A DNA stretch of 64,000 nucleotides from an uncultured Chthonomonadaceae bacterium. Lineage in GTDB: Bacteria > Armatimonadota > Chthonomonadetes > Chthonomonadales > Chthonomonadaceae. Each line of letters starts with the position of its first letter. Positions within the stretch are counted from its first letter, which is position 1. Location of the stretch: assembly GCA_963835065.1 (NCBI GenBank), contig CAWIEK010000044.1, forward strand, positions 128,001 through 192,000. Direction: 5' to 3'. Of this stretch, positions 1-64,000 are shown one piece after another. Made by a program: the position numbers and the translations under genes. The notes below the pieces were generated by a model. That model had not been told where the DNA came from, did no database searches, and saw only the letters and a program-made list of their open reading frames with translations.

Positions 1-183
1 GAATTGGGTGGTGAGTTGCTGCGCGTCCGGGACGCTGACTTCGTTGAAAGTGAGGGTTCTGGCGGGGCTGGTAAGCCCGGTTGCATTGTTGAAGAACTGG
101 GCGTGGGCGGGACGGGAGGCGAGCAGACCTACCGCAAGCAGAGTTGCCGGGAACGCGGCAGAGAGTTTGTTGAAACTGATCAA
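1..183 (-). CDS. N-terminus of a secreted protein (partial; runs off the window), possibly PEP-CTERM-type
   Basis: TTG start at 183 with AAGGAG upstream; reads MISFNKLSAAFPATLLAVGLLASRPAHAQFFNNATG..., a signal peptide with AHA-Q cleavage site. Not in the ORF track because it is truncated. Confidence 0.55.
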   Translation of the reverse strand, partial: MISFNKLSAAFPATLLAVGLLASRPAHAQFFNNATGLTSPARTLTFNEVSVPDAQQLTTQF

Positions 184-582
184 GAGAACTCCTTTGGAAT
201 AAGCAACAGCAAAGTAGCGACGAGAGAAATACGCCACCCGGCAGAGAGGGAAGTATTTCCCTCTGGATATTTTTTTACTATTGCACAATTCATGCCAAAC
301 GGACACTTTTGCGCCTTTTGCACGAAAATGCTACATTTATTTTCACGGCAAACGGGCAAAGAGAGACGTTTCGCTAATTGGCGACACTTTCAGTAGACGC
401 AAACTTACGCACACAATGGCGTTTACAAACATATAGCTTGTGCCATCGGGAGGGTAGGGGATAGACTTTCAGTGACTTTAAAGAAGCACGAGACCCCTGC
501 AAGTCTCGCAATTTTCCATCAGCGGATAAAGCAGATACTTGATGCCGTTCGAGAAGGGAAAAGCCGCGCAAAACAGCCGTTT

Positions 583-647
583 TCAGTCGGTAGAGCAACG
601 CCCTTTTAAGGCGTGGGCCCTGGGTTCGAGTCCCAGTGCTCTCACCA
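583..647 (+). tRNA. tRNA-Lys(UUU) 3' fragment (tRNA positions 12-76), 5' acceptor strand missing
   Basis: D-loop AGTCGGTA, anticodon stem ACGCC/GGCGT with loop CTTTTAA, T-arm CTGGG-TTCGAGT-CCCAG, 3' strand TGCTCTC-A-CCA. Upstream 572-582 (AACAGCCGTTT) cannot form a proper stem with TGCTCTC. Confidence 0.85.
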
Positions 648-812
648 TCGGAAACGCGGACAGCGGCACGGAGTTGCAGACTTCATGCCGCTGTTTGCCG
701 TTTGGAGCGTGTACTTGCAGGGGGTTCGTCTTCGGAAAAGATCACCGTTCCACTTCTTTTTCGACACAAGGAGACGAAAAATCATGCGAAGTATTTATTG
801 GCCTACACTCTG

Positions 813-1181
813 TTATGGGTAGGTTCTCAAATCTTCGTTTGCCATATCTGCGAGCCTTGTACGAAGTGTCTTGTAAATTCGCTTCTCCATACCAGGCGGC
901 CTACGTAGCCCTGTAAGACCGGAGTGTCTTTCTGCACCAGGGCGGGTATCACGTTTATCCGTTCCCTCTATGTACAAAGTATCCCATACTACATCTAACA
1001 CAGGGTGTACAAGTCCAAGAGTGATTAGAGAGCGAATTCTGCTTACACTTAGACGGCAGTACAATCCATAATTGAGTTTGTTCTCGCCCATAAACTCACG
1101 GGCTTGTTCCGGTGAGGTAAGGCTCTCTGCCCATACTGATATTGAATGTAGAGGAGGCGCATCATCTATAGTGGCTCCCAC
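813..1181 (-). CDS. Hypothetical protein, AT-richer than its neighbours, possibly 5'-truncated
   Basis: 122-aa ORF in a low-GC stretch beside the tRNA fragment; no clear RBS. Confidence 0.4.
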   Translation of the reverse strand: MGATIDDAPPLHSISVWAESLTSPEQAREFMGENKLNYGLYCRLSVSRIRSLITLGLVHPVLDVVWDTLYIEGTDKRDTRPGAERHSGLTGLRRPPGMEKRIYKTLRTRLADMANEDLRTYP

Positions 1182-1340
1182 TGTACCGATGCCGGCGAGG
1201 AGAGCGATAGAGCCGGGTTCGGATTGAACTCGCTAATTGTAGTATGTTCTGGGGCGAATCCCACAAAGGAATCCTGCCTTCCCATGCCGAACTGTGCGGG
1301 CAGATATAATTTTTAGCAGCAAAGGAGCGATGGAAACGCT

Positions 1341-2372
1341 ATGGATGGAAACGGGTTCGACCAAAAAATAGGAGTGGCGCTGTTGTCCCTTGCGCACGTT
1401 CATGCGCGGGGCTACGCCGATCAGGTGCGCGACCATCCCGACTTGCAGGCGGTTGTGATTTGGGACGAGGACGAGGAGCGGGGCCGCAACGAAGCGGACA
1501 AGCGCGGCCTGCCGTTCAATCCTGATCTGGACGCGGTTTTGGCAATGCCCGAAGTCCAGGCGGTTGTCTGCTCCGCGCCCACCAATCGGCATCGGGACAT
1601 TCTTATTTCCTCAGCGCAGGCGGGCAAGCACATTTTTACGGAAAAATCGCTGACCATTACCATTGCCGACGCGACGGACGTGATGCGGGCTGTGGAAGAC
1701 AATGGCGTGAAGTTTATGATTTCTCTCCCCTCCCGCGTTCGCCCGGAGATTCTGTTCGCCAAGAAAGTGCTGGATGAGGGTTTGCTTGGACAGGTGACGA
1801 TGATGCGCGCCCGCATTGCGCACATGGCGGCTTTAGACCGGTGGTTCAGCGCGGGTTCGGCGTGGTTCGGAGATGAAGAGCAGGCGGGCGGCGGCGCGTT
1901 TTTCGATTTAGGCTGTCACCGCGTGGACATCATGCGGTGGTTTTTGGGCGAGCCTATGTCCGTCGTCACGCAGATGAACAACTTCAGCCAGGCTTATGAT
2001 ATTGACGACAACATGGTGTCTGTAGTCACGTTCCGCAACAACGCGATTGGCATCTTGGACGTGTCGTGGGTGCAGCGCTTCGGCCCCAACCCCTTAGAAA
2101 TCTACGGCACGGGCGGCTACCTGAGCATCGAAGCGGCTCCCAACGGCCCTCGAATCCAGCTTATCAGCGACCAACTCAAGAGCGGCGATATTCAGGGTTA
2201 TATTAGTCCGACGGTTCTGCCGCCCGCGCTTCCGCCCCCGATGCAGCAGTGGGTATCCGCCATCAAGAACGGCACATCCACGACCATCAGCATTTACGAT
2301 GCGTGGGCGCTGGTGCAGTTGCTGGAAGGCTGCTACACGGCGGCGCGTAACGGCCATGAGGTCACGTTTTAA
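1341..2372 (+). CDS. Gfo/Idh/MocA family oxidoreductase
   Basis: GKHIFTEKS motif, GGGAFFDLGCH motif, AAAGGAG RBS upstream. Confidence 0.93.
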   Translation: MDGNGFDQKIGVALLSLAHVHARGYADQVRDHPDLQAVVIWDEDEERGRNEADKRGLPFNPDLDAVLAMPEVQAVVCSAPTNRHRDILISSAQAGKHIFTEKSLTITIADATDVMRAVEDNGVKFMISLPSRVRPEILFAKKVLDEGLLGQVTMMRARIAHMAALDRWFSAGSAWFGDEEQAGGGAFFDLGCHRVDIMRWFLGEPMSVVTQMNNFSQAYDIDDNMVSVVTFRNNAIGILDVSWVQRFGPNPLEIYGTGGYLSIEAAPNGPRIQLISDQLKSGDIQGYISPTVLPPALPPPMQQWVSAIKNGTSTTISIYDAWALVQLLEGCYTAARNGHEVTF

Positions 2373-2373
2373 C

Positions 2374-2781
2374 ATGGAGGAAACGGACGAAGAAATTTCC
2401 AAAGAAGAGAGCGGCGATTTCTTGACGCTGTTTGCGCCTGTGTATGTGGTTGTGCGTTCTATACCGACGGGCAAGGTGATGACGTATGGGCAGGTAGCGG
2501 ACGCGACGATGGGCATTGCGTTTACGGCGCGGCAGGTGGGAACCGCGATGCGCTACGCGCCCGCCGATGTGCCCTGGCAGCGCGTGGTCGGCGCGGGCGG
2601 AACCCTGCCGATTGCCAAGCGCAGTCCCGAAGCTGGGCTGCTCCAGCGCCGCCTGCTGGAGCGGGAGGGCGTCACGTTTCTGGAGCGCGACCCCAACCGC
2701 GTAGATATGCCCCGCAGTCAATGGCTTCCCGAACCGCCTGCCACCTTTGGCGAAGAGGAACTGCCCGGTCTGTTCGATTAG
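2374..2781 (+). CDS. MGMT family / alkyltransferase-like (ATL) protein
   Basis: IPTGKVMTYGQVA...ARQVG...VPWQRVV; W replaces the catalytic C of PCHR. Confidence 0.88.
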   Translation: MEETDEEISKEESGDFLTLFAPVYVVVRSIPTGKVMTYGQVADATMGIAFTARQVGTAMRYAPADVPWQRVVGAGGTLPIAKRSPEAGLLQRRLLEREGVTFLERDPNRVDMPRSQWLPEPPATFGEEELPGLFD

Positions 2782-2782
2782 G

Positions 2783-2863
2783 AAGGGATAAGGGGTAAGG
2801 GGTAGGGGATAAGTAAATGCAGTTTCTTATCCCTTATCCCTTACCACTTACCACTTACTCACT
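2783..2863. repeat. Inverted tandem-heptamer element (GGGRTAA / TTAYCMC)
   Basis: aagggataaggggtaaggggtaggggataag ... cttatcccttatcccttaccacttaccactt fills the whole intergenic gap. Confidence 0.85.
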
Positions 2864-3481
2864 ATGCAAGTCGCCTGGAACTTTTACCGTTTTGATTATG
2901 ATCGTTTTCTGGCAATGCGCCCGTTGTTGCGCGCGGCGACAACCCCGGAAGCGTTTGCCGCGTTTGGGCAAGGCGCGGAAATCGAGGCCATCGCGGACGC
3001 GGTTGCGGAACAATCGCTGACGCTGGAAGAAGCGCGTAACGCGCTGGTATTGTGCCTGTGCTGTGAGGGCGATGCGCTTCCCGTAGACGCTTCCTTTCCC
3101 CGGTTTGTGGCGGCCCTGGCGCGGCGCAAGGGGGCCGAGGAGACGGCGGAAACATTGGGCGCGTTAATCAGTGGCGGCAAGCCCGTCGAGGCGTGGATGG
3201 CAGCGGACGATGGCATTGCCGGCCTGCTCACGCCTGCGGAAACCCTGCAGATTTGCGCGGCCTATCTGCCCCTGCTGTCGCGGAAGGGGCGCAGTTTGTC
3301 GCAGGTGGGCCGTAAACCCGGCAGGCGAACCCGGCGGGGCGGACTAGTCGGCGCATGTATCAGTTTTGTACGCCATTTGCTGAACCTCGGCCCGCTTCCC
3401 GATGATCTACTGGCGCTTCTGGGCAGCCTGCTGAAAGAAGCGCACTCCAATAAGCAGGGTATCGCCGTAACAATTGCCTGA
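2864..3481 (+). CDS. Hypothetical protein
   Basis: 205-aa ORF with host-like codon usage. Confidence 0.75.
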   Translation: MQVAWNFYRFDYDRFLAMRPLLRAATTPEAFAAFGQGAEIEAIADAVAEQSLTLEEARNALVLCLCCEGDALPVDASFPRFVAALARRKGAEETAETLGALISGGKPVEAWMAADDGIAGLLTPAETLQICAAYLPLLSRKGRSLSQVGRKPGRRTRRGGLVGACISFVRHLLNLGPLPDDLLALLGSLLKEAHSNKQGIAVTIA

Positions 3482-3575
3482 CCGTCCGCCAGGATTGCGA
3501 AAACGCGCGCAGTGAAATTTTTGTAACGCTTCGGCTGTTGCGTTCGTCCATTGCATCAAACATCCCGAAATTGCG

Positions 3576-3752
3576 GGTATTCAGGTGTTCGGTGTTCAGG
3601 TATTCGGAAAATTCTCGGCACGAATACAGCGCTTTGCAGGACAGCCTCTATATGCTGTACGCAACTTGGAGCAGGAATATGCCAAATGATCCAACCACCG
3701 AACACCGAATACCTGAATACCTGAATACCTGAACACCGAACACCGAACACCG
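3576..3752. repeat. Inverted tandem 7/8-mer element (GTGTTCG, GTATTCAG / CGAACAC, CTGAATAC)
   Basis: Arms 3576-3607 and 3696-3752 around a spacer of about 88 bp. Confidence 0.85.
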
Positions 3753-3919
3753 ATTTCGGCAGGAGAGTGAACAATTTTGGCGGCACAGGCGTCCTAGTTA
3801 AAGAATGTATGCGCCATCTTTATGTATAAATCGTCCTCTCCTGCAGAAAATACTGCTGTAAAAGTTGGTTTTCATAACCGACAATAGGGGCGTCCTAGAT
3901 TAGGAAAGGAGACCCTGCC

Positions 3920-4147
3920 ATGCTCAGTTGCGTGGAAGAGTGCGTTTTGCGGCTCACAAAAGAAGAAGCCCTGGGTCTGCTGGAACTCGCCATGTCGTGT
4001 CCGCTCGACTTATCTGCCGACCAACGCGCGGCTATCGTGAAACTGGGAGAGTTTTGCCGGGAGTGCCTGCGCGCCGACATTGCCGAAGCCGCCACTCTCG
4101 AAGCCCACACTGCGAACAATTCTCTGCCGACGGCCTTTGCCGCCTGA
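3920..4147 (+). CDS. Small hypothetical protein
   Basis: Strong RBS GAAAGGAG before ATG; followed by a hairpin and T-run at 4187-4232. Confidence 0.65.
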   Translation: MLSCVEECVLRLTKEEALGLLELAMSCPLDLSADQRAAIVKLGEFCRECLRADIAEAATLEAHTANNSLPTAFAA

Positions 4148-4347
4148 TTTCGGCAAGCGCCCTTATATTAACGTCTCTTAATCCACCCCCCTCCTGACTG
4201 TGCGCCTTGCAGGAGAGGGGCTATTTGTTTTTGTCTCTTTTGGCTGCGCATTTTCACGTGTGAGTCGTAAGCAAAGTACAGGCGTTTCTTGCAGGCGAGT
4301 TGAATTTTTGCAGGAGAGATGAAAGGGAAACAGGAAGGAGCAACAGC

Positions 4348-4971
4348 ATGGCAGAAGAATCGGGCGGCATTGGCGGCTGGTGGAAGGGGATGCGCGGGAA
4401 AGCGGAAAAAGCGGTCGGGGATCAGCAGGCCGCTTTTGCGCGGGGCAAGGTGGCGGGTGTCGCCGTTACCGACGATGCCGGCAATGTGCTGGCGGAAGCG
4501 GGACAGCGTATAGACGACGCGACCCTTGAACGCGCAAGACAGGCGGGCAAAATGGCGGCGCTGGCGGGCGCGGTCGTGAAAGCGCAGACGCAGGATGCGC
4601 GCGAAGCGGTACAAACGCAGTACGCCAAAACGGAAAACGCGAAGGAAGCGCGGCTGCTCGACAGCGTGGAGGATTACCGCGAAGTGCGCCGGTATTTTGG
4701 CCGTATCCTGACGATGGACGTAACGGATATTCGGGGCAACATTGTCATACCTTCCGGTAAAACGCTGGAGGATGCCGACGTGCAGCGCGCGAGGGACGCC
4801 GGATTGCTTTCCGCCCTGCTCCTTGCTGCGGAACAATCCCTGCCTGCGGCCTCCACCCGCGCCACCCCGGCTCCCGTTTCCACCTATACGCCGCCGCCTG
4901 CGCCCCGTCCCGCGCCCACCTTGCTGAACGCGCCGGACGAGGACAACGCGGGAAGCGATAGAAATTTGTGA
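4348..4971 (+). CDS. Hypothetical protein with two internal VTDxxGNxxxxxGxxxxDxxxxRARxAG repeats
   Basis: GAAGGAG RBS before ATG 4348; the duplicated motif is visible in the translation. Confidence 0.8.
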   Translation: MAEESGGIGGWWKGMRGKAEKAVGDQQAAFARGKVAGVAVTDDAGNVLAEAGQRIDDATLERARQAGKMAALAGAVVKAQTQDAREAVQTQYAKTENAKEARLLDSVEDYREVRRYFGRILTMDVTDIRGNIVIPSGKTLEDADVQRARDAGLLSALLLAAEQSLPAASTRATPAPVSTYTPPPAPRPAPTLLNAPDEDNAGSDRNL

Positions 4972-5017
4972 CAGACTGAGAGGAAACCTGTTTGTTTCCT
5001 GCCGGATACGCGCCCGC

Positions 5018-5431
5018 TTACTCGCTCAAGAAGCGTCCTCGCAGTTCAGGAGACGGCAGCATACAGGCTTCCCGCTTGCCGAACAGCCGATACCGATGCC
5101 GCGCGATCAAGTCGTACACGCCGTCGCGCAGGAACGCGGGAACCAGCAGGAAGACAGCCGCGAGAGGCCATAGTCCGCGCAACCGCCGGGCAATCCGCAG
5201 CGCCGCCGCAGACTTGGTGTACACTTTCGCCTGCTCTACCAGCACTACCGAGTCGGGCAACAGGGTTGGCGCTTGCCCGGCTTGCCGCAGCAGGCTTTGC
5301 GCGGCGGCAGATTGCAGGGCCGCGAAGTGAAAGCGCCTGGCAGGATCACGGCGCAGGATGAACTGCACCGAATGGTTGCAGAGGTTGCACTCTCCATCGA
5401 ACAAAACCACAGAGGACACCGGCGCTTCCAT
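5018..5431 (-). CDS. DCC family thiol-disulfide oxidoreductase (DUF393)
   Basis: VVLFDGECNLC motif; YDLIARHRYRLFGK. Confidence 0.93.
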   Translation of the reverse strand: MEAPVSSVVLFDGECNLCNHSVQFILRRDPARRFHFAALQSAAAQSLLRQAGQAPTLLPDSVVLVEQAKVYTKSAAALRIARRLRGLWPLAAVFLLVPAFLRDGVYDLIARHRYRLFGKREACMLPSPELRGRFLSE

Positions 5432-5453
5432 GTTCTTTACCCCACCTTACGCG

Positions 5454-6230
5454 CTAATCCTCAAAAGGTGGCCTGGCATAGCCCCTGCCGAACGGCTCTT
5501 CCGGGCGCTTCCACTCTCCCAACAACGCGCGGCGCAGGGGAGTGGTACGCGCCAGAAAGTCGGGATCGTTGCTGCTGCGATCTGAGGGAACAAGCCACGG
5601 CGGCGCATACACCATGTGCTGAATGAAACGCGGATAATCGCGCCGGTTGCAGGTTCCGCAGTGGTACACGCCCTGATGGAACAGCAAAGCCGTTCCCGGC
5701 TTGCCGCAGATAACATCCCGAATGGGCAGGGCATCGGCGGCTATTTCTTTGGAAAGCGGTACGCTGCTGTTGTGGCTGCCGGGTAGCATCACCATGTTGC
5801 CCATGTCCGGCTCACTCTGATCCGTGAGGAAGAAGCCGACTCGTAACTGCATCAAGGGCGTGGGCGTTGCCAAACGGCGGAACTCATACACGCCGGAACC
5901 ATCCTGATGCCAGCCGCCGCCCTTGAAGCCTGGTGGCGATAGGGTACACCAACTGCTCTGCAAAATGAAGTAGTCGCCCAACAGCGCGCGTACTTTGGGG
6001 AACACGGAGGGATGGTCTATCAAGGGTTCAAAGGCAAGTTCCTGCTCGTAAGCCGCCCCAATCTGCCGCCATTCCTGCGGCGGATGCGGGGCATGAAGGC
6101 GTTTGGCGGCTTCCAGACAAGTGGTGACTTCTTCGGATGTGAGCGCGTCAGGAATAACAAGGTAGCCCGTTACATCGAACATAAACCGCTCGGCTTCCGT
6201 GAGAGAGCCGGGCTGCGCCAGTGGTGTCAT
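5454..6230 (-). CDS. Phytanoyl-CoA dioxygenase (PhyH) family protein
   Basis: GYLVIPDAL, WHQD, LPGSH and the distal YH iron-binding residue. Confidence 0.9.
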   Translation of the reverse strand: MTPLAQPGSLTEAERFMFDVTGYLVIPDALTSEEVTTCLEAAKRLHAPHPPQEWRQIGAAYEQELAFEPLIDHPSVFPKVRALLGDYFILQSSWCTLSPPGFKGGGWHQDGSGVYEFRRLATPTPLMQLRVGFFLTDQSEPDMGNMVMLPGSHNSSVPLSKEIAADALPIRDVICGKPGTALLFHQGVYHCGTCNRRDYPRFIQHMVYAPPWLVPSDRSSNDPDFLARTTPLRRALLGEWKRPEEPFGRGYARPPFED

Positions 6231-6282
6231 AGCATCTTTACTCCTGCTAGATTAATTTCGGCACATGCCTTTCGTCTTCTGC

Positions 6283-7005
6283 TTATTTGGCGGCAGTCTT
6301 CTCTGCTGTTTGACCATCCGGCTTGGGCGGAATGGCTTCGAGGTTGATCTCGATGTCCACATCGTTGCCGACTGCCAGCGCGCCATTGTCCAGCGCCTGG
6401 CTCCACTTGACGCCATAATCCTGGCGGTTGATCCGCAGTTTGGACTGTACGCCGATACGAGGCGTGCCAAAGCCGTCCTTGACGGGGCCGGAGAGTTGAA
6501 AGGGCAAGTCAATTTCTTTAGAAACGCCATGCATGGTGAACGTGCCATGCGCGACATAACTGCTGCCCTTCTTTGTCACCCGGCTGCTCTGGAAGGTGAT
6601 CTGCGGATACGTGGCGACATCAAAGAAATCAGCGGTTTTGAGATGGTTGTCACGCGGGACAACGCCGGTGTCAATGCTGGCGGCCTGAATAGCAATTTGT
6701 ACGGATGACTTGCTGATATGTTCGCCGTCGGCGACAATCGTGCCGGAAAAATCATTGAAGCGCCCGCGCACCAGGTTGACGCCGGAATGGCGCACGGCAA
6801 AGTTGATATTGGTGTGCATCGGGTCCACTTGCCAGGTTCCCGTTAGTTTCACAGGCGGAGTTTGCCGCGCAGGGGAGGGGGCAGGTTTGGCGGCCTCGCT
6901 CGTACCCTGCGCCTGCGTGACGGCAGCGACCAGGCTGGTGGCGTAGAGCAAGCCGCAGGCAGTGCCGGCGAGGGCAATGCGTTTGCGGACGGTTGTTGGT
7001 TTCAT
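6283..7005 (-). CDS. yceI: YceI family secreted lipid/polyisoprenoid-binding protein
   Basis: WQVDPMHT, SIDTG..PRDNHLKTADFFDV; signal peptide; AGGAG RBS before ATG 7005. Confidence 0.92.
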   Translation of the reverse strand: MKPTTVRKRIALAGTACGLLYATSLVAAVTQAQGTSEAAKPAPSPARQTPPVKLTGTWQVDPMHTNINFAVRHSGVNLVRGRFNDFSGTIVADGEHISKSSVQIAIQAASIDTGVVPRDNHLKTADFFDVATYPQITFQSSRVTKKGSSYVAHGTFTMHGVSKEIDLPFQLSGPVKDGFGTPRIGVQSKLRINRQDYGVKWSQALDNGALAVGNDVDIEINLEAIPPKPDGQTAEKTAAK

Positions 7006-7326
7006 CGTTGTTTCTCCTGACAAAATAGTTTGAAGTCTAACTATTTTACGCCAGTAAACCAGCATGAGTTGCACAGGCAAGTCCACATCTATAAATTTTT
7101 CTGCCTGTATCGGCAGAATGTCATGGAAGGAGTTCGCCACTTCCAGGCCGAACCTACGTATCATATTGAAGATACGCAGTGGGTACGCCGGTCGTTGACG
7201 CAGGAAACGGGAGAAACCTTTCCGGGCTTCCGTGATCTGAATGAGCGCTGAACAATCTCCACGACAGTCCTTATTTCGTCGCAACTAACCATCGGCAATT
7301 TCACTACCGGACACATTTATCCGGGC

Positions 7327-7447
7327 ATTGAAAATACCCGTCTGAACGGCGTTCCGCCGAGCGTCCTACGGACGCAATGCACTTCTATAGAAGCATTTAC
7401 GTCCGTAGGACGTTCAGCCGCAGGCTATTCAAACGGTGGTTTTCAAT
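7327..7447. repeat. REP-doublet (REPIN/MITE-like) element, copy 1
   Basis: Outer attgaaaa/ttttcaat; inner hairpins cgtcctacggacg and cgtccgtaggacg; shares ggcgttccgccga and gccgcaggctat with 28565-28663. Confidence 0.7.
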
Positions 7448-7455
7448 CACCGGCA

Positions 7456-7640
7456 AAGGCTGGAAAGTTCATTATGTGACTACTCCCTCCCCTAAAGGGG
7501 AGGGCTTCTCGACCTACGCCTAGCCTATTGGCTTACGTTGCCGGTCGAAGGCTCAGTCCAAGCCCGTCTTAAAATGTTGCAGGCGGCGTTGTGGTCACGG
7601 TCTGTCGTGTGTCCACAAGAGGCGCAGCAATACACGCGGT
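7456..7640 (-). ncRNA. Predicted TnpB omegaRNA (reRNA); guide from the flank, ATAATGAACTTTCCAGCCTT
   Basis: Position inferred from known TnpB biology: overlaps the tnpB 3' end and the right-end hairpin. The 5' boundary is approximate. Confidence 0.5.
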
Positions 7641-8811
7641 CAGACAGCGTGAGTTTCACATCAGGCAGGCTGCCACAACAACTGCATTGCTGTGTGGTGT
7701 TGCGGGCATCCCTGCTTTCACTTCCACGCCGGCCCATGCTGCCTTGCTGTGGAGGATAGAGAGGAACTGTGCCCATCCTGCATCGAGTGTGGATTTCGCC
7801 AGTCTGGTACGGGCGATACCAAGTATGTTGAGTTTTTCGTGAGCAATGCGCCCACACCGACGAATCAAGTTCAGGGCGGTCTTGTGGTGAAAGTCCTTGC
7901 GCTGATTGGCGATATGCAGATGCGCTTTTGCAACGCGCTGTACGGCCTTCTTGCGCCGATTGCTGCCGCGTTTGCATCGGCTCAAAGCCCGTTGCGCCTT
8001 GCGGAGTTTTGCCTGCGCTTTGCGGTAGAACTTGGGCGCACTTACTTCTTCGCCATCACTGGTCACGAGGAAGGCTTTCAAGCCTAAATCAATCCCGACC
8101 GCAGGGTTCTCATGGGGTTCCTGCGCCCTGTCAGGCACTTCACAGGAGAGGATGACAAACCATCCGTCCGCCTGCCGTTTGAAACGCATGGTCTTGATGA
8201 CGCCTTCAACAATCTGATGCAGTTTGACTTTAATCAGGCCGATGTGCTGGAAATACACACGGCTGGCGTCAACGTTTAGTTTGCAGCCATCTCCATAGGC
8301 AGGATACTCTACGCTGTCAAAGCGTCCGTAGCCGCGAAAACGAGGGAAGCCGGGTTTGTCGCCGGATTTAAGACGACGAAAGAAGGCGGCAAAGGCTTTA
8401 TCCAGTCGGCGTAAAGTCGCCTGGCAGGAAGAGAAGTTCGTACAGGCGAGAAAAGGATTTGTCTTACGTTCGGCTTTTAGCAATGCGGATTGGTCGGCGT
8501 ATTTCACGGGACGCCCGTCCTGCTCGTAGGCGTTCTTCCGTTCCTCAAGCGCATTATTGTAGAGGCAACGATGCGTTTCAAGCATCTGCTCCATAGATTG
8601 TGCTTGTTCGCGGTCAGGATAGAGTTTGTAGACGAACGCCTTTAGCATACGCTTATCCACGCATATAGCCAAACGATAGTTTCCGTTTGGCGCAAGAAAG
8701 GAGGAGGACAAGGGGTTTTGATTGGGAAGCCCGTCGCTGAAACGACGGTTTCCCAACAGGGAGACAATTCCTCTGCCGCCTAAAGGCAGCAGTCCCCTTG
8801 TCTTATTATTT
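7476..8811 (-). mobile_element. IS200/IS605-family element, tnpB only (IS1341-like, non-autonomous)
   Basis: Subterminal hairpins with a shared CCTTTAGG core (8773-8792, 7485-7504); right end ...GTAGTCAC; no tnpA. Confidence 0.9.
7525..8648 (-). CDS. tnpB: TnpB RNA-guided endonuclease, with a 1-nt frameshift near 7712
   Basis: MLKAFVYKLYP start; RuvC motifs GIDLG, HEKL and DRDHNAACNI; CSCCG/CASCG zinc finger lies in the shifted frame. Confidence 0.93.
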
Positions 8812-10467
8812 ATGGATACGAATACACCCGTGTACGCGGCGATAGATATTGGAACCAACTCGATTCGGCTGGCGGTTGTGCGGGCTGAAGGCGGCTTGCA
8901 GTTTACCACGCTTGCGCTGCATCGGGAAGTGGTGCGGCTGGGTGAAGGCGAGTTTGAAACCAATCAGATGACGCCCGAAGCCATTGCGCGCGGCGCGCTG
9001 GTGTGCGTAAAGTTTGCGGAAGTCGCCAGAGGTTTCGGGGCGCAGGAAATCGTCGCGTTTGCGACCTCAGCCGTGCGCGAAGCGGAAAACCGCGACGAGT
9101 TTATTCGCCGCGTTCAGGAAGAAGCGAGCGTGGAAGTGCGTGTGATTTCGGGCATGGAAGAAGCGCGGCTTATCTGGCTCGGCGTGAGCAGCGGCATAGA
9201 CCTGGGCGCGCGCAAAGCCGTACTTATTGACATCGGCGGCGGCAGTACGGAAGTGATCGTTGGCGGCGCGCGCAACGCCAATAGAAACGGCGGCAACGCG
9301 GACGGTTCCCTGAGCGCGGCGGAAGCGGACAACTACGAAGTGCTGGAAAGCATGAAACTGGGTTCGATTCGCATGTCCAACCACTTTCCCACCGGGGATG
9401 GCCCGGTCAGCCCGGAATCCTACGCCCGGATGCAGGACCACGTTCGCGCCATTTCCGCGCAGGTCGCGCGCAAGGTGCGCAGCGCGAATTTCGATTTGGC
9501 GATGGGAAGCGCAGGCACAATTGGCGCCCTGGCGGAAGTGGTGGCGCGGTTCAGTCCTGATACCACAACGGTCAGCGGGCGCAACATCACGTTTCGGCTC
9601 AGTGACCTGCGCGACGCGGTACGCATGTTATGCAGGCTGCCACTCGAAGCGCGGCGCAATGTGCCCGGCATGGATGTAAACCGCGCCGACATTATCATTG
9701 GTGGGGCTGCCGTGCTGCAAACCGTGATGGAAGCGTTCGGCGCGGAACGGCTGACAACCAGCGAACGCGGCCTGCGGGACGGAATTCTGCTGGATCATCT
9801 GTTGCGCGGCGATGAGGCGCGGCAGCATTTTCAAAGCCTGTCGGTGCGGCGGCGCAGCATTTTGCAGCTTGCCCGCGCCTGTAACTACGACGCCGAACAC
9901 GCGGAGCATACCTCCTACCTGTGCCTGCGCCTGTTCGATGAACTGGCGAGACTGGGGGCGCACCATTACGGCGACGAGGAGCGGGAACTGCTCAATTACG
10001 CGGCGATTGTTCACGACATCGGCACGTTTTTGTCACATTCCAACCACCAGAAACACGCCTATTACCTCGTGCGCAATTCCGACCTGCTCGGCTTCGACAA
10101 CACGGAAATCAACATCATTGCCAATGTCGCGCTGTACCATCGCAAGGGCTTGCCGAAAAAGAAGCATCCCAACATGGCCGAATTTACCCCTCACGAGCGG
10201 CATGTGGTTGGCGCGTTGGCGGCCATTCTGCGTATTGCGGAGGGAATGGATCGGAGCCACCTGAATCTGGTGCAGGACATTCATCTGGAACGCGCCCACA
10301 ACCCGGAGCAGTATGTACTTACCTTGAACTGCGCTTCCGACTGCCAACTGGAAATATGGGGCACGCAGAACAGCCGGGATTTGTTTGAACTGGTATTTGC
10401 CGCCCCGCTCATAGTTCGCTCGGAAATAGGCAGCGTCACGCCAACGCCCGCCCTCGCGGCAAGGTGA
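8812..10467 (+). CDS. ppx: Ppx/GppA phosphatase with C-terminal HD domain
   Basis: AAIDIGTNS, ATSAVREAEN, IDIGGGSTE, GLRDG, VHDIG. Confidence 0.95.
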   Translation: MDTNTPVYAAIDIGTNSIRLAVVRAEGGLQFTTLALHREVVRLGEGEFETNQMTPEAIARGALVCVKFAEVARGFGAQEIVAFATSAVREAENRDEFIRRVQEEASVEVRVISGMEEARLIWLGVSSGIDLGARKAVLIDIGGGSTEVIVGGARNANRNGGNADGSLSAAEADNYEVLESMKLGSIRMSNHFPTGDGPVSPESYARMQDHVRAISAQVARKVRSANFDLAMGSAGTIGALAEVVARFSPDTTTVSGRNITFRLSDLRDAVRMLCRLPLEARRNVPGMDVNRADIIIGGAAVLQTVMEAFGAERLTTSERGLRDGILLDHLLRGDEARQHFQSLSVRRRSILQLARACNYDAEHAEHTSYLCLRLFDELARLGAHHYGDEERELLNYAAIVHDIGTFLSHSNHQKHAYYLVRNSDLLGFDNTEINIIANVALYHRKGLPKKKHPNMAEFTPHERHVVGALAAILRIAEGMDRSHLNLVQDIHLERAHNPEQYVLTLNCASDCQLEIWGTQNSRDLFELVFAAPLIVRSEIGSVTPTPALAAR

Positions 10468-10498
10468 CAATTCAGAGCCAGCGCATCGAATTCGCCGT

Positions 10499-10531
10499 GT
10501 AGAACCCGGCATATAAAATGCCGGGTTCTAC
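10499..10531. repeat. GTAG-type REP palindrome
   Basis: GTAGAACCCGGCAT-ataaa-ATGCCGGGTTCTAC, perfect 14-bp arms. Confidence 0.75.
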
Positions 10532-10543
10532 GAAACAACAAAA

Positions 10544-10576
10544 GAACCGGGCAGAGGAATTACCTCTGCCCGGTTC
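10544..10576 (-). terminator. Intrinsic terminator between the convergent ppx and RRM genes
   Basis: 14-bp stem GAACCGGGCAGAGG/CCTCTGCCCGGTTC with an A-rich left flank. Confidence 0.75.
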
Positions 10577-10611
10577 CATTTCAGAACGGCTTAAGTGCAA
10601 GCCGCCATGAA

Positions 10612-10974
10612 CTACCAGCGATTGCCGCCGCCGCTGCCGCGATTGTCGCCGCCGCCGTAGCCGCCGCCACCACCACTGCTGCGTCCGCCGCCACCGCCGT
10701 AGCCACCGCCGCCACTGGAGCGATCTTCACGGGGCTTGGCTTCGTTGACCGTCAGAGTCCGTCCGCCCATCTGCGTGCCGTTGAGGGCGTTGATGGCCGA
10801 TTGAGATTCCGCGTCGGTGGACATTTCCACAAAGCCGAAGCCTTTGGCCTGGCCCGTGTACTTGTCGGTCACGAGGGTCACGGAGGAAACGGTGCCGGAC
10901 GGGGTGAACAGGTTCTGCAGGTCTTGTTCGGTCGCGGTGTAGGGCAGTCCGCCCACATAAATACGTGTTGCCAT
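10612..10974 (-). CDS. RRM RNA-binding protein with Gly-rich tail
   Basis: IYVGGL (RNP2), KGFGFVEM (RNP1). Confidence 0.96.
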   Translation of the reverse strand: MATRIYVGGLPYTATEQDLQNLFTPSGTVSSVTLVTDKYTGQAKGFGFVEMSTDAESQSAINALNGTQMGGRTLTVNEAKPREDRSSGGGGYGGGGGRSSGGGGGYGGGDNRGSGGGNRW

Positions 10975-11254
10975 TTGGGGTATTCCTATTTCTCTTTCCC
11001 GCCGGAACCTTCTGGCGAAATGTTCGCCCGAAACGCGCCATAGGGAAAAGGCTGGATGCCATGCGGGACCGAAGCCCCGGCGACATCAAAAAGTGGATGA
11101 AGCCTGTCAAGCGGTTAAGCAATCTTCACCATCTAGAAACGAGCGTCAGGAAAGAGAGAAGGAGCCGGAAGAATGGTCAACGGAGGAACGGAATAAAACC
11201 GCTTCGGAGCGACATAGATCGGGATGCAATCAAAATTTTTCGTGTCGTCGTGTA

Positions 11255-11292
11255 GACAATAGTATTGTCGCACAGAAAAGTGCAGTTGTCAA
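11255..11292 (-). promoter_or_regulatory. Putative sigma70 promoter of the RRM gene with an overlapping palindrome
   Basis: TTGACA-17 bp-GACAAT with an extended TG; inverted repeat GACAAT-agt-ATTGTC at 11255-11269. Confidence 0.5.
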
Positions 11293-11390
11293 CACTTATT
11301 TTCAGGTATTTTCAGCGGGGCCTGCATACAAATCGGCGCGAACGCTGTCAATATGAACAGAATCTACAGCGTTCGCGCAAAAAGCAAGAA

Positions 11391-11582
11391 TTACTTCTTA
11401 TCGTCAATGGCGTTCTTGACGGCTTCTTTCACTTTGCCGAAGCCTTCCTGAATCGCGCCCTCGGCCTGCTTCAGTTTGCCTTTCGCCTCCGTTTCGGGGC
11501 TGTCGGCAACGACGCCGACAACATTCTGCGCTTTGCCTTCGACCTGCTTGATTTTGCCTTCAACCACATCTTCGTTCGCCAT
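11391..11582 (-). CDS. CsbD family stress protein
   Basis: EGKIKQVEGKAQ...EAKGKLKQAEGAIQEGFGKVKE. Confidence 0.9.
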   Translation of the reverse strand: MANEDVVEGKIKQVEGKAQNVVGVVADSPETEAKGKLKQAEGAIQEGFGKVKEAVKNAIDDKK

Positions 11583-11721
11583 AACTGTTGTTCCCTTCTG
11601 CCGCGAAAAGCGACCAATTACCTGCCGGTACGACATTCGATGCAGCCGCATTTGTTCCCGACAATTAGGCGGATCGGGCGGGCAGTTCCTGAAAAGGCCA
11701 GTCCTCCATTTCAAATGATAA

Positions 11722-14700
11722 TCACGCCAATGCTAACTCGGTGAGCAGCGCCTTTGCCTCCTGCATGTCGGCCTCCTCAAAACCCTCCGTAAACTGCTCG
11801 TAAACGCCCGTGAGGAGCGCGCGGGCTTCGGCCTGTTTTCCTTGCTCCTGCCACAGTCGGCTCAGACTGATGGCTCCGCGCAATTCCAATGCCAGCGCGG
11901 TTTGCTTTCGGGCGCTTTCCAGGGCGCGGAGGAAACAGGCTTCTGCCTCCTCTGCCTGCTCTGCATCAGACGCAGGCAGTCGCCGCAGGCAGTCGCCTTT
12001 CAATCGGTATAGTTCCGCTTCCCACCAACATTCCCCCGTTGCCGCAACCGCGTTCAGCGCGGCTTCCAGGAGTTCCAGCGCTTCGGGCAACTGCTGAGTT
12101 TTAACAAGCGCCTGCGCGCGCAGCGCCAAATAGTGCGGCTGCATCAGCAACGCGCCCGTAAATTGCCAGGCCGCAAACCCCTGCGCCATCTGCGCCAGTC
12201 CCTTTTCGAACTGGCCTTGCGCCATTTCCGCCCATCCTGCATACGTATGCCCTCCCGCCAGCCAGAAAGGAAAGCCCTGTTCGCTTGCAAGGCGTACCGT
12301 TTCCTCGCCGTAACTTTGTGCCAGGGGCGCGTCCTGCTGGAACTCGTAGAGAGCCGCCGCAAAGTCAAGCGCGAAAGCCAGGCTATGCAGATGGTTCACT
12401 TCCCGCGCAAGTTCCAGCGCGGCTTTTATCTGTTTGCGCGCCTGCTCGGAATGTCCCGACAGCCAGAGCGTCCAGGCCAGATGGCACAAGCACAGTACGC
12501 CGATGTCCTGACCATAAAGCGCGGCCTGCGCGCCGTGCTGCCGAACATCATACTGCCGCAGCCCCTCCTGCAAATACGCCTGCGCGTCGTTTAATTCGCC
12601 CAGGCAAGTCAATGTCGCTCCCATGGCTCCCTGCGCCGTGACGGTCATGAGCAAGTCCTGCGCTTCCTGTGCCAGCAGCAGCAAACGCTCTGCAATCTCC
12701 CGCGCTTGCGCCAACTCCGCGCGCACTTGGTAGAACAGCCACAGGCCCCACAGCGCGGAAAACAGTTGCGGCGTGTTTCCCGCCTGTTCGCACAAATCCC
12801 GCGCTCTGGAGTAACTGGATTGAACTTCCGAAGCGGCATAACCCCGCGTCATTACAAGGGCGGTTCCGAGCAGAATATGCAGATGCAGTTCCTGTTCGGA
12901 TCGCTCGGCATTTTGTGGAAGTTCTCGGCACAACTGCAAGGCTTTATGGAGGTGAACCACGGCTTCCGCGTTGGCCGCGCGCTGCATGGCCCGTTCGCCC
13001 GCGCGCTGCCAGTGAACCAGGGCGGCGTGTTTTTGGTTTGCTGCCGTGTAGTGGTGCGCCAGCAATTCCGGCTGCGCGGCAACGACCTCGGCAAAGCGCT
13101 CTTCCAATACCTGCGCGATGCGCTGATGGTAACGCTGCCTTGTGCTTTTCAGCAGGGAGTCATAAGCGGCATTCTGAATCAGGGCGTGCTTGAAAACATG
13201 CCTTGATTTTGGATACACGCCCCGTTGATAAACCACTTCCACGGAGGACAACTGCCGTAAATGGCTGCGCAGGATTTCTTCATTCACGGGAGCAATGGCT
13301 TCAATGAGTTCAAAGGGGAACTCTCGCCCCAGCGTCGCTCCCAACTGCGCCGTTTCTTTTACCAACCCCAGACGATCCAGGCGAGCCATCAGCGCGTCCT
13401 TCAGCGTGACGGGAATTGTCAAGGCCGCGAGAGTATCCGTCAGCGCCTCCCCCTCGCGCTGTCCCTCGAACAGCCCGGCCTCAAGCACACTGCGCGTCAA
13501 CTCCTCGATAAAAAGCGGCACTCCATCCGATTTATCCGCCAGATGCTGCAGCACCGCATCGGGAAGCGTTCTGCCGCCCGCTAAACTTTGTATCAACGTC
13601 TTGGTGTGGTCCAGCGTCAGATTATCCAGCGTAATCTGAGCAAGATGGGGGCGCGGAGTCCACGCCGGGATAAACGCAGGGCGGAACGTCAGCACGAGGC
13701 AGATTTGCGGCATGACGCCTTGCTCGACAATATGGTCCAGCAATTCCAGCGTGGAAGGGTCTGCCCACTGCAAATCTTCCACAACCAGCAGCACGGGCTT
13801 GTTCGCTGCCATAGACAGCAAGAGGGCCGCCAAACATTCCTGGAGTTTCTGCTTTTGCCGCAACGGGGAAAGATTTAATTCGATGTAGCGTTCCTGTAAG
13901 GGAACCGACAACAGCGACGCCAGCAGCGGCACGGCTTCCGGCAGGGAAAGATTGCACCTTTGTACCAGCGCCTCAATTCTGGACAGCCTTTCGGCGGGAT
14001 TATCCGTCAGGCGCAGGTCCAATTTGCGCTGGAGCAGATCAATCACGGGATACAAAGCGCTGGATTGGTAATAAGGCGAACACCGGCATTCCCACTGAAA
14101 ATGAGGTTCCTCGGAAATTTGGACCCGAAATGCCTGGAGCAGGCGCGATTTTCCATGTCCCGCTTCCGCGCACAAGAGGGTTACGCGCCCCACTCCCCTT
14201 TGTACATGTTCCCAACTCTCCAGCAACTGCTTTAATTCCGCTTCGCGCCCGATGAGAGGTCCGGTTTCCGCAGGCAGGAGCGTTTCTTCGATGGAGTGTG
14301 CCGGCTCCAGCACATGAAAAACTTCGGTTGTTCGAGAGACGCCTTTGAAATGCCGCATCCCCAGGGATTGCAGCCGAAAATTACTTTTCACCAGCGCGTA
14401 GGTCGCGTCGCTGATAACCACCGTATCCGGTTCCGCGTCGCCCTGTAAGCGCGCGGCGATATTGGGCGTTTCGCCCACGATGGCGGATTGCTCACGTGTC
14501 TGCCCACTGCCCATCTCCCCGGCCACCACTAGTCCGGTATGAATTCCCAAACGCACACCCAAGGTGACGCCCACCTGCTGCTGAAGGCGCGCGTTCAAGA
14601 CGGACATCCCGGCAACAATATCCAATCCGGTATGTACCGCCCGCTGCGCGTCGTCTTCATGCGCTTCAGGAAAACCAAAGTAGATTAAGATGCCATCGCC

Positions 14701-15105
14701 GATATATTTGGCAATGTACCCTCCATATTTTTGAACGACGTCCGCGCAAACTTTCTGATAAGCCCGTATCACGTCGCGCAAATCTTCCGGGTCGAACCGC
14801 TCTGCCAACGGCGTTGACCCAACCAGGTCACAAAACATGACCGTCAGTTGGCGGCGCTCCGCTTCGGGAGTCGGCGAACTTCCGGGTCGGGCAACGGCCT
14901 CAGCAGGCGAGGGCGCTTTCACTTCCGGCGTCGCTCCCACATCACGATTCGGCGGCGTAAGCGCAAAGCCACATTCCGAGCAGAAGCGATAGGCGGGCGG
15001 ATTGGGATTGGCGCACCGGGAACAAATTTTCAGAAGCGTTGCGCCGCACTCGCCGCAGAACTTCATGCTTTCGGGCATATCCGTTTGACAATTTGAACAT
15101 AACAT
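11722..15105 (-). CDS. Double zinc ribbon + class III adenylate/guanylate cyclase + AAA (STAND) ATPase + TPR-like protein
   Basis: Four CxxC; MFCDLVGST, GDG, RLGIHTG, GETPNIAARLQ; Walker A AEAGHGKS; Walker B VVEDLQWAD. Confidence 0.93.
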   Translation of the reverse strand: MLCSNCQTDMPESMKFCGECGATLLKICSRCANPNPPAYRFCSECGFALTPPNRDVGATPEVKAPSPAEAVARPGSSPTPEAERRQLTVMFCDLVGSTPLAERFDPEDLRDVIRAYQKVCADVVQKYGGYIAKYIGDGILIYFGFPEAHEDDAQRAVHTGLDIVAGMSVLNARLQQQVGVTLGVRLGIHTGLVVAGEMGSGQTREQSAIVGETPNIAARLQGDAEPDTVVISDATYALVKSNFRLQSLGMRHFKGVSRTTEVFHVLEPAHSIEETLLPAETGPLIGREAELKQLLESWEHVQRGVGRVTLLCAEAGHGKSRLLQAFRVQISEEPHFQWECRCSPYYQSSALYPVIDLLQRKLDLRLTDNPAERLSRIEALVQRCNLSLPEAVPLLASLLSVPLQERYIELNLSPLRQKQKLQECLAALLLSMAANKPVLLVVEDLQWADPSTLELLDHIVEQGVMPQICLVLTFRPAFIPAWTPRPHLAQITLDNLTLDHTKTLIQSLAGGRTLPDAVLQHLADKSDGVPLFIEELTRSVLEAGLFEGQREGEALTDTLAALTIPVTLKDALMARLDRLGLVKETAQLGATLGREFPFELIEAIAPVNEEILRSHLRQLSSVEVVYQRGVYPKSRHVFKHALIQNAAYDSLLKSTRQRYHQRIAQVLEERFAEVVAAQPELLAHHYTAANQKHAALVHWQRAGERAMQRAANAEAVVHLHKALQLCRELPQNAERSEQELHLHILLGTALVMTRGYAASEVQSSYSRARDLCEQAGNTPQLFSALWGLWLFYQVRAELAQAREIAERLLLLAQEAQDLLMTVTAQGAMGATLTCLGELNDAQAYLQEGLRQYDVRQHGAQAALYGQDIGVLCLCHLAWTLWLSGHSEQARKQIKAALELAREVNHLHSLAFALDFAAALYEFQQDAPLAQSYGEETVRLASEQGFPFWLAGGHTYAGWAEMAQGQFEKGLAQMAQGFAAWQFTGALLMQPHYLALRAQALVKTQQLPEALELLEAALNAVAATGECWWEAELYRLKGDCLRRLPASDAEQAEEAEACFLRALESARKQTALALELRGAISLSRLWQEQGKQAEARALLTGVYEQFTEGFEEADMQEAKALLTELALA

Positions 15106-15168
15106 CCCTGTCACTACCTTTTCGTATATGTTGCCCGTAGGACCGCCTTCAACTCTTGATAGGCGCAT

Positions 15169-16382
15169 TTAATTTCCAAGCGGCCCCTCCGGGACGCGCC
15201 CGGCGCGTATCTCCGCAATCTGCTCTGGCGTAAATGGCAGGTTGTACATCGTAGCCTTCTGTTGACGGGATCGAAACAGGCCAATGATGTAGTCCATCCG
15301 CTGTTTCAGAACGGCCCAGTCGGTGCTTCCCGGCGGGGGCAATTGATCCTGGTGTTCAGGATCCCAGGGGGTATAGTGTTCGCTCATGAACACGACGACA
15401 TCAGGATTTTTCAGATTCTCCAGATCACGCGGATAAAGGTTTATTCCATTCATTGCGGCCAAATGACTGCCAAGATCGAGAACCTCATCGGCAATCTTGA
15501 GCGTCATCATGTGGCGCGTAGCCTCGGAGCGCCATATATCCTCCGCCTCCGTCAGAAGCGGATTGAACATCTTGATAAGGTCATCTTCCAAATGTTTATG
15601 GCTTCCAGGTATAAAGCGTTGCACTGTTTCGCGTATACGCGCTCCCAGCGTGTCTTTAATCGGAGCGTTCAACGCGGACTCAATCTGAGGCTAAGCCGCT
15701 TCTGCTCGTGCAGGCCGACCAGCGTGTTCGCCAAGAGAATGCGCTCGGCTTTCTGCTTTTGTTCCAGCTCATAAATGGCGTAGATATAGTGAGAAAAGGC
15801 CTGGCGCAGTAAATCCTGTCCATCTTTCTCCTCAACGCTTCCAGGCCTGAAGCCCTTCAGGAACGCATCGTGTTGATCTGCGTCGAATGTGGCTGCGCCC
15901 TCAAACGTGGTTATCAGGCGCTCAAAGTGAGGAGCCAACTCTTCAAACACCTTGAGATTGCCGTTCGCAATGTGCTTGCTGACATCCCCGGCAGTGTGTT
16001 CGATATGTTTGCCGAGAGTGGTATGTTTGATGGTGATAATGATTCCGTCCAGAAATGGAAGCAGGAGTCTTTCTTCAAAAGATTCCAGAGGATCGGGGTT
16101 CATTCGGAGCAGCGCGCGTTCCAGGCGCGCGTCTTGGTCCCAACGGTCGCGCAGGAATTTGGGAAATTCTTCGTTGCGAATGGTGACGCCCGCCTGCCGT
16201 GACGCCCAGGTGGCAAAGGTACACCAGTTGATGTTGGGGTTTTGAAGGAGCGCTCTTACTCCATGTGAGAGCAGATGATAGCTGTACGTAATCTTCAAAT
16301 TACGCAGAACCGGCTCCGGCAGCGCGCAAGTTTGGGCAATGTCTTCTACGGAAGGGATCGTTTGAGAAATCTGTGCATCCAT
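15169..16382 (-). CDS. Hypothetical protein of about 400 aa, split by a 1-nt frameshift near 15690
   Basis: GAGGT RBS before ATG 16382; adding one C gives continuous ...GLHEQKRLQPQIESALNAP...; motif RNLKITYSY..NWCTFATWAS. Confidence 0.8.
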
Positions 16383-16625
16383 GTGCTTTACCTCACGACG
16401 GTTTGATAGGTACAAAAACATTCTAATGTTTCGCCGACAGCCGTAAATATACCTGCCTGGATACGTATTTTTTGCGTTCAAGTTTGATTTATGAAAAAGT
16501 AATGTTTCAGAAGGAAGTTGCCGCAGCCGAATCGAACCTTACTCAGGTGTTCTTGCTTTGACTGCCTGCCCTCTCGACACCAAGGCGAACGCTCAGAACC
16601 ATGTCTGAACACAGCCATGCCAGAC

Positions 16626-16744
16626 ACTACACTGCGGCGTAAATACGCCTACGGTAGCCGAGTCGTGAACGACCCGTCTCATGGGCCTGCGGCCAGCCGG
16701 TCTGCGACCGGAGAACCATTGGTCTATTTACGCCGAGGTGTAGT
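16626..16744. mobile_element. MITE-like element with 20-bp terminal inverted repeats
   Basis: ACTACACTGCGGCGTAAATA (16626-16645) versus TATTTACGCCGAGGTGTAGT (16725-16744), 18/20 complementary. Confidence 0.55.
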
Positions 16745-16778
16745 ACATTCCATCCATTGCCACGCCTTAAACATCAAC

Positions 16779-17585
16779 ATGCCAAACAACCCAACGCCCA
16801 AGCCCCCTAATCCTCAACCCGGGCGTCCACCCGCAGGGAAGGACACAACGCTCAACCGCTTCAACCAGCCTATCGGCTTTGCGGTTCCCGATTGGCAGCC
16901 GCCACCCCTGCCCTCGCGGGAACCGATGAGCGGGCGCTTCTGCCGCGTGGAAGCATTGGAACCGGAGCGCCATGCCCGCTCGCTTTTCGACGCCAACGCG
17001 CTGGATATGGAGGGGCGTAACTGGACCTACCTGTTTTCAGAGCCGTTTGCCGATTTCGACAGTTACTATGCGTGGCTGACCAAAGCGGCGGCGGAAACAG
17101 ACCCACTTGTTTACGCTATTGTGGACAACGCGCTGGAACGAGCCGTCGGCGTTGCCAGTTACCTGCGCATTGCGCCACAGCACGGTTCCATAGAAGTCGG
17201 CGGCATCAACTTTTCGCCCCTGCTCCAGCAAAAACCGGCGGCAACCGAGGCCATGTATCTGATGATGCAGCAGGCGTTTGCGCAGGGCTATCGGCGTTAC
17301 GAGTGGAAGTGCGACGCGCTCAACGCGCCATCCCGCCGCGCGGCGCAGCGCCTGGGGTTCTCCTTTGAAGGTATCTTCCGGCAGGCATTGGTATACAAAG
17401 GCCGCAACCGCGATACCGCCTGGTTTGCCGTGATGGATTGGGAGTGGCCGCAATTGCAGGCGGCATTTGAAACTTGGCTCGATCCCGCCAATTTCGATAA
17501 TGCGGGCAGGCAAAAAATCGCGCTGTCTGCTTTAACAGCCCCGCTTCTGAAGGCAAAGGATGTTCCCGCTTCCTTGTTACCTTAG
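16779..17585 (+). CDS. GNAT family N-acetyltransferase (RimJ/RimL-like)
   Basis: GYRRYEWKCDALNAPSRRAAQRLGFSFEGIFRQ...GRNRDTAW; start uncertain. Confidence 0.92.
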   Translation: MPNNPTPKPPNPQPGRPPAGKDTTLNRFNQPIGFAVPDWQPPPLPSREPMSGRFCRVEALEPERHARSLFDANALDMEGRNWTYLFSEPFADFDSYYAWLTKAAAETDPLVYAIVDNALERAVGVASYLRIAPQHGSIEVGGINFSPLLQQKPAATEAMYLMMQQAFAQGYRRYEWKCDALNAPSRRAAQRLGFSFEGIFRQALVYKGRNRDTAWFAVMDWEWPQLQAAFETWLDPANFDNAGRQKIALSALTAPLLKAKDVPASLLP

Positions 17586-17607
17586 CGGCGCAATTCAGCA
17601 ATGGCTT

Positions 17608-17949
17608 TCAGGCCACGGCAAACTCGGTAAGATAGCGCAGTTCTGGTGGATTGAACGCAAGGACAATATCTTCTTTAGGCACCCCCGCTTCCATGAGGTC
17701 TATTGTAATGCCTTCCTCCGTCCAATCCTCCTCCACCCAGATTTTGCCGTCTTTAATGCGGACGTGCAGCGTGGTATAGTTATTTCGCTTACCTTTCTCC
17801 CAGCCAACCGTAAGCAAGAGGTACTGGTCTGTTTGCTCATCCAAAATGCAAAAGGTTTCCAATCCCTGCACGGGCTGTTCCCACATCAGTTTGGCATGTT
17901 CCATGAGATACTGCTTGATTCGTTGGCGGTAACACGTTATTCTATCCAT
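17608..17949 (-). CDS. xisI: XisI family protein
   Basis: LHVRIKDGKIWVEEDWTEEGI..LMEAGVPKEDIVLAF. Confidence 0.93.
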   Translation of the reverse strand: MDRITCYRQRIKQYLMEHAKLMWEQPVQGLETFCILDEQTDQYLLLTVGWEKGKRNNYTTLHVRIKDGKIWVEEDWTEEGITIDLMEAGVPKEDIVLAFNPPELRYLTEFAVA

Positions 17950-18353
17950 TGGATAACCTCCTCTTGTTCCACGTTCACAACCACAAGGCGAATATGATGT
18001 TTTTGCACAATAAGTTGAAAGGATGCGCGTTGGAATCGCTTTGTATATACCGTGTCACTGATTGCGAGATACAACCGCTCCTGCGGGGCAACCTCCTCCA
18101 GCAATGTGCGGTACACTTCATATTGGCCGAGAGCAGTCTCAAGTGAGTGAGCCGCAGATGGGTCAAGAAAGCTTTTGATTTCAATGACGAGGGCACGGAT
18201 GCTGGCGTTTTCACCTTCCGCTCTTTCAACACGCAGGTCAGCATAAACATCTATATCTACGTAGTGAATGCGAAACGGGTCGTCCGTGATAGTCCATCCA
18301 TCTTTGACAAGCGCGTTACGAACCGCATCATGAATTGTGTCTTTACTCGGCAT
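17937..18353 (-). CDS. xisH: XisH family protein (PD-(D/E)xK-like)
   Basis: KDTIHDAVRNALVKDGWTITDDP; EIKSF; ALGQY; overlaps xisI. Confidence 0.93.
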   Translation of the reverse strand: MPSKDTIHDAVRNALVKDGWTITDDPFRIHYVDIDVYADLRVERAEGENASIRALVIEIKSFLDPSAAHSLETALGQYEVYRTLLEEVAPQERLYLAISDTVYTKRFQRASFQLIVQKHHIRLVVVNVEQEEVIQWIE

Positions 18354-18613
18354 TGTATCCTCCCTGTGCTAAATTCACCATTGGCGGCGATGTTCCTTCT
18401 AAACTGAGTTCATCTCCATTAATAATTGTGGGTAGGCGTACAGGCACAACTTTGCTGTTACAAAATTACCCAAACGGCGGCTATTTAAGGTATACTGTGC
18501 GGGTTGACGGCGTAGCCACAGCCGTCTTTTGTGTTGTGTGTCTTTCGATGGAGGCGAAAACAGGTGCTTCGCGTTTATCGGGGCGCGTCACGGCAACATG
18601 GCAACGCGAAACA

Positions 18614-18643
18614 TTGACAATCGAATCGGGCGTCTGATACAAT
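18614..18643 (+). promoter_or_regulatory. sigma70 promoter for the recG operon
   Basis: TTGACA-18 bp-TACAAT with an extended TG. Confidence 0.65.
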
Positions 18644-18681
18644 CATGGGATAAACTAAGCCATCGCGCCTGTATTTAGCCC

Positions 18682-20796
18682 ATGCCCGACACCCAACACT
18701 CAACACCCAATACCCTGCCCCGCCTGGACGAGTCGCTGCGTCTGCTGAAAGGCGTGGGGCAGCAAGCCGCGACCGCGCTGGAAAAACTGAACCTGCGCAC
18801 GGTTGGCGACCTGCTGCGCCATATACCGCGCCGGTGGGAGGATCGCACCAATTTTCGCAGCGTCAGTGATGTGCAGTCGGGCGAGTTTGTGACCGTGTGC
18901 GGCATTGTGATTGCAGTCAGCACCACGTACCCGAAGCCGAAAATGGCGATTACCAAAGTGCTGATTGACGATGACGGCGCGGCTTTAACGCTGACGTGGT
19001 TCAATCAGCCCTACATCGAGCGGACATTCGGGGCGTTGAAACTGTCGCGCAAGCCGATTGTCGTGTATGGACAGGCTAAGCGCTCGGGCTGGACGGTGGA
19101 AATAGCGAACCCGGAATGGGAAGAATTGGGCGAGGATGGCGACGCGCTGGGCGCGAACCGCATCGTTCCCATTTATCCGGCAACCGAAGGCGTCCGGCAA
19201 ATCCGCCTGCGCAAGCTGGTGTGGGAAGCGCTGCAAAATTACAGCGATGCCATTGACGAAACCCTGCCTGCGGACGTGATTTTGCGGCACAATCTGGTGG
19301 GCGCGCGTCATGCCGCCCGCAACATCCATTTTCCCGACAGCGACGCGGATTTACTCGCCTCGCGCCGACGGCTGATTTTTGAAGAGTTTTTCCTGCTGCA
19401 AGTGCTGCTCGCCGTCCGGCGCAAAGCCAACGCCCACGAAACACACGGCATCCGCTTTGCCATTGCGCCCGACAAGTTAAAAGAAGACCTGGCGCAAATC
19501 GTGCCGTTTCAATTGACCAACGCGCAGCAGCGCTCCATCGGCGAAATCGTCCGGGACGTGACGAGCGGTCACGCGATGAACCGGCTCTTGCAGGGCGATG
19601 TGGGCAGCGGCAAAACAATGGTCGCGCTCGCGGCTATTCTCATGGCGGTAGAAAACGGCTATCAGGCCGCGCTCATGGCTCCAACGGAAATTCTGGCGCA
19701 GCAGCATGCCATTGTCCTGCGCCGCTTGCTGGAACCGATTGGACTTGCCGTAGAACTATCCATCGGCAGCCAGACCGTTAAGGAAAAGCGCGAAGTACGG
19801 GAACGCTTGCTCGGCGGGCAGTCCCGAATCGCGGTCGGCACACACGCTCTAATACAGGAAGGCGTTGAATTCGCCAAACTCGGACTCGTCATCATTGACG
19901 AACAGCACCGTTTTGGCGTCTTGCAAAGACAGGCCCTTGCCCGCAAGGGACAGCGCCCGCATATTCTCGTAATGACGGCCACGCCCATCCCGCGAACGCT
20001 GACGCTGACGCTGTACGGCGACCTGGACGTATCCATTCTGGACGAACTGCCGCCGGGACGCAAGCCGATTACGACGCACTGGAAAGCGCAGGAGAAACGT
20101 AATCAAGTATACGCGGCAGCACAAAGATTGCTCAATGAAGGCCGGCAGGTGTATGTCGTCTGCCCGCTCGTGGAAGAAAGCGAAAAGTTACAGGCTAAAA
20201 GCGCCACGCAACTCAGCGAGCATATCGCCAACGAAGTGTTTCCGCAGTACCGCGTCGGATTATTGCACGGGCAGATGAAGCCGGACGAAAAAGACGCGAT
20301 CATGGCGAAGTTCAAAAAGCACGAACTGGATATTCTCGTGTCCACAACCGTGATTGAAGTCGGCATTGACGTGCCCAACGCCAGCGTGATTATCATTGAA
20401 GACGCGGACAGATTCGGATTGGCGCAGTTGCATCAGTTGCGGGGGCGCGTCGGGCGCGGGCAACACGCCAGTTTTTGCATTTTAATGGCCGAACCGAAAA
20501 CCGAAGACGGACGCGCCCGTATGGAAGTAATGACCGCCACGCAGGACGGCTTCAAAATCTCCGAAGAGGACTTGAAGCTGCGCGGGCCGGGCGAGTTCTA
20601 TGGGACTCGGCAATCCGGCCTGCCGGAACTCTATATCGCCGACATCGTGCGCGACATGGACATCCTGACGGAAACGCGGGAAACCGCCTTCGCTCTCGTC
20701 GAGTCCGACCCAAAACTGCTAAAGCCGGAAAACCAGCCCTTGCGCCGCGCCTTAGAACGCGCTAAAGTCGGCTTTGACCTGATAAATGTAAGCTGA
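18682..20796 (+). CDS. recG: ATP-dependent DNA helicase RecG
   Basis: LQGDVGSGKT, DEQH, MTATPIPRT, QLRGRVGRG. Confidence 0.98.
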   Translation: MPDTQHSTPNTLPRLDESLRLLKGVGQQAATALEKLNLRTVGDLLRHIPRRWEDRTNFRSVSDVQSGEFVTVCGIVIAVSTTYPKPKMAITKVLIDDDGAALTLTWFNQPYIERTFGALKLSRKPIVVYGQAKRSGWTVEIANPEWEELGEDGDALGANRIVPIYPATEGVRQIRLRKLVWEALQNYSDAIDETLPADVILRHNLVGARHAARNIHFPDSDADLLASRRRLIFEEFFLLQVLLAVRRKANAHETHGIRFAIAPDKLKEDLAQIVPFQLTNAQQRSIGEIVRDVTSGHAMNRLLQGDVGSGKTMVALAAILMAVENGYQAALMAPTEILAQQHAIVLRRLLEPIGLAVELSIGSQTVKEKREVRERLLGGQSRIAVGTHALIQEGVEFAKLGLVIIDEQHRFGVLQRQALARKGQRPHILVMTATPIPRTLTLTLYGDLDVSILDELPPGRKPITTHWKAQEKRNQVYAAAQRLLNEGRQVYVVCPLVEESEKLQAKSATQLSEHIANEVFPQYRVGLLHGQMKPDEKDAIMAKFKKHELDILVSTTVIEVGIDVPNASVIIIEDADRFGLAQLHQLRGRVGRGQHASFCILMAEPKTEDGRARMEVMTATQDGFKISEEDLKLRGPGEFYGTRQSGLPELYIADIVRDMDILTETRETAFALVESDPKLLKPENQPLRRALERAKVGFDLINVS

Positions 20797-20803
20797 GGCA
20801 GCT

Positions 20804-21289
20804 ATGACCTGCGCAGTGGTTCCCGGCAGTTTTGACCCGGTGACGAACGGGCATCTGGATATTATCGCGGGCGCGGCGCGGATGTTTGCCGACGTGCGCG
20901 TGGTGGTGGCGCGGAATTCGTCCAAGACGCCGCTGTTCACGGTTGACGAGCGCATGGAGATGCTGCGCGAAACCTGCCGTCCGTATGCCAATGTGCAGGT
21001 AGACTCGTTTGAGGGTTTGCTGGTACGCTATGCCGCGTCGCAATCCGCAACCGTGATTGTCAAGGGACTGCGCTTTGTGTCGGATTTTGAGTACGAGATG
21101 CAGATGGCGCTGGCGAACCGGCGTCAAAACGACGCGATACAAACCGTGTTTTTGCCGGCGGGAACCGAGTACGCCGCGCTGAGTTCCAGCATTGTTAAAG
21201 AACTCGCCCGTCATGGGGGAAATCTGGAAGGGTTGGTACCGAACATTGTCCAACAACGTCTCCAACAAAAATTCAGACCGGAAGCCTGA
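20804..21289 (+). CDS. coaD: Phosphopantetheine adenylyltransferase
   Basis: PGSFDPVTNGH, KGLR..SDFEYE, SSSIVKE. Confidence 0.97.
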   Translation: MTCAVVPGSFDPVTNGHLDIIAGAARMFADVRVVVARNSSKTPLFTVDERMEMLRETCRPYANVQVDSFEGLLVRYAASQSATVIVKGLRFVSDFEYEMQMALANRRQNDAIQTVFLPAGTEYAALSSSIVKELARHGGNLEGLVPNIVQQRLQQKFRPEA

Positions 21290-21374
21290 GCCGAAACCGG
21301 ATGTGGAAGCCGTTCCGATTGCCAACGCCCCTGTTGTGGAAGCCGGGATTGCGCCGGGAAACGCCCGCTCGCCA

Positions 21375-22091
21375 ATGGACGCGCCCCGGTTCGCCGCGCC
21401 GATGCACGGCGGCGTGGATATTCTGAAATTATTGACGGAACTGGAAGATCAGGTGGAAAACACGCGCAAGGGGCCGTTCAATAGCCTGCTTGGGTTTGAT
21501 GACGACAAGTTCCACATGACCATTATGAAGATTCGCGCCAACCTGCCCGAAGAAATGAAGCGGGCGTCCAAGCTGGCGCGCGATCAGGAGCGCATCGTCG
21601 AAGAAACGCTGGAAAGTTCGGAGCGCATCAAAGAGGAAGCGCGGCAGGCAGCCCTCGCCGACGTGGAGCGGGGCAAAAAAGAAGCCGCCGCCCTGCGCGA
21701 TCAGGGTCAACAGCAAGCCGAACAGGAACGGCAGGAAGCGCAAAGCGAAGCTCGCCGCCTGACCGCCGAAGCCAATACCGCCGTTGATCTCGCCCGGCAA
21801 GCCGCCGAGCGCGAGTCGCAGGAAGTGCAGGCGCAGGCACGGGAACACAGCCGCCAAACGTTGGCGGAAGCGCAGGCGCAGGCCGCGCATCTCATAGCCG
21901 ACCACCCCATCACGCAGCAGGCGCAGGCAAGGGCGCAGGATGTGCAGTTACGCGCCGAACACGAAGCGCAGGCCGTCCGGCGCGGCGCCGACGATTACGC
22001 CCGCGACGTGCTGATGAACTTAGAGAACGTCCTGAGCAAAGCCACGCTGCAAGTGCAACGCGGACGGGAAATGCTGGAGAAACCACGATAA
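21375..22091 (+). CDS. Coiled-coil protein (DivIVA / ATPase subunit b-like) between coaD and yceD
   Basis: DILKLLTELED..IRANLPEE..GADDYARDVL; start uncertain, may lie further upstream. Confidence 0.8.
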   Translation: MDAPRFAAPMHGGVDILKLLTELEDQVENTRKGPFNSLLGFDDDKFHMTIMKIRANLPEEMKRASKLARDQERIVEETLESSERIKEEARQAALADVERGKKEAAALRDQGQQQAEQERQEAQSEARRLTAEANTAVDLARQAAERESQEVQAQAREHSRQTLAEAQAQAAHLIADHPITQQAQARAQDVQLRAEHEAQAVRRGADDYARDVLMNLENVLSKATLQVQRGREMLEKPR

Positions 22092-22210
22092 GGCATCAGG
22101 CATCAGGCATTAGGCATTAGGACATTCCCTCTTGTGCCGATCCAACACTTACTTTTGTAGTAACGCATTCTGGGATTGTTCTAATGCCTAATGCCTGATG
22201 CCTGATGCCT
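22091..22210. repeat. Inverted tandem-heptamer element (GGCATYA)
   Basis: Perfect 30-bp arms 22091-22120 and 22181-22210 with C/T unit variants mirrored. Confidence 0.92.
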
Positions 22211-22224
22211 CCCCGGAGGGGGCT

Positions 22225-22795
22225 ATGCGCCTTGACATAACCGAAATACTGGGCGAGGTGGGCAAGAACCTGCCTTATGATATACAGGAACCGCCCCTCG
22301 TAGATGAAGATGTGGAATGTACGCGCCCGATTGAAGGGCGTATTACGTTCAACAACACGGGCGGGCTATTGCTGGTGACGGGCAAGGCCAATACCAACGT
22401 TGCCCTGCCGTGCAGCCGGTGCAATGAATACTTTGAGCAGCCTCTCGCGCTGGAAATTGACGAGTCGTTTGAACTGCGTCATTCCGGCGTCGGGACCGCG
22501 CACCACGCAAAACGTGGAAGTAATCGAAGAAGACGAAAGCCCGGTTGCGGGTAAACTGTTTGATGGACACGTCTTCGACCTGACCGAAATGCTGCGCCAA
22601 TACATTCTGTTGGACGAACCGACCCAGCCGCTGCCGCCCACGCAGACGGATGGCCGGTGCGCCCACTGTCACCGCCGCCCCGAAGAGGTGCTTCCCATAG
22701 CACCCGACGCGGACGCGGCACTGGATCCCACTGCGCCAACGCCCATCAACCCGGCGTTCGCCAAATTGAGTGAATTACTGAACAAGGAGGAGTAG
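22225..22795 (+). CDS. yceD: YceD/DUF177 family protein, frameshift near 22495
   Basis: CSRC motif in the first frame; FDLTEMLRQYILL..CAHC..INPAFAKL in the second; directly upstream of rpmF. Confidence 0.88.
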
Positions 22796-22911
22796 GCATT
22801 AGGCATTAGGCATTAGGCATTAGGAAGTTGCCATATAGCCTTGTGCCTATTTTAAGCGGCGAAGACGAGACAGGCATTTTCCTAATGCCTAATGCCTAAT
22901 GCCTAATGCCT
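22794..22911. repeat. Inverted tandem-heptamer element (GGCATTA)
   Basis: Perfect 33-bp arms 22794-22826 and 22879-22911. Confidence 0.92.
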
Positions 22912-22933
22912 TTCCCGAAAGGATAACCCAACC

Positions 22934-23131
22934 ATGCCTCTGCCAAAACGACGCCATTCCAATCAGCGCACGCGCAAGCGGCGCACCCATTATAAACTGA
23001 CGCACCATCCCGCGCTGGTTCCGAGCTTTGAAAAGCCGGGCGAGTTTACCCTGCTGCACCATGTAGACCCGTCTACGGGAAAATACAAAGGTCGGCAGGT
23101 CTTTGAAGCGCCGGACGAAACGCAGGCATAA
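22934..23131 (+). CDS. rpmF: 50S ribosomal protein bL32 (cysteine-free form)
   Basis: MPLPKRRHSNQRTRKRRTH...GKYKGRQV; synteny with yceD and plsX. Confidence 0.95.
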   Translation: MPLPKRRHSNQRTRKRRTHYKLTHHPALVPSFEKPGEFTLLHHVDPSTGKYKGRQVFEAPDETQA

Positions 23132-23132
23132 C

Positions 23133-24251
23133 ATGGCAGCCGCTCCGACCACAACTCAGACGGCAGCACAACCCTCCCCACCCAACGCCGTGGACGCGAC
23201 CCACAACTCCGTTCGCTGCGTGGCTGTGGACGCGATGGGCGGCGATATGGGCGCGGGCGAAGTCGCGCGCGGCGTTGTCGCCGCCGCGCAGTCGTCTCGG
23301 ATGCATTATCTGCTTGTCGGGGAACCGGGCGTTTTGCAGGCGGAACTGGCGCGCTGCAAATCGCGCCCTTCCAACGTGGAAATCGTTGCGGCCACGCAGG
23401 TGATCGAAATGACCGATCAGCCGACTGCCGCGTTCAAAAAGAAGCCGGACGCTTCCATTGTGGTTGCGGCGCGGCTGGTGAAAGAAAAAAGGGCGGACGC
23501 GCTCGTCAGCATCGGCAACACGGGCGCGGCAATGGCGGTATCGCTGCTCACATTGGGGCGCATACGCGGCATTGACCGTCCCGCGATTGCCACGCCCCTG
23601 CCGTGCAGTTCCGCGCACGGCACAACCATTTTGCTGGACGCGGGCGCAACGGTAGACTGCGACCCGAACAATTTGTACGAGTTTGCCCTGATGGGCGCGA
23701 TTTACGCGGAAGCCGTGTTTGACATTCCCAATCCCACCGTCGGCCTGCTTTCCAATGGCGAGGAAGACACCAAAGGCAACGAACTCGTCAAGCGGACGCG
23801 CGCCCTGTTTCAACAGGCGGCGCAGGGCGTGAACGGGCAGGTTCCGTTTCAGTATTACGGCAATGTTGAGGGGCGGGACGTGTTTCGCGGCACAACGGAC
23901 GTGGTTGTCTGCGACGGCTTTGTCGGTAACGTGTTTTTGAAGGCCAGCGAAGGCGTTGCGGAAATGATTATGGGCTTGATTAAGTCGGAACTGGGGTCAA
24001 GCGCATGGAAAATGCCGCTTGTCGCGCCTCTGCGTCCTTCTTTGCAGCGCGTCCGGGGGCGCATTGATTATTCCGAGCGGGGCGGAGCGCCGCTTTTGGG
24101 CATCAACGGCATCTGCATCATCGGGCATGGCCGCTCCAACGCTTACGCGGTCACAAACGCCTGCCGCGCCGCCGAACGCGCCATCGAACACAACATCATT
24201 GATCTGATTCGCAAGCGCGTCTGCGACATGCCTTCGCCGCCATCGGTTTAG
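23133..24251 (+). CDS. plsX: Phosphate acyltransferase PlsX
   Basis: AVDAMGGD, GNTGA, IDRPAI, VCDGFVGNV, HGRS. Confidence 0.97.
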   Translation: MAAAPTTTQTAAQPSPPNAVDATHNSVRCVAVDAMGGDMGAGEVARGVVAAAQSSRMHYLLVGEPGVLQAELARCKSRPSNVEIVAATQVIEMTDQPTAAFKKKPDASIVVAARLVKEKRADALVSIGNTGAAMAVSLLTLGRIRGIDRPAIATPLPCSSAHGTTILLDAGATVDCDPNNLYEFALMGAIYAEAVFDIPNPTVGLLSNGEEDTKGNELVKRTRALFQQAAQGVNGQVPFQYYGNVEGRDVFRGTTDVVVCDGFVGNVFLKASEGVAEMIMGLIKSELGSSAWKMPLVAPLRPSLQRVRGRIDYSERGGAPLLGINGICIIGHGRSNAYAVTNACRAAERAIEHNIIDLIRKRVCDMPSPPSV

Positions 24252-24254
24252 TAA

Positions 24255-24366
24255 GGGGTTCAGGTTTCAGGTGTCAGGGAAGCGCTACTCAAGCGCTTTC
24301 TTCAAGTAATATGCCTGATATACAAATAGTGACTTCCTGACACCTGATACCTGATACCTGAAACCT
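24255..24366. repeat. Inverted tandem-heptamer element (GGTDTCA)
   Basis: ggttcaggtttcaggtgtcagg ... cctgacacctgatacctgatacctgaaacct. Confidence 0.88.
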
Positions 24367-24390
24367 TCCAGAAAGCTCCATTTCCTCATT

Positions 24391-25377
24391 ATGCAAAATG
24401 CAGGCATTGCCGGATTGGGAATGTGCGTACCCGACCGGATTTTGACAAACAGCGAACTGGCGCAGACCGTAGACACCAATGACGAGTGGATCGCCAGCCG
24501 CACGGGGATACGGGAGCGGCGCGTGGCTGATGCGCAAACTGCCACTTCGGATTTGGCGATAGTAGCGGCGGAACGGGCGCTTGTGGACGCGAATATGAAG
24601 GCGGAAGACCTTGATCTTGTGCTGTGCGCGACCACTTCGGGCGATTACATCTGGCCGGCAACAGCCTGCGTGGTGCAGGGGAGGATTGGCGCAAAACGGG
24701 CGGCGGCGTTCGACCTGGGCGCGGCGTGTTCCGGCTTCTGCTATGGACTGGCGACAGCGGCGGGATTTATACAGTCGGGCGCGATGCGGCGTATTCTTGT
24801 TATTGGTGCGGACACGCTGACCAAACAATTGAACTGGCAGGATCGGGGAACGTGTATTTTGTTCGGGGATGGCGCGGGGGCAGCCGTTGTCACGCCGTGC
24901 AATGTCGAAGAAGGCATTTTGGCGTCGTCGTTGGGAGCGGATGGCAGTGGCATTGAGAGCGTGTGGATACCCGGCGGCGGGACGCGCACTCCGAACACGC
25001 CCGAAACGCTGGAACAAAAACTCAACTGCATCAGTATGCGCGGGCAGGAAGTGTATAAATTCGCGGTTCGCATCGTGCCGGAAGTAGTTGAGGACGTTTT
25101 ACGCAAAGTGTGCCTGCATCCCGCCGACATTGACCTGCTCGTGTTGCATCAGGCCAACATGCGTATTGTCGAGTCGGCCGCGCACCGCCTGAACGTGCCG
25201 ATGGAAAAAGTGGTCGTGAATCTGGACCGTTACGGCAACACGTCCGCCGCGTCCGTTCCCCTCGCCCTCGCGGAAGCGCAGCAACAGGGTAGAATCAAGC
25301 GCGGCGACATCGTTGTCACCGTCGGCTTCGGCGCAGGCTTAACGTGGGCCGCCAACATCATCCGCTGGCATCGCTGA
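24391..25377 (+). CDS. fabH: Beta-ketoacyl-ACP synthase III
   Basis: AACSGF, HQAN, YGNTSAAS, GFGAGLTW. Confidence 0.98.
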   Translation: MQNAGIAGLGMCVPDRILTNSELAQTVDTNDEWIASRTGIRERRVADAQTATSDLAIVAAERALVDANMKAEDLDLVLCATTSGDYIWPATACVVQGRIGAKRAAAFDLGAACSGFCYGLATAAGFIQSGAMRRILVIGADTLTKQLNWQDRGTCILFGDGAGAAVVTPCNVEEGILASSLGADGSGIESVWIPGGGTRTPNTPETLEQKLNCISMRGQEVYKFAVRIVPEVVEDVLRKVCLHPADIDLLVLHQANMRIVESAAHRLNVPMEKVVVNLDRYGNTSAASVPLALAEAQQQGRIKRGDIVVTVGFGAGLTWAANIIRWHR

Positions 25378-25414
25378 CGAGTGCGTAAGGACGAATGAAA
25401 AAGGAGAGGGAACC

Positions 25415-25711
25415 ATGTCTCTGCCGGAACTGATTGCCGAAATAAAAACCCTGCCCCGCGCCGACAAAGCCTGCCTGATGAAAACCCTGCTGGACGAGTT
25501 GATTGAAGATAATGCGAAATTAGCCGAAGCAAGCATAGCGTGGGAAATACGAAACTCCCCCTCAGTGGCGTATGCGCTTCAGCAATTACTGCATAAAGAA
25601 CGGGCGAAAGAGGAAGAGTTGGCGGGACAAATTCTACCGGCTGAGTGCGCTGTTTGGTCGCCATATGATGCTTATGAGGCGGCAGATACTATGAAGAAAG
25701 CAACGCAATGA
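25415..25711 (+). CDS. Small hypothetical, antitoxin-like protein
   Basis: GGAGAGG RBS; ends ..VWSPYDAYEAA..; function inferred only. Confidence 0.65.
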   Translation: MSLPELIAEIKTLPRADKACLMKTLLDELIEDNAKLAEASIAWEIRNSPSVAYALQQLLHKERAKEEELAGQILPAECAVWSPYDAYEAADTMKKATQ

Positions 25712-25995
25712 AGTTACGCAGACGTTTGCATATCAAAATCAGACCAAATAAAGTTGTAATCATCCAATTTCCCGGCAAATGGAAGCATTTTGGGTGGGTA
25801 GGCACATGGACGGTTAATAGCTCTCTTGAACGCTCTTATGACTTGGGCTTTGCCAAAGTAACGGTGTTCATATCCGGCGCCGGTGCAGCGTACCGCTTGA
25901 AGCAGAAAGAAAAAGAAGCGTTGCGACAGGCGCAGCAGCCATTCATTTTACTACGTCCGGCGTTTGCGCCAATGGCAGATAATGGCAAGAACTAG
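25708..25995 (+). CDS. Hypothetical protein
   Basis: ATGA overlap with the previous ORF; lower GC. Confidence 0.5.
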   Translation: MKLRRRLHIKIRPNKVVIIQFPGKWKHFGWVGTWTVNSSLERSYDLGFAKVTVFISGAGAAYRLKQKEKEALRQAQQPFILLRPAFAPMADNGKN

Positions 25996-26060
25996 ATCAG
26001 GCAGTAGTATGGATAGGCTTATCTTCGTGCTTCAAACGATAGTAAGCAGGCGAAAACAGA

Positions 26061-26303
26061 ATGAAATTAACTCGTATTTTCAGTCATCCGGGGCGCATGA
26101 ACGGGCAGCCGTGCGTGCGCGACTTGCGTTTGACTGTGCGGCGCGTGGTAGAACTTGTTGCCACATATCCTGACCGAACTGAACTCCAGCGCGAGTACCC
26201 GGAACTAGAGCCGGAGGACATACAGCAGGCATTGCATTATGCGGCGACGTACCTTGATGATCGTATCATAACTTTACCTTCCGCTTATGAAACTGCTGCT
26301 TGA
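26061..26303 (+). CDS. DUF433 antitoxin
   Basis: PGRMNGQPCVRDLRLTV..EYPELEPEDIQQALHYAA. Confidence 0.92.
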   Translation: MKLTRIFSHPGRMNGQPCVRDLRLTVRRVVELVATYPDRTELQREYPELEPEDIQQALHYAATYLDDRIITLPSAYETAA

Positions 26304-26661
26304 TCAGGGTTTGCCACGTTCCCGCGTCGCGCTGCTGCAAGGCATCGGTATTGACGCTGTGCATGTTGGCGACATCAACATGGCGACCGCTGAAGATACA
26401 GAAATTTTGCAGCGCGGGCTGGACGATCAGCGGGTTATCGTTACGCTGGATGCTGATTTTCATACGCATCTGGCGCTCACGGGAGTCGTGTTACCTTCTG
26501 TGATCCGAATCCGCATAGAAGGATTACGCGCAGAGGGATTTACGGCGCTGATACAAACGCTTTTGCCGGAATGTGAAGCGGATTTGCAGCAGGGCGCAGT
26601 GGTGACAGTGCAGGAAGGACGTATTCGCATACGCCGCCTGCCGCTCTTGCCTCAGAATTAA
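26287..26661 (+). CDS. DUF5615 (PIN-like) toxin
   Basis: MKLLLDQGLP..DTEIL..VIVTLDADF; overlaps the DUF433 gene. Confidence 0.92.
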   Translation: MKLLLDQGLPRSRVALLQGIGIDAVHVGDINMATAEDTEILQRGLDDQRVIVTLDADFHTHLALTGVVLPSVIRIRIEGLRAEGFTALIQTLLPECEADLQQGAVVTVQEGRIRIRRLPLLPQN

Positions 26662-26677
26662 GGAAGAGTAGTGCAAT

Positions 26678-27634
26678 ATGGGCAAAGTGGCTTTTTTGTT
26701 TCCGGGGCAGGGTTCGCAGAAGGTGGGCATGGGACGCTCGTTTTATGACCATTTTCCGCAGGCGCGAACGATATTCGACCATGCCTGCCAGACGCTCGGC
26801 TTTGATTTGCGGCATTTGTGCTTTGAAGGCCCGGAAGACGAACTGAAACAAACGGAAAATGCGCAGGTGGCGTTGTACGTCACGAGCATTGCCGCGTGGC
26901 GGTGTTGGGAAGCGTCGGCAAGTAACTGTGTGCCGGATGCGGTTGCCGGGCATAGCGTGGGGGAATACGCGGCTCTGGTCGCCGCCGGTTCGCTGGATTT
27001 TGCGGATGGCTTACAACTGGTGCGCAAGCGCGGCGAACTGATGCGCGACGCGGCGCAGAAAACAACCGGCACGATGGCGGCGATTTTGGGACTGGAAGCC
27101 GACGATGCCCGCGCCGCCTGCAAGGAAGCCAAGGATGCGGGCGCGGGATTGGTTACGGTCGCCAACCTGAACGGCGGCGGGCAAATCGTGATTTCCGGGG
27201 AAACGGCTGCGGTGGAAAAGGCGGGCGAGATCGCCAAAGCAAAGGGCGCGAAGCGCGTGATTCCGCTTGCCGTGTCCGGCGCGTTCCATTCGCCCCTGAT
27301 GGTGTCGGCGGGCGATGCGCTGTTCGCGTCCCTGTCCACAACCGCGTTCCGCAAGCCCACTGTGCCGATTGTGTCCAACGTCACGGCGCAGTTCGTGGAA
27401 ATGCCTTCCGACCTGACGGGCGGCCTGACGATGCAGGTCAGCGGAACCGTGCGCTGGGAGGAGTCCATGCGCCTGTTGCTGAACAACGGCTTTGATACGT
27501 TTATAGAATTGGGCAGTGGCGATGTGCTTTGCGGCCTGATGAAGCGCATAGACAAATCCGTCACGACCTACAGCGTCCAGGACGCGGCGGGCGCGCGGGA
27601 AACCGCGATTATACTGGACAAACTGCCGGAGTAA
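26678..27634 (+). CDS. fabD: Malonyl-CoA:ACP transacylase
   Basis: FPGQGSQ, GHSVGEY, VSGAFHS. Confidence 0.98.
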
Positions 27635-27637
27635 GGA

Positions 27638-27766
27638 TTAACCACGGGGGACACGGGGAACACGAGAAGAAAAGAAGATAAAGAAGAGGAAAAGGGAGCT
27701 TTTTGCATCGTCAACTGAACACGGCTGCCTCCTTTCCTCCCCGTGTTCTCCTTTTCCCCTGGTTAA
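27638..27766. repeat. Degenerate inverted 9/10-mer element (ACACGGGGA family)
   Basis: ttaaccacgggggacacggggaacacg ... ccccgtgttctccttttcccctggttaa. Confidence 0.75.
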
Positions 27767-27789
27767 GATGCTTTTTAAGGGTGGGCCGG

Positions 27790-28533
27790 GTGAAGTTACA
27801 GAACAAAGTGGCGATTGTGACCGGGGCGGGACGCGGGATTGGACGCGCGATTGCGCTGGCATTGGCGCATGAAGGGGCGCAGGTTGTGGTAAACTACAGC
27901 CGAAGCGCGGATGCCGCCAATGAAGTGGTCGCGCAGATTGTCGCTGGGGGCGGCGAAGCCCTTGCCGTACAGGGGGATGTGGCGGACGGAGCGCAGGTGG
28001 AGGCGCTGGTCAGCGCGGCTCTGGAGCGGTTTGGGCGCGTGGATATTTTGGTCAACAACGCGGGGATTACGCGGGACAAGCTGATTTTGCGCATGACCGA
28101 AGCGGATTGGGACGCGGTTGTAGATACCAATTTGAAGGGCGCGTTTTTGTGCTGCAAGGCCGTCGCGCCGCGCATGGTGAAACAAAGAAGCGGCGTGATT
28201 ATCAACGTCGGGTCGGTGAACGGCAAAGTGGGCGCGGCGGGACAGGCCAATTATAGCGCGTCCAAAGCGGGGCTTATCGGCCTGACGAAATCGCTTGCCA
28301 AAGAATTGGGGTCGCGCAGCATCCGCGTCAACGCCGTTTCTCCCGGCTTTATTGAAACCGACATGACCGATGCGCTCAAAGAAGAGCAGCGTCAGGCGGT
28401 CATCCAACAGGTTCCTTTGGGGCGGTTGGGAACGGGCGAGGATGTGGCGCAGGTGATTGCGTTCTTGTGTTCGGACGCCGCTGCGTACATTCAAGGCGAA
28501 GTGATTGCGGTAGATGGTGGACTGTTTATGTGA
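27790..28533 (+). CDS. fabG: 3-oxoacyl-ACP reductase
   Basis: TGAGRGIG, NNAGITRD, YSASK, PGFIETDMT; GTG start. Confidence 0.97.
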   Translation: MKLQNKVAIVTGAGRGIGRAIALALAHEGAQVVVNYSRSADAANEVVAQIVAGGGEALAVQGDVADGAQVEALVSAALERFGRVDILVNNAGITRDKLILRMTEADWDAVVDTNLKGAFLCCKAVAPRMVKQRSGVIINVGSVNGKVGAAGQANYSASKAGLIGLTKSLAKELGSRSIRVNAVSPGFIETDMTDALKEEQRQAVIQQVPLGRLGTGEDVAQVIAFLCSDAAAYIQGEVIAVDGGLFM

Positions 28534-28564
28534 GGCGCGGCATTGCGACGACGCAGTAAAGTGC

Positions 28565-28663
28565 TTCGCTGTATAGCCTGCGGCCCAGTGTCCTTCGGAC
28601 ACAACTTGTTGCTTAAAGAGTATTCTGTCCGAAGGACAGTCGGCGGAACGCCATACAGCGAAG
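28565..28663. repeat. REP-doublet (REPIN/MITE-like) element, copy 2 (opposite orientation)
   Basis: Outer ttcgctgtat/atacagcgaa; inner hairpins tgtccttcggaca and tgtccgaaggaca; blocks shared with 7327-7447. Confidence 0.7.
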
Positions 28664-28701
28664 GGGTTCAGCCCGTCGCCAACAAAAATGGAGACTGCAC
28701 A

Positions 28702-30060
28702 ATGAATTCATCCCTACGGCTTGTGGTTGGGCTAAGTCTGCTCACAGTTGTTGCGCCGGCTGCGAACGCGCAGACAACAAAATCGCCTGCCGCGAGTACG
28801 CCGCAGGCCAACTCCACAGCCGTCGCCACGCCGCCTGTAATCGAAGAACAAGCGCTGAACCTGCTGAAAAAGAATCAGCAGGCTATGCTTGCGCTGAGAA
28901 CGTATTACGCCGAGTGCCGCACCATTTTAACGCGAGACAAGCCGCGCCCTGCTAATCCTAATGGGCAATTTGAATTGGCGACGCTGACGGCGGAAAAGCC
29001 TAACAAAATGCGCTACGACCGTTGGGAGTTAGCAGGCAGCCCACCTGCGAGTGGCTGGACTAAGCCCGCTGCTTCGCCAGATTACACGTTTGCCTGTGAC
29101 GGCAAGGACAATTACAAGCAGTTTGGAAAGATGTACCGCAAGGATGATCGCGTCACGCCTGAATACATGCACACGATACTGGAACCCTGGGGCGGATTTT
29201 ACGCGGAGTCTGGTTCCGCGTATGCTTCGGCTATGGCGTCGCGCAAGCAGAACGAGTTGCGCGACGCGCGCATCACCGGGCAGGAATCTGTAGAAGGCCT
29301 AACCTGCGACAAAGTGTTCGTTCACGCAGTCTCGTCCTACAACGGGCAAAAAGTTGAAAATACGGCGACGTACTCTATCGGGCCGGACGGCTTGGTACGT
29401 CACTATCTAAATCACGTTTCGTTCAACGACACGCCGGGCATTAGTTACGACGCGACGCTGACCAACATTCGCCTGAATGAACCTGTGGATGCAGCCATCT
29501 ATGCGTACACGCCGCCATCGGGCGTGAAGCCGGAGCCGGATGAGAAATCCACTCCCCTGTTGGCGAACGGCACAACGGCACCGGACTTTACCGCGACGGA
29601 CATCAACAAGAAGCCCGTAAAACTGTCGGACTTGCGCGGCAAAGTGGTGGTGATTGATTTTTGGGCGAGTTGGTGTGGGCCATGCAACGCCGCCATGCCG
29701 CACAATCAGGCCGTGATAAAGAAACTGAAGGCGGAAGGCTTGCCGGTTGTGATGCTGGCCGTAGACAATGCCGAAGGCCGTCCCGATTTTGAAACCTGGG
29801 TCAAGCAGAAGCAGGCAAGTTTGTCCGCACTGACGTTCGTCTTCATTTCGACAAAAGAAGACGTGAGCGGCAAGCAGTTCAACGTTTCGGGCATCCCGAC
29901 GCAGTACGTGCTGGACAAAAACGGCGTGGTTCGCGCTTCGTTTGTCGGCTTCGACAAGCCCGACAATGAACTGGAAAAAGCCGTTCGCGCCGCGCTGGGC
30001 AAGAGCGGGGCCGGCAAGGGTGGCAACGCGAAGATCGCCGCTGCCCCCGGCAAAAAGTAG
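28702..30060 (+). CDS. Secreted protein with a LolA-like N-terminal region and a TlpA/redoxin domain
   Basis: GGAG RBS before ATG 28702; signal peptide; DFWASWCGPC. The LolA-like call is inferred from EKPNKMR and YTPPSG. Confidence 0.88.
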   Translation: MNSSLRLVVGLSLLTVVAPAANAQTTKSPAASTPQANSTAVATPPVIEEQALNLLKKNQQAMLALRTYYAECRTILTRDKPRPANPNGQFELATLTAEKPNKMRYDRWELAGSPPASGWTKPAASPDYTFACDGKDNYKQFGKMYRKDDRVTPEYMHTILEPWGGFYAESGSAYASAMASRKQNELRDARITGQESVEGLTCDKVFVHAVSSYNGQKVENTATYSIGPDGLVRHYLNHVSFNDTPGISYDATLTNIRLNEPVDAAIYAYTPPSGVKPEPDEKSTPLLANGTTAPDFTATDINKKPVKLSDLRGKVVVIDFWASWCGPCNAAMPHNQAVIKKLKAEGLPVVMLAVDNAEGRPDFETWVKQKQASLSALTFVFISTKEDVSGKQFNVSGIPTQYVLDKNGVVRASFVGFDKPDNELEKAVRAALGKSGAGKGGNAKIAAAPGKK

Positions 30061-30116
30061 TCTCAACAATTTCAACATGAAAGCAGACGTGAAAACTAAC
30101 AAGGAGAGCAGGGAAC

Positions 30117-30353
30117 ATGAGTACATTTGATCGCGTGAAGAAGGTTCTGGTGGAGCAACTGGATGTGGATGAGGATGCGGTAACGCAGACAGCCTCCATC
30201 GTGGACGATCTGGGCGCGGATTCGCTGGACGTGGTGGAAATCATCATGGGGCTGGAAGAGGAATTCGACGTGGAAATTCCCGACGAGGACGCCGAAAAAA
30301 TCACCACCGTGCAGCAGATCATTACCTACGTTGAAGAAAAAGGCAAGGGCTAA
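30117..30353 (+). CDS. acpP: Acyl carrier protein
   Basis: [28 protein letters not shown]. Confidence 0.98.
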
Positions 30354-30430
30354 GTGGTTGATAGTTGATAGTTGATAGTTCGTAGTTCCCGAATGTCTAT
30401 CAACTACGAACTATCAACTATCAACTACCA
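30354..30430. repeat. Inverted tandem-heptamer element (GTTGATA)
   Basis: gttgatagttgatagttgatagttcgtagtt ... aactacgaactatcaactatcaact; the variant unit is mirrored. Confidence 0.9.
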
Positions 30431-30512
30431 AACTGACGCTTGCTTTCGCTCCAGATTGAGGAGCCATGAAGAGAGTTTGCACCCGGCGGCAGCGCCGGGT
30501 GAGGATTGGATT

Positions 30513-31781
30513 ATGAACGCAGAAAGTGCGAGTACGCAGCAGGCGCGGCGCGTCGTCATTACCGGTGTCGGCGCGGTGACGCCCATAGGACAATCAGCGG
30601 AAACCTTCTGGAAGGCGTGTCTGGCGGGCTGTTCCGGCGTGTCTCCCATCACGGGCTTTGACACGACCGGGTATTCCACGCGCTTTGCAGCGGAAATCAA
30701 GAATTGGGACGCCGCGCCCTACATGGAGAAGAAAGACGCCCGCCGCATGGCGACGTTTATTCAGTTTGCCGTGAAAGCCGCCGTTCTTGCGGTGGAAGAT
30801 TCCGGGCTTGCCATCAACGACGACAACCGGGATCGTATCGGCGTGTACATCGGTTCGGGCATCGGCGGCATCGGCATCATCGAGGCGCAGCACCAGATTT
30901 TGCTGGAAAAAGGGCCGGATCGCGTCAGCCCGTTCATCATTCCCGGCATTATTTGCGATATGGGCACGGGCATGGTTTCGATTGTGCTGGGTACGCGCGG
31001 CCCCAACGCCTGTATCACCACCGCCTGCACGACGGGAACCAACAACATCGGCGAAGCCTACCACATCATTCGGCGCGGCGACGCGGACGCGATGGTGACA
31101 GGTGGAGCCGAAGCGAGCATTTCTCCGCTTGCTATGGCGGGGTTCTGCCAGGCGCGCGCCCTGTCACAGCGCAACGACGATCCCGAACACGCCAGCCGTC
31201 CGTTCGATGGCGACCGTGACGGTTTCGTGATGGGCGAAGGCAGCGGCATTCTCGTTTTGGAAACGCTGGAAGGCGCAAAAGCGCGGGGCGCGAAGATTTA
31301 TGCGGAAATCGTCGGCTACGGCTCGACGGGCGATGCGTACCATATCACCAGCCCGCCCGCGGATGGCAGCGGCGCTATCCGCTCCATGAAGGCCGCGCTT
31401 GCGTCCGCAAACATGCAGCCCGAAGAAGTGGATTACATCAACGCGCACGGCACGTCCACGGAACTCAACGACAAGACCGAGACGATGGCGATTAAAACGG
31501 TGATGGGTGAGCATGCTTACAAAATCCCCATCAGCAGCACCAAGTCCATGACCGGGCATCTGCTCGGCGCGGCAGGCGCGGTGGAAGCCATTGTCTGCGT
31601 CCTGACCATTCGAGACGGCATCGTACACCCCACTATCAACTACCACACGCCCGACCCGAACTGCGATTTGGATTACGTGCCCAATCAGGCGCGTAAAGCA
31701 AAGGTAGACGTCGCCCTGTCCAACTCCTTCGGCTTCGGCGGCCACAACGGAACCCTGATTTTCAAGCGCTGCGAGGCATAA
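30513..31781 (+). CDS. fabF: Beta-ketoacyl-ACP synthase II
   Basis: RRVVITG, TAC, NAHGTST, GHLLGAAG, SNSFGFGGHN. Confidence 0.98.
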   Translation: MNAESASTQQARRVVITGVGAVTPIGQSAETFWKACLAGCSGVSPITGFDTTGYSTRFAAEIKNWDAAPYMEKKDARRMATFIQFAVKAAVLAVEDSGLAINDDNRDRIGVYIGSGIGGIGIIEAQHQILLEKGPDRVSPFIIPGIICDMGTGMVSIVLGTRGPNACITTACTTGTNNIGEAYHIIRRGDADAMVTGGAEASISPLAMAGFCQARALSQRNDDPEHASRPFDGDRDGFVMGEGSGILVLETLEGAKARGAKIYAEIVGYGSTGDAYHITSPPADGSGAIRSMKAALASANMQPEEVDYINAHGTSTELNDKTETMAIKTVMGEHAYKIPISSTKSMTGHLLGAAGAVEAIVCVLTIRDGIVHPTINYHTPDPNCDLDYVPNQARKAKVDVALSNSFGFGGHNGTLIFKRCEA

Positions 31782-31807
31782 GGGAACAATTTTTACATGC
31801 AAATACT

Positions 31808-31838
31808 TGCAGGGACACAGCATTGCTGTGTCCCTGCA
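31808..31838. terminator. Perfect REP-like palindrome, probably the terminator between convergent genes
   Basis: TGCAGGGACACAGCA-t-TGCTGTGTCCCTGCA followed by TTTTT. Confidence 0.7.
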
Positions 31839-31879
31839 TTTTTGGCTTCTAAATACAAAGCGATTTGGCATGTAGTTTT

Positions 31880-32395
31880 TCAGATGTTGGCGGCGCGGGA
31901 TTCGGTTTCCCCAATGACGAACACCATTGCCAGCGCCAGCGCGATTTTGAGCAGCGACATAATCATGGCAAGTACGCCGACTACGGGAATGGCGAACGAA
32001 AACACAAAGCCACCGAGCATTCCGAAAGCGCCATCCAGAATTTGCAGGAAGCACAGCACGTTGACGATGCCGCGCGCCAGTTCCACGCGGGCAATCAATC
32101 CAACGCCCACCAGCAAGGTAATCACGGCAAAGACAATGCTGATCGTGCTGAACAGGCTGCCGGGATGCTTGGACGTAAGGGCGGAAATAACATCGTACAA
32201 GCCGCTCACGATCCACCAGCCCGCAATGCCGTAATACGCGGGCCAAACCCACTTCAGGTTCAGAGACTGGCCGGGCGTTTCCTCCTCGTTATTGGCGGAA
32301 GCGCGTTTCGGCGCAGAAGTGAATGTATTGCCGCAAAACTGGCATTTCCCCGCCCAATCCGGCAGGGTCGCATTACATTTCGGACAGTTAATCAT
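31880..32395 (-). CDS. Zinc-ribbon membrane protein
   Basis: CPKC...CQFCG followed by about 4 hydrophobic segments; AAAGGAGG RBS. Confidence 0.85.
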   Translation of the reverse strand: MINCPKCNATLPDWAGKCQFCGNTFTSAPKRASANNEEETPGQSLNLKWVWPAYYGIAGWWIVSGLYDVISALTSKHPGSLFSTISIVFAVITLLVGVGLIARVELARGIVNVLCFLQILDGAFGMLGGFVFSFAIPVVGVLAMIMSLLKIALALAMVFVIGETESRAANI

Positions 32396-32429
32396 GGCGC
32401 GTATCCTCCTTTTTACCTACCTGTTCTAT

Positions 32430-34049
32430 TTACAGCGCGATTGCTGCTTCTATCTTCTCATCCAGTGAGAATAGACGGTACTTGCCGTCCATCTGCTTTT
32501 CCAGCATATAAAGCCCGCCCCAGTGCGCGCCAGCCAGCCAGGTATTTGCGTCCAGAGTCAGCAAATGCGTGGGCGTCCAATTCTTGTGGGTGTTTGTAAA
32601 CGCCAGAATAGGATGGATCGTTGTGCCCTGTATGTGGTACAATCCGCGCGAACCTATTGCCAGGAGGCTGCCATCAGCCTGAACTTCCATGCCAGTCACA
32701 TCTGCTGATCTCGGCTCGGCCTGTGCATCTGTGGGAGGATCGCTGAAAAAGTCATTGCTAAAGTTGGTCTGCGCGTTGAACAGGGCGATGTGGTAAGCGT
32801 CAGATTATTTCGATGTCAGCAGGGAAGAGGCGACGATAGACGAGCCGGCGGCAATCCACAGGCTGCCGTTTCCCCGTGCCAGATAGCTCCAGACATTCTC
32901 CCATCGTGGGCCGTCCGAGCCGACCAAGCCCGTATCCTCATCAAAATAGATCAACTTTCGCGGATCAAACAAATTCAGCCAGGAGAGCCGCTTGTCAGTC
33001 TCTCTCTGCCCCTCATCTCGAAAGTATAAACGCCGTCCAATCAACTGTGGCGGCACTCCGCACCGGGGCAGGCTGACGCTGCCATGATACACAGATTGCC
33101 ACTGCTCTTCTGCCCATCGGGTTACGCTATGCGGACGAATGGCAAGCAGATGGTCATGGTCAATCCCCAATCGCAGCGCGCCATCGCCCGGCGGAAGCGG
33201 AAGCGCGTTATGAATTTTGCCATCCACTTCCAGCACAACGTTCGTACCGTTTGTTGTGCCGTGAAAGTAGGCTTTGCCGCCGATCACCACGCCTTCTTCA
33301 AGCCGCGTAATCTCAGGCAGGCGTATGGGGTGTACGACGCGCTGCTGCAAATCGAGGAAAAAACAGGGTGTAGTGAAATTGTCATCGTTCACGCCCCTGC
33401 TGATTTTGGCCGTCAGCAGCACGCCATTTGCGAACGGAGCCATATAGCGGATGCGAAGGCCAGAAGGGGGGCGCGGCGGCAGCGTAAGAATCTGCTGCGG
33501 CTTCCCTGTAATTATCATGCCTGCCATTCGGCTGCGAATTGCCGCCTGTGCCTGCCTGACACGCTTTTTCTCTTTCCTGTCTGCGATTTCGGCCTGTTTC
33601 CAGTAAGCCTGACAGGTTGTTACCTGACCGCGCAAATCAATCGGCTTATGGTTGAGATGCCGCCAAAACGAAGCCAGAATAATGCCGGACATATCATCGG
33701 GATGAAAGATGTCCTGCTTGTTGAACCATTGAGCAAGCCGCAGCCCTTTCCACAATCCCCAATTGTTGCGCAGCCACATTCCCAATCCGAAATGGTAGCC
33801 AAGCATGTCTCGTTCAGCGCCTCGCCTCATATCAGCAAGCAGGGCAGGGTCAAGCATTTTCTGTAGTTCTACGAATGTGTCCGGCAGGTCGCGGGGAATG
33901 TATACTCCCGTTGGGAATGTTTTGCTTCGGGTAGGATGGATACGAAATTTACTCGCATCGGCCTGCGGGCTGCGCTGCGAGGATGATTGCGCCCGCAGGC
34001 ACGGAGCCGCCAACATAAGCAAAATCAAAATCAGCAGAAAACGCTTCAT
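32430..34049 (-). pseudogene. Secreted DUF6794-like protein interrupted by an in-frame TAA at 32805-32807
   Basis: HFGLGMWLRNNWGLW..HPDDMSGIIL motif; the same frame stays open after the stop and runs into the 32430-32699 ORF. Confidence 0.7.
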
Positions 34050-34099
34050 AATCTCCCCTTGTTAGGATGACAAGAGCAGAACGGCAACAGCGCCCGTTG

Positions 34100-34571
34100 T
34101 TACGACCAGGTTGTGCCCCGGTTGTTGAGCTGCGGCTGTTGCTGTTGCGGCGGGGGCGCGAGGACGGAAAGCGGGTAGGTGGCGATCAGTTCGCCGTCCG
34201 CGTACACTTCCGCCTGATACACGCCGTGCTTGGGAAGCGGCAGGGATTGCAGGTTGAGGCCGATTTGCAAGCGTGGCGAAACTGGCGGTCTTGAGGCTGC
34301 GCTGGACGCCGTTCCAATCGCAGGGCAGATTGGGCGAGTTGAAAATCGCGTCGCCGTCCGGCCCGATGAATTTGAAAACCAGTTCGCGCGCCTGCGGGGT
34401 CGTGACGCGCAGGCACATCGCCACCGCCACGTTTACCAGAACCGGCAACTGCTGCGCCATCAGGGCGGAGTAGATGCCAATGAGCGATTGCTTGCTTGTC
34501 TGCGCCTCGGTAATCACCTGGTCGCACAGCACAAAATAACTTACTTGAATGTCTTTGTCCGTTCCCTGCAT
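34100..34571 (-). CDS. DUF6941-like small beta protein, frameshift near 34270
   Basis: VLCDQVI..KQSLIGIY; removing one base gives ..LQIGLNLQSLPLPKHGVYQAEVYADGELIATYPL. Confidence 0.75.
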
Positions 34572-34615
34572 GTTGGTTTCTCCTGTGTTTGCTGTCCTTT
34601 GTTCTTTGTGTCCTC

Positions 34616-34678
34616 ATTATAGGCGAATAGCGCGGATTTTGCAACCGAATTGACGTTTATTCCGTCTTGCACTATAAT
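34616..34678. promoter_or_regulatory. Back-to-back divergent sigma70 promoters
   Basis: Minus strand TTGCAA(34644-34639)-17-TATAAT(34621-34616); plus strand TTGACG(34650-34655)-17-TATAAT(34673-34678). Confidence 0.75.
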
Positions 34679-34687
34679 GTAGGCAGA

Positions 34688-34719
34688 AGTGATAAGGGAT
34701 AAGTGGTAAGTGGTAAGGG
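34688..34719. repeat. Lone heptamer arm (GKGRTAA)
   Basis: agtgataagggataagtggtaagtggtaaggg; same family as 2783-2863, no partner arm seen. Confidence 0.7.
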
Positions 34720-34767
34720 ATCGGATTACAGGTTCGGCATACTCGCGCCGGAATTTAGGAAAAGCGC

Positions 34768-36088
34768 ATGGACTTGTTTGAGAAAATCAATCGCTCGTTT
34801 GGATCGTGGTACGAAGGGCTGTTTGGCGGCGGCGGTGACGACGTGCGGCCCAAAGACATTCTGCGCCGGATTCTGGCCGCAATGGAAGACAACCGCAAAG
34901 AGGGCTTCGATAACCGCGTGTACGTGCCCAACCAGTACGTGCTGGAAATCAACGTTCACGATGACGAGGAAAAAGACTACCTGCTGTCGTTTTTGGATCG
35001 GGGCGAGTTGGAGTCCGCGATACGTCGTTATTGCAAACAAAACAACTACGTGATTCGCGGCGCGCTGGATTTCACCATTAAAGAGGTAGACGATCCCGAA
35101 CTCAACGACAAGCGCGGCGAGAAAGTGCGCGTTCGCTGCCGCTACAATACCAAAATCACCGGGCCGGAAACTGCTTCGCCTGCTTCGGCGGCAGAGAAAT
35201 TCGCGGCAAACGGCAGTCGCGGACATGCGGACGCGGACGGCGAAGACCGCACGGTTGCCAGCGTGTCGCGCCAGATGGAAGACGAGGAGGGCGGCACGGT
35301 TCCCGCCGTGACGCGGGCCGCCCTTGTCGTTTATGCCCCGGATCGCCCGCCCTTTCGCTACGGAATTGCGCGCGGCAATGTGACGATTGGGCGTTCCAAA
35401 TCCGGCAACGATTTGACCGTTGACAACGACGGGCAGATTTCCAAGCGCCATGCGCGTATCGAACTCGACGCGGACGGCAAGTTCACGGTTTATGATTTGG
35501 GCAGCACCAACGGCACGAAAGTCAACGGGCGGCGCGTGGAAAACCGAACGCTCAACGATGGTGACGAGATTTTAGTCGGCACGACCCGGCTCGTGTTCCA
35601 GCAGGCGCGTCCTGCCGAAATGGATATGGAAGCGCCCGTTGATAACGAGGAAGAATCCGGCACGGTTGCGAATGTGGAAACCCGTACGCCAGCGGCAACC
35701 AACGGCCCTACCGCCGCGCCCACGCGCTCCCATCCGCGACAACGACGGCAGTTCCGGCCCCGCGCCTCCGATTCGTTCGCTGCGCGCCCGCACCGCGCGC
35801 CTTGTGCTGACCAATAAAGGGCATGACGTGGATGATTTTCTCTTAGCGTCCGAAACGGTGATTGGCCGGGGCGTCACCAACGACATCGTACTCCCGGATC
35901 GCTCCATCGCCACGCGCCATGCCCGCATCATCAACGACGGCACGGACTATACGCTGGAAAGCCTGGGCAACGCCGTCACCACGCTCAACGCCCTGCCCAT
36001 GCCCGCAGGCCACGCGCAGCCGCTCAAAGACGGCGACCGCATCGGCCTGGGCGACCTGCTCCTGCGCTTTGAGAGTGGACAACCGTGA
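34768..36088 (+). CDS. FhaA-like protein: DUF3662 + two FHA domains, frameshift near 35730
   Basis: YVPNQY (DUF3662); IGRS..ISKRHA..DLGSTNGT; second FHA IGRG..IATRHA..LKDGDRI in the shifted frame. Confidence 0.88.
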
Positions 36089-36092
36089 GGGA

Positions 36093-36154
36093 AATGATGA
36101 GTGATGAGTGATGAGTGATGAACGGAACTTATTCATCACTCATCATTCAGCATT
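36093..36154. repeat. Inverted tandem-heptamer element (GTGATGA)
   Basis: aatgatgagtgatgagtgatgagtgatgaa ... ttcatcactcatcattcagcatt. Confidence 0.88.
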
Positions 36155-36172
36155 GTTCTTGAAAGCACTCCT

Positions 36173-36271
36173 ATGAACGTACTCTTGGGAATGGCGCGGT
36201 ATTTGATGGCGGCGGGGTTTTTGCTGTTCATTGCGCTGCTGATCGGGCTGATGCGGCGGGATCGCGAATGA
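36173..36271 (+). CDS. 32-aa single-pass membrane microprotein
   Basis: MNVLLGMARYLMAAGFLLFIALLIGLMRRDRE; host-like codons; below the ORF-track cutoff. Confidence 0.6.
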   Translation: MNVLLGMARYLMAAGFLLFIALLIGLMRRDRE

Positions 36272-36336
36272 TCCGGGGCATCTGAAGTCATACAAAACAA
36301 TCTAAAACAATCCGAATTCATCCGAGGCTGTCTTTT

Positions 36337-38096
36337 ATGGATATACAAACTGATAATTCGCCGACGCGCGGCTTCAACCCGATTGCCGTCGGCTACAAAA
36401 CGGATAAGGGGCGTAAGCGTTCCGGCAATGAGGACAGTTTCGCCGTGTTTTCCGGGGAAGAATTGGGTGGGAATTTAGAGGGCTTGTTCGTGGTTGCGGA
36501 TGGCATGGGCGGCGCGAAGGGCGGCGAAATCGCCTCCAATCTCGTGATTAACAGCCTGCCGGAAGAAGTGCGGCTTGGAACTGCCGAACTGTCCGGCAAT
36601 GATCTGCCGCATGAACTCGCCAATTTGCTCAATCGCAGCATCAATTATGCCAACAGCGAAGTGTGGAACTACAAGCAGCAGCACGAAGGTTTTCAGGGCA
36701 TGGGCACAACCTGCGTAACCGCGATGATTGCGCATGCTCGCAAGTCGTGGGGTGACAAGCAAGGGTTTCTGGTGCTTGCCAATGTGGGCGACAGCCGCGC
36801 GTATCTGCTGCGGCAGGGCCGACTGAGCCAGATTACGGAAGACCATTCGGAAGTATGGGAGCAGGTCAAGGCGGGCAAAATGACGCCGGAACAGGCCGCT
36901 ACCAGCCGCTTCCGCAACACCATTACGCGGGCGATGGGACTGCGCTCGACTGTGAAGCCCGATATTACTATACGTACTCTGGAAGCCGGCGACGTGATTT
37001 TGATCTGCTCCGATGGCCTGTCAATCGAAGTGGACGATCTCACGATTGCCCGTCTGCTTGCCGGCAGCCCCGACCCGCAAACCGCCTGTGACCGCCTGGT
37101 GGAAACGGCTTTGAACAACGGCGGCTCCGACAACGTGACGGTTGTTGCTCTGCACTATGGCGCGTTTACGCCGTTAGACACAGCCACGTCTGCGCGGGAG
37201 CCGATGGCGGATGCCTGGGAGGAGAGCGAGAACGAGGACGTAACCGATCCCAATCAGGTTTGGAAGCGCAGCCTGGGTTCCGGGCGAACGTCGCAGCGGG
37301 AAGCGCCGGAAGAAGCGGAAGAGCGTTACGTATCCGGTTCGCGCCATTCCGCGCGGCTGGAATACGCCGGAGGCGTTGCAACTCCCCGGCGCGGCGTGTC
37401 GCCCCTGCTGTTCGGCCTGTTACTGCTTGCAGCGCTTGCCGAAGGCGCGGGGCTGTACCTGTTTTGGACCGGCAAACTCCAGCCTCGAAACGCCGCGCCC
37501 AAACCGCCGCCCGTTGCCGTTGAACCGACTTCCAAGCCGCTTGCTTATGGAAAGCCCGCGCTGCTGTACGGGCGTTCGCCCTTGTGGGAGGGCGCGCTGC
37601 ACGTTTTGCCGGATGGAAAGTTGCTGGTAGTCACGATAAACGGAGATGTGCTTGCGATTACCGCGTCCGGCCCGCAGAGTGGCTCACTGAACTTTTGGGC
37701 AATACGGCAGGCAAGCCCGTTCCCTTGCTGCAGCCCGTCAAGCGCATGGACGGTTCGATCAAGCCTCCTCCGATCGTGCCCATGCTTGCCGTAGACGTCA
37801 GCGGCAACCGCTACGAACTGAATCCTGCGACTCGCGCCATTGACAAGTACGACCCATCCGGCGTGATACAGGTTCACAGCATCGCGCAGGGCGCGCTGCA
37901 ACTCCCAACTAATCTGACGGTGGATAAATCCGGCAATATCTACGTGATTGACAATCACATTCTCAAAAAGATCACGGCGGTTCCCGACACCGGGCAGGCA
38001 GCAAACTCGTCTAACGCAGCGACAGCCCCGGCAGCGCCACCCGCGCAATCGCCTGCCGCTTCCAAACCGCCTACTCTTGAGCCAGATCATGAGTAA
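36337..38096 (+). CDS. PP2C (Stp1/PstP-like) phosphatase with a TM helix and NHL-like C-terminal domain, frameshift near 37690
   Basis: NED, VADGMGG, GMGTT, NVGDSRAY, CSDGL, GGSDNVT. Confidence 0.9.
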
Positions 38097-38130
38097 CATA
38101 GGCATGTATGTTGAAGGAGAGCTATAAGCC

Positions 38131-38400
38131 ATGTTGCCACAAACATTAGAAGGGGCTTGGGAAGATATACGCGCCCATGACGCGGAATTGATGGGGCATC
38201 GAGTACGCCTGACGATACTAACAACAGAAATTCCCTTGAAGCAGGCGCAAAGCGTGTCGCAAGGGCCTAATGAGGCAATGCTGACAGCCATGCGGGAAGC
38301 AGAGAAAATTCAGGAAGACATGCATCCGAAGTCTGGTTCAGATTCTGTTGCTATCATCCGCGAGGGACGCGCAGGAGCTATGTATTTGCCATGCCTTTAG
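38131..38400 (+). CDS. Small hypothetical, antitoxin-like protein
   Basis: GAAGGAG RBS; ..DSVAIIREGRAG; overlaps the kinase start. Confidence 0.65.
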   Translation: MLPQTLEGAWEDIRAHDAELMGHRVRLTILTTEIPLKQAQSVSQGPNEAMLTAMREAEKIQEDMHPKSGSDSVAIIREGRAGAMYLPCL

Positions 38401-40388
38401 GAATGATTGGAAAATACGAAAAGCTGGACGTGCTGGGTTCGGGCGTGTCCGGGATTGTCTACCTTGCCAAAGACACCCTGCTCAACAAGCAGGTCGCGCT
38501 GAAGGAAGTGGACGTGCAGGCCGGGGATTTGCGCCGCTTTTTGGAAGAAGCGCGCGTGATGGATCGGCTGCGCCATCCCAACATCGTGCGCGTCAACAAT
38601 GTGGATCGCATCGAAGGCAAAGTTGTCATTGACATGGAGTACGTGCGCGGGCAGAACCTGCAGGAACTGCTGCGGGGCGAGGGGCCGCTTCCCATTGGCC
38701 GCTCGCTTGATATTGTGGCGCAGGTGCTGGACGCGCTGCACTACGCGCACCAGATGCAGACGGTGCATCGGGACATCAAGCCCGCCAACATTCTCATTGG
38801 GCGTGATGGGCAGGTGAAACTCGTGGACTTCGGGCTGGCCGAAATCCTTGCCACCAATGCGTATGCGGGCGGCGCGGGCACGTATGCGTACATGGCTCCC
38901 GAAGATTTTGCCGAAGATGACCGCTCGGATCATCAGTCCGATATATGGGCGGTGGGCGTCACGCTGTACGAGATGCTTACGCATCAGCGCCCGTTTACGG
39001 TCGCCAAAGTGAAAGACCCGTTTGCGTGGAAGCGCGTTCTTGAATCCGAATCGCCCACGCCGTTAAGCGAGTACCTGCCGGATGCCCCCCCGATGCTGCA
39101 AGCCATTCTGGAACGCGCCCTGGCCCGCGACAAGCAGCAGCGCTACCCCACAGCGGGCGAGTTCCGCGACGATTTAATCCGCTTTCAGCAGGGGCAGCAG
39201 GTTGCCTCGCAAACTCTGCGCCAAGCCCACAGCCGACGCAACCCCCTGCTGCGCCGCAACAATGCCGCGCCCGCTTCCCCTGCCAATACGCCTCTGCCCG
39301 GTTTTTCCGGCGCGTTGCCCGGCAACCCTCTGAACTCGCCCTCCGGCTCCGCGCGCCCTCCTGCAAACATGCCCGCCACTCCCATAAGCAGCACAGGTCA
39401 ACCCCTGCCCTGGTGGGAACGGGGTGAAGAAGGGATAAGGGAGGGAACAGGGAACAGGGAACAGGGAACAGAAGATAGTGGCCTATCAACTATCAACTAT
39501 CAACTACCAACTACTGAGCGCATGGTGGCGGATGTGAATCAGCCGAGTGCGAACAACAAGGCGCAGGCGAGTGGAGCGTCTGCGGAGCGCAAGGCTCGGC
39601 TGCCGTTTGCGCGGCGCGACTCGACGATGCGCCTGACGGTGGAACCGGGGCGCGTGGATTTTGGGGCGGTGCGCAAGGGCGAACTGCCGTCCGTGAAGAT
39701 TACGGCGCGGGTCACGGGCGGGGATGGCATTGTGGAGGGGCGCGTGGTTCATTCCTCGGACTGGCTGACCGTGCATCCGCCCGCCATCAACCGTGCCAAA
39801 CAATCGCTGACCTTGACCGCGCACTCTGCCCGCGTATGGGAAACGGGTGAGTTCCACGAAACCGTTCGCATTGAAACGAACGCGGGAACGGTAGACGTGC
39901 CGACGCGACTTGTCGTGCTTCCCGCGCGGCCTTCGTTTATGCAGGCCGCTGTTTGGTTTGTGCCGCTGTTCGGCGCGGCCTTATTGCCCGCGCTGGCAAT
40001 CGCCTTTGCGGGCGGCAACGGGCATCACGGCGCGGACCTTCTGGCGCGCTACACGCCGAGCGCGGCAACCGTTTCGGGCGCGTTGGGACTGATGCTGCTG
40101 CTGGTCAGCATTGCCGCCGACATCGGTATTGCGGAGCGTATCGCCTGCGGCGTGATGATCGCGGTCATGGGAGCCGTATTGGGCATGTCGAGCGGCCATG
40201 CATCGAATGGTTCCGTCCACCGCGCCGGCATAGAAAGCGCGTTCGTCCTGGGCGGCTTCATGGGCGGCATACTATTGCTGCAACTGCTGCACCTGCGCAA
40301 ATGGAAATTATGGGCGTTCGTGGTCGCCGCGCTCGGCCTCGCGTTCGGCGGCGCATTGCTGCAAATGCTGGGGGTGAGTGTCGGCTGA
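38391..40388 (+). CDS. Hanks-type Ser/Thr protein kinase with an Ig-like (BACON-like) domain and C-terminal TM helices
   Basis: LGSGVSG, VALK, HRDIKPAN, DFG, YMAPE, SDIWAVG. Confidence 0.96.
   Translation: MPLGMIGKYEKLDVLGSGVSGIVYLAKDTLLNKQVALKEVDVQAGDLRRFLEEARVMDRLRHPNIVRVNNVDRIEGKVVIDMEYVRGQNLQELLRGEGPLPIGRSLDIVAQVLDALHYAHQMQTVHRDIKPANILIGRDGQVKLVDFGLAEILATNAYAGGAGTYAYMAPEDFAEDDRSDHQSDIWAVGVTLYEMLTHQRPFTVAKVKDPFAWKRVLESESPTPLSEYLPDAPPMLQAILERALARDKQQRYPTAGEFRDDLIRFQQGQQVASQTLRQAHSRRNPLLRRNNAAPASPANTPLPGFSGALPGNPLNSPSGSARPPANMPATPISSTGQPLPWWERGEEGIREGTGNREQGTEDSGLSTINYQLPTTERMVADVNQPSANNKAQASGASAERKARLPFARRDSTMRLTVEPGRVDFGAVRKGELPSVKITARVTGGDGIVEGRVVHSSDWLTVHPPAINRAKQSLTLTAHSARVWETGEFHETVRIETNAGTVDVPTRLVVLPARPSFMQAAVWFVPLFGAALLPALAIAFAGGNGHHGADLLARYTPSAATVSGALGLMLLLVSIAADIGIAERIACGVMIAVMGAVLGMSSGHASNGSVHRAGIESAFVLGGFMGGILLLQLLHLRKWKLWAFVVAALGLAFGGALLQMLGVSVG
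39442..39515. repeat. Two non-matching heptamer arms inside the kinase CDS
   Basis: (GGGAACA)x4 at 39442-39471 and (CTATCAA)x3-CTACCAA at 39483-39515. Confidence 0.88.
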
Positions 40389-40504
40389 CGCTGACACCTC
40401 CCTGCATCGCTGTGCCTGCCTGTTGGTGTTCCTGATTTCCGTAAACATCCCCGCATACTCCTGCTATTCTACTTATTTGTTGCGTCTTTCAGCGTCATAT
40501 AACG

Positions 40505-40533
40505 TTGACAGCATGACGCCAAACCGCTATAAT
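40505..40533 (+). promoter_or_regulatory. Perfect consensus sigma70 promoter
   Basis: TTGACA-17 bp-TATAAT. Confidence 0.85.
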
Positions 40534-40657
40534 AGACTTTTCATCCTGAGACTTCGCCATTTTATCTTTCTCCGCTGAGAATGTTCCGCCCTTGTCCAAA
40601 GAATACCATTCAGCCTTATGCGGGGAAACGTCAACGCCGCCCATTCTGCACCCTGCT

Positions 40658-41174
40658 ATGACTTTGTGCTGGCGCGTTCATTTGCTGAGGCGCGAACCGG
40701 AACGACTACCAATTCTGCTGTTGGTTGTCGGAGTGGGCGCGGCTTGCGTATGGCTGATGTTCGGAACACTGTTGCCCATGCTGGCGGCGCTCCTGCTGTT
40801 GATGGGAAGCGTCAGCGAGTATCTGTTTCCGATTACCTATCGGCTCACGGACACGGAAGTATGTCAAGAGTTCGCTCACGTCCCGCATACAGTTGCCGTG
40901 GAAGGACGCGCGCCGCTGCAACATGGGACACAACGCGCTGCTACTGACTTCCCTGCCTGTTCCGTCACGCCTAGATGCTTTTCGCGGCGTCCTGCTGCGC
41001 TTTGCCCCGGAGGGACAACCCGGCGACTACGCTTCTGTTTGCGCGATTGTTTCTCACTATGCTCCTCATGTTCTGCCGGATGACATTGCCGCACATTTCG
41101 CAGACAAAGGAATTGCCAACGACGAAGCTGCCGATTCCTGCCATGTTGACAATGAAGACAATGTTGAGAGATAA
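40658..41174 (+). CDS. Small membrane protein (2 TM + soluble domain), frameshift near 40870
   Basis: WRVHLLRREP..hydrophobic hairpin..YLFPITYRLT, continuing ..PWKDARR..PSRLDAFRG in a second frame; may start at TTG 40592. Confidence 0.7.
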
Positions 41175-41261
41175 GGGCTGTGCAGGGGAAAACAACTTGC
41201 GTGGAAACGCTGCAAATGAAAATGCCACAGCCGCGTAGTTTTGCCTGGAGAATCCACAAAC

Positions 41262-41555
41262 ATGACGGCCTTTGATTGGGATGCGGAACTTACGGACGAG
41301 CGGCGTGACGCCTTGATTGACCGCCTGGCGCAGCAAATTCAGGCGCGGCGCATGAACCTACCCGCCATTTTGTTTTTAGAGATGCACAAGCCGCTTGCGT
41401 TTCTGACCGGGCAGGGATTGCTGCTGAGTTCCGGCTTTCTCGCGCCTCTCTTCGGCCCGCAAAACGTGCAGCAGTACGCCCGCCTGTTTGAATCCCGTGA
41501 CAACATAGAGTTGCTGATTCGGAGGATAGAGGAGGAGGTAGACGGTAGAAGGTAG
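41262..41555 (+). CDS. Small hypothetical protein
   Basis: GGAG RBS; PAILFLEMHKPLAFL..FESRDNIELLIRRIE. Confidence 0.85.
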   Translation: MTAFDWDAELTDERRDALIDRLAQQIQARRMNLPAILFLEMHKPLAFLTGQGLLLSSGFLAPLFGPQNVQQYARLFESRDNIELLIRRIEEEVDGRR

Positions 41556-41667
41556 ACGGTAGACGGCAGCAAATGCACTGCTTCCACCCTATGATTTCTA
41601 CAAGGCTATGAGCAAGCAGGTATGTCTACTGTCTACTGTCTACCGTCTACCGTCTACCTTCTACTCC
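41536..41667. repeat. Inverted tandem-heptamer element (GACGGTA)
   Basis: aggtagacggtagaaggtagacggtagacgg ... gtctactgtctactgtctaccgtctaccgtctaccttctac; the left arm encodes the last codons and stop of the upstream gene. Confidence 0.9.
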
Positions 41668-41677
41668 CGGAGCGCCC

Positions 41678-42460
41678 ATGGAACACGCTAACACCGCCGT
41701 GCGCCTGTTTGTGCCGTTGTTCAGCCTGATTATCGTGGCGATGATTTTGACTGCCCGGAAGCGTTCGCTGTTTATCCGGCGGATTCAGGGGCTGACGGCC
41801 ATAGATGAAGCCATTGGACGCGCTACCGAAATGGGCCGTCCGATGCTGTGCTGCAACGGGCTAGGCCGCGCCACGACAAGCGGCACGGACATTGACACGC
41901 TGCAAGCGCTGTCCATCATCAACTACATCATTCGTTCGTCGGCCAAGTTCGGGACGCGCGCCATCGTGCCCATCTATCAGCCGACGACCCTTCCCATCGC
42001 GCAGGAGATTGTCCAGAACGCTTACGCGGCGGAGGGGCGGAGCGATCTGTATAATCCGAGTGACGTGCGCTTTTTGTCCAATCAGCAGTTCGCGTTTGCC
42101 GCAGCGGTTTCGGGCATCATCTGGCGCGAACAGGTGGCGGCCAGTTTCCTGTTCGGCTACTTTTATGCCGAAGCCCTGATTTTTGCCGAAACAGGGCAGC
42201 AGGCGGGCGCGATACAGGTAGCCGGAACGCCCACGACGACGCAAATCCCGTTCTTCATTGCCGCCTGCGATTACGTGATTATCGGCGACGAATTTTACGC
42301 GGCAAGCGCGTATCTGTCCCGCGAACCGACGCTGTTAGGCAGCCTCGTCGGGCAGGACATCTGCAAGGGCATTGTAATTGCTCTCGTGGTTATCGGCTGC
42401 GCGCTGGCGACCCTTGCGCCCACGCTTGCGCCGAAGTTTATAGAGTTTTTGGCGAAGTAA
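41678..42460 (+). CDS. DUF6754-type membrane-anchored protein
   Basis: IRRIQGLTAIDEAIGRATEMGRP..QIPFFIAACDYVIIGDEFYAASAYLSREP..GSLVGQD. Confidence 0.85.
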   Translation: MEHANTAVRLFVPLFSLIIVAMILTARKRSLFIRRIQGLTAIDEAIGRATEMGRPMLCCNGLGRATTSGTDIDTLQALSIINYIIRSSAKFGTRAIVPIYQPTTLPIAQEIVQNAYAAEGRSDLYNPSDVRFLSNQQFAFAAAVSGIIWREQVAASFLFGYFYAEALIFAETGQQAGAIQVAGTPTTTQIPFFIAACDYVIIGDEFYAASAYLSREPTLLGSLVGQDICKGIVIALVVIGCALATLAPTLAPKFIEFLAK

Positions 42461-42499
42461 CTCCTGTCATCCTCAACGTCAGGTAAAAGGAATGAACGC

Positions 42500-43339
42500 T
42501 TGCTCGCTCAATTTTTTCATCCCGTAACAGGCTCGTCATGGTACGCCTACATCGTGGGCGCGCTGCTCGCGTCAGGCATGCTGCTTGGCCTGCTTACCCT
42601 CGTGCCGCAGAATTTGCGCCGGTATGTGATACAGGGCGCGACGTTTTTGGGCGGGCTGTACTGGGCGCTGGAGTTTTTTCTGCCCACGCATCCCATGCCG
42701 ACGTCGCAAAGCCCGAAAGCGGTGGGCAATTTTCTGACGCCGTATGTTGTGCCGTTCGGCAACGTCGCCAGTATTGTGGCCGCGTTTGCTGTCGGGTTGG
42801 GCATCATCAATCTGGTGCAGGTACACGGCAAGCGCATTACCAAAGGCGGCTCGAATTCTTTCAACAGCGCGGTCTTTTTCGCAGGATTGATCGTGATGTT
42901 TACGGTCAGCATCCTGCGTAAAGCCCACCCGAACGCCATTAACAAGAATCTGAACACGCTGGTTTTCGATGGCGGCCTGCAAACCATGGACGCCACGATG
43001 TTTTCCATTGTGGCCTTTTACATTGTGTCCGCGTCCTACCGCGCCTTCCGGGTCCGCTCCGTAGAGGCCACCCTGCTGCTCGTCACGGCAACCCTCGTGA
43101 TGCTCGGACAGATCGCCATTGGAACCTGGCTTACGCACACCCTGCCCGAAGCCAACGCGGGGCCGATGGGATGGACGCACAACCTGCGCCTTGAAATCAT
43201 CCGCGACTGGATTTTAACCAAAGCCAACGCCCCCGCAAGCCGCGCTATCGCCTTCGGCCTGGGCATCGGTGGCCTGGCCGTCGCCCTGCGCATCTGGCTC
43301 GGCCTGGAACGGGGCAGTTATTTCGACAACAATGGATAG
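42500..43339 (+). CDS. Multi-pass membrane protein of unknown function
   Basis: About 7 hydrophobic segments; MFSIVAFYIVSASYRAFRVRSVEA..LRIWLGLER. Confidence 0.88.
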   Translation: MLAQFFHPVTGSSWYAYIVGALLASGMLLGLLTLVPQNLRRYVIQGATFLGGLYWALEFFLPTHPMPTSQSPKAVGNFLTPYVVPFGNVASIVAAFAVGLGIINLVQVHGKRITKGGSNSFNSAVFFAGLIVMFTVSILRKAHPNAINKNLNTLVFDGGLQTMDATMFSIVAFYIVSASYRAFRVRSVEATLLLVTATLVMLGQIAIGTWLTHTLPEANAGPMGWTHNLRLEIIRDWILTKANAPASRAIAFGLGIGGLAVALRIWLGLERGSYFDNNG

Positions 43340-43441
43340 GTTTCAGGTTGCAGGTTTCAGGTTTCAGGGGCAATGCTGCTATGCGTAACATAACTAAAAT
43401 GCAGCGTCTTCCTGATACCTGATACCTGCAACCTGAAACCT
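43338..43441. repeat. Inverted tandem-heptamer element (GGTTTCA)
   Basis: Arms 43338-43368 and 43411-43441, 29/31 complementary; the variant GGTTGCA is mirrored in register. Confidence 0.9.
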
Positions 43442-43451
43442 CATCCGCAGG

Positions 43452-44315
43452 ATGGGCATGAACCTACTACGTTTTCTACAAGAAGTGGACCGGCGGTTTT
43501 TGTATGCGCTGCTGCTGCTGGCGGTATGCGCGCCGTTCTTCCTCAAAACGCGCATCCCGGTTCCGATTTCACCGGAAACGCGCGCCCTTTACGACCGCAT
43601 AGAAGCCTTGCCGCCCGGCAGTTTCGTGCTGCTAGGGATGGATTGGTCGGCGGGAACGCGGGGAGAAAACGGGGCGCAAACGGAAGCCCTGATGCGGCAC
43701 CTGATGAAGCGCAAGCTGCGCTTTGCGATGCTGGCGTTTTCCAGCCCGCAGGGCGCGACGCTGGGGCAGATCATTGCGGAACGCCTGCAAACGGAATACG
43801 GCTACCGGGAAGGCATTGACTGGTGCAACTTCGGCTTCAAAACCGATCAGCAGAACTTTTTGCAGGCGTTTGTCCGCAACATTCCCGCGTCTATCGGCGC
43901 GGACGCGCGGGGCATCCCGATTGAGTCCTTGCCCGTCATGAAGGGCATCAACAGCGGACATGATGTGGCGTTTCTGCTGGAAATAACCGGAACCAACACG
44001 TTCAACATCTACATTCAGTTCATGCAAGGCCCCGCCGATGTGCCGATGGCCGTTGCGCTCACGGCAGTTATGGCCCCCGAAGCCTACAATTATGTGGACA
44101 GCAAACAGATTGTCGGGATGCTCAACGGCTTGAAGGGCGGCAACGAGTACGAGCAACTGCTCGGCGTGTTCGGCAAGGCGTCACGGGCAAGCAATTCGTC
44201 CTCGTTCGCGCATCTGCTCATCATTACCTTTATCGCGCTTGGCAACGTCGCCATGCTGCTGGAACGCCGGCAGCGCGCCCGACTGCTCGGATTAAACCAA
44301 TCCGCCAAACAATAA
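43452..44315 (+). CDS. Membrane protein (TM - soluble domain - TM) of unknown function
   Basis: DRRFLY..YDRIEALPPGS..YGYREGIDWCNFGF..GLKGGNEYEQL..AHLLII. Confidence 0.88.
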   Translation: MGMNLLRFLQEVDRRFLYALLLLAVCAPFFLKTRIPVPISPETRALYDRIEALPPGSFVLLGMDWSAGTRGENGAQTEALMRHLMKRKLRFAMLAFSSPQGATLGQIIAERLQTEYGYREGIDWCNFGFKTDQQNFLQAFVRNIPASIGADARGIPIESLPVMKGINSGHDVAFLLEITGTNTFNIYIQFMQGPADVPMAVALTAVMAPEAYNYVDSKQIVGMLNGLKGGNEYEQLLGVFGKASRASNSSSFAHLLIITFIALGNVAMLLERRQRARLLGLNQSAKQ

Positions 44316-44336
44316 CCAACCGCGAGGCACGAACCC

Positions 44337-45125
44337 ATGACATCGTTTTCACCCTGGCTTGCCGCCCATATTTCCACACTCAGCGCCTGGTTCGGCGCAA
44401 TCTGTACGCTCGGCCTGTACTCGGTTTTGTACAAGGAAAACAAGCTGTATCGGATGTTCGAGCATCTGTTTTTGGGCATGGCGACCGGCTACATGATCGC
44501 GCTGGCGTGGAACGACGTGCTGCTGGTCAAATGGTGGCAGCCGATGCATGATAAGGGCGAGTGGTGGTACATTTTCGCGCTCCTGCCCGGCCTAATGTAC
44601 TATTTCATCTACTCGCGCAAAAACAACTGGATTGCGCGCCTCGTTGTCGGCTTCTTTTTGGGCGTCGCGTCCGGGCAGGCGTTCAAAGCCTTTGTCAACG
44701 ACACATGGCCGCAAATCGCCACGTCGTTCAAGCCCTTGATTCCGCATCCTGCTATATCCGCAACGTCCGATCATCCCGCCGTGAAAGCCCTGACGCTCCC
44801 GGACGCCCTCAACAACCTGCTGTTCATGTTCATTCTGCTGTGCGTGTTGAGCTACTTCTTCTTTTCCTTTGAGCAAAAGCATCCCGTCCTGAACGGCTCC
44901 GCCAAACTGGGACGCTGGCTGCTGATGTTCACGTTCGGCGCGATTTTCGGCTCGACCATCATGGCCCGTCTCGCCCTGCTCATAGACCGCATGGACTTTC
45001 TGCTCAACGACTTCGGCCCCCACATCGGCGGACCGGGCGTGATGTTCGGCGTCCTCGCGCTGCTGACGGTCATAGTCCTCCTCCTCGTCACCCGCCAAAA
45101 ACCAACCACGGAAGAACCGGAGTAA
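44337..45125 (+). CDS. Multi-pass membrane protein of unknown function
   Basis: LYSVLYKENKLYRMFEHLFLG..GRWLLMFTFGAIFGSTIMARL. Confidence 0.88.
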   Translation: MTSFSPWLAAHISTLSAWFGAICTLGLYSVLYKENKLYRMFEHLFLGMATGYMIALAWNDVLLVKWWQPMHDKGEWWYIFALLPGLMYYFIYSRKNNWIARLVVGFFLGVASGQAFKAFVNDTWPQIATSFKPLIPHPAISATSDHPAVKALTLPDALNNLLFMFILLCVLSYFFFSFEQKHPVLNGSAKLGRWLLMFTFGAIFGSTIMARLALLIDRMDFLLNDFGPHIGGPGVMFGVLALLTVIVLLLVTRQKPTTEEPE

Positions 45126-45327
45126 ACCACGGGGAACACGGGGACACGGGGAGGAGAGGGGTAGGACAATAGGGGATACTTACCCATTATAAAACAGAGG
45201 ACATGGATCCACAAGGATACAAGATGTAATCAGCCTTCTCCGTATTTATATGGTTCATCCGTTTTGTGTGGTTCTCCTTGTCCTTCCCCTCTCCTCCCCG
45301 TGTCCCCGTGTTCCCCGTGGTTTACTC
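45120..45327. repeat. Inverted 9/10-mer element (ACACGGGGA family) with 42-bp perfect arms
   Basis: 45120-45161 is the exact reverse complement of 45286-45327. Confidence 0.92.
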
Positions 45328-45672
45328 TACCGTTTGCATAAGTTGGAGCAGGTTGTTTTCCGTGTCGCGGAACATGGCGAAGGTGTAGCCGCCTTCGCTG
45401 GTGGGTGGCAGGAAGAAGGCGACGCCCTTGCCGGTCAGTTCGGCGAATGTGGCGCGGACATCCGCAACGAACAGGGCCAGCGAAACGGCGTTGGGATCGA
45501 AGCGCAGGTCGGGCGACACATCGGGAGCCAGCTGCAGGCCGACCCCCTCCGCAAACAGCACAATGTCTTCCTGTTCGGACTCGACGCTGAACCCCAGCAG
45601 GTCGCGGTAAAACCGCAGCGCCTTCTCAATATCCTGCACCATCACCATCGCCCGAATACCCTGTAATTGCAA
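45322..45672 (-). CDS. VOC/glyoxalase family protein
   Basis: VQDIEKALRFYRDLLG..FRDTENNLLQL; GGGAG RBS before TTG 45672. Confidence 0.9.
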   Translation of the reverse strand: MQLQGIRAMVMVQDIEKALRFYRDLLGFSVESEQEDIVLFAEGVGLQLAPDVSPDLRFDPNAVSLALFVADVRATFAELTGKGVAFFLPPTSEGGYTFAMFRDTENNLLQLMQTVE

Positions 45673-45712
45673 CGTAGATTCTCCCTTGATGCAGGCGCGT
45701 GGCGCAGGAGCG

Positions 45713-45952
45713 TCAGGCGGCGGACTTTTGGGCTTCGCGGCGTTCGCGCTCTTCACGCTCCTCGCGGTACCAGGCAGCCAGTTCCCCGTTCATGTCCGTT
45801 TCGGGAATACCCGGTTCCCGATATTCCAGCATCGCAAGCAGTTCTTCCGGCGTCATCTGGCAAATGCGTTCCAGTACGCGCTTTGTTACTTCCGGGTGGG
45901 TGGGCGGCAAGTTCAGTTTTTCCATTGGACATTTCTCCACAAACGGCTTCAC
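45713..45952 (-). CDS. Small hypothetical protein (possible antitoxin)
   Basis: Charged 70-79 aa ORF just downstream of the interrupted gene; start uncertain. Confidence 0.5.
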   Translation of the reverse strand: MKPFVEKCPMEKLNLPPTHPEVTKRVLERICQMTPEELLAMLEYREPGIPETDMNGELAAWYREEREERERREAQKSAA

Positions 45953-45970
45953 GGTATATCAGATAGCTCA

Positions 45971-46549
45971 TCAGGGAAATTTTACCAGATGTAGGCGGGA
46001 AAGGCAACTCGCATCACGCACGGCAATCTGTACATGCGCTAATTCCAGTATTTTCGATCCCGGATAAAGCGGCTGTCCTTCGGGAAAGCTGCCGCGCACC
46101 GTTTGAACGGGTCGCGCGTTTTGTTCCTCTATAAGCAGGCAGTACGTATCAATTACGCGACGATCCAGAAAGTGCGCTCCCGATGCTGTATTTCGCGGCA
46201 AGTTACCGAAGCCCACGAACGACACCATGCCCTAATAAACGCGCACTAATTCACCGCTGTTCTGTGTGTCCAGCAGGTTCAGACTGTTTCCCAAGCGGAT
46301 GGTAACGCCGACAACGGCGGCGTCCTGTCCGAGCGGTTCAAAGCGTCTGCGCGCCCAATCTAGAGTGCGGTAGGGCGCGTACTCCCAGAAGTAGATGCCT
46401 CTGCCGAGCCAATCATAGGCGTTTTCGGACACGGCAAACTGCTGTTCGGTCAGTATCTTTTCCGCCGTTGCGCGGGTGCAGCCATGATAGCCGAGAATGG
46501 TGTTAGGAGCCGTGTACGGGCGTCGTTGTGGAAAGTGAGTTGGCGTCAA
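45971..46549 (-). pseudogene. ADP-ribosyltransferase-like (DUF3990-like) protein with an in-frame TAG at 46232-46234
   Basis: GYHG..WLGRGIYFWE, then in the same frame after the stop ..VRGSFPEG..HVQIAVRD. Confidence 0.65.
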
Positions 46550-46653
46550 GGATAAATTCTCTTTGTCGAAGTGAAGGAAGGCGTGGGAGAAGCAAGAACG
46601 GAAACCTGAATGGGAACTCAGACGTTGCCTGGCTTGGACATTTACGTTCTGAA

Positions 46654-48063
46654 TTAATGAGCGTCCAGCAAGGTGAGGCTGCCGGAAACGGCGGTGGTTA
46701 AGGCTTGCTGGCCTGTGCCGTCCACTTTGATGGTGTACAGGCTGTTGGTAGAGTTGCTGGTTGTGGTGGCGTCGAAAATGATCTGGGTTCCGTCCGTACT
46801 GAAGCGCGCGGTTCCAATGGACGGAGCCGCCAATTTCGTGATCTGCGTTGGGCTGGAGCCGTCGGCGTTGATAGTGAAAATATCGTATTTATTGCTGGAC
46901 TGCGCCACGTACACGATTTTGCTGCCGTCCGGGCTATACGTGTACCAGGGCACGACAGTGGGGCCGAATGTGGGAGTTGAAGTCAGTCCGGTTCCGTCCG
47001 CATTTACGAGGTTGTACTGTAACGTCGTGCCGCCGCTCGTCGTGGTTGAGGTAAAGCGAATCTGGCCGGATTTTGTATACGCGGGATTGTCTGCATTGAA
47101 GCCGTTGAAATTTCTCGTGATCTGCGTCATTCCGGTTCCATCCGGCTTGATGGTATAAATCTGGTCGCTGCCCGTTACATCGTAAATAAACACGATGGTT
47201 TTGCCGTCGGAACTGTAGGAGGGCGTTCGGGGCCGCGCCTGCTGATTATCGGGCCGCAAGCCGCCAATGAGAAGTTGCTGTACGCTGCTGCCGTCCGGGG
47301 CCGCGACAACAAGCAAATCTCCCACCGTGGATTGCGTATCATACACCAGGCTTTTGGCGTCCGGGGCAAAGGCGGCGTGTCCGATGCTTTCGCTGCCTTG
47401 TCCGCCCGTTGTGCTGATCGGCAGCGCAGTGGAACTGCCTACACTGGTCGCGTACAGCGTTCCGGCGTTGGACAGGCCGGTGTTGGACAGGAACAGCAGG
47501 GCTGTGGCGCGGTTACTGCCCGTGCCGCCGCCCGTTGTCGTCGTGACAATCGTAGACGCCAGAACCGCGTATACGCCCAGCGTGGCTGCTGTGCCGGACA
47601 CCACTTTGTTGTTGGTATCCAGCGAACTGTCGCTAACCAGCGTCCAAGCTCCGCTCACCACCTCATACAGTTGGAGACTGCTTTCCTGCGCGCCTTTGGG
47701 CAGCGCGCCGCCGTTGTAGCGAATAGAAATACGCGCGGTTCCCGACAGCGTAGCGGCGGAACTGGTGAAACTGTAAGCCGTGCCGGATACCACGCGAACA
47801 TCGGAGGGATACGAGGTCGTCTGCTGCACGGAATACAGCGCGGTGGTGGAGGTCGTGCTGCTGCTGTTGGCCTGTATAAGCAACGTGGCGTTGCCGTTGA
47901 CGATTTCGCCGCCGCCACTGCCGATAGTCTGCGTCACGGCGGGCGTTCCGCCACCGGCGATAGTGCCGCCGCCGCATCCGGCCAGAAACAGCAAAACAGT
48001 CAGGCAAGCCAATGTGCCCATCGCATAGTGAACTAATTTTTTAAACGCTTGGGTTTGACGCAT
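46654..48063 (-). CDS. Lipoprotein with TolB-like (PD40) beta-propeller repeats
   Basis: Lipobox LAGC; repeats YSSDGKTIVF, YSPDGSKIVY, FSTDGTQIIF. Confidence 0.9.
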   Translation of the reverse strand: MRQTQAFKKLVHYAMGTLACLTVLLFLAGCGGGTIAGGGTPAVTQTIGSGGGEIVNGNATLLIQANSSSTTSTTALYSVQQTTSYPSDVRVVSGTAYSFTSSAATLSGTARISIRYNGGALPKGAQESSLQLYEVVSGAWTLVSDSSLDTNNKVVSGTAATLGVYAVLASTIVTTTTGGGTGSNRATALLFLSNTGLSNAGTLYATSVGSSTALPISTTGGQGSESIGHAAFAPDAKSLVYDTQSTVGDLLVVAAPDGSSVQQLLIGGLRPDNQQARPRTPSYSSDGKTIVFIYDVTGSDQIYTIKPDGTGMTQITRNFNGFNADNPAYTKSGQIRFTSTTTSGGTTLQYNLVNADGTGLTSTPTFGPTVVPWYTYSPDGSKIVYVAQSSNKYDIFTINADGSSPTQITKLAAPSIGTARFSTDGTQIIFDATTTSNSTNSLYTIKVDGTGQQALTTAVSGSLTLLDAH

Positions 48064-48150
48064 AGAGAAGATGCTCCTAAAAATGCAGCGCCATTCAAAT
48101 ATGTGCTAGCTCCGCTAACAACATTGCGTCACTGCGAACTTTGCCGTTTC

Positions 48151-48174
48151 GGGCGCAATAAATTGCGCCCCTAC
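48151..48174. repeat. GTAG-type REP
   Basis: Minus strand GTAG-GGGCGCAAT-tt-ATTGCGCCC. Confidence 0.7.
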
Positions 48175-48361
48175 GAACCTTGCTTTGAATGGCTTACTAT
48201 TGAATGGAATAGCAAGTTACACAATAGGTGACTTGCTTCGATATTGACGCGCAATCCGCCCGTTCGTTACCGTTATTTCGGTTCGGGCGTCGCTCCTGTC
48301 GGTTCGTTCTTTTCGTTTGTTTCGCGTATTTAGCGGTTTGTCAAGGCATTGCGCGGTTCGC

Positions 48362-50092
<1,731 letters not shown>

Positions 50093-50250
50093 GCGTTCTT
50101 TCAACTCCCTTGTTGTCCTCTGCATTTTGTGTTGATAAATAAGGGTAACAACAGCAACTTTTCCTGATGATGAGCTGTCATTGAATTGAAACAGGCGGAG
50201 GGTCCTTTTCCCGGATTCGTGAGCAATGCTCCCGTCTGTTGTCCTCTTTA

Positions 50251-51081
50251 TTACTTTGAACCTTCATTTTTGTCCTCGCGTACATCAAAGTGAATTGCCG
50301 CCAGAAGCGCGGCTTGATTTGTCTTCCATGCGGCGTCTGCGCTTTGGGATGGCAATTCCAGTGTGACGATGCCGATGTTTAGCTGCTTGCCGCAGTAGTT
50401 GCCGAAACTGCCGGGTGTGGGGTAGCCGGTTGTTTCGGCGATTTTGTACCCGTTTTCATTGCGCATTACTTGCGCCATGCGCAGGCCACTGTTGGCTGTC
50501 CAGACAAGTTCGTGAAACGGCGAATGGAGGCTGATGACTTTAGATGGCTTGTATTTCGACAAAAGGCGCATCATTGCCTGCGTTTCCGGCTCCGAAGCCG
50601 GCTTGGGGCCGGGATTGGTATTTTTCGAGGCCGCTTTCGCCTGCCAGTGGAACGGAAAATTGCGGTTCAAATCCACGCCATGCGCGTTTGTTCGCGTATT
50701 CGCGTACCAGCCGTCCGGGTTGGCGCAGGGCACAAGGACGACTTTGCAGTTTTCCAGCGCTTCCGCATGGTTCTTCAGATACGTCCGCAATCGCTGCACC
50801 ACGCCTACGCTACTTCGCTCGTTGCCGTGAAATGCGCCGAAAATGCAGGTCACATTGCCGCCATTTCCCATAATATACGCCGTCAGCGGCCTGCCCTGAA
50901 CCGATTTGCCGTATACCTCTTTCGTTTCCGAGACTGCTTTGTGCTGCGCCTGCGCTCCTGCCGGACACGCCACGCAAAGCAACGCCGGCACAAACAACTC
51001 TATACCTCGATAGCGATTAGCATTGTTTAACAACGTCGTGCCATTTTCTGCAACAGGGCGGTAACGCGAAACTGAATTCAA
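50251..51081 (-). CDS. M14 zinc carboxypeptidase, MpaA-like murein peptide amidase
   Basis: [35 protein letters not shown]; start uncertain. Confidence 0.88.
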
Positions 51082-52709
51082 CGCGCCGCATTGGTTTGTA
51101 CGCTGACGGTAGTTCCATTCGCTGCCGTCGGCTTGAGTTCAAACACGAACGGCTTGCCCTGATTGCCATAGCGGTCTACGAGCGACAGGGCCACCATGTC
51201 CACGTTCAGCGCGTTGCCGGCGGAATTGATGGTCAGGCCGCCCTGCTTGCCGGGCAGAATTTGCGTTTTCCAGGTTCCCGCCTGCCGCGTCTGCACCACC
51301 CATTGCGCGGGGGTATCGGACTGCGGCGCGCTCCACGCCAGTTTGACGTCGTTTGTGTTGGGGTCAATTTGTATCAGCGTCAGGGGCTGACCGGGCTGCT
51401 TGTTGCTTAACCAGGGCGACGCGGGAATCAGGGCAGGCGACTGGTAAACGGTCTGCATCAGCCGTTCATCCAATCCCTTACGGTCGTGCAGCAAAACTTC
51501 CATGCTGAAATGCACGTTGCCTGTCGCTCCCAGCTGACTGCGCGTGGCTTGTACCTGATTGACAACTTCGTCCACGCTGTACGATTTTGTGCCTCCATCC
51601 GCCACCCGGCTGGTATAATTGCCCGCCCAGATGTGCCGCCCCTTGACGTTCTGCTCCGTCCACCATTTCAGCAAAACCGGGTAGCTTTGCGGGGTTTGGG
51701 CAATCGGCCAGTACAACTGCGGCGCCAGGTAATCGCACCAGCCTTCGCGCAGCCATTTTTGCGAATCGCAGTAGATTTCCTGATACGCATCGAAGCCTTT
51801 AATCTGCGCAGGCTGGCCGGGACGGTAAATGCCGAACGGACTGATGCCCACCTTCACCCAGGGCTTTTCCGCCTTGACGCTGCTGTACACCTTCTGGATA
51901 AACTGGTTGACGTTTTCGCGCCGCCAATCGTCCCGCCCCAGCGTTCCGCCCCCCGTTGTGTACTTTTTATAACTGGCGTCGTCGGGAAACGGGATTTCCT
52001 TTTTGTTCTTGTCGTTTTCGCGGTAAGGATAAAAGTAATCGTCCACATGGATGCCGTCCACGTCGTAGCGCTTCACGATGTCCATGATGACACTCCGCGA
52101 CCATTCCTGCGTATCCGGTTCGCCCGGATCGAGCCACAGGTGCGTTCCGTATTTGCGCACAATACCGGGCTGCGTTTTGCTGATGTGGTTGGGCGCCGTG
52201 GATTTGGAGGAGGGATGGCGGGCGCGATAGGGATTGATCCAGGCGTGGAGTTCCATGCCGCGCTTGTGCGCCTCGTCAATGGCAAAGGCAAGCGGGTCAT
52301 AATAGGGTTCGGGCGCTTGGCCCTGCGTTCCCGTGAGGTATTCTGACCAGGGTTCCAGTTGTGAATCGTACAGCGCATCGCACGTGGGCCGCACCTGAAA
52401 CACAACGGCGTTCAGATGCAATTGCGCCGCCTTGTCCATAATGGCGACAAGTTCGGCTTTTTGCTTGTCCGTCGGCAGGCCACGCTTGGAAGGCCAGTCA
52501 ATGTTTTCCACCGTCGCCACCCACACGCCCCGAAACTCCCGACTGACAGCAGGAACCACATCTCCCTGCGCCACCGTTACATTCCGGTTCGCCGCGCCCA
52601 CCGTTTTGACGCCGCCCGTCTTCTTGCCCGCCTGCCCTTTATCCGCCATCACGCCCGACACAATCGCCAGCGACAGCAGCGCCCACGCGCCCATCATTCC
52701 AAAACGCAT
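51078..52709 (-). CDS. Glycosyl hydrolase-like 10 family protein (YddW/DigH-like)
   Basis: EFRGVWVATV.NIDWPS, HAWINPYR, YDVDGIHVDDYFYP, PQLYW; signal peptide. Confidence 0.93.
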   Translation of the reverse strand: MRFGMMGAWALLSLAIVSGVMADKGQAGKKTGGVKTVGAANRNVTVAQGDVVPAVSREFRGVWVATVENIDWPSKRGLPTDKQKAELVAIMDKAAQLHLNAVVFQVRPTCDALYDSQLEPWSEYLTGTQGQAPEPYYDPLAFAIDEAHKRGMELHAWINPYRARHPSSKSTAPNHISKTQPGIVRKYGTHLWLDPGEPDTQEWSRSVIMDIVKRYDVDGIHVDDYFYPYRENDKNKKEIPFPDDASYKKYTTGGGTLGRDDWRRENVNQFIQKVYSSVKAEKPWVKVGISPFGIYRPGQPAQIKGFDAYQEIYCDSQKWLREGWCDYLAPQLYWPIAQTPQSYPVLLKWWTEQNVKGRHIWAGNYTSRVADGGTKSYSVDEVVNQVQATRSQLGATGNVHFSMEVLLHDRKGLDERLMQTVYQSPALIPASPWLSNKQPGQPLTLIQIDPNTNDVKLAWSAPQSDTPAQWVVQTRQAGTWKTQILPGKQGGLTINSAGNALNVDMVALSLVDRYGNQGKPFVFELKPTAANGTTVSVQTNAAR

Positions 52710-52744
52710 TTTTCTTTGTACTGCCTTTCGTTCTGTGGTCTTCT

Positions 52745-52881
52745 TTGTCTTGAACCATGATTAAGCATGATCAGGCTGATTAACATGATTTTAGGGAGTG
52801 AGATTATGCGGCGGACGAGAGCGTGAGCTGCACAGCATCATGACAATCATCAAAATCATGCCTAATCATGGTTCAAGACAA
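52745..52881. repeat. Inverted 9/10-mer element (CATGATT family)
   Basis: Perfect 19-bp termini TTGTCTTGAACCATGATTA / TAATCATGGTTCAAGACAA followed by degenerate units. Confidence 0.85.
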
Positions 52882-53139
52882 TCACTGTTGAGAATTGGCG
52901 CGCAGTAACTCGTGGCGTTCTTCTTCCAGCGTTTCCCGTCCGGCGGATGCCCGCAGCAAGTCATGGGAAATATCAGGGCTGGCTTCCGAACCGCGCAAAA
53001 GGGATTACGCAAGCGTCTTTTCCTGTACTCGTGCTTCCAGAAACGCAACACACCGGTTTTTCATAGGTTTTACAAGCCGATCTCCGGGGAATTTATTCCA
53101 CGGCATTTACTCACCGCGCTTACATAAACGGTATTGTTC

Positions 53140-54228
53140 TCACAACCCACATTCGCGCAATGCGGCAATGACGTTATCTCGATGTGCCATGTTCTGCGCA
53201 CGAATAGTGACATGCCCAATTTTTCGTCCTGCACGGGGGGCTTTGCCGTACAGGTGCAGATGCGCGTGTTCTGTTTCCAGTATTTTGCGCGTGTCGGGCA
53301 GTTCTCCAATGATGTTGAGCATGGCGGAAACGCCCCTGTGAGACGTAGAACCCAGCGGCAAGCCGGCCATTGCTCGGATATGATTTTCAAATTGGCTGCA
53401 CTCTGCCCCCTCAATGGTCCAATGCCCGGAATTGTGAACGCGCGGGGCCATTTCGTTGGCAATGAGTTGATCGCCCTGCTGAAAAAACTCAATTGCAAGG
53501 ACACCAACATAGTTCAAGGTTTCCAGTACGCGCAAGGCGTGAGTTTCCGCCTGTATCTGCAGCGCATCTGAGTGATTCGGCGCGGGACATAGCGACAGGC
53601 GTAGTATTCCCTCCCTGTGATGGTTTTCCACGAGAGGATAAAACGCCGTTCCGCCCGCTCTGCCGCGAACCGCCAGTATGGATAGTTCTCTGTCGAAGAG
53701 TATAAACCCTTCCAAAATCAATTCCTGCCCGTTCAATTCCTGCCAGGCATTCTCCACATCCTCTGATGTTTTCAGTACAAATTGCCCCTTGCCGTCGTAG
53801 CCCATCCGCCGCGTTTTCAGCAGGGCAGGCAGTCCAATCTGCGCAATGGCATTTGCCAGTTCCTCCCGGCTGCCGACGGGCGCAAACGGCGCGGTGGGAA
53901 CATCCAAACTTTGCAAAAACGTTTTTTCAACAAGCCTGTCCTGCGACTTTTCCAGGGCTGCCGGTGGCGGAAACACTGGTACGCGGGCTTGCAGCCATGC
54001 CGCCGACGCTTGCGGCACGTTCTCAAACTCATACGTGACCACCTCCACGCCCTCTACAAACCGCGCCAGGGCGTTCGTATCCTCATACTCCGCCACAATA
54101 TGTTCTGCAACAAGCGCGGCACACGCCTCCGATGACGGGTCCAAAACCCGAAACTCCAGCCCCAACGGAATGCCCGCCAAACACAGCATCCGCGCCAACT
54201 GCCCCCCGCCCAGTATGCCAATCTTCAT
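53140..54228 (-). CDS. purK: N5-carboxyaminoimidazole ribonucleotide synthase
   Basis: GGGQLARM, TYEFENV, GYDGKGQ, NEMAPRVHNSGH, RKIGH. Confidence 0.97.
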   Translation of the reverse strand: MKIGILGGGQLARMLCLAGIPLGLEFRVLDPSSEACAALVAEHIVAEYEDTNALARFVEGVEVVTYEFENVPQASAAWLQARVPVFPPPAALEKSQDRLVEKTFLQSLDVPTAPFAPVGSREELANAIAQIGLPALLKTRRMGYDGKGQFVLKTSEDVENAWQELNGQELILEGFILFDRELSILAVRGRAGGTAFYPLVENHHREGILRLSLCPAPNHSDALQIQAETHALRVLETLNYVGVLAIEFFQQGDQLIANEMAPRVHNSGHWTIEGAECSQFENHIRAMAGLPLGSTSHRGVSAMLNIIGELPDTRKILETEHAHLHLYGKAPRAGRKIGHVTIRAQNMAHRDNVIAALRECGL

Positions 54229-54252
54229 CACGCTACCTCATTAGGAGAACTA

Positions 54253-54607
54253 ACCACCCGCTGCGCTAGAGACACAGAGACACAGAGAGGGAACACAGAG
54301 AAAGAAAAGAAGAGGAGAGAAGGAACCGCGAAACACACGAAATAAACGAAAAAAGACCAAAAGAAGAAAGAAGAAAGAACATGGGCAAATCCGAAGACGC
54401 CGCGCATGTTTAGAACAAGCAGGCTTCTCTTCTCTAGTTTGTAATCCTGTTTAATCCTTCTAATCCCATTAATCCCGTCTATTTCTTTTGTCTTTCCTTT
54501 TTTCGTCTTGGTTCGTGTGTTTCGCGGTTCCCTATCTCCCCTCTTTTCTTCTTTTCTTCCTCTGTGTTCCCTCTCTGTGCCTCTGTGTCTCTAGCGCAGC
54601 GGGTGGT
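54253..54607. repeat. Nested long inverted-repeat element (ACACAGAG > ACACACGAA > AATCC units)
   Basis: Perfect 27-bp termini; imperfect arms of about 110-125 bp. Confidence 0.9.
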
Positions 54608-54617
54608 GAACTTTTCC

Positions 54618-55115
54618 TCAGTCTTCTTCCGGGTTCGGGTGTTCCAGCACGGTTTGGGTCTGCTGTTCGCGGTAGTGGCGCAGGGCGTCACGGAATGGCG
54701 CGTATTTGCAGCCCAAAATGGCCGCCGCAAGCAGGGCGGCGTTGATGGCTCCGGCGCGTCCGATGGCAAGCGTTCCGACCGGAATCCCGGCGGGCATTTG
54801 CGCGATGGACAGCAGCGAGTCCATGCCGTTGAGCGCTTTGGATTGCACGGGTACGCCAAGCACGGGGAGGATAGTTTTTGCCGCCGCCATGCCGGGCAGA
54901 TGCGCCGCGCCGCCCGCGCCCGCGATAATTACTTCCAGGCCACGCGCTTCCGCTTCCTCCGCATAGGTGAACAGCAGGTCCGGCGTTCGGTGCGCCGATA
55001 CCACGCGAGTTTCAAACGGGATACCCAATTTGCTCAGGGTTTCCGCCGTATGCTGCATGGTTTCCCAATCCGATTTCGACCCCATAATCAACCCGACCAG
55101 TGGCGGCGTTGTCAC
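54618..55115 (-). CDS. purE: N5-carboxyaminoimidazole ribonucleotide mutase
   Basis: [32 protein letters not shown]. Confidence 0.98.
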
Positions 55116-55301
55116 ATTCGACTCCCTTGCGCAGCGTTATTCGTGTCAAGGAGTATAGCACACGCCCGCCTGCCTTGTCCTCCCCTCCTTATCCTCTCCT
55201 GACTTATCCCTTTTTATCCCTTCCTCCTATCACTTGTTCGGAACCTTTTCGGCGTTTGCGCGTTGCTTAAAGAACGACTTTACGTTTGAAGGAGCAATGT
55301 T

Positions 55302-55679
55302 ATGGCAGTCGAAAATTTCGATACCTATGTGTTTGAAAACGGATTGTTTGCGCCGTTCGCGCAGGCGGCGCAGGACATGCTGCAGTGGACAGATCATCTG
55401 GCGCAGCAGGGCTACGCTTCGCAGGAACAGGTTTGGGGGCAGTATCCCGACGTGTACATCAAGGTGTATGAAGCCAAACCCGGTTCCGCAACCGCGTTCC
55501 AGTATGCCGCGATCCTCAATCTGGTGCGCTTTCCGCACCACGTTTATATCCGCGACATCAACGGCTTACTCCAACTGCTGCACCAACTGCTGCCCCTCTT
55601 TGCCCTGCACAGCCGTCCCGAACAGGACACCGGCGAGGCGTTATTCGGCACACAGGGCGCGGATGAACAAGATGCGTAG
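55302..55679 (+). CDS. Hypothetical protein
   Basis: GAAGGAG RBS; host-like codon usage. Confidence 0.75.
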   Translation: MAVENFDTYVFENGLFAPFAQAAQDMLQWTDHLAQQGYASQEQVWGQYPDVYIKVYEAKPGSATAFQYAAILNLVRFPHHVYIRDINGLLQLLHQLLPLFALHSRPEQDTGEALFGTQGADEQDA

Positions 55680-55683
55680 GGTT

Positions 55684-55862
55684 TCAGGGAAGACCAGAAG
55701 CGCAGGACGCAACAGCAGTTGGAAACATTGCTATTGCAAGGTCTGGAAAGCGGAACACCGGTAGAAGTAACGAACGAGTGTATTCAGCAGAAACGGGCGG
55801 CGCTGCTGGCGCGTATGGAACAGGAAGGCAAGCAGGGCGACTGAAGGTGTCAAGTTGCTGCC
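55684..55862 (+). pseudogene. Remnant of parD (3' half) plus the first codons of parE
   Basis: Gap-free 179-bp homologue of 58663-58841; reads REDQKRRTQQQLETLLLQGLESGTP.. Confidence 0.85.
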
Positions 55863-55897
55863 TTGCTTTTGAGAAGTGGCGCAAGAAAAATACGCTG

Positions 55898-56317
55898 CTA
55901 CGGTTCTCGCATCAGGACGCGAAAACCTGCCTGCTTGAAATGCTTATCCGTTGTCAGCGCGTCTGTAATGCCGCGCTCCTGCATCACGACAAAAGATAAG
56001 CAGTCTACCAATCCCCACTCTGTGTCAGGGCGTGTTCGATACAGGTGAAATGCGCGGGCGTATAGTTCCTCCGACATCGGCACAATTTCAACGAGCGGAT
56101 CAACTTCCAGCGTTTGGAGCAGGTTAATGGCAACAGCGCGGTTACGCTGACGCGACAAGGCGTTGCCAATTTCAAGCAACACTGCGCGAGTCGTGATCAG
56201 GGGTGTACTGTTCTGCTTTATCTGTGCTGCTACTTCAACAGCCTTAGCATGAAACTCATCCGCCGTTATTGAAGCGGCAACCGCAAACGCCGTATCCAGA
56301 AAAACTCTATTCGTCAT
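55898..56317 (-). CDS. vapC: VapC (PIN domain) toxin
   Basis: VFLDT, LLEIGN, WGLVDCLSFVVM, LTTDKHFKQAGF. Confidence 0.93.
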   Translation of the reverse strand: MTNRVFLDTAFAVAASITADEFHAKAVEVAAQIKQNSTPLITTRAVLLEIGNALSRQRNRAVAINLLQTLEVDPLVEIVPMSEELYARAFHLYRTRPDTEWGLVDCLSFVVMQERGITDALTTDKHFKQAGFRVLMREP

Positions 56318-56573
56318 GCGCCGTTTCCTGCACTTTCTCGACGCCGTACAGATAGTGGTCAATGTTTGCCGAATAATCAGACGGGAACCCTTCCAGATTG
56401 GCCGCTAAAGCAGCGTCCAGAAAGGAATGGGGCTTGCCTGTTTTGCCCAACTGTGGGTCGGCTTCAGGCAGCGACTCTATGATGATGCGAATGCGCGTGT
56501 TCGCTTCCAGTTGTACCGGTTCGTTCGGATGAATTACGGAACCGTCGTAAACGGCTTCAAGTGTTTGTGTCAT
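56307..56573 (-). CDS. vapB: Antitoxin (AF2212/DUF104-like)
   Basis: TLEAVYDGSVIHP..DYSANIDHYLYG; overlaps vapC; GGAGG RBS. Confidence 0.88.
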   Translation of the reverse strand: MTQTLEAVYDGSVIHPNEPVQLEANTRIRIIIESLPEADPQLGKTGKPHSFLDAALAANLEGFPSDYSANIDHYLYGVEKVQETAHDE

Positions 56574-56635
56574 GGTATTTCCTCCATTCTCATTGTAACA
56601 TAGCCGTCAAGATTTTCACCAGTCCTCAGCAAAAT

Positions 56636-56922
56636 AACCCGCCGTCCGGCATCGTGACCGAACGGCGGGTTGCTGTGTGTCGGACAAACGGGAACAGGCG
56701 TTACGCGATCAGGTCGCGTATGGGTGTTCCTTTTTCGGTAATGGAAATGGGACGGCCTACCGGAGTCATGAACGACTTGGCGGGGTTCATGCCAAGCAGG
56801 GTGGCGACGGTGGCGAAGAAGTCGGCGGTTTGTACCGGCTTGTCGGCTACTTTTGTGCCGTCCGCGTCCGTTGCGCCGTATGCCTGTCCGCCCCGAACGC
56901 CGCCGCCCGCCAAAACCGCGCT
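56636..56922 (-). pseudogene. Displaced 3' end of the DUF1501 gene plus its terminator (direct repeat of 59209-59493)
   Basis: The 222-nt coding part differs from 59272-59493 at 10 positions; hairpin AACCCGCCG...CGGCGGGTT is present in both copies. Confidence 0.92.
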
Positions 56923-57038
56923 ATCCTGTGGCTTCGATTGACTCCAACGAACGTTCAGGGTATAAGGGTAGCCAAAGTGAAACTACTTTGGCGAAGATCG
57001 GCTTTACGACCCTCCTGCTTCTGCCTGCAAGTTGACGC

Positions 57039-58166
57039 CTACATCTGGCTGCGTCGTATGATATAGTCTCTAATGTATGGTTCCTGTAATGCCTTGTTGT
57101 TAGGCTCCAAGTCGAACGCCCTGCCAAATGCTTGAAGAGCATCTGTAGGACTGCCTATGCGATGATAGATTTCGCCGAGTTTTATGTAAGGCAAAGCCCA
57201 ACCCGAACTGTAATTCACCGCAATCTTGTAGGCGTTGATGGCCGAGCTAAAACGACCTTGTTTGCAGCGTATTCTTCCCATGATTGCCCATGCTGTAGAA
57301 GAATTTGGTTCCAATCGCAATGCTGTTGCAAGCGCATCTAAAGCGCTATCTACTCTGCCCATCAGTTCAAAGTGACCTGCGATACGCAGGTAGGATGGCA
57401 CGTACTCTGGATCAGCTTTCACAGCAGTCAAGTAAGCATCAAAGGCTCTGTCATCCAATTCTAAGTTTGAGTAGGCGTCACCGAGGCCAACCCATGCTTC
57501 TCCATTATTGGGGTTTATTGTGACAACTCTCTGATAGCATTTGATAGCGTCTCCAAAGCGGAACTGTTGGCAGAATACATCTCCCAAATTGCAGTAAGCA
57601 ACTTCACATTCCGGGGCAATCTCAATAGCTTTTTGGTAGCATCTCACTGCGTCTTTTAAGCGGGACTGTTGCCAGCACACATCCCCTAAACCACAGAAAA
57701 CAAATGGGTCATTGGGATCAACGCGCATGGCGTGCTTGTACGATGCAATAGCTTCATCGTACCGCTTCAGTCTTTGAAGCACGGAACCCATCCAGTAATG
57801 TGCGTGTGGGTGATCAGGGTTCAAATTCACGGCTTTCGTAAACGCTTCGACCGCTTCTCGGAAACTTCCTTGTTTACGATAACGTTGCCCGATGTTGTAG
57901 TAGGTTTCTGCGTCGTACGATGGAGTTGATTGTTGTTTCGCAGCTTTTGGCTGCTGGTAAGTGGATTGAGATAGATGTTGCTGAATAAGCGCATAAGCCT
58001 CATTGACCTCCTTCATCTTCTCCTGCGCTTTTTCACACAAACGTGGAGAATTCTGAAAACGATCAGGATGCCAAATTTGAGCCATGTCCCTATAAGCTAT
58101 CTTGACATCAGCGAGCAAGGAACCATTAGGAAGTTCTAGTATCTTGTAGCAGTCTTCTATCCTCAT
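57039..58166 (-). CDS. J-domain (DnaJ) + TPR repeat protein
   Basis: YKILEL..WHPDRF..NEAY; multiple TPRs; GGAGG RBS; lower GC. Confidence 0.92.
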   Translation of the reverse strand: MRIEDCYKILELPNGSLLADVKIAYRDMAQIWHPDRFQNSPRLCEKAQEKMKEVNEAYALIQQHLSQSTYQQPKAAKQQSTPSYDAETYYNIGQRYRKQGSFREAVEAFTKAVNLNPDHPHAHYWMGSVLQRLKRYDEAIASYKHAMRVDPNDPFVFCGLGDVCWQQSRLKDAVRCYQKAIEIAPECEVAYCNLGDVFCQQFRFGDAIKCYQRVVTINPNNGEAWVGLGDAYSNLELDDRAFDAYLTAVKADPEYVPSYLRIAGHFELMGRVDSALDALATALRLEPNSSTAWAIMGRIRCKQGRFSSAINAYKIAVNYSSGWALPYIKLGEIYHRIGSPTDALQAFGRAFDLEPNNKALQEPYIRDYIIRRSQM

Positions 58167-58556
58167 GAGAGTTCCTCCGTCCGTCAATACTTCGCAGAGC
58201 CTCTTTGTCGGCAGATTTCGCGCCATGTGCTGTCGTTCACAGACGAAAAGTTGCTGCCCCGCACCTGACAAATGCGTCGCCAGCAACAATCATTTACCAG
58301 ATAACTGCTCGCAATCGAATCAGATTGAATCATCCGCAATATTTCAGCGTCAGACTTTGCGCATAAACACATAATATCCTCCTGTCAGATGGACAACGTT
58401 CGTAAGATGATTAAATATCTGTAGCTCATCTTCCTTCATCAAGGGACTGAAGACTCAAAACTTTACAGTCTTTTCCTTTTCCACGTAAGAGAAACCACAA
58501 AAATTGTGAATTCTGTGTTATAATTGGTGGATTATAGACGTGGAGGGAGAACTGCA

Positions 58557-58823
58557 ATGGCCGTGTTGAACATCTCTTTGCCGGAGAAGATGAAAGATTA
58601 CGTTGAGGAGAGGCTGACTGAGGGAAGCTACAGCAGCACCAGCGAGTTCTTCCGTGATCTAATCAGGGAAGACCAGAAGCGCAGGGCGCAACAGCATCTG
58701 GAAGCGTTATTGCTGCAAGGGCTGGAAAGCGGAACGCCTATAGAAGTGACGGACGAGTATATTCAGCAAAAGCGGGCTGCATTGCTGGCGCGTATGGAAA
58801 AGGAAGGCAAGCGTGGCGGCTAA
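58557..58823 (+). CDS. parD: ParD family (RHH) antitoxin
   Basis: LNISLPE..YSSTSEFFRDLIRED..LLLQGLESG. Confidence 0.92.
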   Translation: MAVLNISLPEKMKDYVEERLTEGSYSSTSEFFRDLIREDQKRRAQQHLEALLLQGLESGTPIEVTDEYIQQKRAALLARMEKEGKRGG

Positions 58824-59148
58824 ACGTGTCAAGCTGTTGCCCGAAGCCGAACAGGACGTGGATGAGGAAAGCGTGTATCTTGCTCAGGAAGCCAGCGCTG
58901 AAGTCGGAATCCGCTTTTACGACGCCGCACATGAAAGTTTCCGCGAACTTCTGGATATGCCGGGTATAGGTAAGGTAAAGGAAGTCAATAATCCGAAACT
59001 TTCTGACATTCGCCAATGGCAGGTGTCCGGGTTTGAGAACTACCTGATTTTCTATCGTGTGTTTCCCGGCGGCATCGAAATCATGCGCGTACTGCATGGA
59101 GCTAGAAACATTGACCACATTCTTGAACGGGAAACCGGTGAAGAGTAA
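58813..59148 (+). CDS. parE: ParE/RelE family toxin
   Basis: AEQD..MPGIG..YLIFYR..IMRVLHGARNI. Confidence 0.92.
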   Translation: MAAKRVKLLPEAEQDVDEESVYLAQEASAEVGIRFYDAAHESFRELLDMPGIGKVKEVNNPKLSDIRQWQVSGFENYLIFYRVFPGGIEIMRVLHGARNIDHILERETGEE

Positions 59149-59208
59149 AGTTTCTGTTGTGGTGATATGTTTCCGTGCTGACAAAGCCTACGCAACAATG
59201 CTGCTTAA

Positions 59209-59244
59209 AACCCGCCGTCCGGCATCGTGACCGGGCGGCGGGTT
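59209..59244. terminator. Terminator hairpin between the convergent parE and DUF1501 genes
   Basis: AACCCGCCGTCCGG...CCGGGCGGCGGGTT with an A-run on the left. Confidence 0.7.
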
Positions 59245-59271
59245 GCTGTGTGAGGCAAATGGGAACAGGCG

Positions 59272-60627
59272 CTACGCGATGAGGTCGCGGATGGGCGTTC
59301 CTTTTTCGGTGATGGAAATGGGACGGCCTACCGGAGTCATGAACGATTTGGCGGGGTTCATGCCGAGCAGGGTGGCGACGGTGGCGAAGAAGTCGGCGGT
59401 TTGTACCGGCTTGTCCGCTACTTTTGTGCCTTCCGCGTCCGTTGCGCCGTATGCCTGCCCGCCCCGAACGCCGCCGCCCGCCAAAACCGCGCTCCACGCG
59501 CCGGGGAAGTGGTCGCGGCCTTCGTTAGGGTTGATTTTCGGGGTACGTCCGAACTCGCCCATCCAGATTATCAGCGTGTTGTCCAGCATGTCGCGCTGTT
59601 TCAGGTCTTTGATTAAAGCCGCCATTGCCGGGTCGTAAATGCCCATCTGCTTTTGGGTGCGGTTGAAGTTGTCCTGATGCGTGTCCCAGCCATCCAGCAC
59701 CACTTCCACGAACCGAACGCCCGATTCCACCAGCCGCCGCGCCATCAGGCAACCCTTGCCGAAGTTGGTGTCGCCATACGCCGCCTTGACCGCATCCGGT
59801 TCCTCAGCAATTTCAAACGCTTTCAAGCGGGGTGAGCGCATCAGTTTGACGGCTTTGGCATAAACCGACTGCCGCCCCTTCACCTTGATGTCGCCCGTTT
59901 GCGCGGCGAAGTCGTTGTCCAGCATACTCAGCGCGGATTGGCGCGTGTCAAAGCGGCGATCATCCACGTTGGACGCATACTGCACATTGAGCAGCGGCTT
60001 GTCGAAGTTCTGCACCACGAGCGGGCCGTACTGTACGCCCAAAAAGCCCGCGCTGTAGCTTGGCCCCGAAATGCTCACAAAGTTCGGCATGTCGCTGTTC
60101 GGATTGCCCAATTCCTCGTTGACCCACGCGCCCAGACTCGGATGCGTCACGGTCGGGTTGGGCGTGTAGCCGGTGTGCATGAGATACTGCGCCCGCTGAT
60201 GGTTGCCCTCTTTGGTGGTCATGCTGCGCACAATCGCCAGATGGTCAGCCACGTCCGCGATCTGCGGCATGTGTTCGCAAATCTGTACGCCGCTTGCCCG
60301 CGTATTGATCGCTTTGAACGGCCCGCCCGTAGCCGCGCCCGTTTTCGGGTCCCACGTATCCAGATGGCTCGGCCCGCCGTTCATCCACAGCAGAATACAA
60401 TTTTTGGGCTTCGCCGCGCCCGCCTTGCCCAGCGCTTTTGCCATTTGCGGATCAAGGAACTGCGCGAACAGCATGCTCATCAGCCCGCCGATCCCCAGTT
60501 TCACAAACCCGCGCCGGTTCAAGTCCGCGCTCCACAAATCTATCGGGCCGGGGCAACTCCCCCCGTTTTCCTCGCGCATTCGCGCTTCTTCCTGATCTTC
60601 CAGTTCGTCCAGTTCGGTGTGGTGCAT
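59272..60627 (-). CDS. DUF1501 domain protein with a twin-arginine motif
   Basis: NRRGFVK; LWMNGGPSHLDTWDPK; WDTH; GEFGRTP; GRDH; GGAG RBS before ATG 60627. Confidence 0.93.
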   Translation of the reverse strand: MHHTELDELEDQEEARMREENGGSCPGPIDLWSADLNRRGFVKLGIGGLMSMLFAQFLDPQMAKALGKAGAAKPKNCILLWMNGGPSHLDTWDPKTGAATGGPFKAINTRASGVQICEHMPQIADVADHLAIVRSMTTKEGNHQRAQYLMHTGYTPNPTVTHPSLGAWVNEELGNPNSDMPNFVSISGPSYSAGFLGVQYGPLVVQNFDKPLLNVQYASNVDDRRFDTRQSALSMLDNDFAAQTGDIKVKGRQSVYAKAVKLMRSPRLKAFEIAEEPDAVKAAYGDTNFGKGCLMARRLVESGVRFVEVVLDGWDTHQDNFNRTQKQMGIYDPAMAALIKDLKQRDMLDNTLIIWMGEFGRTPKINPNEGRDHFPGAWSAVLAGGGVRGGQAYGATDAEGTKVADKPVQTADFFATVATLLGMNPAKSFMTPVGRPISITEKGTPIRDLIA

Positions 60628-60640
60628 GGAGGTCTCCAAA

Positions 60641-60762
60641 AAGTAGTCAGAAGTGAGTAGTCAGTAGTCAGTAGAAATGCCTGTCTACTCAGAGCCTTGT
60701 ATATTCGCCAAAGTCATGAGCAGAACGGCTACTGACTACTGACTACTCACTTCTGACTACTT
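60641..60762. repeat. Inverted tandem-heptamer element (GTCAGTA)
   Basis: Perfect 34-bp arms 60641-60674 and 60729-60762, including mirrored variant units. Confidence 0.93.
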
Positions 60763-60764
60763 CC

Positions 60765-62972
60765 TTAATGATTAAACGTGAACTCGCTGGAGTTCAGGAG
60801 CGCCCAAAACATATCTTCGTAGGCTTGCGCTTCCGGCGTCTGGCTGATGGCAGAAGCGCGGGGCGCGAAGCGGGCGAGCGGGTCATAGCCGTTGTTGCTG
60901 CCCTTTTTGCGGTTTTGTACGGCCTGCGCCAGCGCCTTGCGGTCGGCGGGAGTGGCGGCAAGCGTGTTGTTATTTCCTGACGCAGCCGGGGCGTTATTGT
61001 TCACTCCAGCGCCATTGTTATTTCCATTGTTGGCGTTAGAATTGTTATTGAAGCCGTTGTTGAAGCGGGCGGCGCGGCGTCCGGCGAACGCGGGGCCGGC
61101 GGGCGGCGCGTTGGTTTCGGAGGCGGTCACGACGGGACGGGGCGCGTGAATGAAGTCCAGCCAGCGGGTGGTTTCCTTGCTTGTCGGCTTGCGCGAAAGC
61201 GTCCGCAGGTACAACTCCTCGATTTTGGCCTCGTCGGTGTCATTGCTTGCCAGCACATCGGCCAGCGCCGTGCCGGGAATGGGAGTCGCGCCCCGGTTGA
61301 CGAGATTGCCGTTGAGCAGCATCAACGCCTGCGGGATCGTGCCCTCGAAATCCTTTTGCTCGAACTCTTCATCCACGTCGAACAGGAACGTAAACTGTCG
61401 CGACATGGCGTACTTGATTTGATCCAGCCTGCCGCCCGCAACTCGTTCCAGCAATGGCCCCATGTTGGTTGCTTCCACGAGCGAGTCCATCAATTCGTCC
61501 GGCCCCATCGGTTTCAGGCGGAAGCGTGCCCACAGTTTGTTGTCCAGATCGGCTTTTTTGGCGGGCGTGGACGACAACTGATAAACTTGCGTGGCGCAAA
61601 TCTCTCGAATCAGATGTTTCAGGTCGTAATCGTTGGCGACGAAATCCGCCGCCAGTTTGTCCAGCAGGGCGGGCGCGGTGACGGGATTGGACGGGCGAAT
61701 ATCGTCAATCGGCTCAATGAAGCCCCGGCCTAAAAAGTGGTTCCACATCCGGTTCACAATGGCTTTGGCGAACCAGGCGTTGTTGGGCGAGGTCATCCAT
61801 TCGGCAAGCGAAGCGCGGCGGTTGAACGAACCTGTAAAGTCGGTTCCATCCAGCGCGGTGGGCGCGGACGCGGCATACAGCGCGGCATCGTTGGCCTGTT
61901 TGAGACGCGGGTTCAGGCGGGCAGGAGGGCGGCGCGTTTCCACAAGATTTACTTGCCGCAGCTGCCCTTTTAGCTGCGCGGCTGTCATGGTCGGGTCTAC
62001 CGGAACCGGGCGGGCGTTGATAAAGCAGGCCGTGAAGCGCCGGAAATCGTCCTGCTTCCACTTTTCGGTCTTGTGGTCATGGCACTGTGCGCACTGTATC
62101 TGCACACCCAAAAACAGTTTGGAAGCCGTGCCGGACAGGTCTTCCGGCTTGCCCCGGAACCGCAATGTCCAGTTGGTCGCGCCGTTGACGGGTGCGGGCA
62201 GCGCGGCAGTCGTTACCTGCGCGCCGTTTCCGCCCGACATGGTGGCGTCCATCATCTTGTCGTCGCCGGACGCCATTTTATCCCCGGCAACCGTTCCGCC
62301 CGCGCCATTCGGGGGTGTGACTCGGCCCAACACTCTGCCACCCGCTTGCGCGCCTGCGCCCGCCTGCTGATTTTGCGCAATGCCGCCCTGCCCCTGCGCC
62401 TGATTGCGTTTTTGCATCAGCAATCCGGCCATGTTCGGGTTTGCGCCGTTGGGCTGGGGAACGCCGAGCGCTTTGGCGTAACTGCCGCCCTCGCTGTTGA
62501 CGCCCTGCGCGGTAATCAGGTCGTACACGAACTTGTTCCAGTGGACGTTCTGCTGAAACTCGCCGCGCAGCCATTGCTTAAAAGCGGAGCGATCCACAAT
62601 CTGCGCGTTGTCCGTGCGTCCCTTGCCCATTAAAATGCCGTCCCAGTAGGCTGTCCAGTTGTCGGCGTACTTGCCGCTTGCCAGCAGGGCGTCTACCGCG
62701 CGGGCGCGCTTGTCGGGATTGGTATCGGCCAGAAACGCGCGCATGGTTGCGGAGGGGGGAATCACGCCCACAATGTCGAGATATACGCGCCGCAAAAACC
62801 GGGCATCGTCCACAGCGGCAGCCGGAACAATGCCTTCCTTGTTCCACTCGGCGCGGATCATCTGGTCAATCTGCGCCGGGGTCAAAGCGGTTTTGCTTTG
62901 CGCCCGCGCCACGCTGTACTGGCAAAGGCTCAGGCCGGCGAACAGCCCGGCTGCCGCATAACGAAGTCTCAT
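60765..62972 (-). CDS. DUF1549 + DUF1553 (PSD1) domain protein
   Basis: FLRRVYLDIVG, QIQCAQCHDH, VNRMWNHFLGRG, PQALMLLNG, WALLNSSEF.FNH; signal peptide. Confidence 0.92.
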   Translation of the reverse strand: MRLRYAAAGLFAGLSLCQYSVARAQSKTALTPAQIDQMIRAEWNKEGIVPAAAVDDARFLRRVYLDIVGVIPPSATMRAFLADTNPDKRARAVDALLASGKYADNWTAYWDGILMGKGRTDNAQIVDRSAFKQWLRGEFQQNVHWNKFVYDLITAQGVNSEGGSYAKALGVPQPNGANPNMAGLLMQKRNQAQGQGGIAQNQQAGAGAQAGGRVLGRVTPPNGAGGTVAGDKMASGDDKMMDATMSGGNGAQVTTAALPAPVNGATNWTLRFRGKPEDLSGTASKLFLGVQIQCAQCHDHKTEKWKQDDFRRFTACFINARPVPVDPTMTAAQLKGQLRQVNLVETRRPPARLNPRLKQANDAALYAASAPTALDGTDFTGSFNRRASLAEWMTSPNNAWFAKAIVNRMWNHFLGRGFIEPIDDIRPSNPVTAPALLDKLAADFVANDYDLKHLIREICATQVYQLSSTPAKKADLDNKLWARFRLKPMGPDELMDSLVEATNMGPLLERVAGGRLDQIKYAMSRQFTFLFDVDEEFEQKDFEGTIPQALMLLNGNLVNRGATPIPGTALADVLASNDTDEAKIEELYLRTLSRKPTSKETTRWLDFIHAPRPVVTASETNAPPAGPAFAGRRAARFNNGFNNNSNANNGNNNGAGVNNNAPAASGNNNTLAATPADRKALAQAVQNRKKGSNNGYDPLARFAPRASAISQTPEAQAYEDMFWALLNSSEFTFNH

Positions 62973-63127
62973 GCTGAAATTCCTTTTCAAGAAGCTGCGC
63001 GTCAAAACTATGCAAGGGAAAAGACGAAAACGAAACAAGTGAAATCCTGCTTTCATGGACGCAATTTCGGGACAGGAGTTCACGCGAACAATGACTTTCC
63101 TAATGATTTTCGGGATTTATTTACGCC

Positions 63128-63183
63128 TTGACAACCTCTTCCACACAGATTATACTATAAAATAGTTTTCAAAGCGCTTTGAA
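63128..63183 (+). promoter_or_regulatory. sigma70 promoter with a downstream palindromic operator
   Basis: TTGACA-17-TATACT; TTCAAAGCGCTTTGAA at 63168-63183. Confidence 0.7.
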
Positions 63184-63247
63184 CTACAAAGGGCTTGGCT
63201 GCGTATAAAGGGAGAGGGAAAAGGAAAAAGGAAAAAGGGAAAAGTAC

Positions 63248-63898
63248 ATGACGATGCTGGAAGAATTTCGGGAGCCGGACCCGCCGAGCAATATGCCGAT
63301 GCGGGACCCCGATCCCCACGAGGCGGAAGAAAACCTGCGCGTGATACGCGAGTTGATGGAGCGGTCCACCAAGTATTCGACATTTTCCGGGCCGTCCGGT
63401 GTGCTTGCGGGCGCGGCATCTATTGTAGGCTGTCTGGTCACGCGCGCCCTTTCCGCGCGCCCTCCCGAATCCGACAGTTTTCGCATCCCCTTTCTTGTCA
63501 CCTGGTCGCTGGTGATCCTGTTTGCCATTGGAGCCGACTTTCTGCTGATGAAGCGGCGCGCGGCCAGAGTCGGCAAGCGCATCGTGTCGCGTCTGGGCAA
63601 GCAGATGGTGTTCGCGGCGGGGCCGGGGTTAGGCACGGGGGCGCTGCTCACGCTGTTTTTGCTTCAGCATAACCTGCTTGCCGGGGTGTACCCGCTCTGG
63701 ATGCTGTGTTACGGCATTGCCGTTTGCGCGGTAGGGCAGTTTTCGCAGCGGGAAGTGAAGGCATTGGGCGTATCGTTTTTGCTGGCAGGCGCGCTGACGC
63801 TGCTGGTTCCCGGTCTGGGCCTGCCGATGATGGCGCTCTCGTTCGGCGGTTTTCACATCGTCTACGCGCTGATTATTTCGCGCAAGGACGGCTGGTAA
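63248..63898 (+). CDS. Multi-pass membrane protein
   Basis: AEENLRVIRELMERS followed by about 6 TM segments. Confidence 0.88.
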   Translation: MTMLEEFREPDPPSNMPMRDPDPHEAEENLRVIRELMERSTKYSTFSGPSGVLAGAASIVGCLVTRALSARPPESDSFRIPFLVTWSLVILFAIGADFLLMKRRAARVGKRIVSRLGKQMVFAAGPGLGTGALLTLFLLQHNLLAGVYPLWMLCYGIAVCAVGQFSQREVKALGVSFLLAGALTLLVPGLGLPMMALSFGGFHIVYALIISRKDGW

Positions 63899-63918
63899 AA
63901 GGCGGGAGGCTGTAAACC

Positions 63919-64000
63919 ATGACCGACAGTATCACCGCAACGCCCCACGCCCCGTCCCATGCCGCCGCTTTGGAAGCCATTGATACGCTGGACGATACGC
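63919..64000 (+). CDS. Start of the next gene (partial), possibly a winged-helix regulator
   Basis: GGGAGG RBS, ATG 63919, MTDSITAT..IDTLDDT; product inferred from context only. Confidence 0.45.
   Translation, partial: MTDSITATPHAPSHAAALEAIDTLDDT

Follow-up and report, generated by a model that had tools for sequence, protein, structure and literature searches.

MITEs and REP/RAYT repeats are short, high-copy, intergenic and bounded by inverted repeats, and have a rarer gene-carrying partner with the same repeats. The 23S rRNA intervening sequence of Coxiella burnetii has a long terminal stem (28 bp), tandem heptamers (GACAGAT) on its 5′ side and an S23p/PF05635 gene in its loop, and lies at an rRNA helix tip with a patchy distribution (PMC4990558). 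Paired heptamer arrays are reported from Xanthomonas (GGGAATC) and Nostoc (GGGGA(C/T)T), where they prefer four units, form convergent inverted pairs (70 in Xcc), lie near stop or start codons and are depleted between divergent genes; each genome uses a single unit, and the passages treating the arrays attribute them to G-quadruplexes, with no link to a gene or mobile element (Rehm et al. 2015, PMC4692102). TAACTGA repeats of Beggiatoaceae, Cyanobacteria and Bacteroidetes form heptamer sets of 2–6 copies shortly upstream of start codons, occur in ribosomal-protein operons and are horizontally spread, their stops in all three frames restricting the surviving locations; nearly all are described as unpaired, 'no mechanism is evident', and the proposed binders are S1, Csp and CsrA, not PF05635 proteins (MacGregor 2015, PMC4679880). 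Avd of diversity-generating retroelements, an RNA-binding pentameric barrel, is a four-helix bundle homologous to PF05635 proteins (bioRxiv 2023.10.23.563531, PMC10053308).

We analyzed a window of 64,000 nucleotides from a Chthonomonadaceae genome (G000, 8.0 Mb) whose repeat elements (Table 1) share the listed traits of the Coxiella sequence, although over 500 of its copies are placed in mRNA spacers and genes instead of rRNA, the majority lack an ORF, units vary, and a second family, GxxExxY, occupies the same sites. The traits of the Xanthomonas and Nostoc arrays also recur here, except that more than 50 distinct units are present; those of the TAACTGA sets recur except for the lack of pairing. 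Short size, copy number and a gene-carrying partner are shared with MITEs and REP/RAYT, whereas here target duplication and a conserved terminal sequence are missing, the partner genes are not known transposases, and the arms consist of tandem units in a fixed number. Unlike Avd systems, the cassettes have no neighbouring reverse transcriptase (RT). We found no synthesis of such cassettes with such hairpins in the published literature.

All 19 elements of the original prediction were found in place, and the 10 heptamer pairs, 4 pairs with 8–10-base units, 4 lone arms and one chimera (39442) are each real, although the arms of the pair at 3576, called heptameric, combine 7- and 8-base units. 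The genome holds 556 paired heptamer hairpins and 1971 period-7 arrays, against 238, 61, 261 and 3 arrays of periods 5, 6, 8 and 9 at thresholds that scale with period. A pattern of five AG steps at 7-base spacing has 2139 matches, compared with 13 for an aperiodic control, and 5 of 2000 random 250-bp stretches have an inverted partner, so the elements are not explained by chance. The G-rich arm comes first, as had been claimed, in 559 of 560 elements; the accompanying unit rule, G-N5-R, gives an AG or GG step in 519 of 560 first-arm units but is not universal, since AATGATG- and GATTTTC-type units have neither. Chimeras with arms unable to pair number 208, of which 133 lie within genes. The array load varies more than 100-fold among related genomes. 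The commonest heptamer units in G000 are GGCATTA and GTTGATA.

Table 1. Repeat elements of the 64-kb window and the state of the orthologous sites in related genomes
Positions	Element	Remarks	Orthologous site
2783..2863	Paired heptamer, GGGATAA/GGGGTAA, short loop	Arms match 30/37	G002: GGGATGA element, different loop
3576..3753	Paired, mixed 7/8-base units GGTGTTC/GGTATTCA		
18685..18715	Lone C-rich heptamer arm, CCCAACA	In frame, 5′ end of ORF 18682-20796	Present in G002
22091..22210	Paired heptamer, GGCATCA/GGCATTA	Begins at stop codon; arms 37/39; fold -77.9 kcal/mol, z -14	G002: GGGAGTA, different loop
22794..22911	Paired heptamer, GGCATTA	TAG stop is first anchor	G002: GAGATAC
24255..24366	Paired heptamer, GGTTTCA/GGTGTCA/GGTATCA		G002: GTGGCTA; G011: GGCAGTA
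27638..27766	GxxExxY-type, three CACGGGG-like cores, 9-base spacing	Right arm decayed; arm type also flanks GxxExxY genes at G000:C39 and in L146	G002: empty 5-bp spacer; G001: another 9-mer element
30354..30431	Paired heptamer, GTTGATA, mirrored TTCGTAG variant, 14-bp loop	Arms 29/30	G002: empty
34687..34721	Lone G-rich heptamer arm, AAGTGAT/AAGGGAT		Not in G002
36093..36154	Paired heptamer, GTGATGA/AATGATG, short loop		G002: GTGAGA-type arms
39442..39513	Chimera, G arm GGGAACA + C arm CTATCAA	Stop-free, in frame in Ser/Thr kinase ORF 38403-40388; no fold (z +1.25)	G002: different lone arm
41529..41666	Paired heptamer, GACGGTA/GACAGTA		G002: arms and start of loop related
43338..43441	Paired heptamer, GGTTTCA	Begins within TAG stop; arms 29/31	Empty in G001, G002, G011, G013
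45120..45327	GxxExxY-type, 50-bp arms	Arms 49/50	G001, G002: different GxxExxY-type elements; G011: empty
52745..52881	9-10-mer, CATGATT cores		G002: near-identical copy
54253..54607	Nested GxxExxY-type, CACAGAG outer, CGCGAAA inner cores	Arms 97/103; left end matches left arm of GxxExxY gene at G000:C19	
55169..55222	Degenerate lone C-rich arm		Not in G002
60641..60762	Paired heptamer, GTCAGTA	Arms 34/34; unit is arm unit of four-helix-bundle gene at G000:C8	G002: empty
63215..63244	Lone G-rich arm, AGGGAAA/AGGAAAA	Directly upstream of ORF 63248	

Variant units had been described as copied in register on the opposite arm, and this is the case at 22091 (30/30 in the repeat part) and 60641 (34/34). 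Across the 518 of 556 elements with ungapped arms, counting only unit families of at least four members, 560 of 767 variant bases (73%) are mirrored, whereas re-pairing arms of same-unit elements 200 times gives a mean of 41% and a maximum of 44%; variants shared within a family account for 41 of the 73 points. The covariation between arms exceeds this re-pairing null. A single loop was found with GGCATCA, GGGTGTC, GGGTGTT and GGGATGA units, mirrored on both arms. Sense-strand mismatches comprise 169 G-U and 211 A-C pairs, and because they show no G-U bias, templating or a mobile element is favoured over co-selection for RNA structure.

The original prediction suggested such flanks for four-helix-bundle and GxxExxY genes. 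All six in G000 do (three PF05635 and three GxxExxY), the GxxExxY copy on C19 having two unlike arms with a score of 11, below the cut-off of 14 for inverted flanks; copies enclosing a gene of either type between their arms therefore exist. Of 74 PF05635 loci spanning many phyla and including archaea, 56 have inverted flanks (control flank pairs 0/67), as do 47 of 63 viral PF05635 loci (0/53) and 55 of 67 GxxExxY loci (0/28), the last collected using motifs of one subfamily; flanks were too short for scoring at a respective 6, 1 and 13 loci. Upstream arrays have period 7 at 36 of 47 PF05635 loci and at 1 of 28 GxxExxY loci, where the arms use 8–9. There are two families: in the PF05635 one, five purine-pair anchors are spaced by 7(–8) bases, and the GxxExxY one has three 8–9-base cores. 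The 8–10-mer pairs, previously lumped with the heptamers, belong to a separate second family and are not variants of the first.

Arm length is fixed. Perfect period-7 runs peak at 30–33 bp (165, 155, 104 and 122 runs), with only 30 runs of at least 35 bp, and the distribution in G002 has the same shape. Five anchors are the mode at cassette genes (33/84, 43/72), while GxxExxY arms have three cores in 60 of 110 cases and four in only 4; genome-wide, 362 sets of GxxExxY-type cores have three and 8 have four, against 42 and 1 after shuffling. The five-anchor limit has exceptions: some PF05635 genes from the same order are flanked by arrays reaching 165 bp, and units of 8, 9 and 11 bases exist as well.

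The four-helix-bundle protein encoded at C8 matches 2GSC with E 1.5e-18, a five-chain structure which has been described as homopentameric (PMC4990558). Its type is homologous to Avd (NF033474, E 5e-8), in whose pentamer all five protomers are reported to touch RNA, with flipped-out bases in crevices (bioRxiv 2023.10.23.563531). The GxxExxY model has a PD-(D/E)xK fold with invariant D, E-x-K and Q-xxx-Y. We know of no catalytic site in the four-helix bundle. Searches of the 1.5 kb around 224 cassette loci, with this genome's own enzymes as queries, turned up neither an RT nor a Y1 transposase nor another family of cassette.

Only three PF05635 genes stand against the more than 50 units of G000, and GGCATTA and GTTGATA have no cognate gene in the 92%-complete assembly. 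Unit similarity does not follow protein similarity overall (Spearman -0.06), units being shared only by pairs above 60% identity. Comparison of element loops with cassette genes gave no matches, so descent by internal deletion is argued from the arms alone. Among 30 relatives, 9 of the 13 with a PF05635 gene are rich in arrays, versus 4 of the 17 without (P 0.025, kin not independent); four relatives, among them the 97%-complete G001, have arrays but no PF05635 match.

TAG makes up 233 of 425 stops at elements versus 1198 of 4980 elsewhere. Elements occupy 424 of 4795 co-directional junctions versus 30 of 874 divergent ones (P 4e-9), and in 176 of 424 cases the right arm ends 11–20 bases upstream from the start codon. 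The proposed filling of gaps between genes does not extend to two elements, the 39442 chimera and the 18685 lone arm, both of which sit within open reading frames; arrays deep within genes are stop-free in 501 of 531 cases. Gene-less copies are also found at helix tips of the 16S and 23S rRNA of G000, like intervening sequences, where they stand in for a tetraloop, with units that vary from one species to another. One sits at a site that we take to be helix 45.

Orthologous sites show both presence/absence variation, with the sister genome G002 empty at 27638, 30354, 43338 and 60641, and unit switching, with a different unit and loop at 2783, 22091, 22794, 24255, 36093 and 45120. Sites 20800 and 44320 are empty in G000 and occupied in relatives, while the near-identical copy of 52745 in G002 means that this element predates the species split. 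In a two-genome comparison of orthologous spacers, 68 were filled in both, 45 and 24 in one only and 155 in neither (odds ratio 9.8); only 5 of 28 filled orthologous spacers share their unit. Whole-element copies at unrelated loci have identity that ends at the arm ends (loops 98%, 96% and 94%), and the 60641 loop has 41 genome matches, 24 carrying GTCAGTA. Target duplications of 2–8 bp were not above shuffled pairs, which, with the lack of G-U bias, argues for DNA-level replacement and against transposase insertion or RNA-pairing selection. On the three points offered originally as grounds for refutation (turnover at orthologous sites, genes enclosed by arms and covariation between arms), the original interpretation was not refuted, and it is supported.

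We hypothesize, with slightly better than even confidence, that the hairpins are gene-less, non-autonomous copies of two one-gene cassettes, with arms docking protein rings and movement by fold-back DNA replacement. The parent cassettes would likely be the PF05635 and GxxExxY cassettes of the same genome. A ring of the cassette protein may dock on the array of each arm, every subunit contacting one anchor: five anchors would suit the pentameric bundle, and a trimer would be predicted for GxxExxY; docking would constrain spacing and anchors and leave the remaining five bases free. The element could move as single-stranded fold-back DNA, replacing a few target bases, whether the AG in a TAG stop, the tetraloop of a hairpin or an element already there. 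One arm would be re-copied from the other, so that a changed unit would reach both arms with the loop retained. Selection would filter the sites, favouring the space from a stop codon to the next ribosome-binding site and rRNA helix tips, and only stop-free arms inside genes. Candidates for cutting and joining in the heptamer family are host recombination or the GxxExxY nuclease. If true, both rRNA intervening sequences and the unexplained bacterial repeats of 7 bases would gain one testable origin.

The cassettes might instead be retro-mobile, RNase III excising the hairpin, the pentamer loading a host RT and fold-back cDNA copying the arm. The homology to Avd (PMC10053308), the preference for transcribed spacers, the sharing of units within one transcription unit (52/233 versus 9/78, P 0.047), PF05635 genes co-directional with both neighbours at 32 of 51 genome loci, and the presence of RNase III and two RTs agree with this route. 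We consider it unlikely, given that loops are randomly oriented to transcription (47 to 41), no RT accompanies the 224 loci, both RTs lie on other contigs in CRISPR-like and retron-like contexts, and many viral cassettes (18/41) run antisense to the gene on either side.

It is quite improbable that a host transposase moves the hairpins as ordinary MITEs or REP-like repeats, the small genes being passengers fallen into loops. Passengers would not recur between such arms at 56 of 74 loci from different phyla, with a period set by the protein family; target duplication and conserved termini are lacking, and despite the many copies, terminal inverted repeats, loop families, unrelated repeats inside some loops and four Y1 transposase matches in the genome, none of the four lies within 700 bp of a heptamer array, and three carry different inverted flanks of their own.

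A similarly low probability attaches to domesticated regulation, in which a ring protein would bind the G-rich mRNA arm, presumably much as TRAP does, open the hairpin and tune operons through translation coupling, termination or RNase III processing. The distance from right arm to start codon, the very stable hairpins and the reuse of orthologous spacers by two species fit this role. Translational control was also proposed for TAACTGA repeats (MacGregor 2015, PMC4679880), but the transcribed strand shows no G-U preference here, essential operons function with an empty site in the sister species, units and loops turn over, and neither the rRNA copies nor the non-pairing chimeras, many within genes, are accommodated.

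Still less probable is polymerase slippage in place, the partner arising by template switching and being kept as a stabilizing or terminating RNA hairpin with no mobile element. Others have put forward slippage to account for the excess of heptamers in bacteria (cited in PMC4692102), and left arms often start in, or resemble, the stop codon region; yet length halts at five anchors rather than decaying, the G-rich arm nearly always comes first, the G-U/A-C ratio is neutral, related genomes differ greatly in load, and identical loops at unrelated loci, as whole-element copies, already contradict slippage. Selection for four G-tracts as G-quadruplexes, suggested by the four-unit preference and paired convergent arrays reported in Xanthomonas and Nostoc (PMC4692102), is very improbable, as 242 of 560 paired G arms have not even a GG, only 72 have GGG, and the length rule holds without a G-run, the median being 31 bp in both arm classes.

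The hairpin elements that the original prediction had placed in the window were each confirmed at their coordinates, and they belong to a population dispersed through the whole host genome (G000, 8.0 Mb in 71 contigs, completeness rated 92%), in which the window occupies C44:128001-192000. A genome scan returned 1971 arrays of period 7, compared with at most 261 for any other period from 5 to 14. A looser array threshold gave 2321 period-7 arrays, 560 of them followed by an inverted partner downstream (chance partner rate 5/2000), and in 559 of these 560 pairs the G-rich arm leads, as had been described for the window. After merging, the set comprises 556 paired elements with a median arm of 31 bp and loops of about 10–20 or 45–65 bp. 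Approximately 217 additional inverted elements have periods of 8–10 bases, a set in which the heptamer family and the GxxExxY-type family are mixed. Identical elements also occur within longer duplications of at least 500 bp (G000 contigs C27/C29 and C49/C51, and C37:156187/159017), representing rRNA operons, repeats or assembly redundancy, so that a few element counts are doubled.

Variant bases in one arm are copied on the opposite arm at 560 of 767 positions, compared with 41% after re-pairing of arms, which bears out the mirrored symmetry noticed earlier. The proposed unit rule G-N5-R holds for 519 of 560 first arms and fails for the remainder; a purine-pair rule fits better, since heptamer arms start at a purine pair (AG, AA, GG or GA) recurring every 7 bases, hereafter the anchor. 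Watson–Crick pairing accounts for 12532 of the 13160 arm positions on the transcribed strand. Selection for RNA pairing would predict an excess of G-U over A-C mismatches; none was found (169 vs. 211), with a slight trend in the opposite direction (P 0.035). This lack of a G-U excess makes the arm symmetry look copied at the DNA level rather than selected for RNA pairing. Among five window elements submitted to folding, four (30354 plus three pairs tested on one strand or on both) gave z from −9 to −14, and the chimera at 39442, which joins unlike arms, gave no fold.

The lengths of perfect period-7 runs follow a saw-tooth, peaking 2–5 bases beyond two, three and four units and dropping sharply at 35 bp: G000 contains 546 runs of 30–33 bp and 30 of at least 35 bp. 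These peaks and the sharp drop indicate an arm of four complete units followed by one more anchor, the fifth. An assembly artefact is an unlikely source of the limit, as the sister species G002 has a distribution of the same shape and imperfect arrays behave likewise. In the survey of PF05635 loci, arrays longer than 35 bp are present in other genomes. Five is the modal number of anchors at PF05635 genes (33/84 arms; 43/72 in viral contigs), a mode absent among 24 arms from the host's own order, where long arrays occur. The GxxExxY arm is built differently, as three C-R-C-x-x-R-R cores after ACC. Three cores were counted in 60 of 110 such arms and four cores in 4; chains of three and four number 362 and 8 in G000, and 42 and 1 in shuffled sequence.

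Three G000 genes pass the PF05635/TIGR02436 profile cut-off, and the product of one of them, on contig C8, matches the solved structure 2GSC, described in PMC4990558 as a homopentamer. In the homologous Avd pentamer, all five protomers take part in binding an RNA stem-loop (bioRxiv 2023.10.23.563531). A four-copy model of the C8 protein gave a self-association score of 0.50 (best control 0.00), with 97% contact agreement and pLDDT of at least 83; the 0.50 mark is reached by 20/30 solved pairs and 1/23 single chains, and the score probably reflects likeness to 2GSC. The five anchors may correspond to the five subunits of a PF05635 pentamer, and the three-core count would predict a GxxExxY trimer. 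The GxxExxY protein is modeled with high confidence as a PD-(D/E)xK nuclease fold (pLDDT 95) with its predicted catalytic D...(D/E)xK residues intact; D62, E72 and K74 are invariant across 17 sequences. Its best fold match is Cas4 SSO0001 (Z 7.8, rmsd 3.3, 96 aligned), followed by other restriction-like folds, and a sequence-profile search of solved structures returned no relative. Lambda exonuclease, a ring, is among the weak fold matches and is uninformative on the oligomer state.

The earlier suggestion that four-helix-bundle and GxxExxY genes carry such flanks proved correct: all three PF05635 and all three GxxExxY genes of G000 lie between inverted arms, within protein operons. Arms of these cassettes recur in the window. 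The C8 PF05635 gene is flanked by GTCAGTA, as is element 60641, and the C25 gene by GGGAACA, as found at 39442; the C33 gene has an arm unit of 8 bases. For GxxExxY, the C39 arms match elements 27638 and 45120, and the left arm of the C19 cassette matches 54253, its right arm being a different GxxExxY-type unit. In the C8 and C33 cassettes the stretch from arm to start codon is too short for a promoter. Beyond G000, the best 80 of approximately 600 matches per scan were surveyed, a sample biased toward relatives of the queries; the PF05635 loci came from GTDB genomes of Bacteroidota, Acidobacteriota, Planctomycetota, Chloroflexota, Proteobacteria, archaea and others. Among these best matches, inverted flanks were found at 56/74 scorable PF05635 loci (control pairs further out, 0/67), at 47/63 viral-contig PF05635 loci (0/53) and at 55/67 metagenome GxxExxY loci (0/28). 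The prevailing period is 7 at PF05635 loci and 8–9 at GxxExxY loci; one period-7 array was seen among the 67 GxxExxY loci, a sample drawn with the motifs of one subfamily. Across 30 relatives, kin that are not independent, a five-AG pattern is abundant in 9/13 genomes with a PF05635 gene and 4/17 without, abundance being set at a minimum of 30 hits (highest control count 23) after the counts had been seen. The viral contigs L316–L379 include four-helix-bundle cassettes with five-anchor arms; unlike the genome loci, 18 of the 41 scored viral cassettes are antisense to both neighbours.

Turnover of the elements is evident in the comparison with G002, which covered 1.58 Mb of a 7.5-Mb genome (median protein identity 85%). 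Among 292 orthologous co-directional spacers, 68 are filled in both species, 45 only in G000, 24 only in G002 and 155 in neither; these counts are approximate, some "empty" calls being gene-calling errors (e.g., 22091). G002 has empty sites at the positions of window elements 27638, 30354, 43338 and 60641, and a nearly identical copy of 52745. Where heptamer arrays occupy the spacer in both species, the same unit is present in just 5 of 28, with mostly unrelated loops. Within G000, several elements have loops 94–98% identical at unrelated loci, identity stopping where the arms end; the remaining pairs in this comparison are parts of larger duplications. A loop core of 28 bases was found in five elements: two with GGCATCA arms, one with GGGTGTC, one with GGGTGTT/C and one, from G002, with GGGATGA, each with the arms mirrored. 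Of 41 hits to the start of the 60641 loop, 24 have GTCAGTA arms, and GGCATCA, AGAAGAC and GACGGTA arms occur once each. Switching of the unit with the loop retained is real, yet rarer than wholesale replacement: under a stricter requirement that entire loops match, the 388 loops yielded only 2 pairs with different units. A search for target-site duplications (2–8-mers at slack 0, 3 and 10, 424 elements) found no more than in shuffled pairs. Elements lying no more than 6 kb apart have the same unit more often (about 0.20 vs. 0.12), and more so within one transcription unit (P 0.047), which could be explained by shared horizontal origin of operons. In three DNA runs (18000–37500), relatives' fragments give single-contig hints, which we do not count as evidence, of an empty 30354 site and a shortened arm at 34688.

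The reported preference for gaps within operons was reproduced genome-wide, with gene positions taken from our own hexamer caller, whose start sites are approximate. Co-directional genes flank 424/556 paired elements, convergent genes 53 and divergent genes 30; a further 43 are within genes and 6 at the ends of contigs. The background comprises 4795 co-directional, 873 convergent and 874 divergent junctions (co-directional vs. divergent, P 4e-9). The left arm starts with or within the stop codon; TAG stops are found at 233/425 element sites vs. 1198/4980 elsewhere. The right arm ends 11–20 bases before the next start codon in 176/424 cases, leaving the ribosome-binding site outside the stem. 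Insertion sites are selectively filtered. The same holds inside genes: units are stop-free in 501 of the 531 arrays deep within genes, which are a source of low-complexity protein inserts. Chimeric pairs resembling 39442 number 208, of which 133 are inside genes, compared with 43/556 matched pairs. The in-frame arms listed in the table lie in a Ser/Thr kinase linker and at the N-terminus of ORF 18682–20796, presumably a RecG-like helicase.

The window contains no rRNA genes, its own copies sitting in protein operons, and the rRNA genes elsewhere in G000 carry further copies. Both 23S genes are 3223–3224 nt long (2844 nt in the relative G005) and the complete 16S gene is 1696 nt. The 16S gene bears gene-less GGCATTA and GATGAAT pairs; the 23S gene bears three elements (GTCAGTA and GGGAACA pairs and a one-armed insert), of which the one near position 300 has a single clear arm left. 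Near G005 position 1838 of 23S, G002, G005 and G014 have a four-base loop, which in G000 is replaced by a heptamer element; another relative, G001, has here an insert beginning with a GxxExxY-type end. The site near 1200, which we take to be helix 45, holds three different units in G000, G002 and G001 and none in G005, G013 and G014. The 16S site near 1435 is empty in G001, G005 and G013. The five G000 rRNA copies show features of an rRNA intervening sequence (IVS): helix-tip insertion, a long inverted-repeat stem and sporadic presence in relatives. An RNase III gene is present in G000. The Coxiella IVS occupies helix 45 and, according to PMC4990558, has a 28-bp terminal stem, GACAGAT heptamers, a PF05635 ORF and removal by RNase III; this known ORF-bearing IVS therefore shares the anatomy of a loaded cassette. 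The G000 elements resemble it in their heptamers, terminal stem and occupation of rRNA helix tips; no PF05635 ORF is found in the loops of the rRNA and window copies, which are gene-less and 60–390 bp long. The 16S gene measures 1686–1704 nt in G000, G001 and G002, and inserts of such size would distort 16S amplicon lengths for the genus.

Our verdict is that the elements are real and are a variant of the IVS kind, working like a transposase-free MITE system. Beyond this verdict, we tentatively propose, as a possibility that we consider less likely than not, a transposase-free mobile class in which the repeats are counted by their own small ring protein (five anchors at 7-base spacing by a pentamer, three cores by the predicted GxxExxY trimer), the hairpin is pasted by replacement and one arm is re-templated; this class would be the ancestor of rRNA IVSs, the bacterial heptamer excess and Avd of diversity-generating retroelements. 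In our main reading, which we consider moderately likely, the arms would serve as docking arrays for the ring protein of the cassette. A single-stranded fold-back intermediate might take the place of a short purine-pair match, a hairpin tip or an older element, and one arm might be re-templated from its partner. Chimeras and lone arms may represent half-events or deletions between neighbours. Against docking and replacement stand several observations: searches with G000's own enzymes found no RT, Y1 transposase or second cassette within 1.5 kb in 224 cassette loci; many repeat units in G000 have no cognate gene; protein–unit co-variation is weak and not significant overall; and there are exceptions to the length limit. 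Comparison of loops with cassette genes by blastn gave self-overlaps only, leaving loops as deletion remnants unsupported.

Among other explanations, retro-mobility, with the PF05635 protein in an Avd-like role, is less likely to account for the spread; G000 possesses two RTs, one in a CRISPR-like and one in a retron-like setting, but the loops show no preferred direction with respect to transcription (47 vs. 41). By the tests run, the elements are not MITEs, REPs or diversity-generating retroelements. They are MITE-like in being short, non-coding, of high copy and bounded by terminal inverted repeats; a MITE assignment was rejected, as there is no target duplication, the rRNA sites show tetraloop replacement, and the same-arm partners encode PF05635 or GxxExxY and no recognised transposase (Y1 being the alternative checked). 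For a diversity-generating retroelement, an RT was found within 1.5 kb at 0/144 PF05635 loci, and the score of the C8 protein with the Avd profile is 33 bits (cut-off 80). For REP/RAYT, heptamer arrays lie within 700 bp of 0/4 Y1 hits, three of which have other inverted flanks. A candidate relationship is with cyanobacterial STRR, dispersed intergenic heptamer arrays of a conserved unit: the G000 arrays are dispersed heptamers, with units that are not conserved. Paired heptamer arrays with a four-unit preference in Xanthomonas are attributed to G-quadruplexes in PMC4692102, an explanation (Rehm 2015) that fails here, since GG is absent from 242/560 arms and GGG units occur in 72/560. For TAACTGA repeats, no mechanism is evident according to PMC4679880. 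In the main texts of open-access literature, we found no link of PF05635 or GxxExxY genes to intergenic heptamer hairpins.

The ring-counting mechanism, if true, would define a categorically new element. Three long-standing questions merge into one that can be tested: the origin of IVSs, the commonness of approximately four-unit 7-base repeats in bacteria, and the role of the widespread PF05635 and GxxExxY proteins. A compact element inserting between a stop codon and a ribosome-binding site with no transposase, and contributing low-complexity stretches to proteins, would represent a new way for genomes to change and might serve as a tool. Sharp biochemical predictions follow from the counts of five anchors and three cores. 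G000 is an unusually favourable test bed, having both cassettes, more than 500 gene-less copies, rRNA copies and two sister genomes in which sites are empty or swapped.

Locations of selected features in the window and elsewhere in G000
Feature	Location	Strand	Remark
TnpB-family RNA-guided nuclease gene	window 7656-8594	-	NF040570, 224 bits; adjoins 7321 palindrome
Non-tandem palindrome family, separate from the hairpins	window 7321-7453, 28549-28678		33 blastn matches at ~20 places
Y1 transposase	G000:C51:103107		inverted flanking copies match 28549 palindrome arms
Partial Y1 hit	G000:C49:523763		inverted arrays of ~19-base tandem unit at flanks; third repeat-armed design
RT genes	G000:C49:679200-683500, C50:52482-53912		profile/context reading
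rRNA operon with five 16S/23S elements	L383:3803-10115 (G000:C51)		also GATTTTT/GATTGCC arm between spacer tRNAs
Ribosomal-protein operon	G000:C49:676500-678600		paired element in almost all spacers
In-frame arms within proteins	window 39442-39513, 18685-18715
Putative toxin-antitoxin gene pairs, by appearance	window 25415-26661, 55898-56913, 58557-59148		58557-58823 matches ParD antitoxin TIGR02606
Weak partial tRNA match	window 581-636		32.7 bits; only match in Rfam search of window
GGAACC...GCGTT motif	window 55220-55260		upstream of ORF 55302

The Y1 transposase and the 28549 palindrome presumably form a REP/RAYT-like system. The neighbours of the C49 RT are, as we read them, cas6-like, cas2-like and split cas1-like genes, and a GTCAGTA element precedes the retron-like RT gene on C50. 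In one relative's contig, a different 295-base stretch takes the place of the 25415–26661 block. The GGAACC...GCGTT motif, which we take to resemble an ECF sigma promoter, is conserved in G001 and G002.

Follow-up and report, generated by a model that had tools for sequence, protein, structure and literature searches.

The six co-oriented genes analysed here, g1 to g6, lie in a window of 64,000 nucleotides (the whole stretch of DNA that was analysed) from an uncultured Chthonomonadaceae bacterium and likely supply the membrane part of an ATP-driven machine not described before, given that they share their pattern of presence and absence with an actin-fold ATPase pair whose genes lie elsewhere in this genome. 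The features of the locus and of the linked pair are the following.

40505..40533, plus strand: sigma-70-type promoter, TTGACA-17-TATAAT, 12/12 match
40592..41174, plus strand: g1, accessory protein with two transmembrane (TM) helices and a C-terminal soluble domain, split over two frames
41262..41555, plus strand: g2, small protein of 97 aa, ATG behind GGAGA
41529..41666, no strand: intergenic inverted repeat of 7-nt units
41678..42460, plus strand: g3, DUF6754 (PF20539), TM-soluble domain-TM
42500..43339, plus strand: g4, polytopic membrane protein
43338..43441, no strand: intergenic inverted repeat of 7-nt units
43452..44315, plus strand: g5, TM-soluble domain-TM, domain predicted outside the membrane
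44337..45125, plus strand: g6, polytopic membrane protein
45120..45327, no strand: inverted repeat with 50-nt arms, between g6 and a convergent glyoxalase-family gene
G000:C1:65162-67192 and 68468-69664, another contig of this genome: ATPase pair

The first-pass annotation had described six co-oriented genes behind a perfect promoter, and this layout was confirmed: all six lie on the plus strand 3' of a site that is the sole 12/12 match among ten promoter-like sites in positions 38000-48000. The 8.0 Mb genome contains 63 perfect sites, this one included. A 12/12 promoter within 300 bp 5' of g1 recurs in 50 of 112 loci (59 with a score of at least 11), whereas in a control stretch inside g3 a score of at least 10 was reached in none of the 112, indicating that the promoter occurs above chance. 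At the other end, the inverted repeat with 50-nt arms likely marks the end of the operon. The two intergenic repeats were rejected as a component of the system, since they belong to a genome-wide repeat family (a 12-nt unit of the first is found 91 times in the genome and a 14-nt unit of the second 94 times).

The gene for the two-TM protein is real and conserved, its family being present in 71 of 80 genome loci, but its reading frame is not intact: a +1 frameshift near 40871 reflects one extra base in this assembly relative to both the same-genus locus L031 and contigs of runs X2 and X3. No frameshift was found in 25 other tested loci of the same genome; this one may be either an error of the assembly or a break specific to the strain. 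The g1 relative in L031 matches bPH_6, a bacterial PH-like family, weakly and under the cut-off (E 0.043). The g2 product, found in 74 of the 80 loci, opens earlier in the ORF scan (TTG at 41241), carries a conserved LEMHKPL-type motif and is likely amphipathic.

Genes g3, g4, g5 and g6 are present in 80, 80, 76 and 73 of the 80 genome loci, in conserved order, and the order g3-g4-g5-g6 was found in all 20 WOR-3 regions retrieved by their DUF6754 matches; the gene order is thus fixed across Armatimonadota and WOR-3. Locus L192 holds a g3 paralogue without adjoining g4 to g6. Natural g5-g6 fusions exist in some genomes. The fixed gene order, these fusions and the lack of any family or solved-structure sequence match that explains g4, g5 or g6 support the earlier proposal of a so far undescribed heteromeric membrane complex, and we infer that the proteins physically assemble. 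Relatives of g5 fall into 5203 clusters (50% identity, E up to 0.001), and the ESM Atlas returned DUF6754 and hypothetical clusters only. In one Atlas cluster of g5 look-alikes the commonest named phylum is Bathyarchaeota, which is the sole archaeal trace of the system in this analysis. The system was not found in 14 well-known control genomes, which would account for its having been overlooked; neither a description of it nor the term DUF6754 was found in the openly available papers searched. A plasmid collection gave no match, and the sequencing-run search returned no RNA run among those listed.

The absence of an ATPase noted in the first-pass annotation is true within the window but untrue of the whole system, to which belong an ATPase of the actin fold (ASKHA) that resembles GlmL/MutL, and a partner protein with a barrel-sandwich domain. 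With GlmL/MutL and Or-4 (PF13941; NF040745, NF040744, TIGR01319) this ATPase shares the ASKHA domain and phosphate-1 and phosphate-2 motifs that are intact at the sequence level (DCGSTTTK and DIGGATTD, without variation in 23 of 23 sequences), and its versions in WOR-3 and in this genome share about 60% identity. Unlike GlmL/MutL, it is extended at the C-terminus by about 110 residues or more and travels with the partner and the membrane genes in a phylum sample in which no glutamate mutase was found. The partner hairpin has a conserved aromatic tip (FFG/LWG-LF). Biotin and lipoyl carriers, for example those of Na+-translocating decarboxylases, have an invariant lysine at the barrel-sandwich hairpin, whereas 19 partner sequences differ from one another there (K, S, R).

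This pair is co-inherited with the membrane genes (the cassette). In a set of 151 Armatimonadota genomes with a completeness of at least 90%, 131 have both cassette and ATPase, 18 neither, two the ATPase only and none the cassette only; the partner was found in 130 and is missing in all 18 genomes without the system. These 18 joint absences are non-independent, because 14 fall in one family (f6, against two in f1 and one each in f12 and f14). Genes g6 and g1 were not found in four of four system-lacking genomes tested, with this genome (G000) as positive control. Since some of the 18 genomes are nearly closed (G125 in one contig, G148 in two), the system is probably dispensable. In WOR-3, 38 of 41 genomes have both, two neither and one the ATPase only; DUF6754 is present in one to five copies, whereas the close ATPase is mostly single. 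Phylogenetic profiling, a check proposed at the outset, thus finds cassette and ATPase kept or lost jointly in both groups. Moreover, in a survey of 20 regions, 12 of them chosen for apparent linkage, the complete order g1-g2-ATPase-partner-g3-g4-g5-g6, with g2 directly 5' of the ATPase gene, was found in L222, L224, L226, L227, L231 and L232, and g1 to g6 followed by ATPase and partner in L228 and L229.

The most conserved subunit is g3, whose assignment to DUF6754 proved correct: it is a full-length member of PF20539 (E 1.4e-92, 309.9 bits against a cut-off of 27, model positions 11-251 of 257), a family without described function, and none of g1, g2, g4, g5 and g6 reached a Pfam or NCBIfam cut-off. 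Its model (pLDDT 88.7, pTM 0.81) contains a six-stranded Rossmann-like domain with invariant polar residues (E165, E171, Q180, Q189, D198, E205). Foldseek gave nothing at E of 0.001 or below, only generic Rossmann rows, and the best fold matches (Z 10.6, rmsd 2.8, 136 aligned, identity at most 14%) are unrelated Rossmann enzymes, from which novelty of the fold does not follow. RCK chains (Z 9.2-9.4, rmsd 3.0-5.7, 113-135 aligned) and transhydrogenase domain III (Z 9.3, rmsd 3.4, 139 aligned) tie with dozens of such enzymes; unlike in RCK/TrkA-N systems and transhydrogenase, the g3 domain sits between two helices of its own chain, and Pfam TrkA_N has no match in it. The g6 monomer model (pLDDT 85.3, pTM 0.57) is poorly packed, and its fold search, in which Foldseek reached E 1.7 at best and the top Z was 7.2 (67 residues at rmsd 2.5), does not imply a novel fold either. 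As previously claimed, no known transporter motif explains g4 to g6: in scans of 101 members each, transporter families (permease, EcfT, S-component) gave only scattered single weak matches among the 25 commonest families per scan, and a PDB sequence search with g3, g4, g5, g6, ATPase and partner gave nothing better than E 0.2.

Charge bias, together with the g5-g6 fusions, suggests an antiparallel design, with the g3 domain inside, the g5 domain outside and the six-helix cores of g4 and g6 opposed. The K+R bias, with helix limits set by eye, is as an alternating topology would predict for 15 of the 16 helices; helix 2 of g3 has the opposite bias (0.2 before vs 1.1 after), and in helix 2 of g6 the bias is weak. 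The predicted core of g4 is N-in/C-in, with an extra N-terminal helix here, and that of g6 is N-out, with an extra C-terminal helix here. Three g5-g6 fusion clusters contain an additional hydrophobic linker segment (mean hydropathy 2.0-2.4), as expected if a C-in end must join an N-out start. The bias and this linker would fit two halves in opposite orientation, as in inverted-repeat transporters. Variable domains (Fn3, FG-GAP propeller, ankyrin, CBM-like) fall at predicted outer positions, including an N-terminal Fn3-like domain on g3 in WOR-3 and some Armatimonadota, and the predicted outer loops of g4 tolerate large insertions. The conserved g4 motifs YRAFRxR and LERG lie on the predicted inner face. 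Conserved polar residues occur in or beside helices of g3 (D227/K230), g4 (H109/E189), g5 (N265) and g6 (E42/H43/R211), the last also conserving R218 and FGAxFG.

Sequence comparison gave no significant sign of homology between subunits, so that true pseudo-symmetry is only conjectural. The g3-g5 comparison gave E 0.03-0.06 against 0.1 for the reversed control; g4 against g6 (E 0.25-0.5) was not significant, nor were internal repeats or halves of g4 and g6 (best E 0.007, g6 halves). Mutual-information coupling over 101 paired rows (effective number 78) was noise-dominated, and an alignment over a natural g5-g6 fusion put many g5 residues in the wrong place. Complex prediction for g4+g5+g6 with partner g3 scored 0.68 against 0.00 and 0.00 for partner-replaced controls, but a g4-replaced control reached 0.56, and the prediction therefore counts neither for nor against a complex.

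The genomic context gave no clue to a cargo. Riboswitches or other Rfam families had no match in 28 loci, and the genes 3' of g6 are heterogeneous (49 clusters over 97 loci, the largest 14). Glycine-cleavage and lipoate-ligase genes adjoin the system in two lineages, a link that was rejected as weak because GcvP is present in five of five genomes without the system. Upstream FHA, PP2C and kinase genes were also rejected as players, since tblastn found no counterpart of them at any of the 80 loci.

Our leading, tentative candidate is a new type of ATP-driven importer. Still more tentatively, the system could be a primary active transporter of a new class, widespread in poorly cultured phyla: an antiparallel four-subunit complex with one Rossmann-like domain per face, in which the work of an ABC, P-type or rotary motor is done by a barrel-sandwich adaptor and a shared ATPase of the actin/Hsp70 fold. 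In such an importer the outer g5 domain would catch the solute, aided by the variable domains on the outer side, such as Fn3 on g3 and the propeller or carbohydrate-binding insertions of g4, and the solute would cross the membrane along the g4 and g6 helices. The ATPase would dock on the conserved inner face (the g3 domain, YRAFRxR/LERG of g4 and ENxxYRxxEH of g6), and ATP hydrolysis would release the solute or pull it inward, in a manner comparable to the chaperoning of glutamate mutase that is attributed to GlmL. One ATPase pair may serve several paralogous cassettes, and g1 and g2 may be assembly or docking helpers. Known ATP-driven transporters depend on ABC, P-type or rotary ATPases, and we know of no ASKHA ATPase that powers a transporter. 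Group II ECF and ABC importers offer an analogy, given that they share one energiser among paralogous membrane modules and have arginine-rich motifs on the inner face, as predicted here. In ABC/ECF transporters, though, the dedicated energiser is a P-loop ABC ATPase, unlike the actin-fold (PF13941) enzyme co-inherited with the cassette; no more than 21 of the 80 genome loci have an ABC ATPase family nearby, and the eight-gene operons have none.

The diversity of outer domains on a conserved core, and the presence of several cassettes with a single ATPase per genome, would also suit transmembrane signalling or envelope surveillance, in which outer domains sense, helices relay and the ATPase pair is a nucleotide switch instead of a motor. 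We regard this as unlikely, considering that no regulator, kinase or sigma factor was found among the conserved neighbours, that most Armatimonadota copies, this one included, have no outer add-on domain, and that about 16 helices with conserved polar residues seem to exceed what a simple relay needs. Equally improbable in our view is a role in envelope biogenesis or quality control, with the ATPase as an Hsp70-like remodeller extracting, flipping or inserting a lipid, a lipid-linked precursor or a membrane protein. Here the strong consensus promoter conserved phylum-wide, the occurrence across varied families (131 of 151 genomes), the lack of metabolic neighbours, the amphipathic g2 and an aromatic hairpin that could touch the membrane are set against the 18 genomes, some nearly closed, that do without the system, and against the two to five divergent copies in small WOR-3 genomes, which resemble substrate diversification.

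It is doubtful that the system is a membrane-bound enzyme whose ATPase activates a small substrate, like the hydantoinase/oxoprolinase group, while the membrane part channels or modifies it: the ATPase is very highly conserved and the g3 domain has invariant polar residues, but the weak Hydantoinase_A match (E 5.7e-05, at cut-off) is confined to the shared phosphate-2 region and no pathway enzymes are conserved as neighbours. A redox-driven ion pump of the Rnf/Nqr type is highly improbable. In Rnf and Nqr the antiparallel pair has conserved membrane cysteines, and the outer subunit carries a motif for FMN attachment. Like NqrD/NqrE and RnfA/RnfE, g4 and g6 are predicted to be oppositely oriented six-helix proteins, with an outer domain on membrane anchors (g5) and a barrel-sandwich domain in the soluble partner, which matches RnfC_N weakly (E 0.0013, under cut-off); however, no cysteine reaches 90% in g4 or g6, the FMN-attachment motif is not conserved in g5, and the operon has an ATPase in place of flavin or Fe-S subunits. 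Lastly, an ordinary B12-mutase reactivase with an incidental link to the cassette, as the 431-bit match to PF13941 MutL and the description of MutL/GlmL as a chaperone reactivating glutamate mutase (in PMC4682846) might suggest, is already largely refuted, since the ATPase is operonic with the cassette, falls under all three NCBIfam cut-offs (GlmL 228.6/475, Or-4 203.5/600, TIGR01319 164.9/204) and is present in 133 of 151 genomes, against 0/151 for glutamate mutase E (PF06368) and 2/151 for the lysine-aminomutase alpha family (PF09043), the two B12-enzyme families profiled.

If the importer reading is true, the coupling of an actin-fold ATPase to a membrane complex would represent a new principle of energy transfer, in a system that is near-core in Armatimonadota (131/151) and WOR-3 (38/41) and has thousands of divergent relatives. 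By implication, many 'glutamate mutase L' annotations would be wrong. The eight-gene operons, such as those of L222, L224 and L228, provide a complete and directly testable construct.

The first-pass annotation described a perfect promoter followed by six co-oriented genes, and this was borne out by the motif scan, with six genes (g1 to g6) found downstream on the same strand. Palindromes of 7-nt units lie between genes.

40505-40533, + strand: promoter, TTGACA-17-TATAAT
40592-41174, + strand: g1
41262-41555, + strand: g2
41529-41666: palindromic repeats
41678-42460, + strand: g3
42500-43339, + strand: g4
43338-43441: palindromic repeats
43452-44315, + strand: g5
44337-45125, + strand: g6
45120-45327: palindromic repeats

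As also proposed there, one gene (g3) is of the DUF6754 type, and no Pfam or NCBIfam family was detected at cut-off for g1, g2, g4, g5 and g6. Each gene is present in single copy in G000, the genome of the window, whose nearest relatives carry the title Chthonomonadaceae, phylum Armatimonadota. Of 112 loci whose upstream sequence was long enough, 50 have a 12/12 promoter ahead of g1, against 0/112 at a score of 10 or more in a control stretch inside g3. The whole G000 genome has 63 perfect TTGACA-16/18-TATAAT sites, and the genes downstream of these are mixed, with no theme by eye. Inspection by eye around the g1 promoter revealed no evident extra motif, and no Rfam elements were found at 28 cassette loci. 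Three of four repeat motifs occur 91-259 times each in G000, and a similar element, reading GTGNREQG in both cases, is apparently inserted in frame in the kinase gene at 38391-40388 and in an ATPase gene (L221:9163-11196); other ATPases do not have it. Comparison with a locus of the same genus and with two closely related contigs shows an additional base near 40871 that splits g1; with no frameshift found at 25 other G000 loci checked, the base may be either a sequence error or a real break.

The cassette was widely conserved in the best 80 of 550 confirmed genome matches, which are mostly Armatimonadota and therefore not independent. Single-query tblastn detected g3 and g4 in 80/80 loci each, g5 in 76/80, g6 in 73/80 and g2 in 74/80, and clustering placed the g1 family in 71/80; gene order was constant and most missing genes correspond to locus ends. 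Among 80 metagenome loci, many of them short, the counts were 80 (g3), 68 (g2), 65 (g4), 54 (g1), 51 (g5) and 41 (g6). DUF6754 is present in 38/41 WOR-3 genomes, at 1-5 copies each, and the earlier suggestion that the last four genes cluster in other bacteria is borne out there, the order g3-g4-g5-g6 being seen in 20/20 WOR-3 regions fetched around matches; a further region, L192, has g3 without g4-g6. Cluster matches alone, from the Atlas, indicate Chloroflexota, Bacillota, Planctomycetota, Zixibacteria and Bathyarchaeota, and the family was found in 0/14 well-known control genomes. Tandem duplication of g3 occurs in L137, L171 and L201, and g5 is doubled in tandem in L233 and within one chain in protein P0222. 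Second cassettes of some Armatimonadota (L196, L198, L200, L230) have a g4 with a 200-300-residue insertion of no Pfam family, and g1 and g2 were not detected in those of L196, L198 and L200. Upstream of the operon (34768-40388) there are genes for FHA-domain, PP2C phosphatase and Ser/Thr kinase proteins, the PP2C gene being apparently frameshifted (ORF 36337-37794 overlapping ORF 37584-38096); they were rejected as part of the cassette, with tblastn matches in 0/80 genome loci.

The earlier statement that no ATPase is visible holds within the six genes but not for the system, with which a PF13941 (GlmL/MutL-like) ATPase encoded on another contig is co-inherited. At two WOR-3 loci this ATPase and a 373-residue barrel-sandwich protein (the partner) lie immediately upstream of g3, and both are present on contig C1 of G000 (65162-67192 and 68468-69664), with 60% and 47% identity, respectively, to the WOR-3 versions. 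Among 41 relatives, 33 have both ATPase and cassette, 4 neither, 3 the ATPase only and 1 the cassette only, the discordant genomes being incomplete or fragmented; in 151 Armatimonadota genomes at least 90% complete, the corresponding counts are 131, 18, 2 and 0. The partner is found in 130/151 and is absent from all 18 genomes lacking ATPase and cassette. Because 14 of these 18 belong to one family, the independent losses are few, in at least four families. ATPase and cassette are on one contig, a few kb apart, in at least 19/131 genomes (by eye). Of 20 regions fetched for gene order, 12 of them chosen for this linkage, six have the full order g1-g2-ATPase-partner-g3-g4-g5-g6, two have g1 to g6 followed by ATPase and partner, and four have partial orders; given these eight-gene operons in relatives, the window operon is an eight-gene operon minus a relocated ATPase pair.

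Both ASKHA phosphate motifs are retained in 23/23 ATPase sequences. The linked ATPase has scores below the GlmL and Or-4 cut-offs and differs in sequence tests from GlmL systems as defined from general knowledge. The partner likewise differs from carrier-lysine systems (also defined from general knowledge): its barrel-sandwich domain has no invariant hairpin lysine and is therefore not a biotin or lipoyl carrier. A second, more distant ATPase paralogue (43-47% identity) occurs in six WOR-3 genomes (G048, G049, G052, G061, G065 and G077). Between ATPase and partner, L221 (11718-12386) encodes a protein of 222 residues that begins with a helix and belongs to no NCBIfam family; two relatives, L239 and L240, have one at the same place.

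The g3 model (pLDDT 88.7) consists of a helix, a six-stranded Rossmann-like domain and a helix, with generic fold matches (RCK, transhydrogenase and dehydrogenase rows tied). From K+R counts flanking helices whose limits were drawn by eye, the g3 domain is predicted to be inside, the g5 domain outside, g4 N-in and g6 N-out. The counts are 0.4 before and 4.5 after g3 helix 1, and 2.9/1.2 and 1.3/3.8 around the two g5 helices; they fit an alternating topology at 15/16 helices, the exception being g3 helix 2. With g5 C-in and g6 N-out, a g5-g6 fusion would need an extra hydrophobic segment in its linker, and three clusters of natural fusions have one. A fourth fusion, a single sequence and possibly an artefact, joins the g5 domain straight to g6 helix 3, which also fits. 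The sites predicted to be outside carry variable domains, Fn3 in g3 and FG-GAP, ankyrin, CBM-like and glycosidase-like regions in g4, and invariant residues cluster on the predicted inner face. Conservation is higher in g3 than in g5, with mean column identities of 47% and 30%. Comparisons of g3 with g5 and of g4 with g6 did not establish homology. In the g6 model (pTM 0.57) the helices are long and do not pack together, which would suit a subunit that folds against partners.

The system is real and new relative to the literature searched: the main texts of open-access papers gave no description of it. It differs in sequence tests from ABC/ECF systems, as defined from general knowledge. We tentatively favour an ATP-driven importer. 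Cassette neighbourhoods gave no cargo clue. Glycine-cleavage and lipoate-ligase genes adjoin the cassette in two lineages (L201, L212, L213; L049, L053, L058, L059, L068, L077, L081, L134), and a link to them was rejected, GcvP being present also in 5/5 genomes without the system. Signalling seems unlikely, and envelope remodelling is to be doubted to the same degree; a membrane enzyme is less probable still. A redox pump is very improbable, the system differing from Rnf/Nqr in sequence tests (definition from general knowledge). GlmL is described in a figure legend as a reactivating chaperone (PMC4682846). A mutase helper is hardly credible: in the 151-genome sample, with glutamate mutase E in 0/151 and the lysine-aminomutase family in 2/151, the ATPase is without a mutase to serve. 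In an ATP-driven importer, cargo would be received by the outer g5 domain and cross the membrane by a path that g4 and g6 may form, and the ATPase, docked at the inner face with its conserved residues, would release the cargo or pull it; the copy numbers of cassette and ATPase suggest that a single ATPase pair would be shared by several cassettes.

Follow-up and report, generated by a model that had tools for sequence, protein, structure and literature searches.

The analysed window is a 64,000-nt stretch of contig C44 from an uncultured Chthonomonadaceae bacterium, and the locus of interest is the 3' end of a DUF1501 gene. The intact gene (59272..60627, reverse strand; start at 60627 as placed by the gene caller) matched PF07394 with an E value of 2e-124, and its final 222 nt make up the coding portion of a direct repeat, R2 (59209..59493, reverse strand, 285 nt), which continues through a spacer into a terminator hairpin (59209-59244). 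The other copy, R1 (56636..56922, reverse strand, 287 nt), carries an orphan DUF1501 tail of 74 codons, with an open frame and no gene start, and ends in a predicted hairpin of its own (56636-56671); the fold z-scores of the two terminator-like hairpins were -4.0 and -2.3. Between the repeats lie 2286 bp of unique DNA with a GC content of 47%, compared with 60% in the DUF1501 gene. Pfam analysis of this cargo identified a DnaJ-domain and TPR protein (J-TPR; 57039..58169, reverse strand, 376 aa, about 46% GC), ParD (58557..58823, forward strand; a ParD/RHH match that was weak yet above the cut-off) and ParE (58813..59148, forward strand; ParE_toxin, E 5e-13; convergent on DUF1501), and nothing else, in agreement with the original prediction that the cassette lacks an integrase. 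A search for a donor of J-TPR returned generic TPR proteins alone, at 23–37% identity, with no close relative, and a comparison of the cargo DNA with 41 genomes of the family found no donor and weak parD-region matches in three.

On the far side of the orphan are genes for an AF2212-like (vapB-like) antitoxin (56307..56573, reverse strand) and a PIN-domain (vapC-like) toxin (55898..56317, reverse strand; start from the gene caller), both assigned by Pfam, and a 125-aa open reading frame without a Pfam match (55302..55679, forward strand), which adjoins purE in genomes G001 and G002 too and delimits the variable region on that side. A second repeat, overlooked in the original prediction, lies between them: the relic of an older parDE allele, comprising the 3' part of parD and the start of parE (55684..55862, forward strand), 84% like the parDE of the cargo. 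A contig of run X3 (see below) carries a full parD at this position, and the parDE cargo likely derives from the corresponding locus in a different strain. Pfam, tRNA and Rfam scans of the window revealed no integrase, tRNA or Rfam RNA; the genome encodes six tyrosine and two serine recombinases, none of them on C44, where PF00589 and PF00239 gave no match. Taken as a single locus, the gene content is ordinary.

Alignment of R1 and R2 gave 94.1% identity with a single 2-nt indel, located 3' of the stop codon. Their coding parts (222 nt, 74 codons) differ at 10 sites, a divergence of 4.5%, and all 10 are third codon positions: eight synonymous changes, GAC/GAA (D/E) and TAA/TAG, leaving the 73 residues of the two tails the same except for the one D/E change. 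By random choice of sites, such a distribution would arise with a probability of (1/3)^10, or about 2e-5. Both the repeats of about 287 bp around the J-TPR and parDE genes and the count of third-position differences had been reported in the original prediction, and our recount agrees. The sequence pattern supports its reading of the orphan as an allele that apparently diverged under purifying selection rather than a decayed local duplicate; R2 would be the incoming allele and R1 the displaced old end.

An empty site was found in independent data. We compared the locus with contigs from three runs (X1–X3), of which X3 comes from a different study than X1 and X2; identity among all contigs compared was 92–97%. 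One X3 contig of 1768 nt passes directly from 59282 to 56710, leaving out 2571 nt, before continuing in DUF1501 past 56922; an X3 contig runs from vapB through the R1 stretch into full DUF1501, giving the order DUF1501-terminator-vapB. The X3 allele is R2-like at seven of the 10 differing sites. Because this empty-site haplotype exists, the cargo is best regarded as an insertion, as the original prediction had it. No loss of recipient DNA was seen at the joint, the clean 2571-nt skip in X3 corresponding to a duplication. An X1 contig spans parE to the R2 terminator hairpin at about 97% identity. The non-homologous joint at which the cargo meets the orphan (56922..56923) was seen in this assembly only; none of the three runs covered it or J-TPR (57074-58477 is bare in X1–X3), where absence of cover does not equal absence of the sequence. 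Searching metagenome contigs with a degenerate DUF1501-tail pattern gave zero matches.

The original prediction treated the case as a one-off, and it proved to be one of about 30 in the genome. An automated scan of 4773 genes, filtered for copy number, detected orphan 3' ends 31 times downstream and twice upstream of the parent gene (29 distinct events), and the mirrored scan for 5' ends gave three and three. The filtered scan omits a known uvrA event, and an HpcH event appears in the 5' set only; earlier unfiltered scans gave 59 versus 15 and 40 versus 6, inflated by high-copy intergenic repeats and tandem duplications. The host genes are unrelated to one another, including recA, dnaA, ppdK, galT, a uvrA-like gene, kdpD, lactate permease and a second DUF1501 gene, among others, and at ppdK the displacement is serial. 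Displaced and resident copies across these approximately 30 chromosomal genes are 80–99% alike, and the cargo elsewhere in the genome includes Septu-, Tiamat- and HEC-01-like defence genes.

For sequence statistics, we used a set of 31 events hand-picked from 36, dropping a duplicate haplotype on C8, an Rhs-like gene and three low-GC accessory hosts. The duplicated tails start 42–341 nt before the stop codon (median 104), and pooled differences by codon position were 57/46/171, so that 171 of 274 fall at third positions; 80 codons are non-synonymous, 18 of these from one frameshifted event. Joint phases were 10/12/9, that is, random, no shared 5- to 8-mer at the 31 joints exceeded the null, and GC at these joints was not raised over the null. 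Integrase and resolvase families had no match among 78 host and cargo proteins, one host gene excepted. GC skew was positive at 25 of 36 events, compared with 54% of all genes, a skew too weak for replication polarity. The genome also contains 11 local duplications of 0.7–5.7 kb, with differences mostly at third positions, five of them head-to-tail with an overlap or gap of 0–9 nt. The bin has long contigs, is 92% complete and holds a second haplotype at 98–99% (C8/C20); with five of the 11 large duplications 98.3–98.9% alike and this second haplotype in the bin, some may be assembly products.

Related genomes were examined for ancestral arrangements and for further events. Empty-site comparisons at the recA, dnaA, lactate permease, C50 and C41 loci gave no usable signal. 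The sister genomes provided no empty site at six of 10 loci, the focal locus included, where neither G001 nor G002 keeps synteny beyond DUF1501 and neither therefore offers one. At four of 10 loci the flank that follows the orphan sits behind the intact orthologue in sister genomes; the start of the cargo does so at none of 10. G001 has displaced ppdK and uvrA tails of its own, with other breakpoints. Event density was two in 660 kb for G001 and zero in G002 (220 kb), G005 (200 kb) and G013 (200 kb), where the expectation for each of the latter three was below one event, so that these zeros carry little weight. Relative to the outgroup G002, derived changes in nine events numbered 26 in orphans and seven in gene copies at positions 1 and 2, and 42 and 33, respectively, at position 3; these counts fit copies that diverged as alleles, with orphans decaying afterwards. 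Having no position 1 or 2 change, the focal orphan looks recent. A run-length test for conversion tracts was negative at the focal locus (p 0.66, in a comparison lacking same-strain references), and its pooled result (Fisher p 0.003 over 19 events) was weak, being driven by three. Regarding natural competence of the host, the focal genome has ComEC, and DprA was seen in five of five relatives though not in the focal genome at its 92% completeness; a search for Ku there was negative too.

Taken together, we think it quite probable that the block is an insertion, likely made without an integrase, in which a short piece from a related strain, with homology confined to the last 285 bp of the gene region, recombined in tandem; the homology-assisted capture offered as one option in the original prediction fits this. 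The homologous anchor lies at one end only, in the 285-bp shared tail, and the other side is a non-homologous joint. The donor piece would have begun within DUF1501, taken in the terminator and parDE, and stopped a little beyond J-TPR. It was likely closed into a circle of about 2.57 kb, which a single RecA crossover in the shared tail would then have brought into the chromosome. In an alternative linear route, a donor strand anchored in the gene would have its free end joined to the displaced host strand, yielding the same product. Either way, the gene would stay intact, and the old tail would end up behind it without a promoter. As cargo, parDE would be expected to counter loss by loop-out, and the 3' bias likely reflects selection, as a 3' event would keep the gene under its own promoter and a 5' event would not. 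A cargo-free version of the same process may have produced local duplications such as the 11 known here. There is experimental precedent in Escherichia coli: in PMC3240628, where linear DNA matched the end of lacZ on one side only, 56 of 60 clones carried a partial duplication; the duplications measured 109–950 bp in the 14 sequenced clones and were explained by recircularisation followed by one crossover. We rejected a cDNA or retro route on logical grounds, as the cargo extends past the terminator and parDE lies on the other strand.

The alternative that survives best, which we regard as unlikely, reverses the polarity: parDE and J-TPR would be resident, and the orphan tail with vapBC would have come in from an empty-site strain by a purE-side homology anchor and an illegitimate join at the DUF1501 end, as in classical homology-facilitated illegitimate recombination (HFIR). 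The final sequence would be identical, the X3 haplotype is exactly DUF1501-terminator-vapB, and third-position changes derived relative to G002 number seven in the orphan and one in the gene copy. However, it requires a separate prior event to place the cargo, it makes a resident of the low-GC part without relatives, and it is at odds with four of 10 other loci, where the post-orphan flank is the ancestral neighbour, a place that the cargo start takes at none.

We give little credence to an assembly artefact, in which two strains with different DNA behind DUF1501 would have been merged by the long-read assembler or by chimeric reads. Such an origin would suit a joint without cover in X1–X3, a bin with duplicated haplotypes and allelic tandem copies, and the frameshifts in conserved genes, e.g., recA. 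Yet the focal coding divergence of 4.5% far exceeds the 1–2% of the co-assembled haplotype, the C8 and C20 haplotypes have the same joint in common, and comparable scars are found in G001, which was assembled separately; the one-directional bias of 31:2 and the decay of orphans after displacement also argue against it, and random chimeras would not be expected to rejoin the same locus.

Integration of e14 uses an integrase. The original prediction had suggested an integrase-less islet with an att site in the DUF1501 coding sequence, and a cis-mobilisable element of this e14/icd type, served in trans by one of the recombinases encoded elsewhere in the genome, would match the icd/icdC geometry as described in PMC13626634. 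This reading is already largely refuted, and we hold it to be very improbable: the roughly 30 target genes are unrelated and have no common core or joint motif, the three ppdK breakpoints (201, 341 and 369 nt before the stop) and the two of uvrA (278 and 223 nt) differ, and in an X1 contig (depth 4) this terminator is linked to other DNA elsewhere, at 56709. Nor did a check for recurrence find a DUF1501 3'-end duplicate with coding overlap in any of 60 homologue loci, the subset of 80 whose downstream sequence was 2.5 kb or longer. A local duplication of the gene's end, into which cargo was inserted afterwards and for which large tandem duplications in the same assembly might speak, is likewise hardly credible and already disfavoured, because an untranslated duplicate would decay at all positions, against the third-position excess seen here and in the pooled set.

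Capture through the shared tail can be placed beside several known systems. The E. coli recircularisation events of PMC3240628 likewise left a gene-end duplicate of variable length around foreign DNA without an integrase, but there on a laboratory plasmid with identical homology, and here between natural alleles in chromosomal genes. HFIR, as covered in PMC3240628 and PMC2884548, shares the one homologous anchor, the one non-homologous joint and the kilobase inserts, and its joints are described as having 3–10 bp of microhomology; recipient DNA is generally deleted there, whereas the recipient tail is kept here as a duplicate. In e14 at icd, according to the account in PMC13626634, a substitute tail restores the gene and the displaced tail (icdC) lies at the far end with mostly silent differences, but the element is a 15-kb prophage at a fixed site, in contrast to the variable breakpoints without a recombinase found here. 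The effector displacement arrays of Rhs, CDI and T6SS systems (as presented in PMC5361080) also place a new 3' part behind a conserved anchor and push older parts downstream serially; they differ in having a variable toxin-domain tail with immunity genes, compared with the same housekeeping tail and unrelated cargo here. Hotspots free of mobile genetic elements (MGEs) beside core genes, as portrayed in PMC5635113, similarly gain accessory genes by housekeeping recombination only, but their double crossover replaces DNA and leaves no duplicate, whereas the scar here implies additive entry by one anchor. The open-access literature searched yielded no description of displaced-tail scars at housekeeping genes across a genome.

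The value of these observations lies in the genome-wide pattern rather than in the single locus. The scar is countable and polarised, affecting about 0.6% of genes in the genome (29 distinct events among 4773). We tentatively suggest, as a possibility short of even likelihood, that displaced tails are the scar of a general, recombinase-free and additive mode of gene gain, in which a mere 50–300 bp of shared tail would be enough for pieces of 0.5–8 kb from neighbouring strains to insert in tandem, each at its own locus. According to PMC5635113, 27% of bacterial gene-transfer hotspots have no integrase or transposase; the double-crossover model would cover the spread of cargo, but not its first arrival beside a core gene, a gap that one-anchor additive capture would fill. 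If true, toxin-antitoxin and defence genes would be seeded into MGE-free hotspots in this way, allelic tandem duplications would represent the same process at its extreme without cargo, and the donors, order and age of gene gains would be readable from single genomes.

The direct repeats at 56636-56922 (the orphan tail) and 59209-59493 (the tail of the intact DUF1501 gene) are 94.1% identical, and all ten differences in their 74-codon coding part fall at third positions (8 synonymous, one D/E and TAA/TAG), as originally predicted. A hairpin ends each copy, and G002, the outgroup genome, also retains this hairpin 3' of its own DUF1501 gene. The 2286 unique bp between the repeats have a GC content of 47% (DUF1501 gene, 60%) and encode a DnaJ-TPR protein (57039..58169), ParD and ParE. 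The orphan is followed by a vapBC-like pair, a relic of the parD end and parE start (55684-55862, 84% identical to the cargo copy), a conserved 125-aa ORF and purE. This ORF (55302-55679), without a Pfam or PADLOC match, is head-to-head with purE and conserved in G002 and a second related genome, G001. The segments 54253-54607 and 60641-60762 belong to high-copy intergenic inverted-repeat families present on most contigs. The window comes from contig C44; the bin to which this contig belongs (G000) has 8.0 Mb and is 92% complete. The closest homologues of the DUF1501 gene are Chthonomonadaceae (Armatimonadota) records.

We compared the window with contigs of three public runs (X1-X3; X3 from a different study), which share a small part of its sequence words. 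An X3 contig (1768 nt, ~93% identity) leads from DUF1501 through a single tail and terminator to vapB, skipping 2571 nt. This empty site bears out the earlier reading of added cargo: the cassette is an insertion. The loose end of the same contig at 56922 is the continuation of DUF1501, and further along it carries a complete parD at the position of the window's relic. An X1 contig spans the parE/terminator junction (~97% identity, short side 40 nt), an X2 contig links the 125-aa ORF and parD relic across 33 nt, and a second X1 contig, single and weak at depth 4, has different DNA attached to the terminator region at 56709. In related populations, then, toxin-antitoxin content between purE and DUF1501 is polymorphic. 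The vapBC/parE joint and the ORF/parD joint may be one-anchor captures accompanied by deletion. The cargo/orphan joint (56922/56923) is known from this assembly alone, and it and the DnaJ-TPR gene lie outside the X1-X3 contig cover. Different genes follow DUF1501 in G001 and G002.

The focal locus is one of many such scars in G000, where self-comparison revealed dozens of local repeats. A final automated scan of 4773 genes (repeats of at least 40 coding nt and at least 80% identity, 0.4-12 kb distant, at most 5 copies, tandem duplications excluded) found 31 orphan 3' ends downstream vs 2 upstream; the mirrored scan for 5' ends gave 3 and 3. The 31 downstream cases represent 29 distinct events, since contigs C8 and C20 carry one locus in two haplotypes and a C35 event was counted once for each of two convergent genes. 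Selection for an intact, promoter-linked gene is the simplest explanation of the 3' bias. In the clearest 5'-type case (C1:77461-84583), a truncated 170-aa copy of the gene start lies 4.9 kb upstream of a host that appears hsdM-type. Hosts, named from Pfam matches, include recA, dnaA, ppdK, galT, a uvrA-like ABC ATPase, kdpD, lactate permease and a second DUF1501 gene. Cargo includes PIN, HNH and gp49/HTH pairs and, among 22 selected proteins scanned, HEC-01-, Septu-, Tiamat- and type IIG RM-like genes. In the recA cargo (L056:3509-8250), a Tiamat-like (TmtA) defence gene is broken into three frames, and recA itself is apparently frameshifted in the assembly. Hand curation kept 31 of 36 events and dropped 5; over 1277 codons, differences by codon position were 57/46/171, with 2 premature stops and frameshifting indels in 6 events. 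Repeats began at a median of 104 nt ahead of the stop codon, and cargo had a median length of 1.9 kb.

A donor piece from a related strain probably started inside DUF1501, continued through the terminator and parDE, ended 116 nt beyond the DnaJ-TPR gene, and joined the chromosome in tandem. The geometry matches a product described in E. coli (PMC3240628). There, of 60 clones obtained with linear DNA that was homologous to the lacZ end on one side only, 56 carried partial duplications and 4 carried deletions made by homology-facilitated illegitimate recombination (HFIR); the authors explain the duplications by trimming and recircularisation of the DNA followed by a single crossover. A linear route keeping the displaced strand is a possible alternative to recircularisation, and a conversion-tract test (p 0.66 for this event) favoured neither. 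ComEC is present in G000 and DprA in all five relatives; DprA and Ku were not found in the 92%-complete G000 bin. G000 also has eleven local duplications, 0.7-5.7 kb in size (91-99.7% identity, mostly third-position differences), at C12:67267-77834, C30:36232-38431, C37:154696-160353, C41:109882-116750, C41:163419-173689 and six further places. In five of the eleven the copies stand head-to-tail, overlapping or separated by 0-9 nt. They would be the cargo-free outcome of the same process, natural merodiploids formed by strain-to-strain transfer, or may be haplotypes merged by the assembler, as five of the eleven, at 98.3-98.9% identity, resemble the C8/C20 pair.

The original prediction held the orphan to be the displaced old gene end. 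This fits, because the DNA behind the orphan also follows the intact orthologue in G001 or G002 at 4 of 10 loci (ppdK, uvrA, DUF3500 and HpcH), vs the cargo start at 0 of 10. Relative to G002, orphans in nine events have 26 derived changes at positions 1 and 2 (gene copies, 7) and 42 at position 3 (gene copies, 33). At synonymous changes, orphans in addition show a GC-to-AT lean (77 vs 45, p 0.005). The copies therefore started as functional alleles, with the orphans decaying later. The focal orphan, with zero position 1/2 changes, looks recent, or could instead have been refreshed by recombination. At this locus the X3 allele is mixed (7 sites gene-like, 3 orphan-like), which leaves some room for the reverse polarity, an incoming orphan side rather than gene tail and cargo, though we consider it improbable. 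At L058 (C63:128133-136391), the ppdK tail has been displaced twice in series with differing breakpoints and C-terminal tips, and G002 retains the flank of the outer orphan.

An assembly artefact is very improbable: the focal copies are 4.5% apart vs 1-2% for the co-assembled haplotype, events are biased to one direction, orphans decay, C8 and C20 share the same joint, and G001 has four like events, all of which argues that the DNA is real. We regard the focal feature as real. The lactate-permease locus was assembled twice (L047 on C20, L062 on C8; 98-99% identity), with displaced tail and joint in both and an extra IS5-like element inside the cargo of one.

The proposed protein-coding att site, or any site-specific element, is very improbable: joints of the 31 curated events fall in all three phases (10/12/9), and no 5- to 8-mer is common to them beyond the level seen in random gene-end windows. 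Breakpoints also vary within ppdK (at 201 and at 341 nt from the stop codon in G000, at 369 nt in G001) and uvrA (278 nt in G000, 223 nt in G001). Raised GC was not found at these joints. Nor did the breakpoint recur, with a duplicated coding tail at 0 of 60 DUF1501 homologue loci having at least 2.5 kb downstream (of 80 loci); four short matches lie at or beyond the stop. The six tyrosine and two serine recombinases of G000 are all on other contigs. One, a tyrosine recombinase gene (L045, C16:71529-77914), has had its own 75-nt tail displaced and hosts 5.3 kb of cargo (DUF1559 prepilin-like, redoxin and racemase genes). Another tyrosine recombinase lies in a 15-kb stretch between 61-bp direct repeats (C49:432227-447550), probably a conventional island. 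The focal cassette falls outside the integrase-driven class and works like an insertion-duplication; the original prediction was partly right, its repeats and insertion standing without its att site.

Both icd/icdC (PMC13626634) and T6SS/Rhs displacement (PMC5361080) are known instances of displaced-tail geometry, HFIR is a known form of one-anchor capture (PMC2884548), and hotspots free of mobile genetic elements have been attributed to double crossover (PMC5635113). PMC3784515 contributed nothing further to this comparison. Among mainly open-access papers, we found none describing displaced tails of housekeeping genes on a genome-wide scale. The significance lies in this genome-wide pattern, not in the focal cassette itself.
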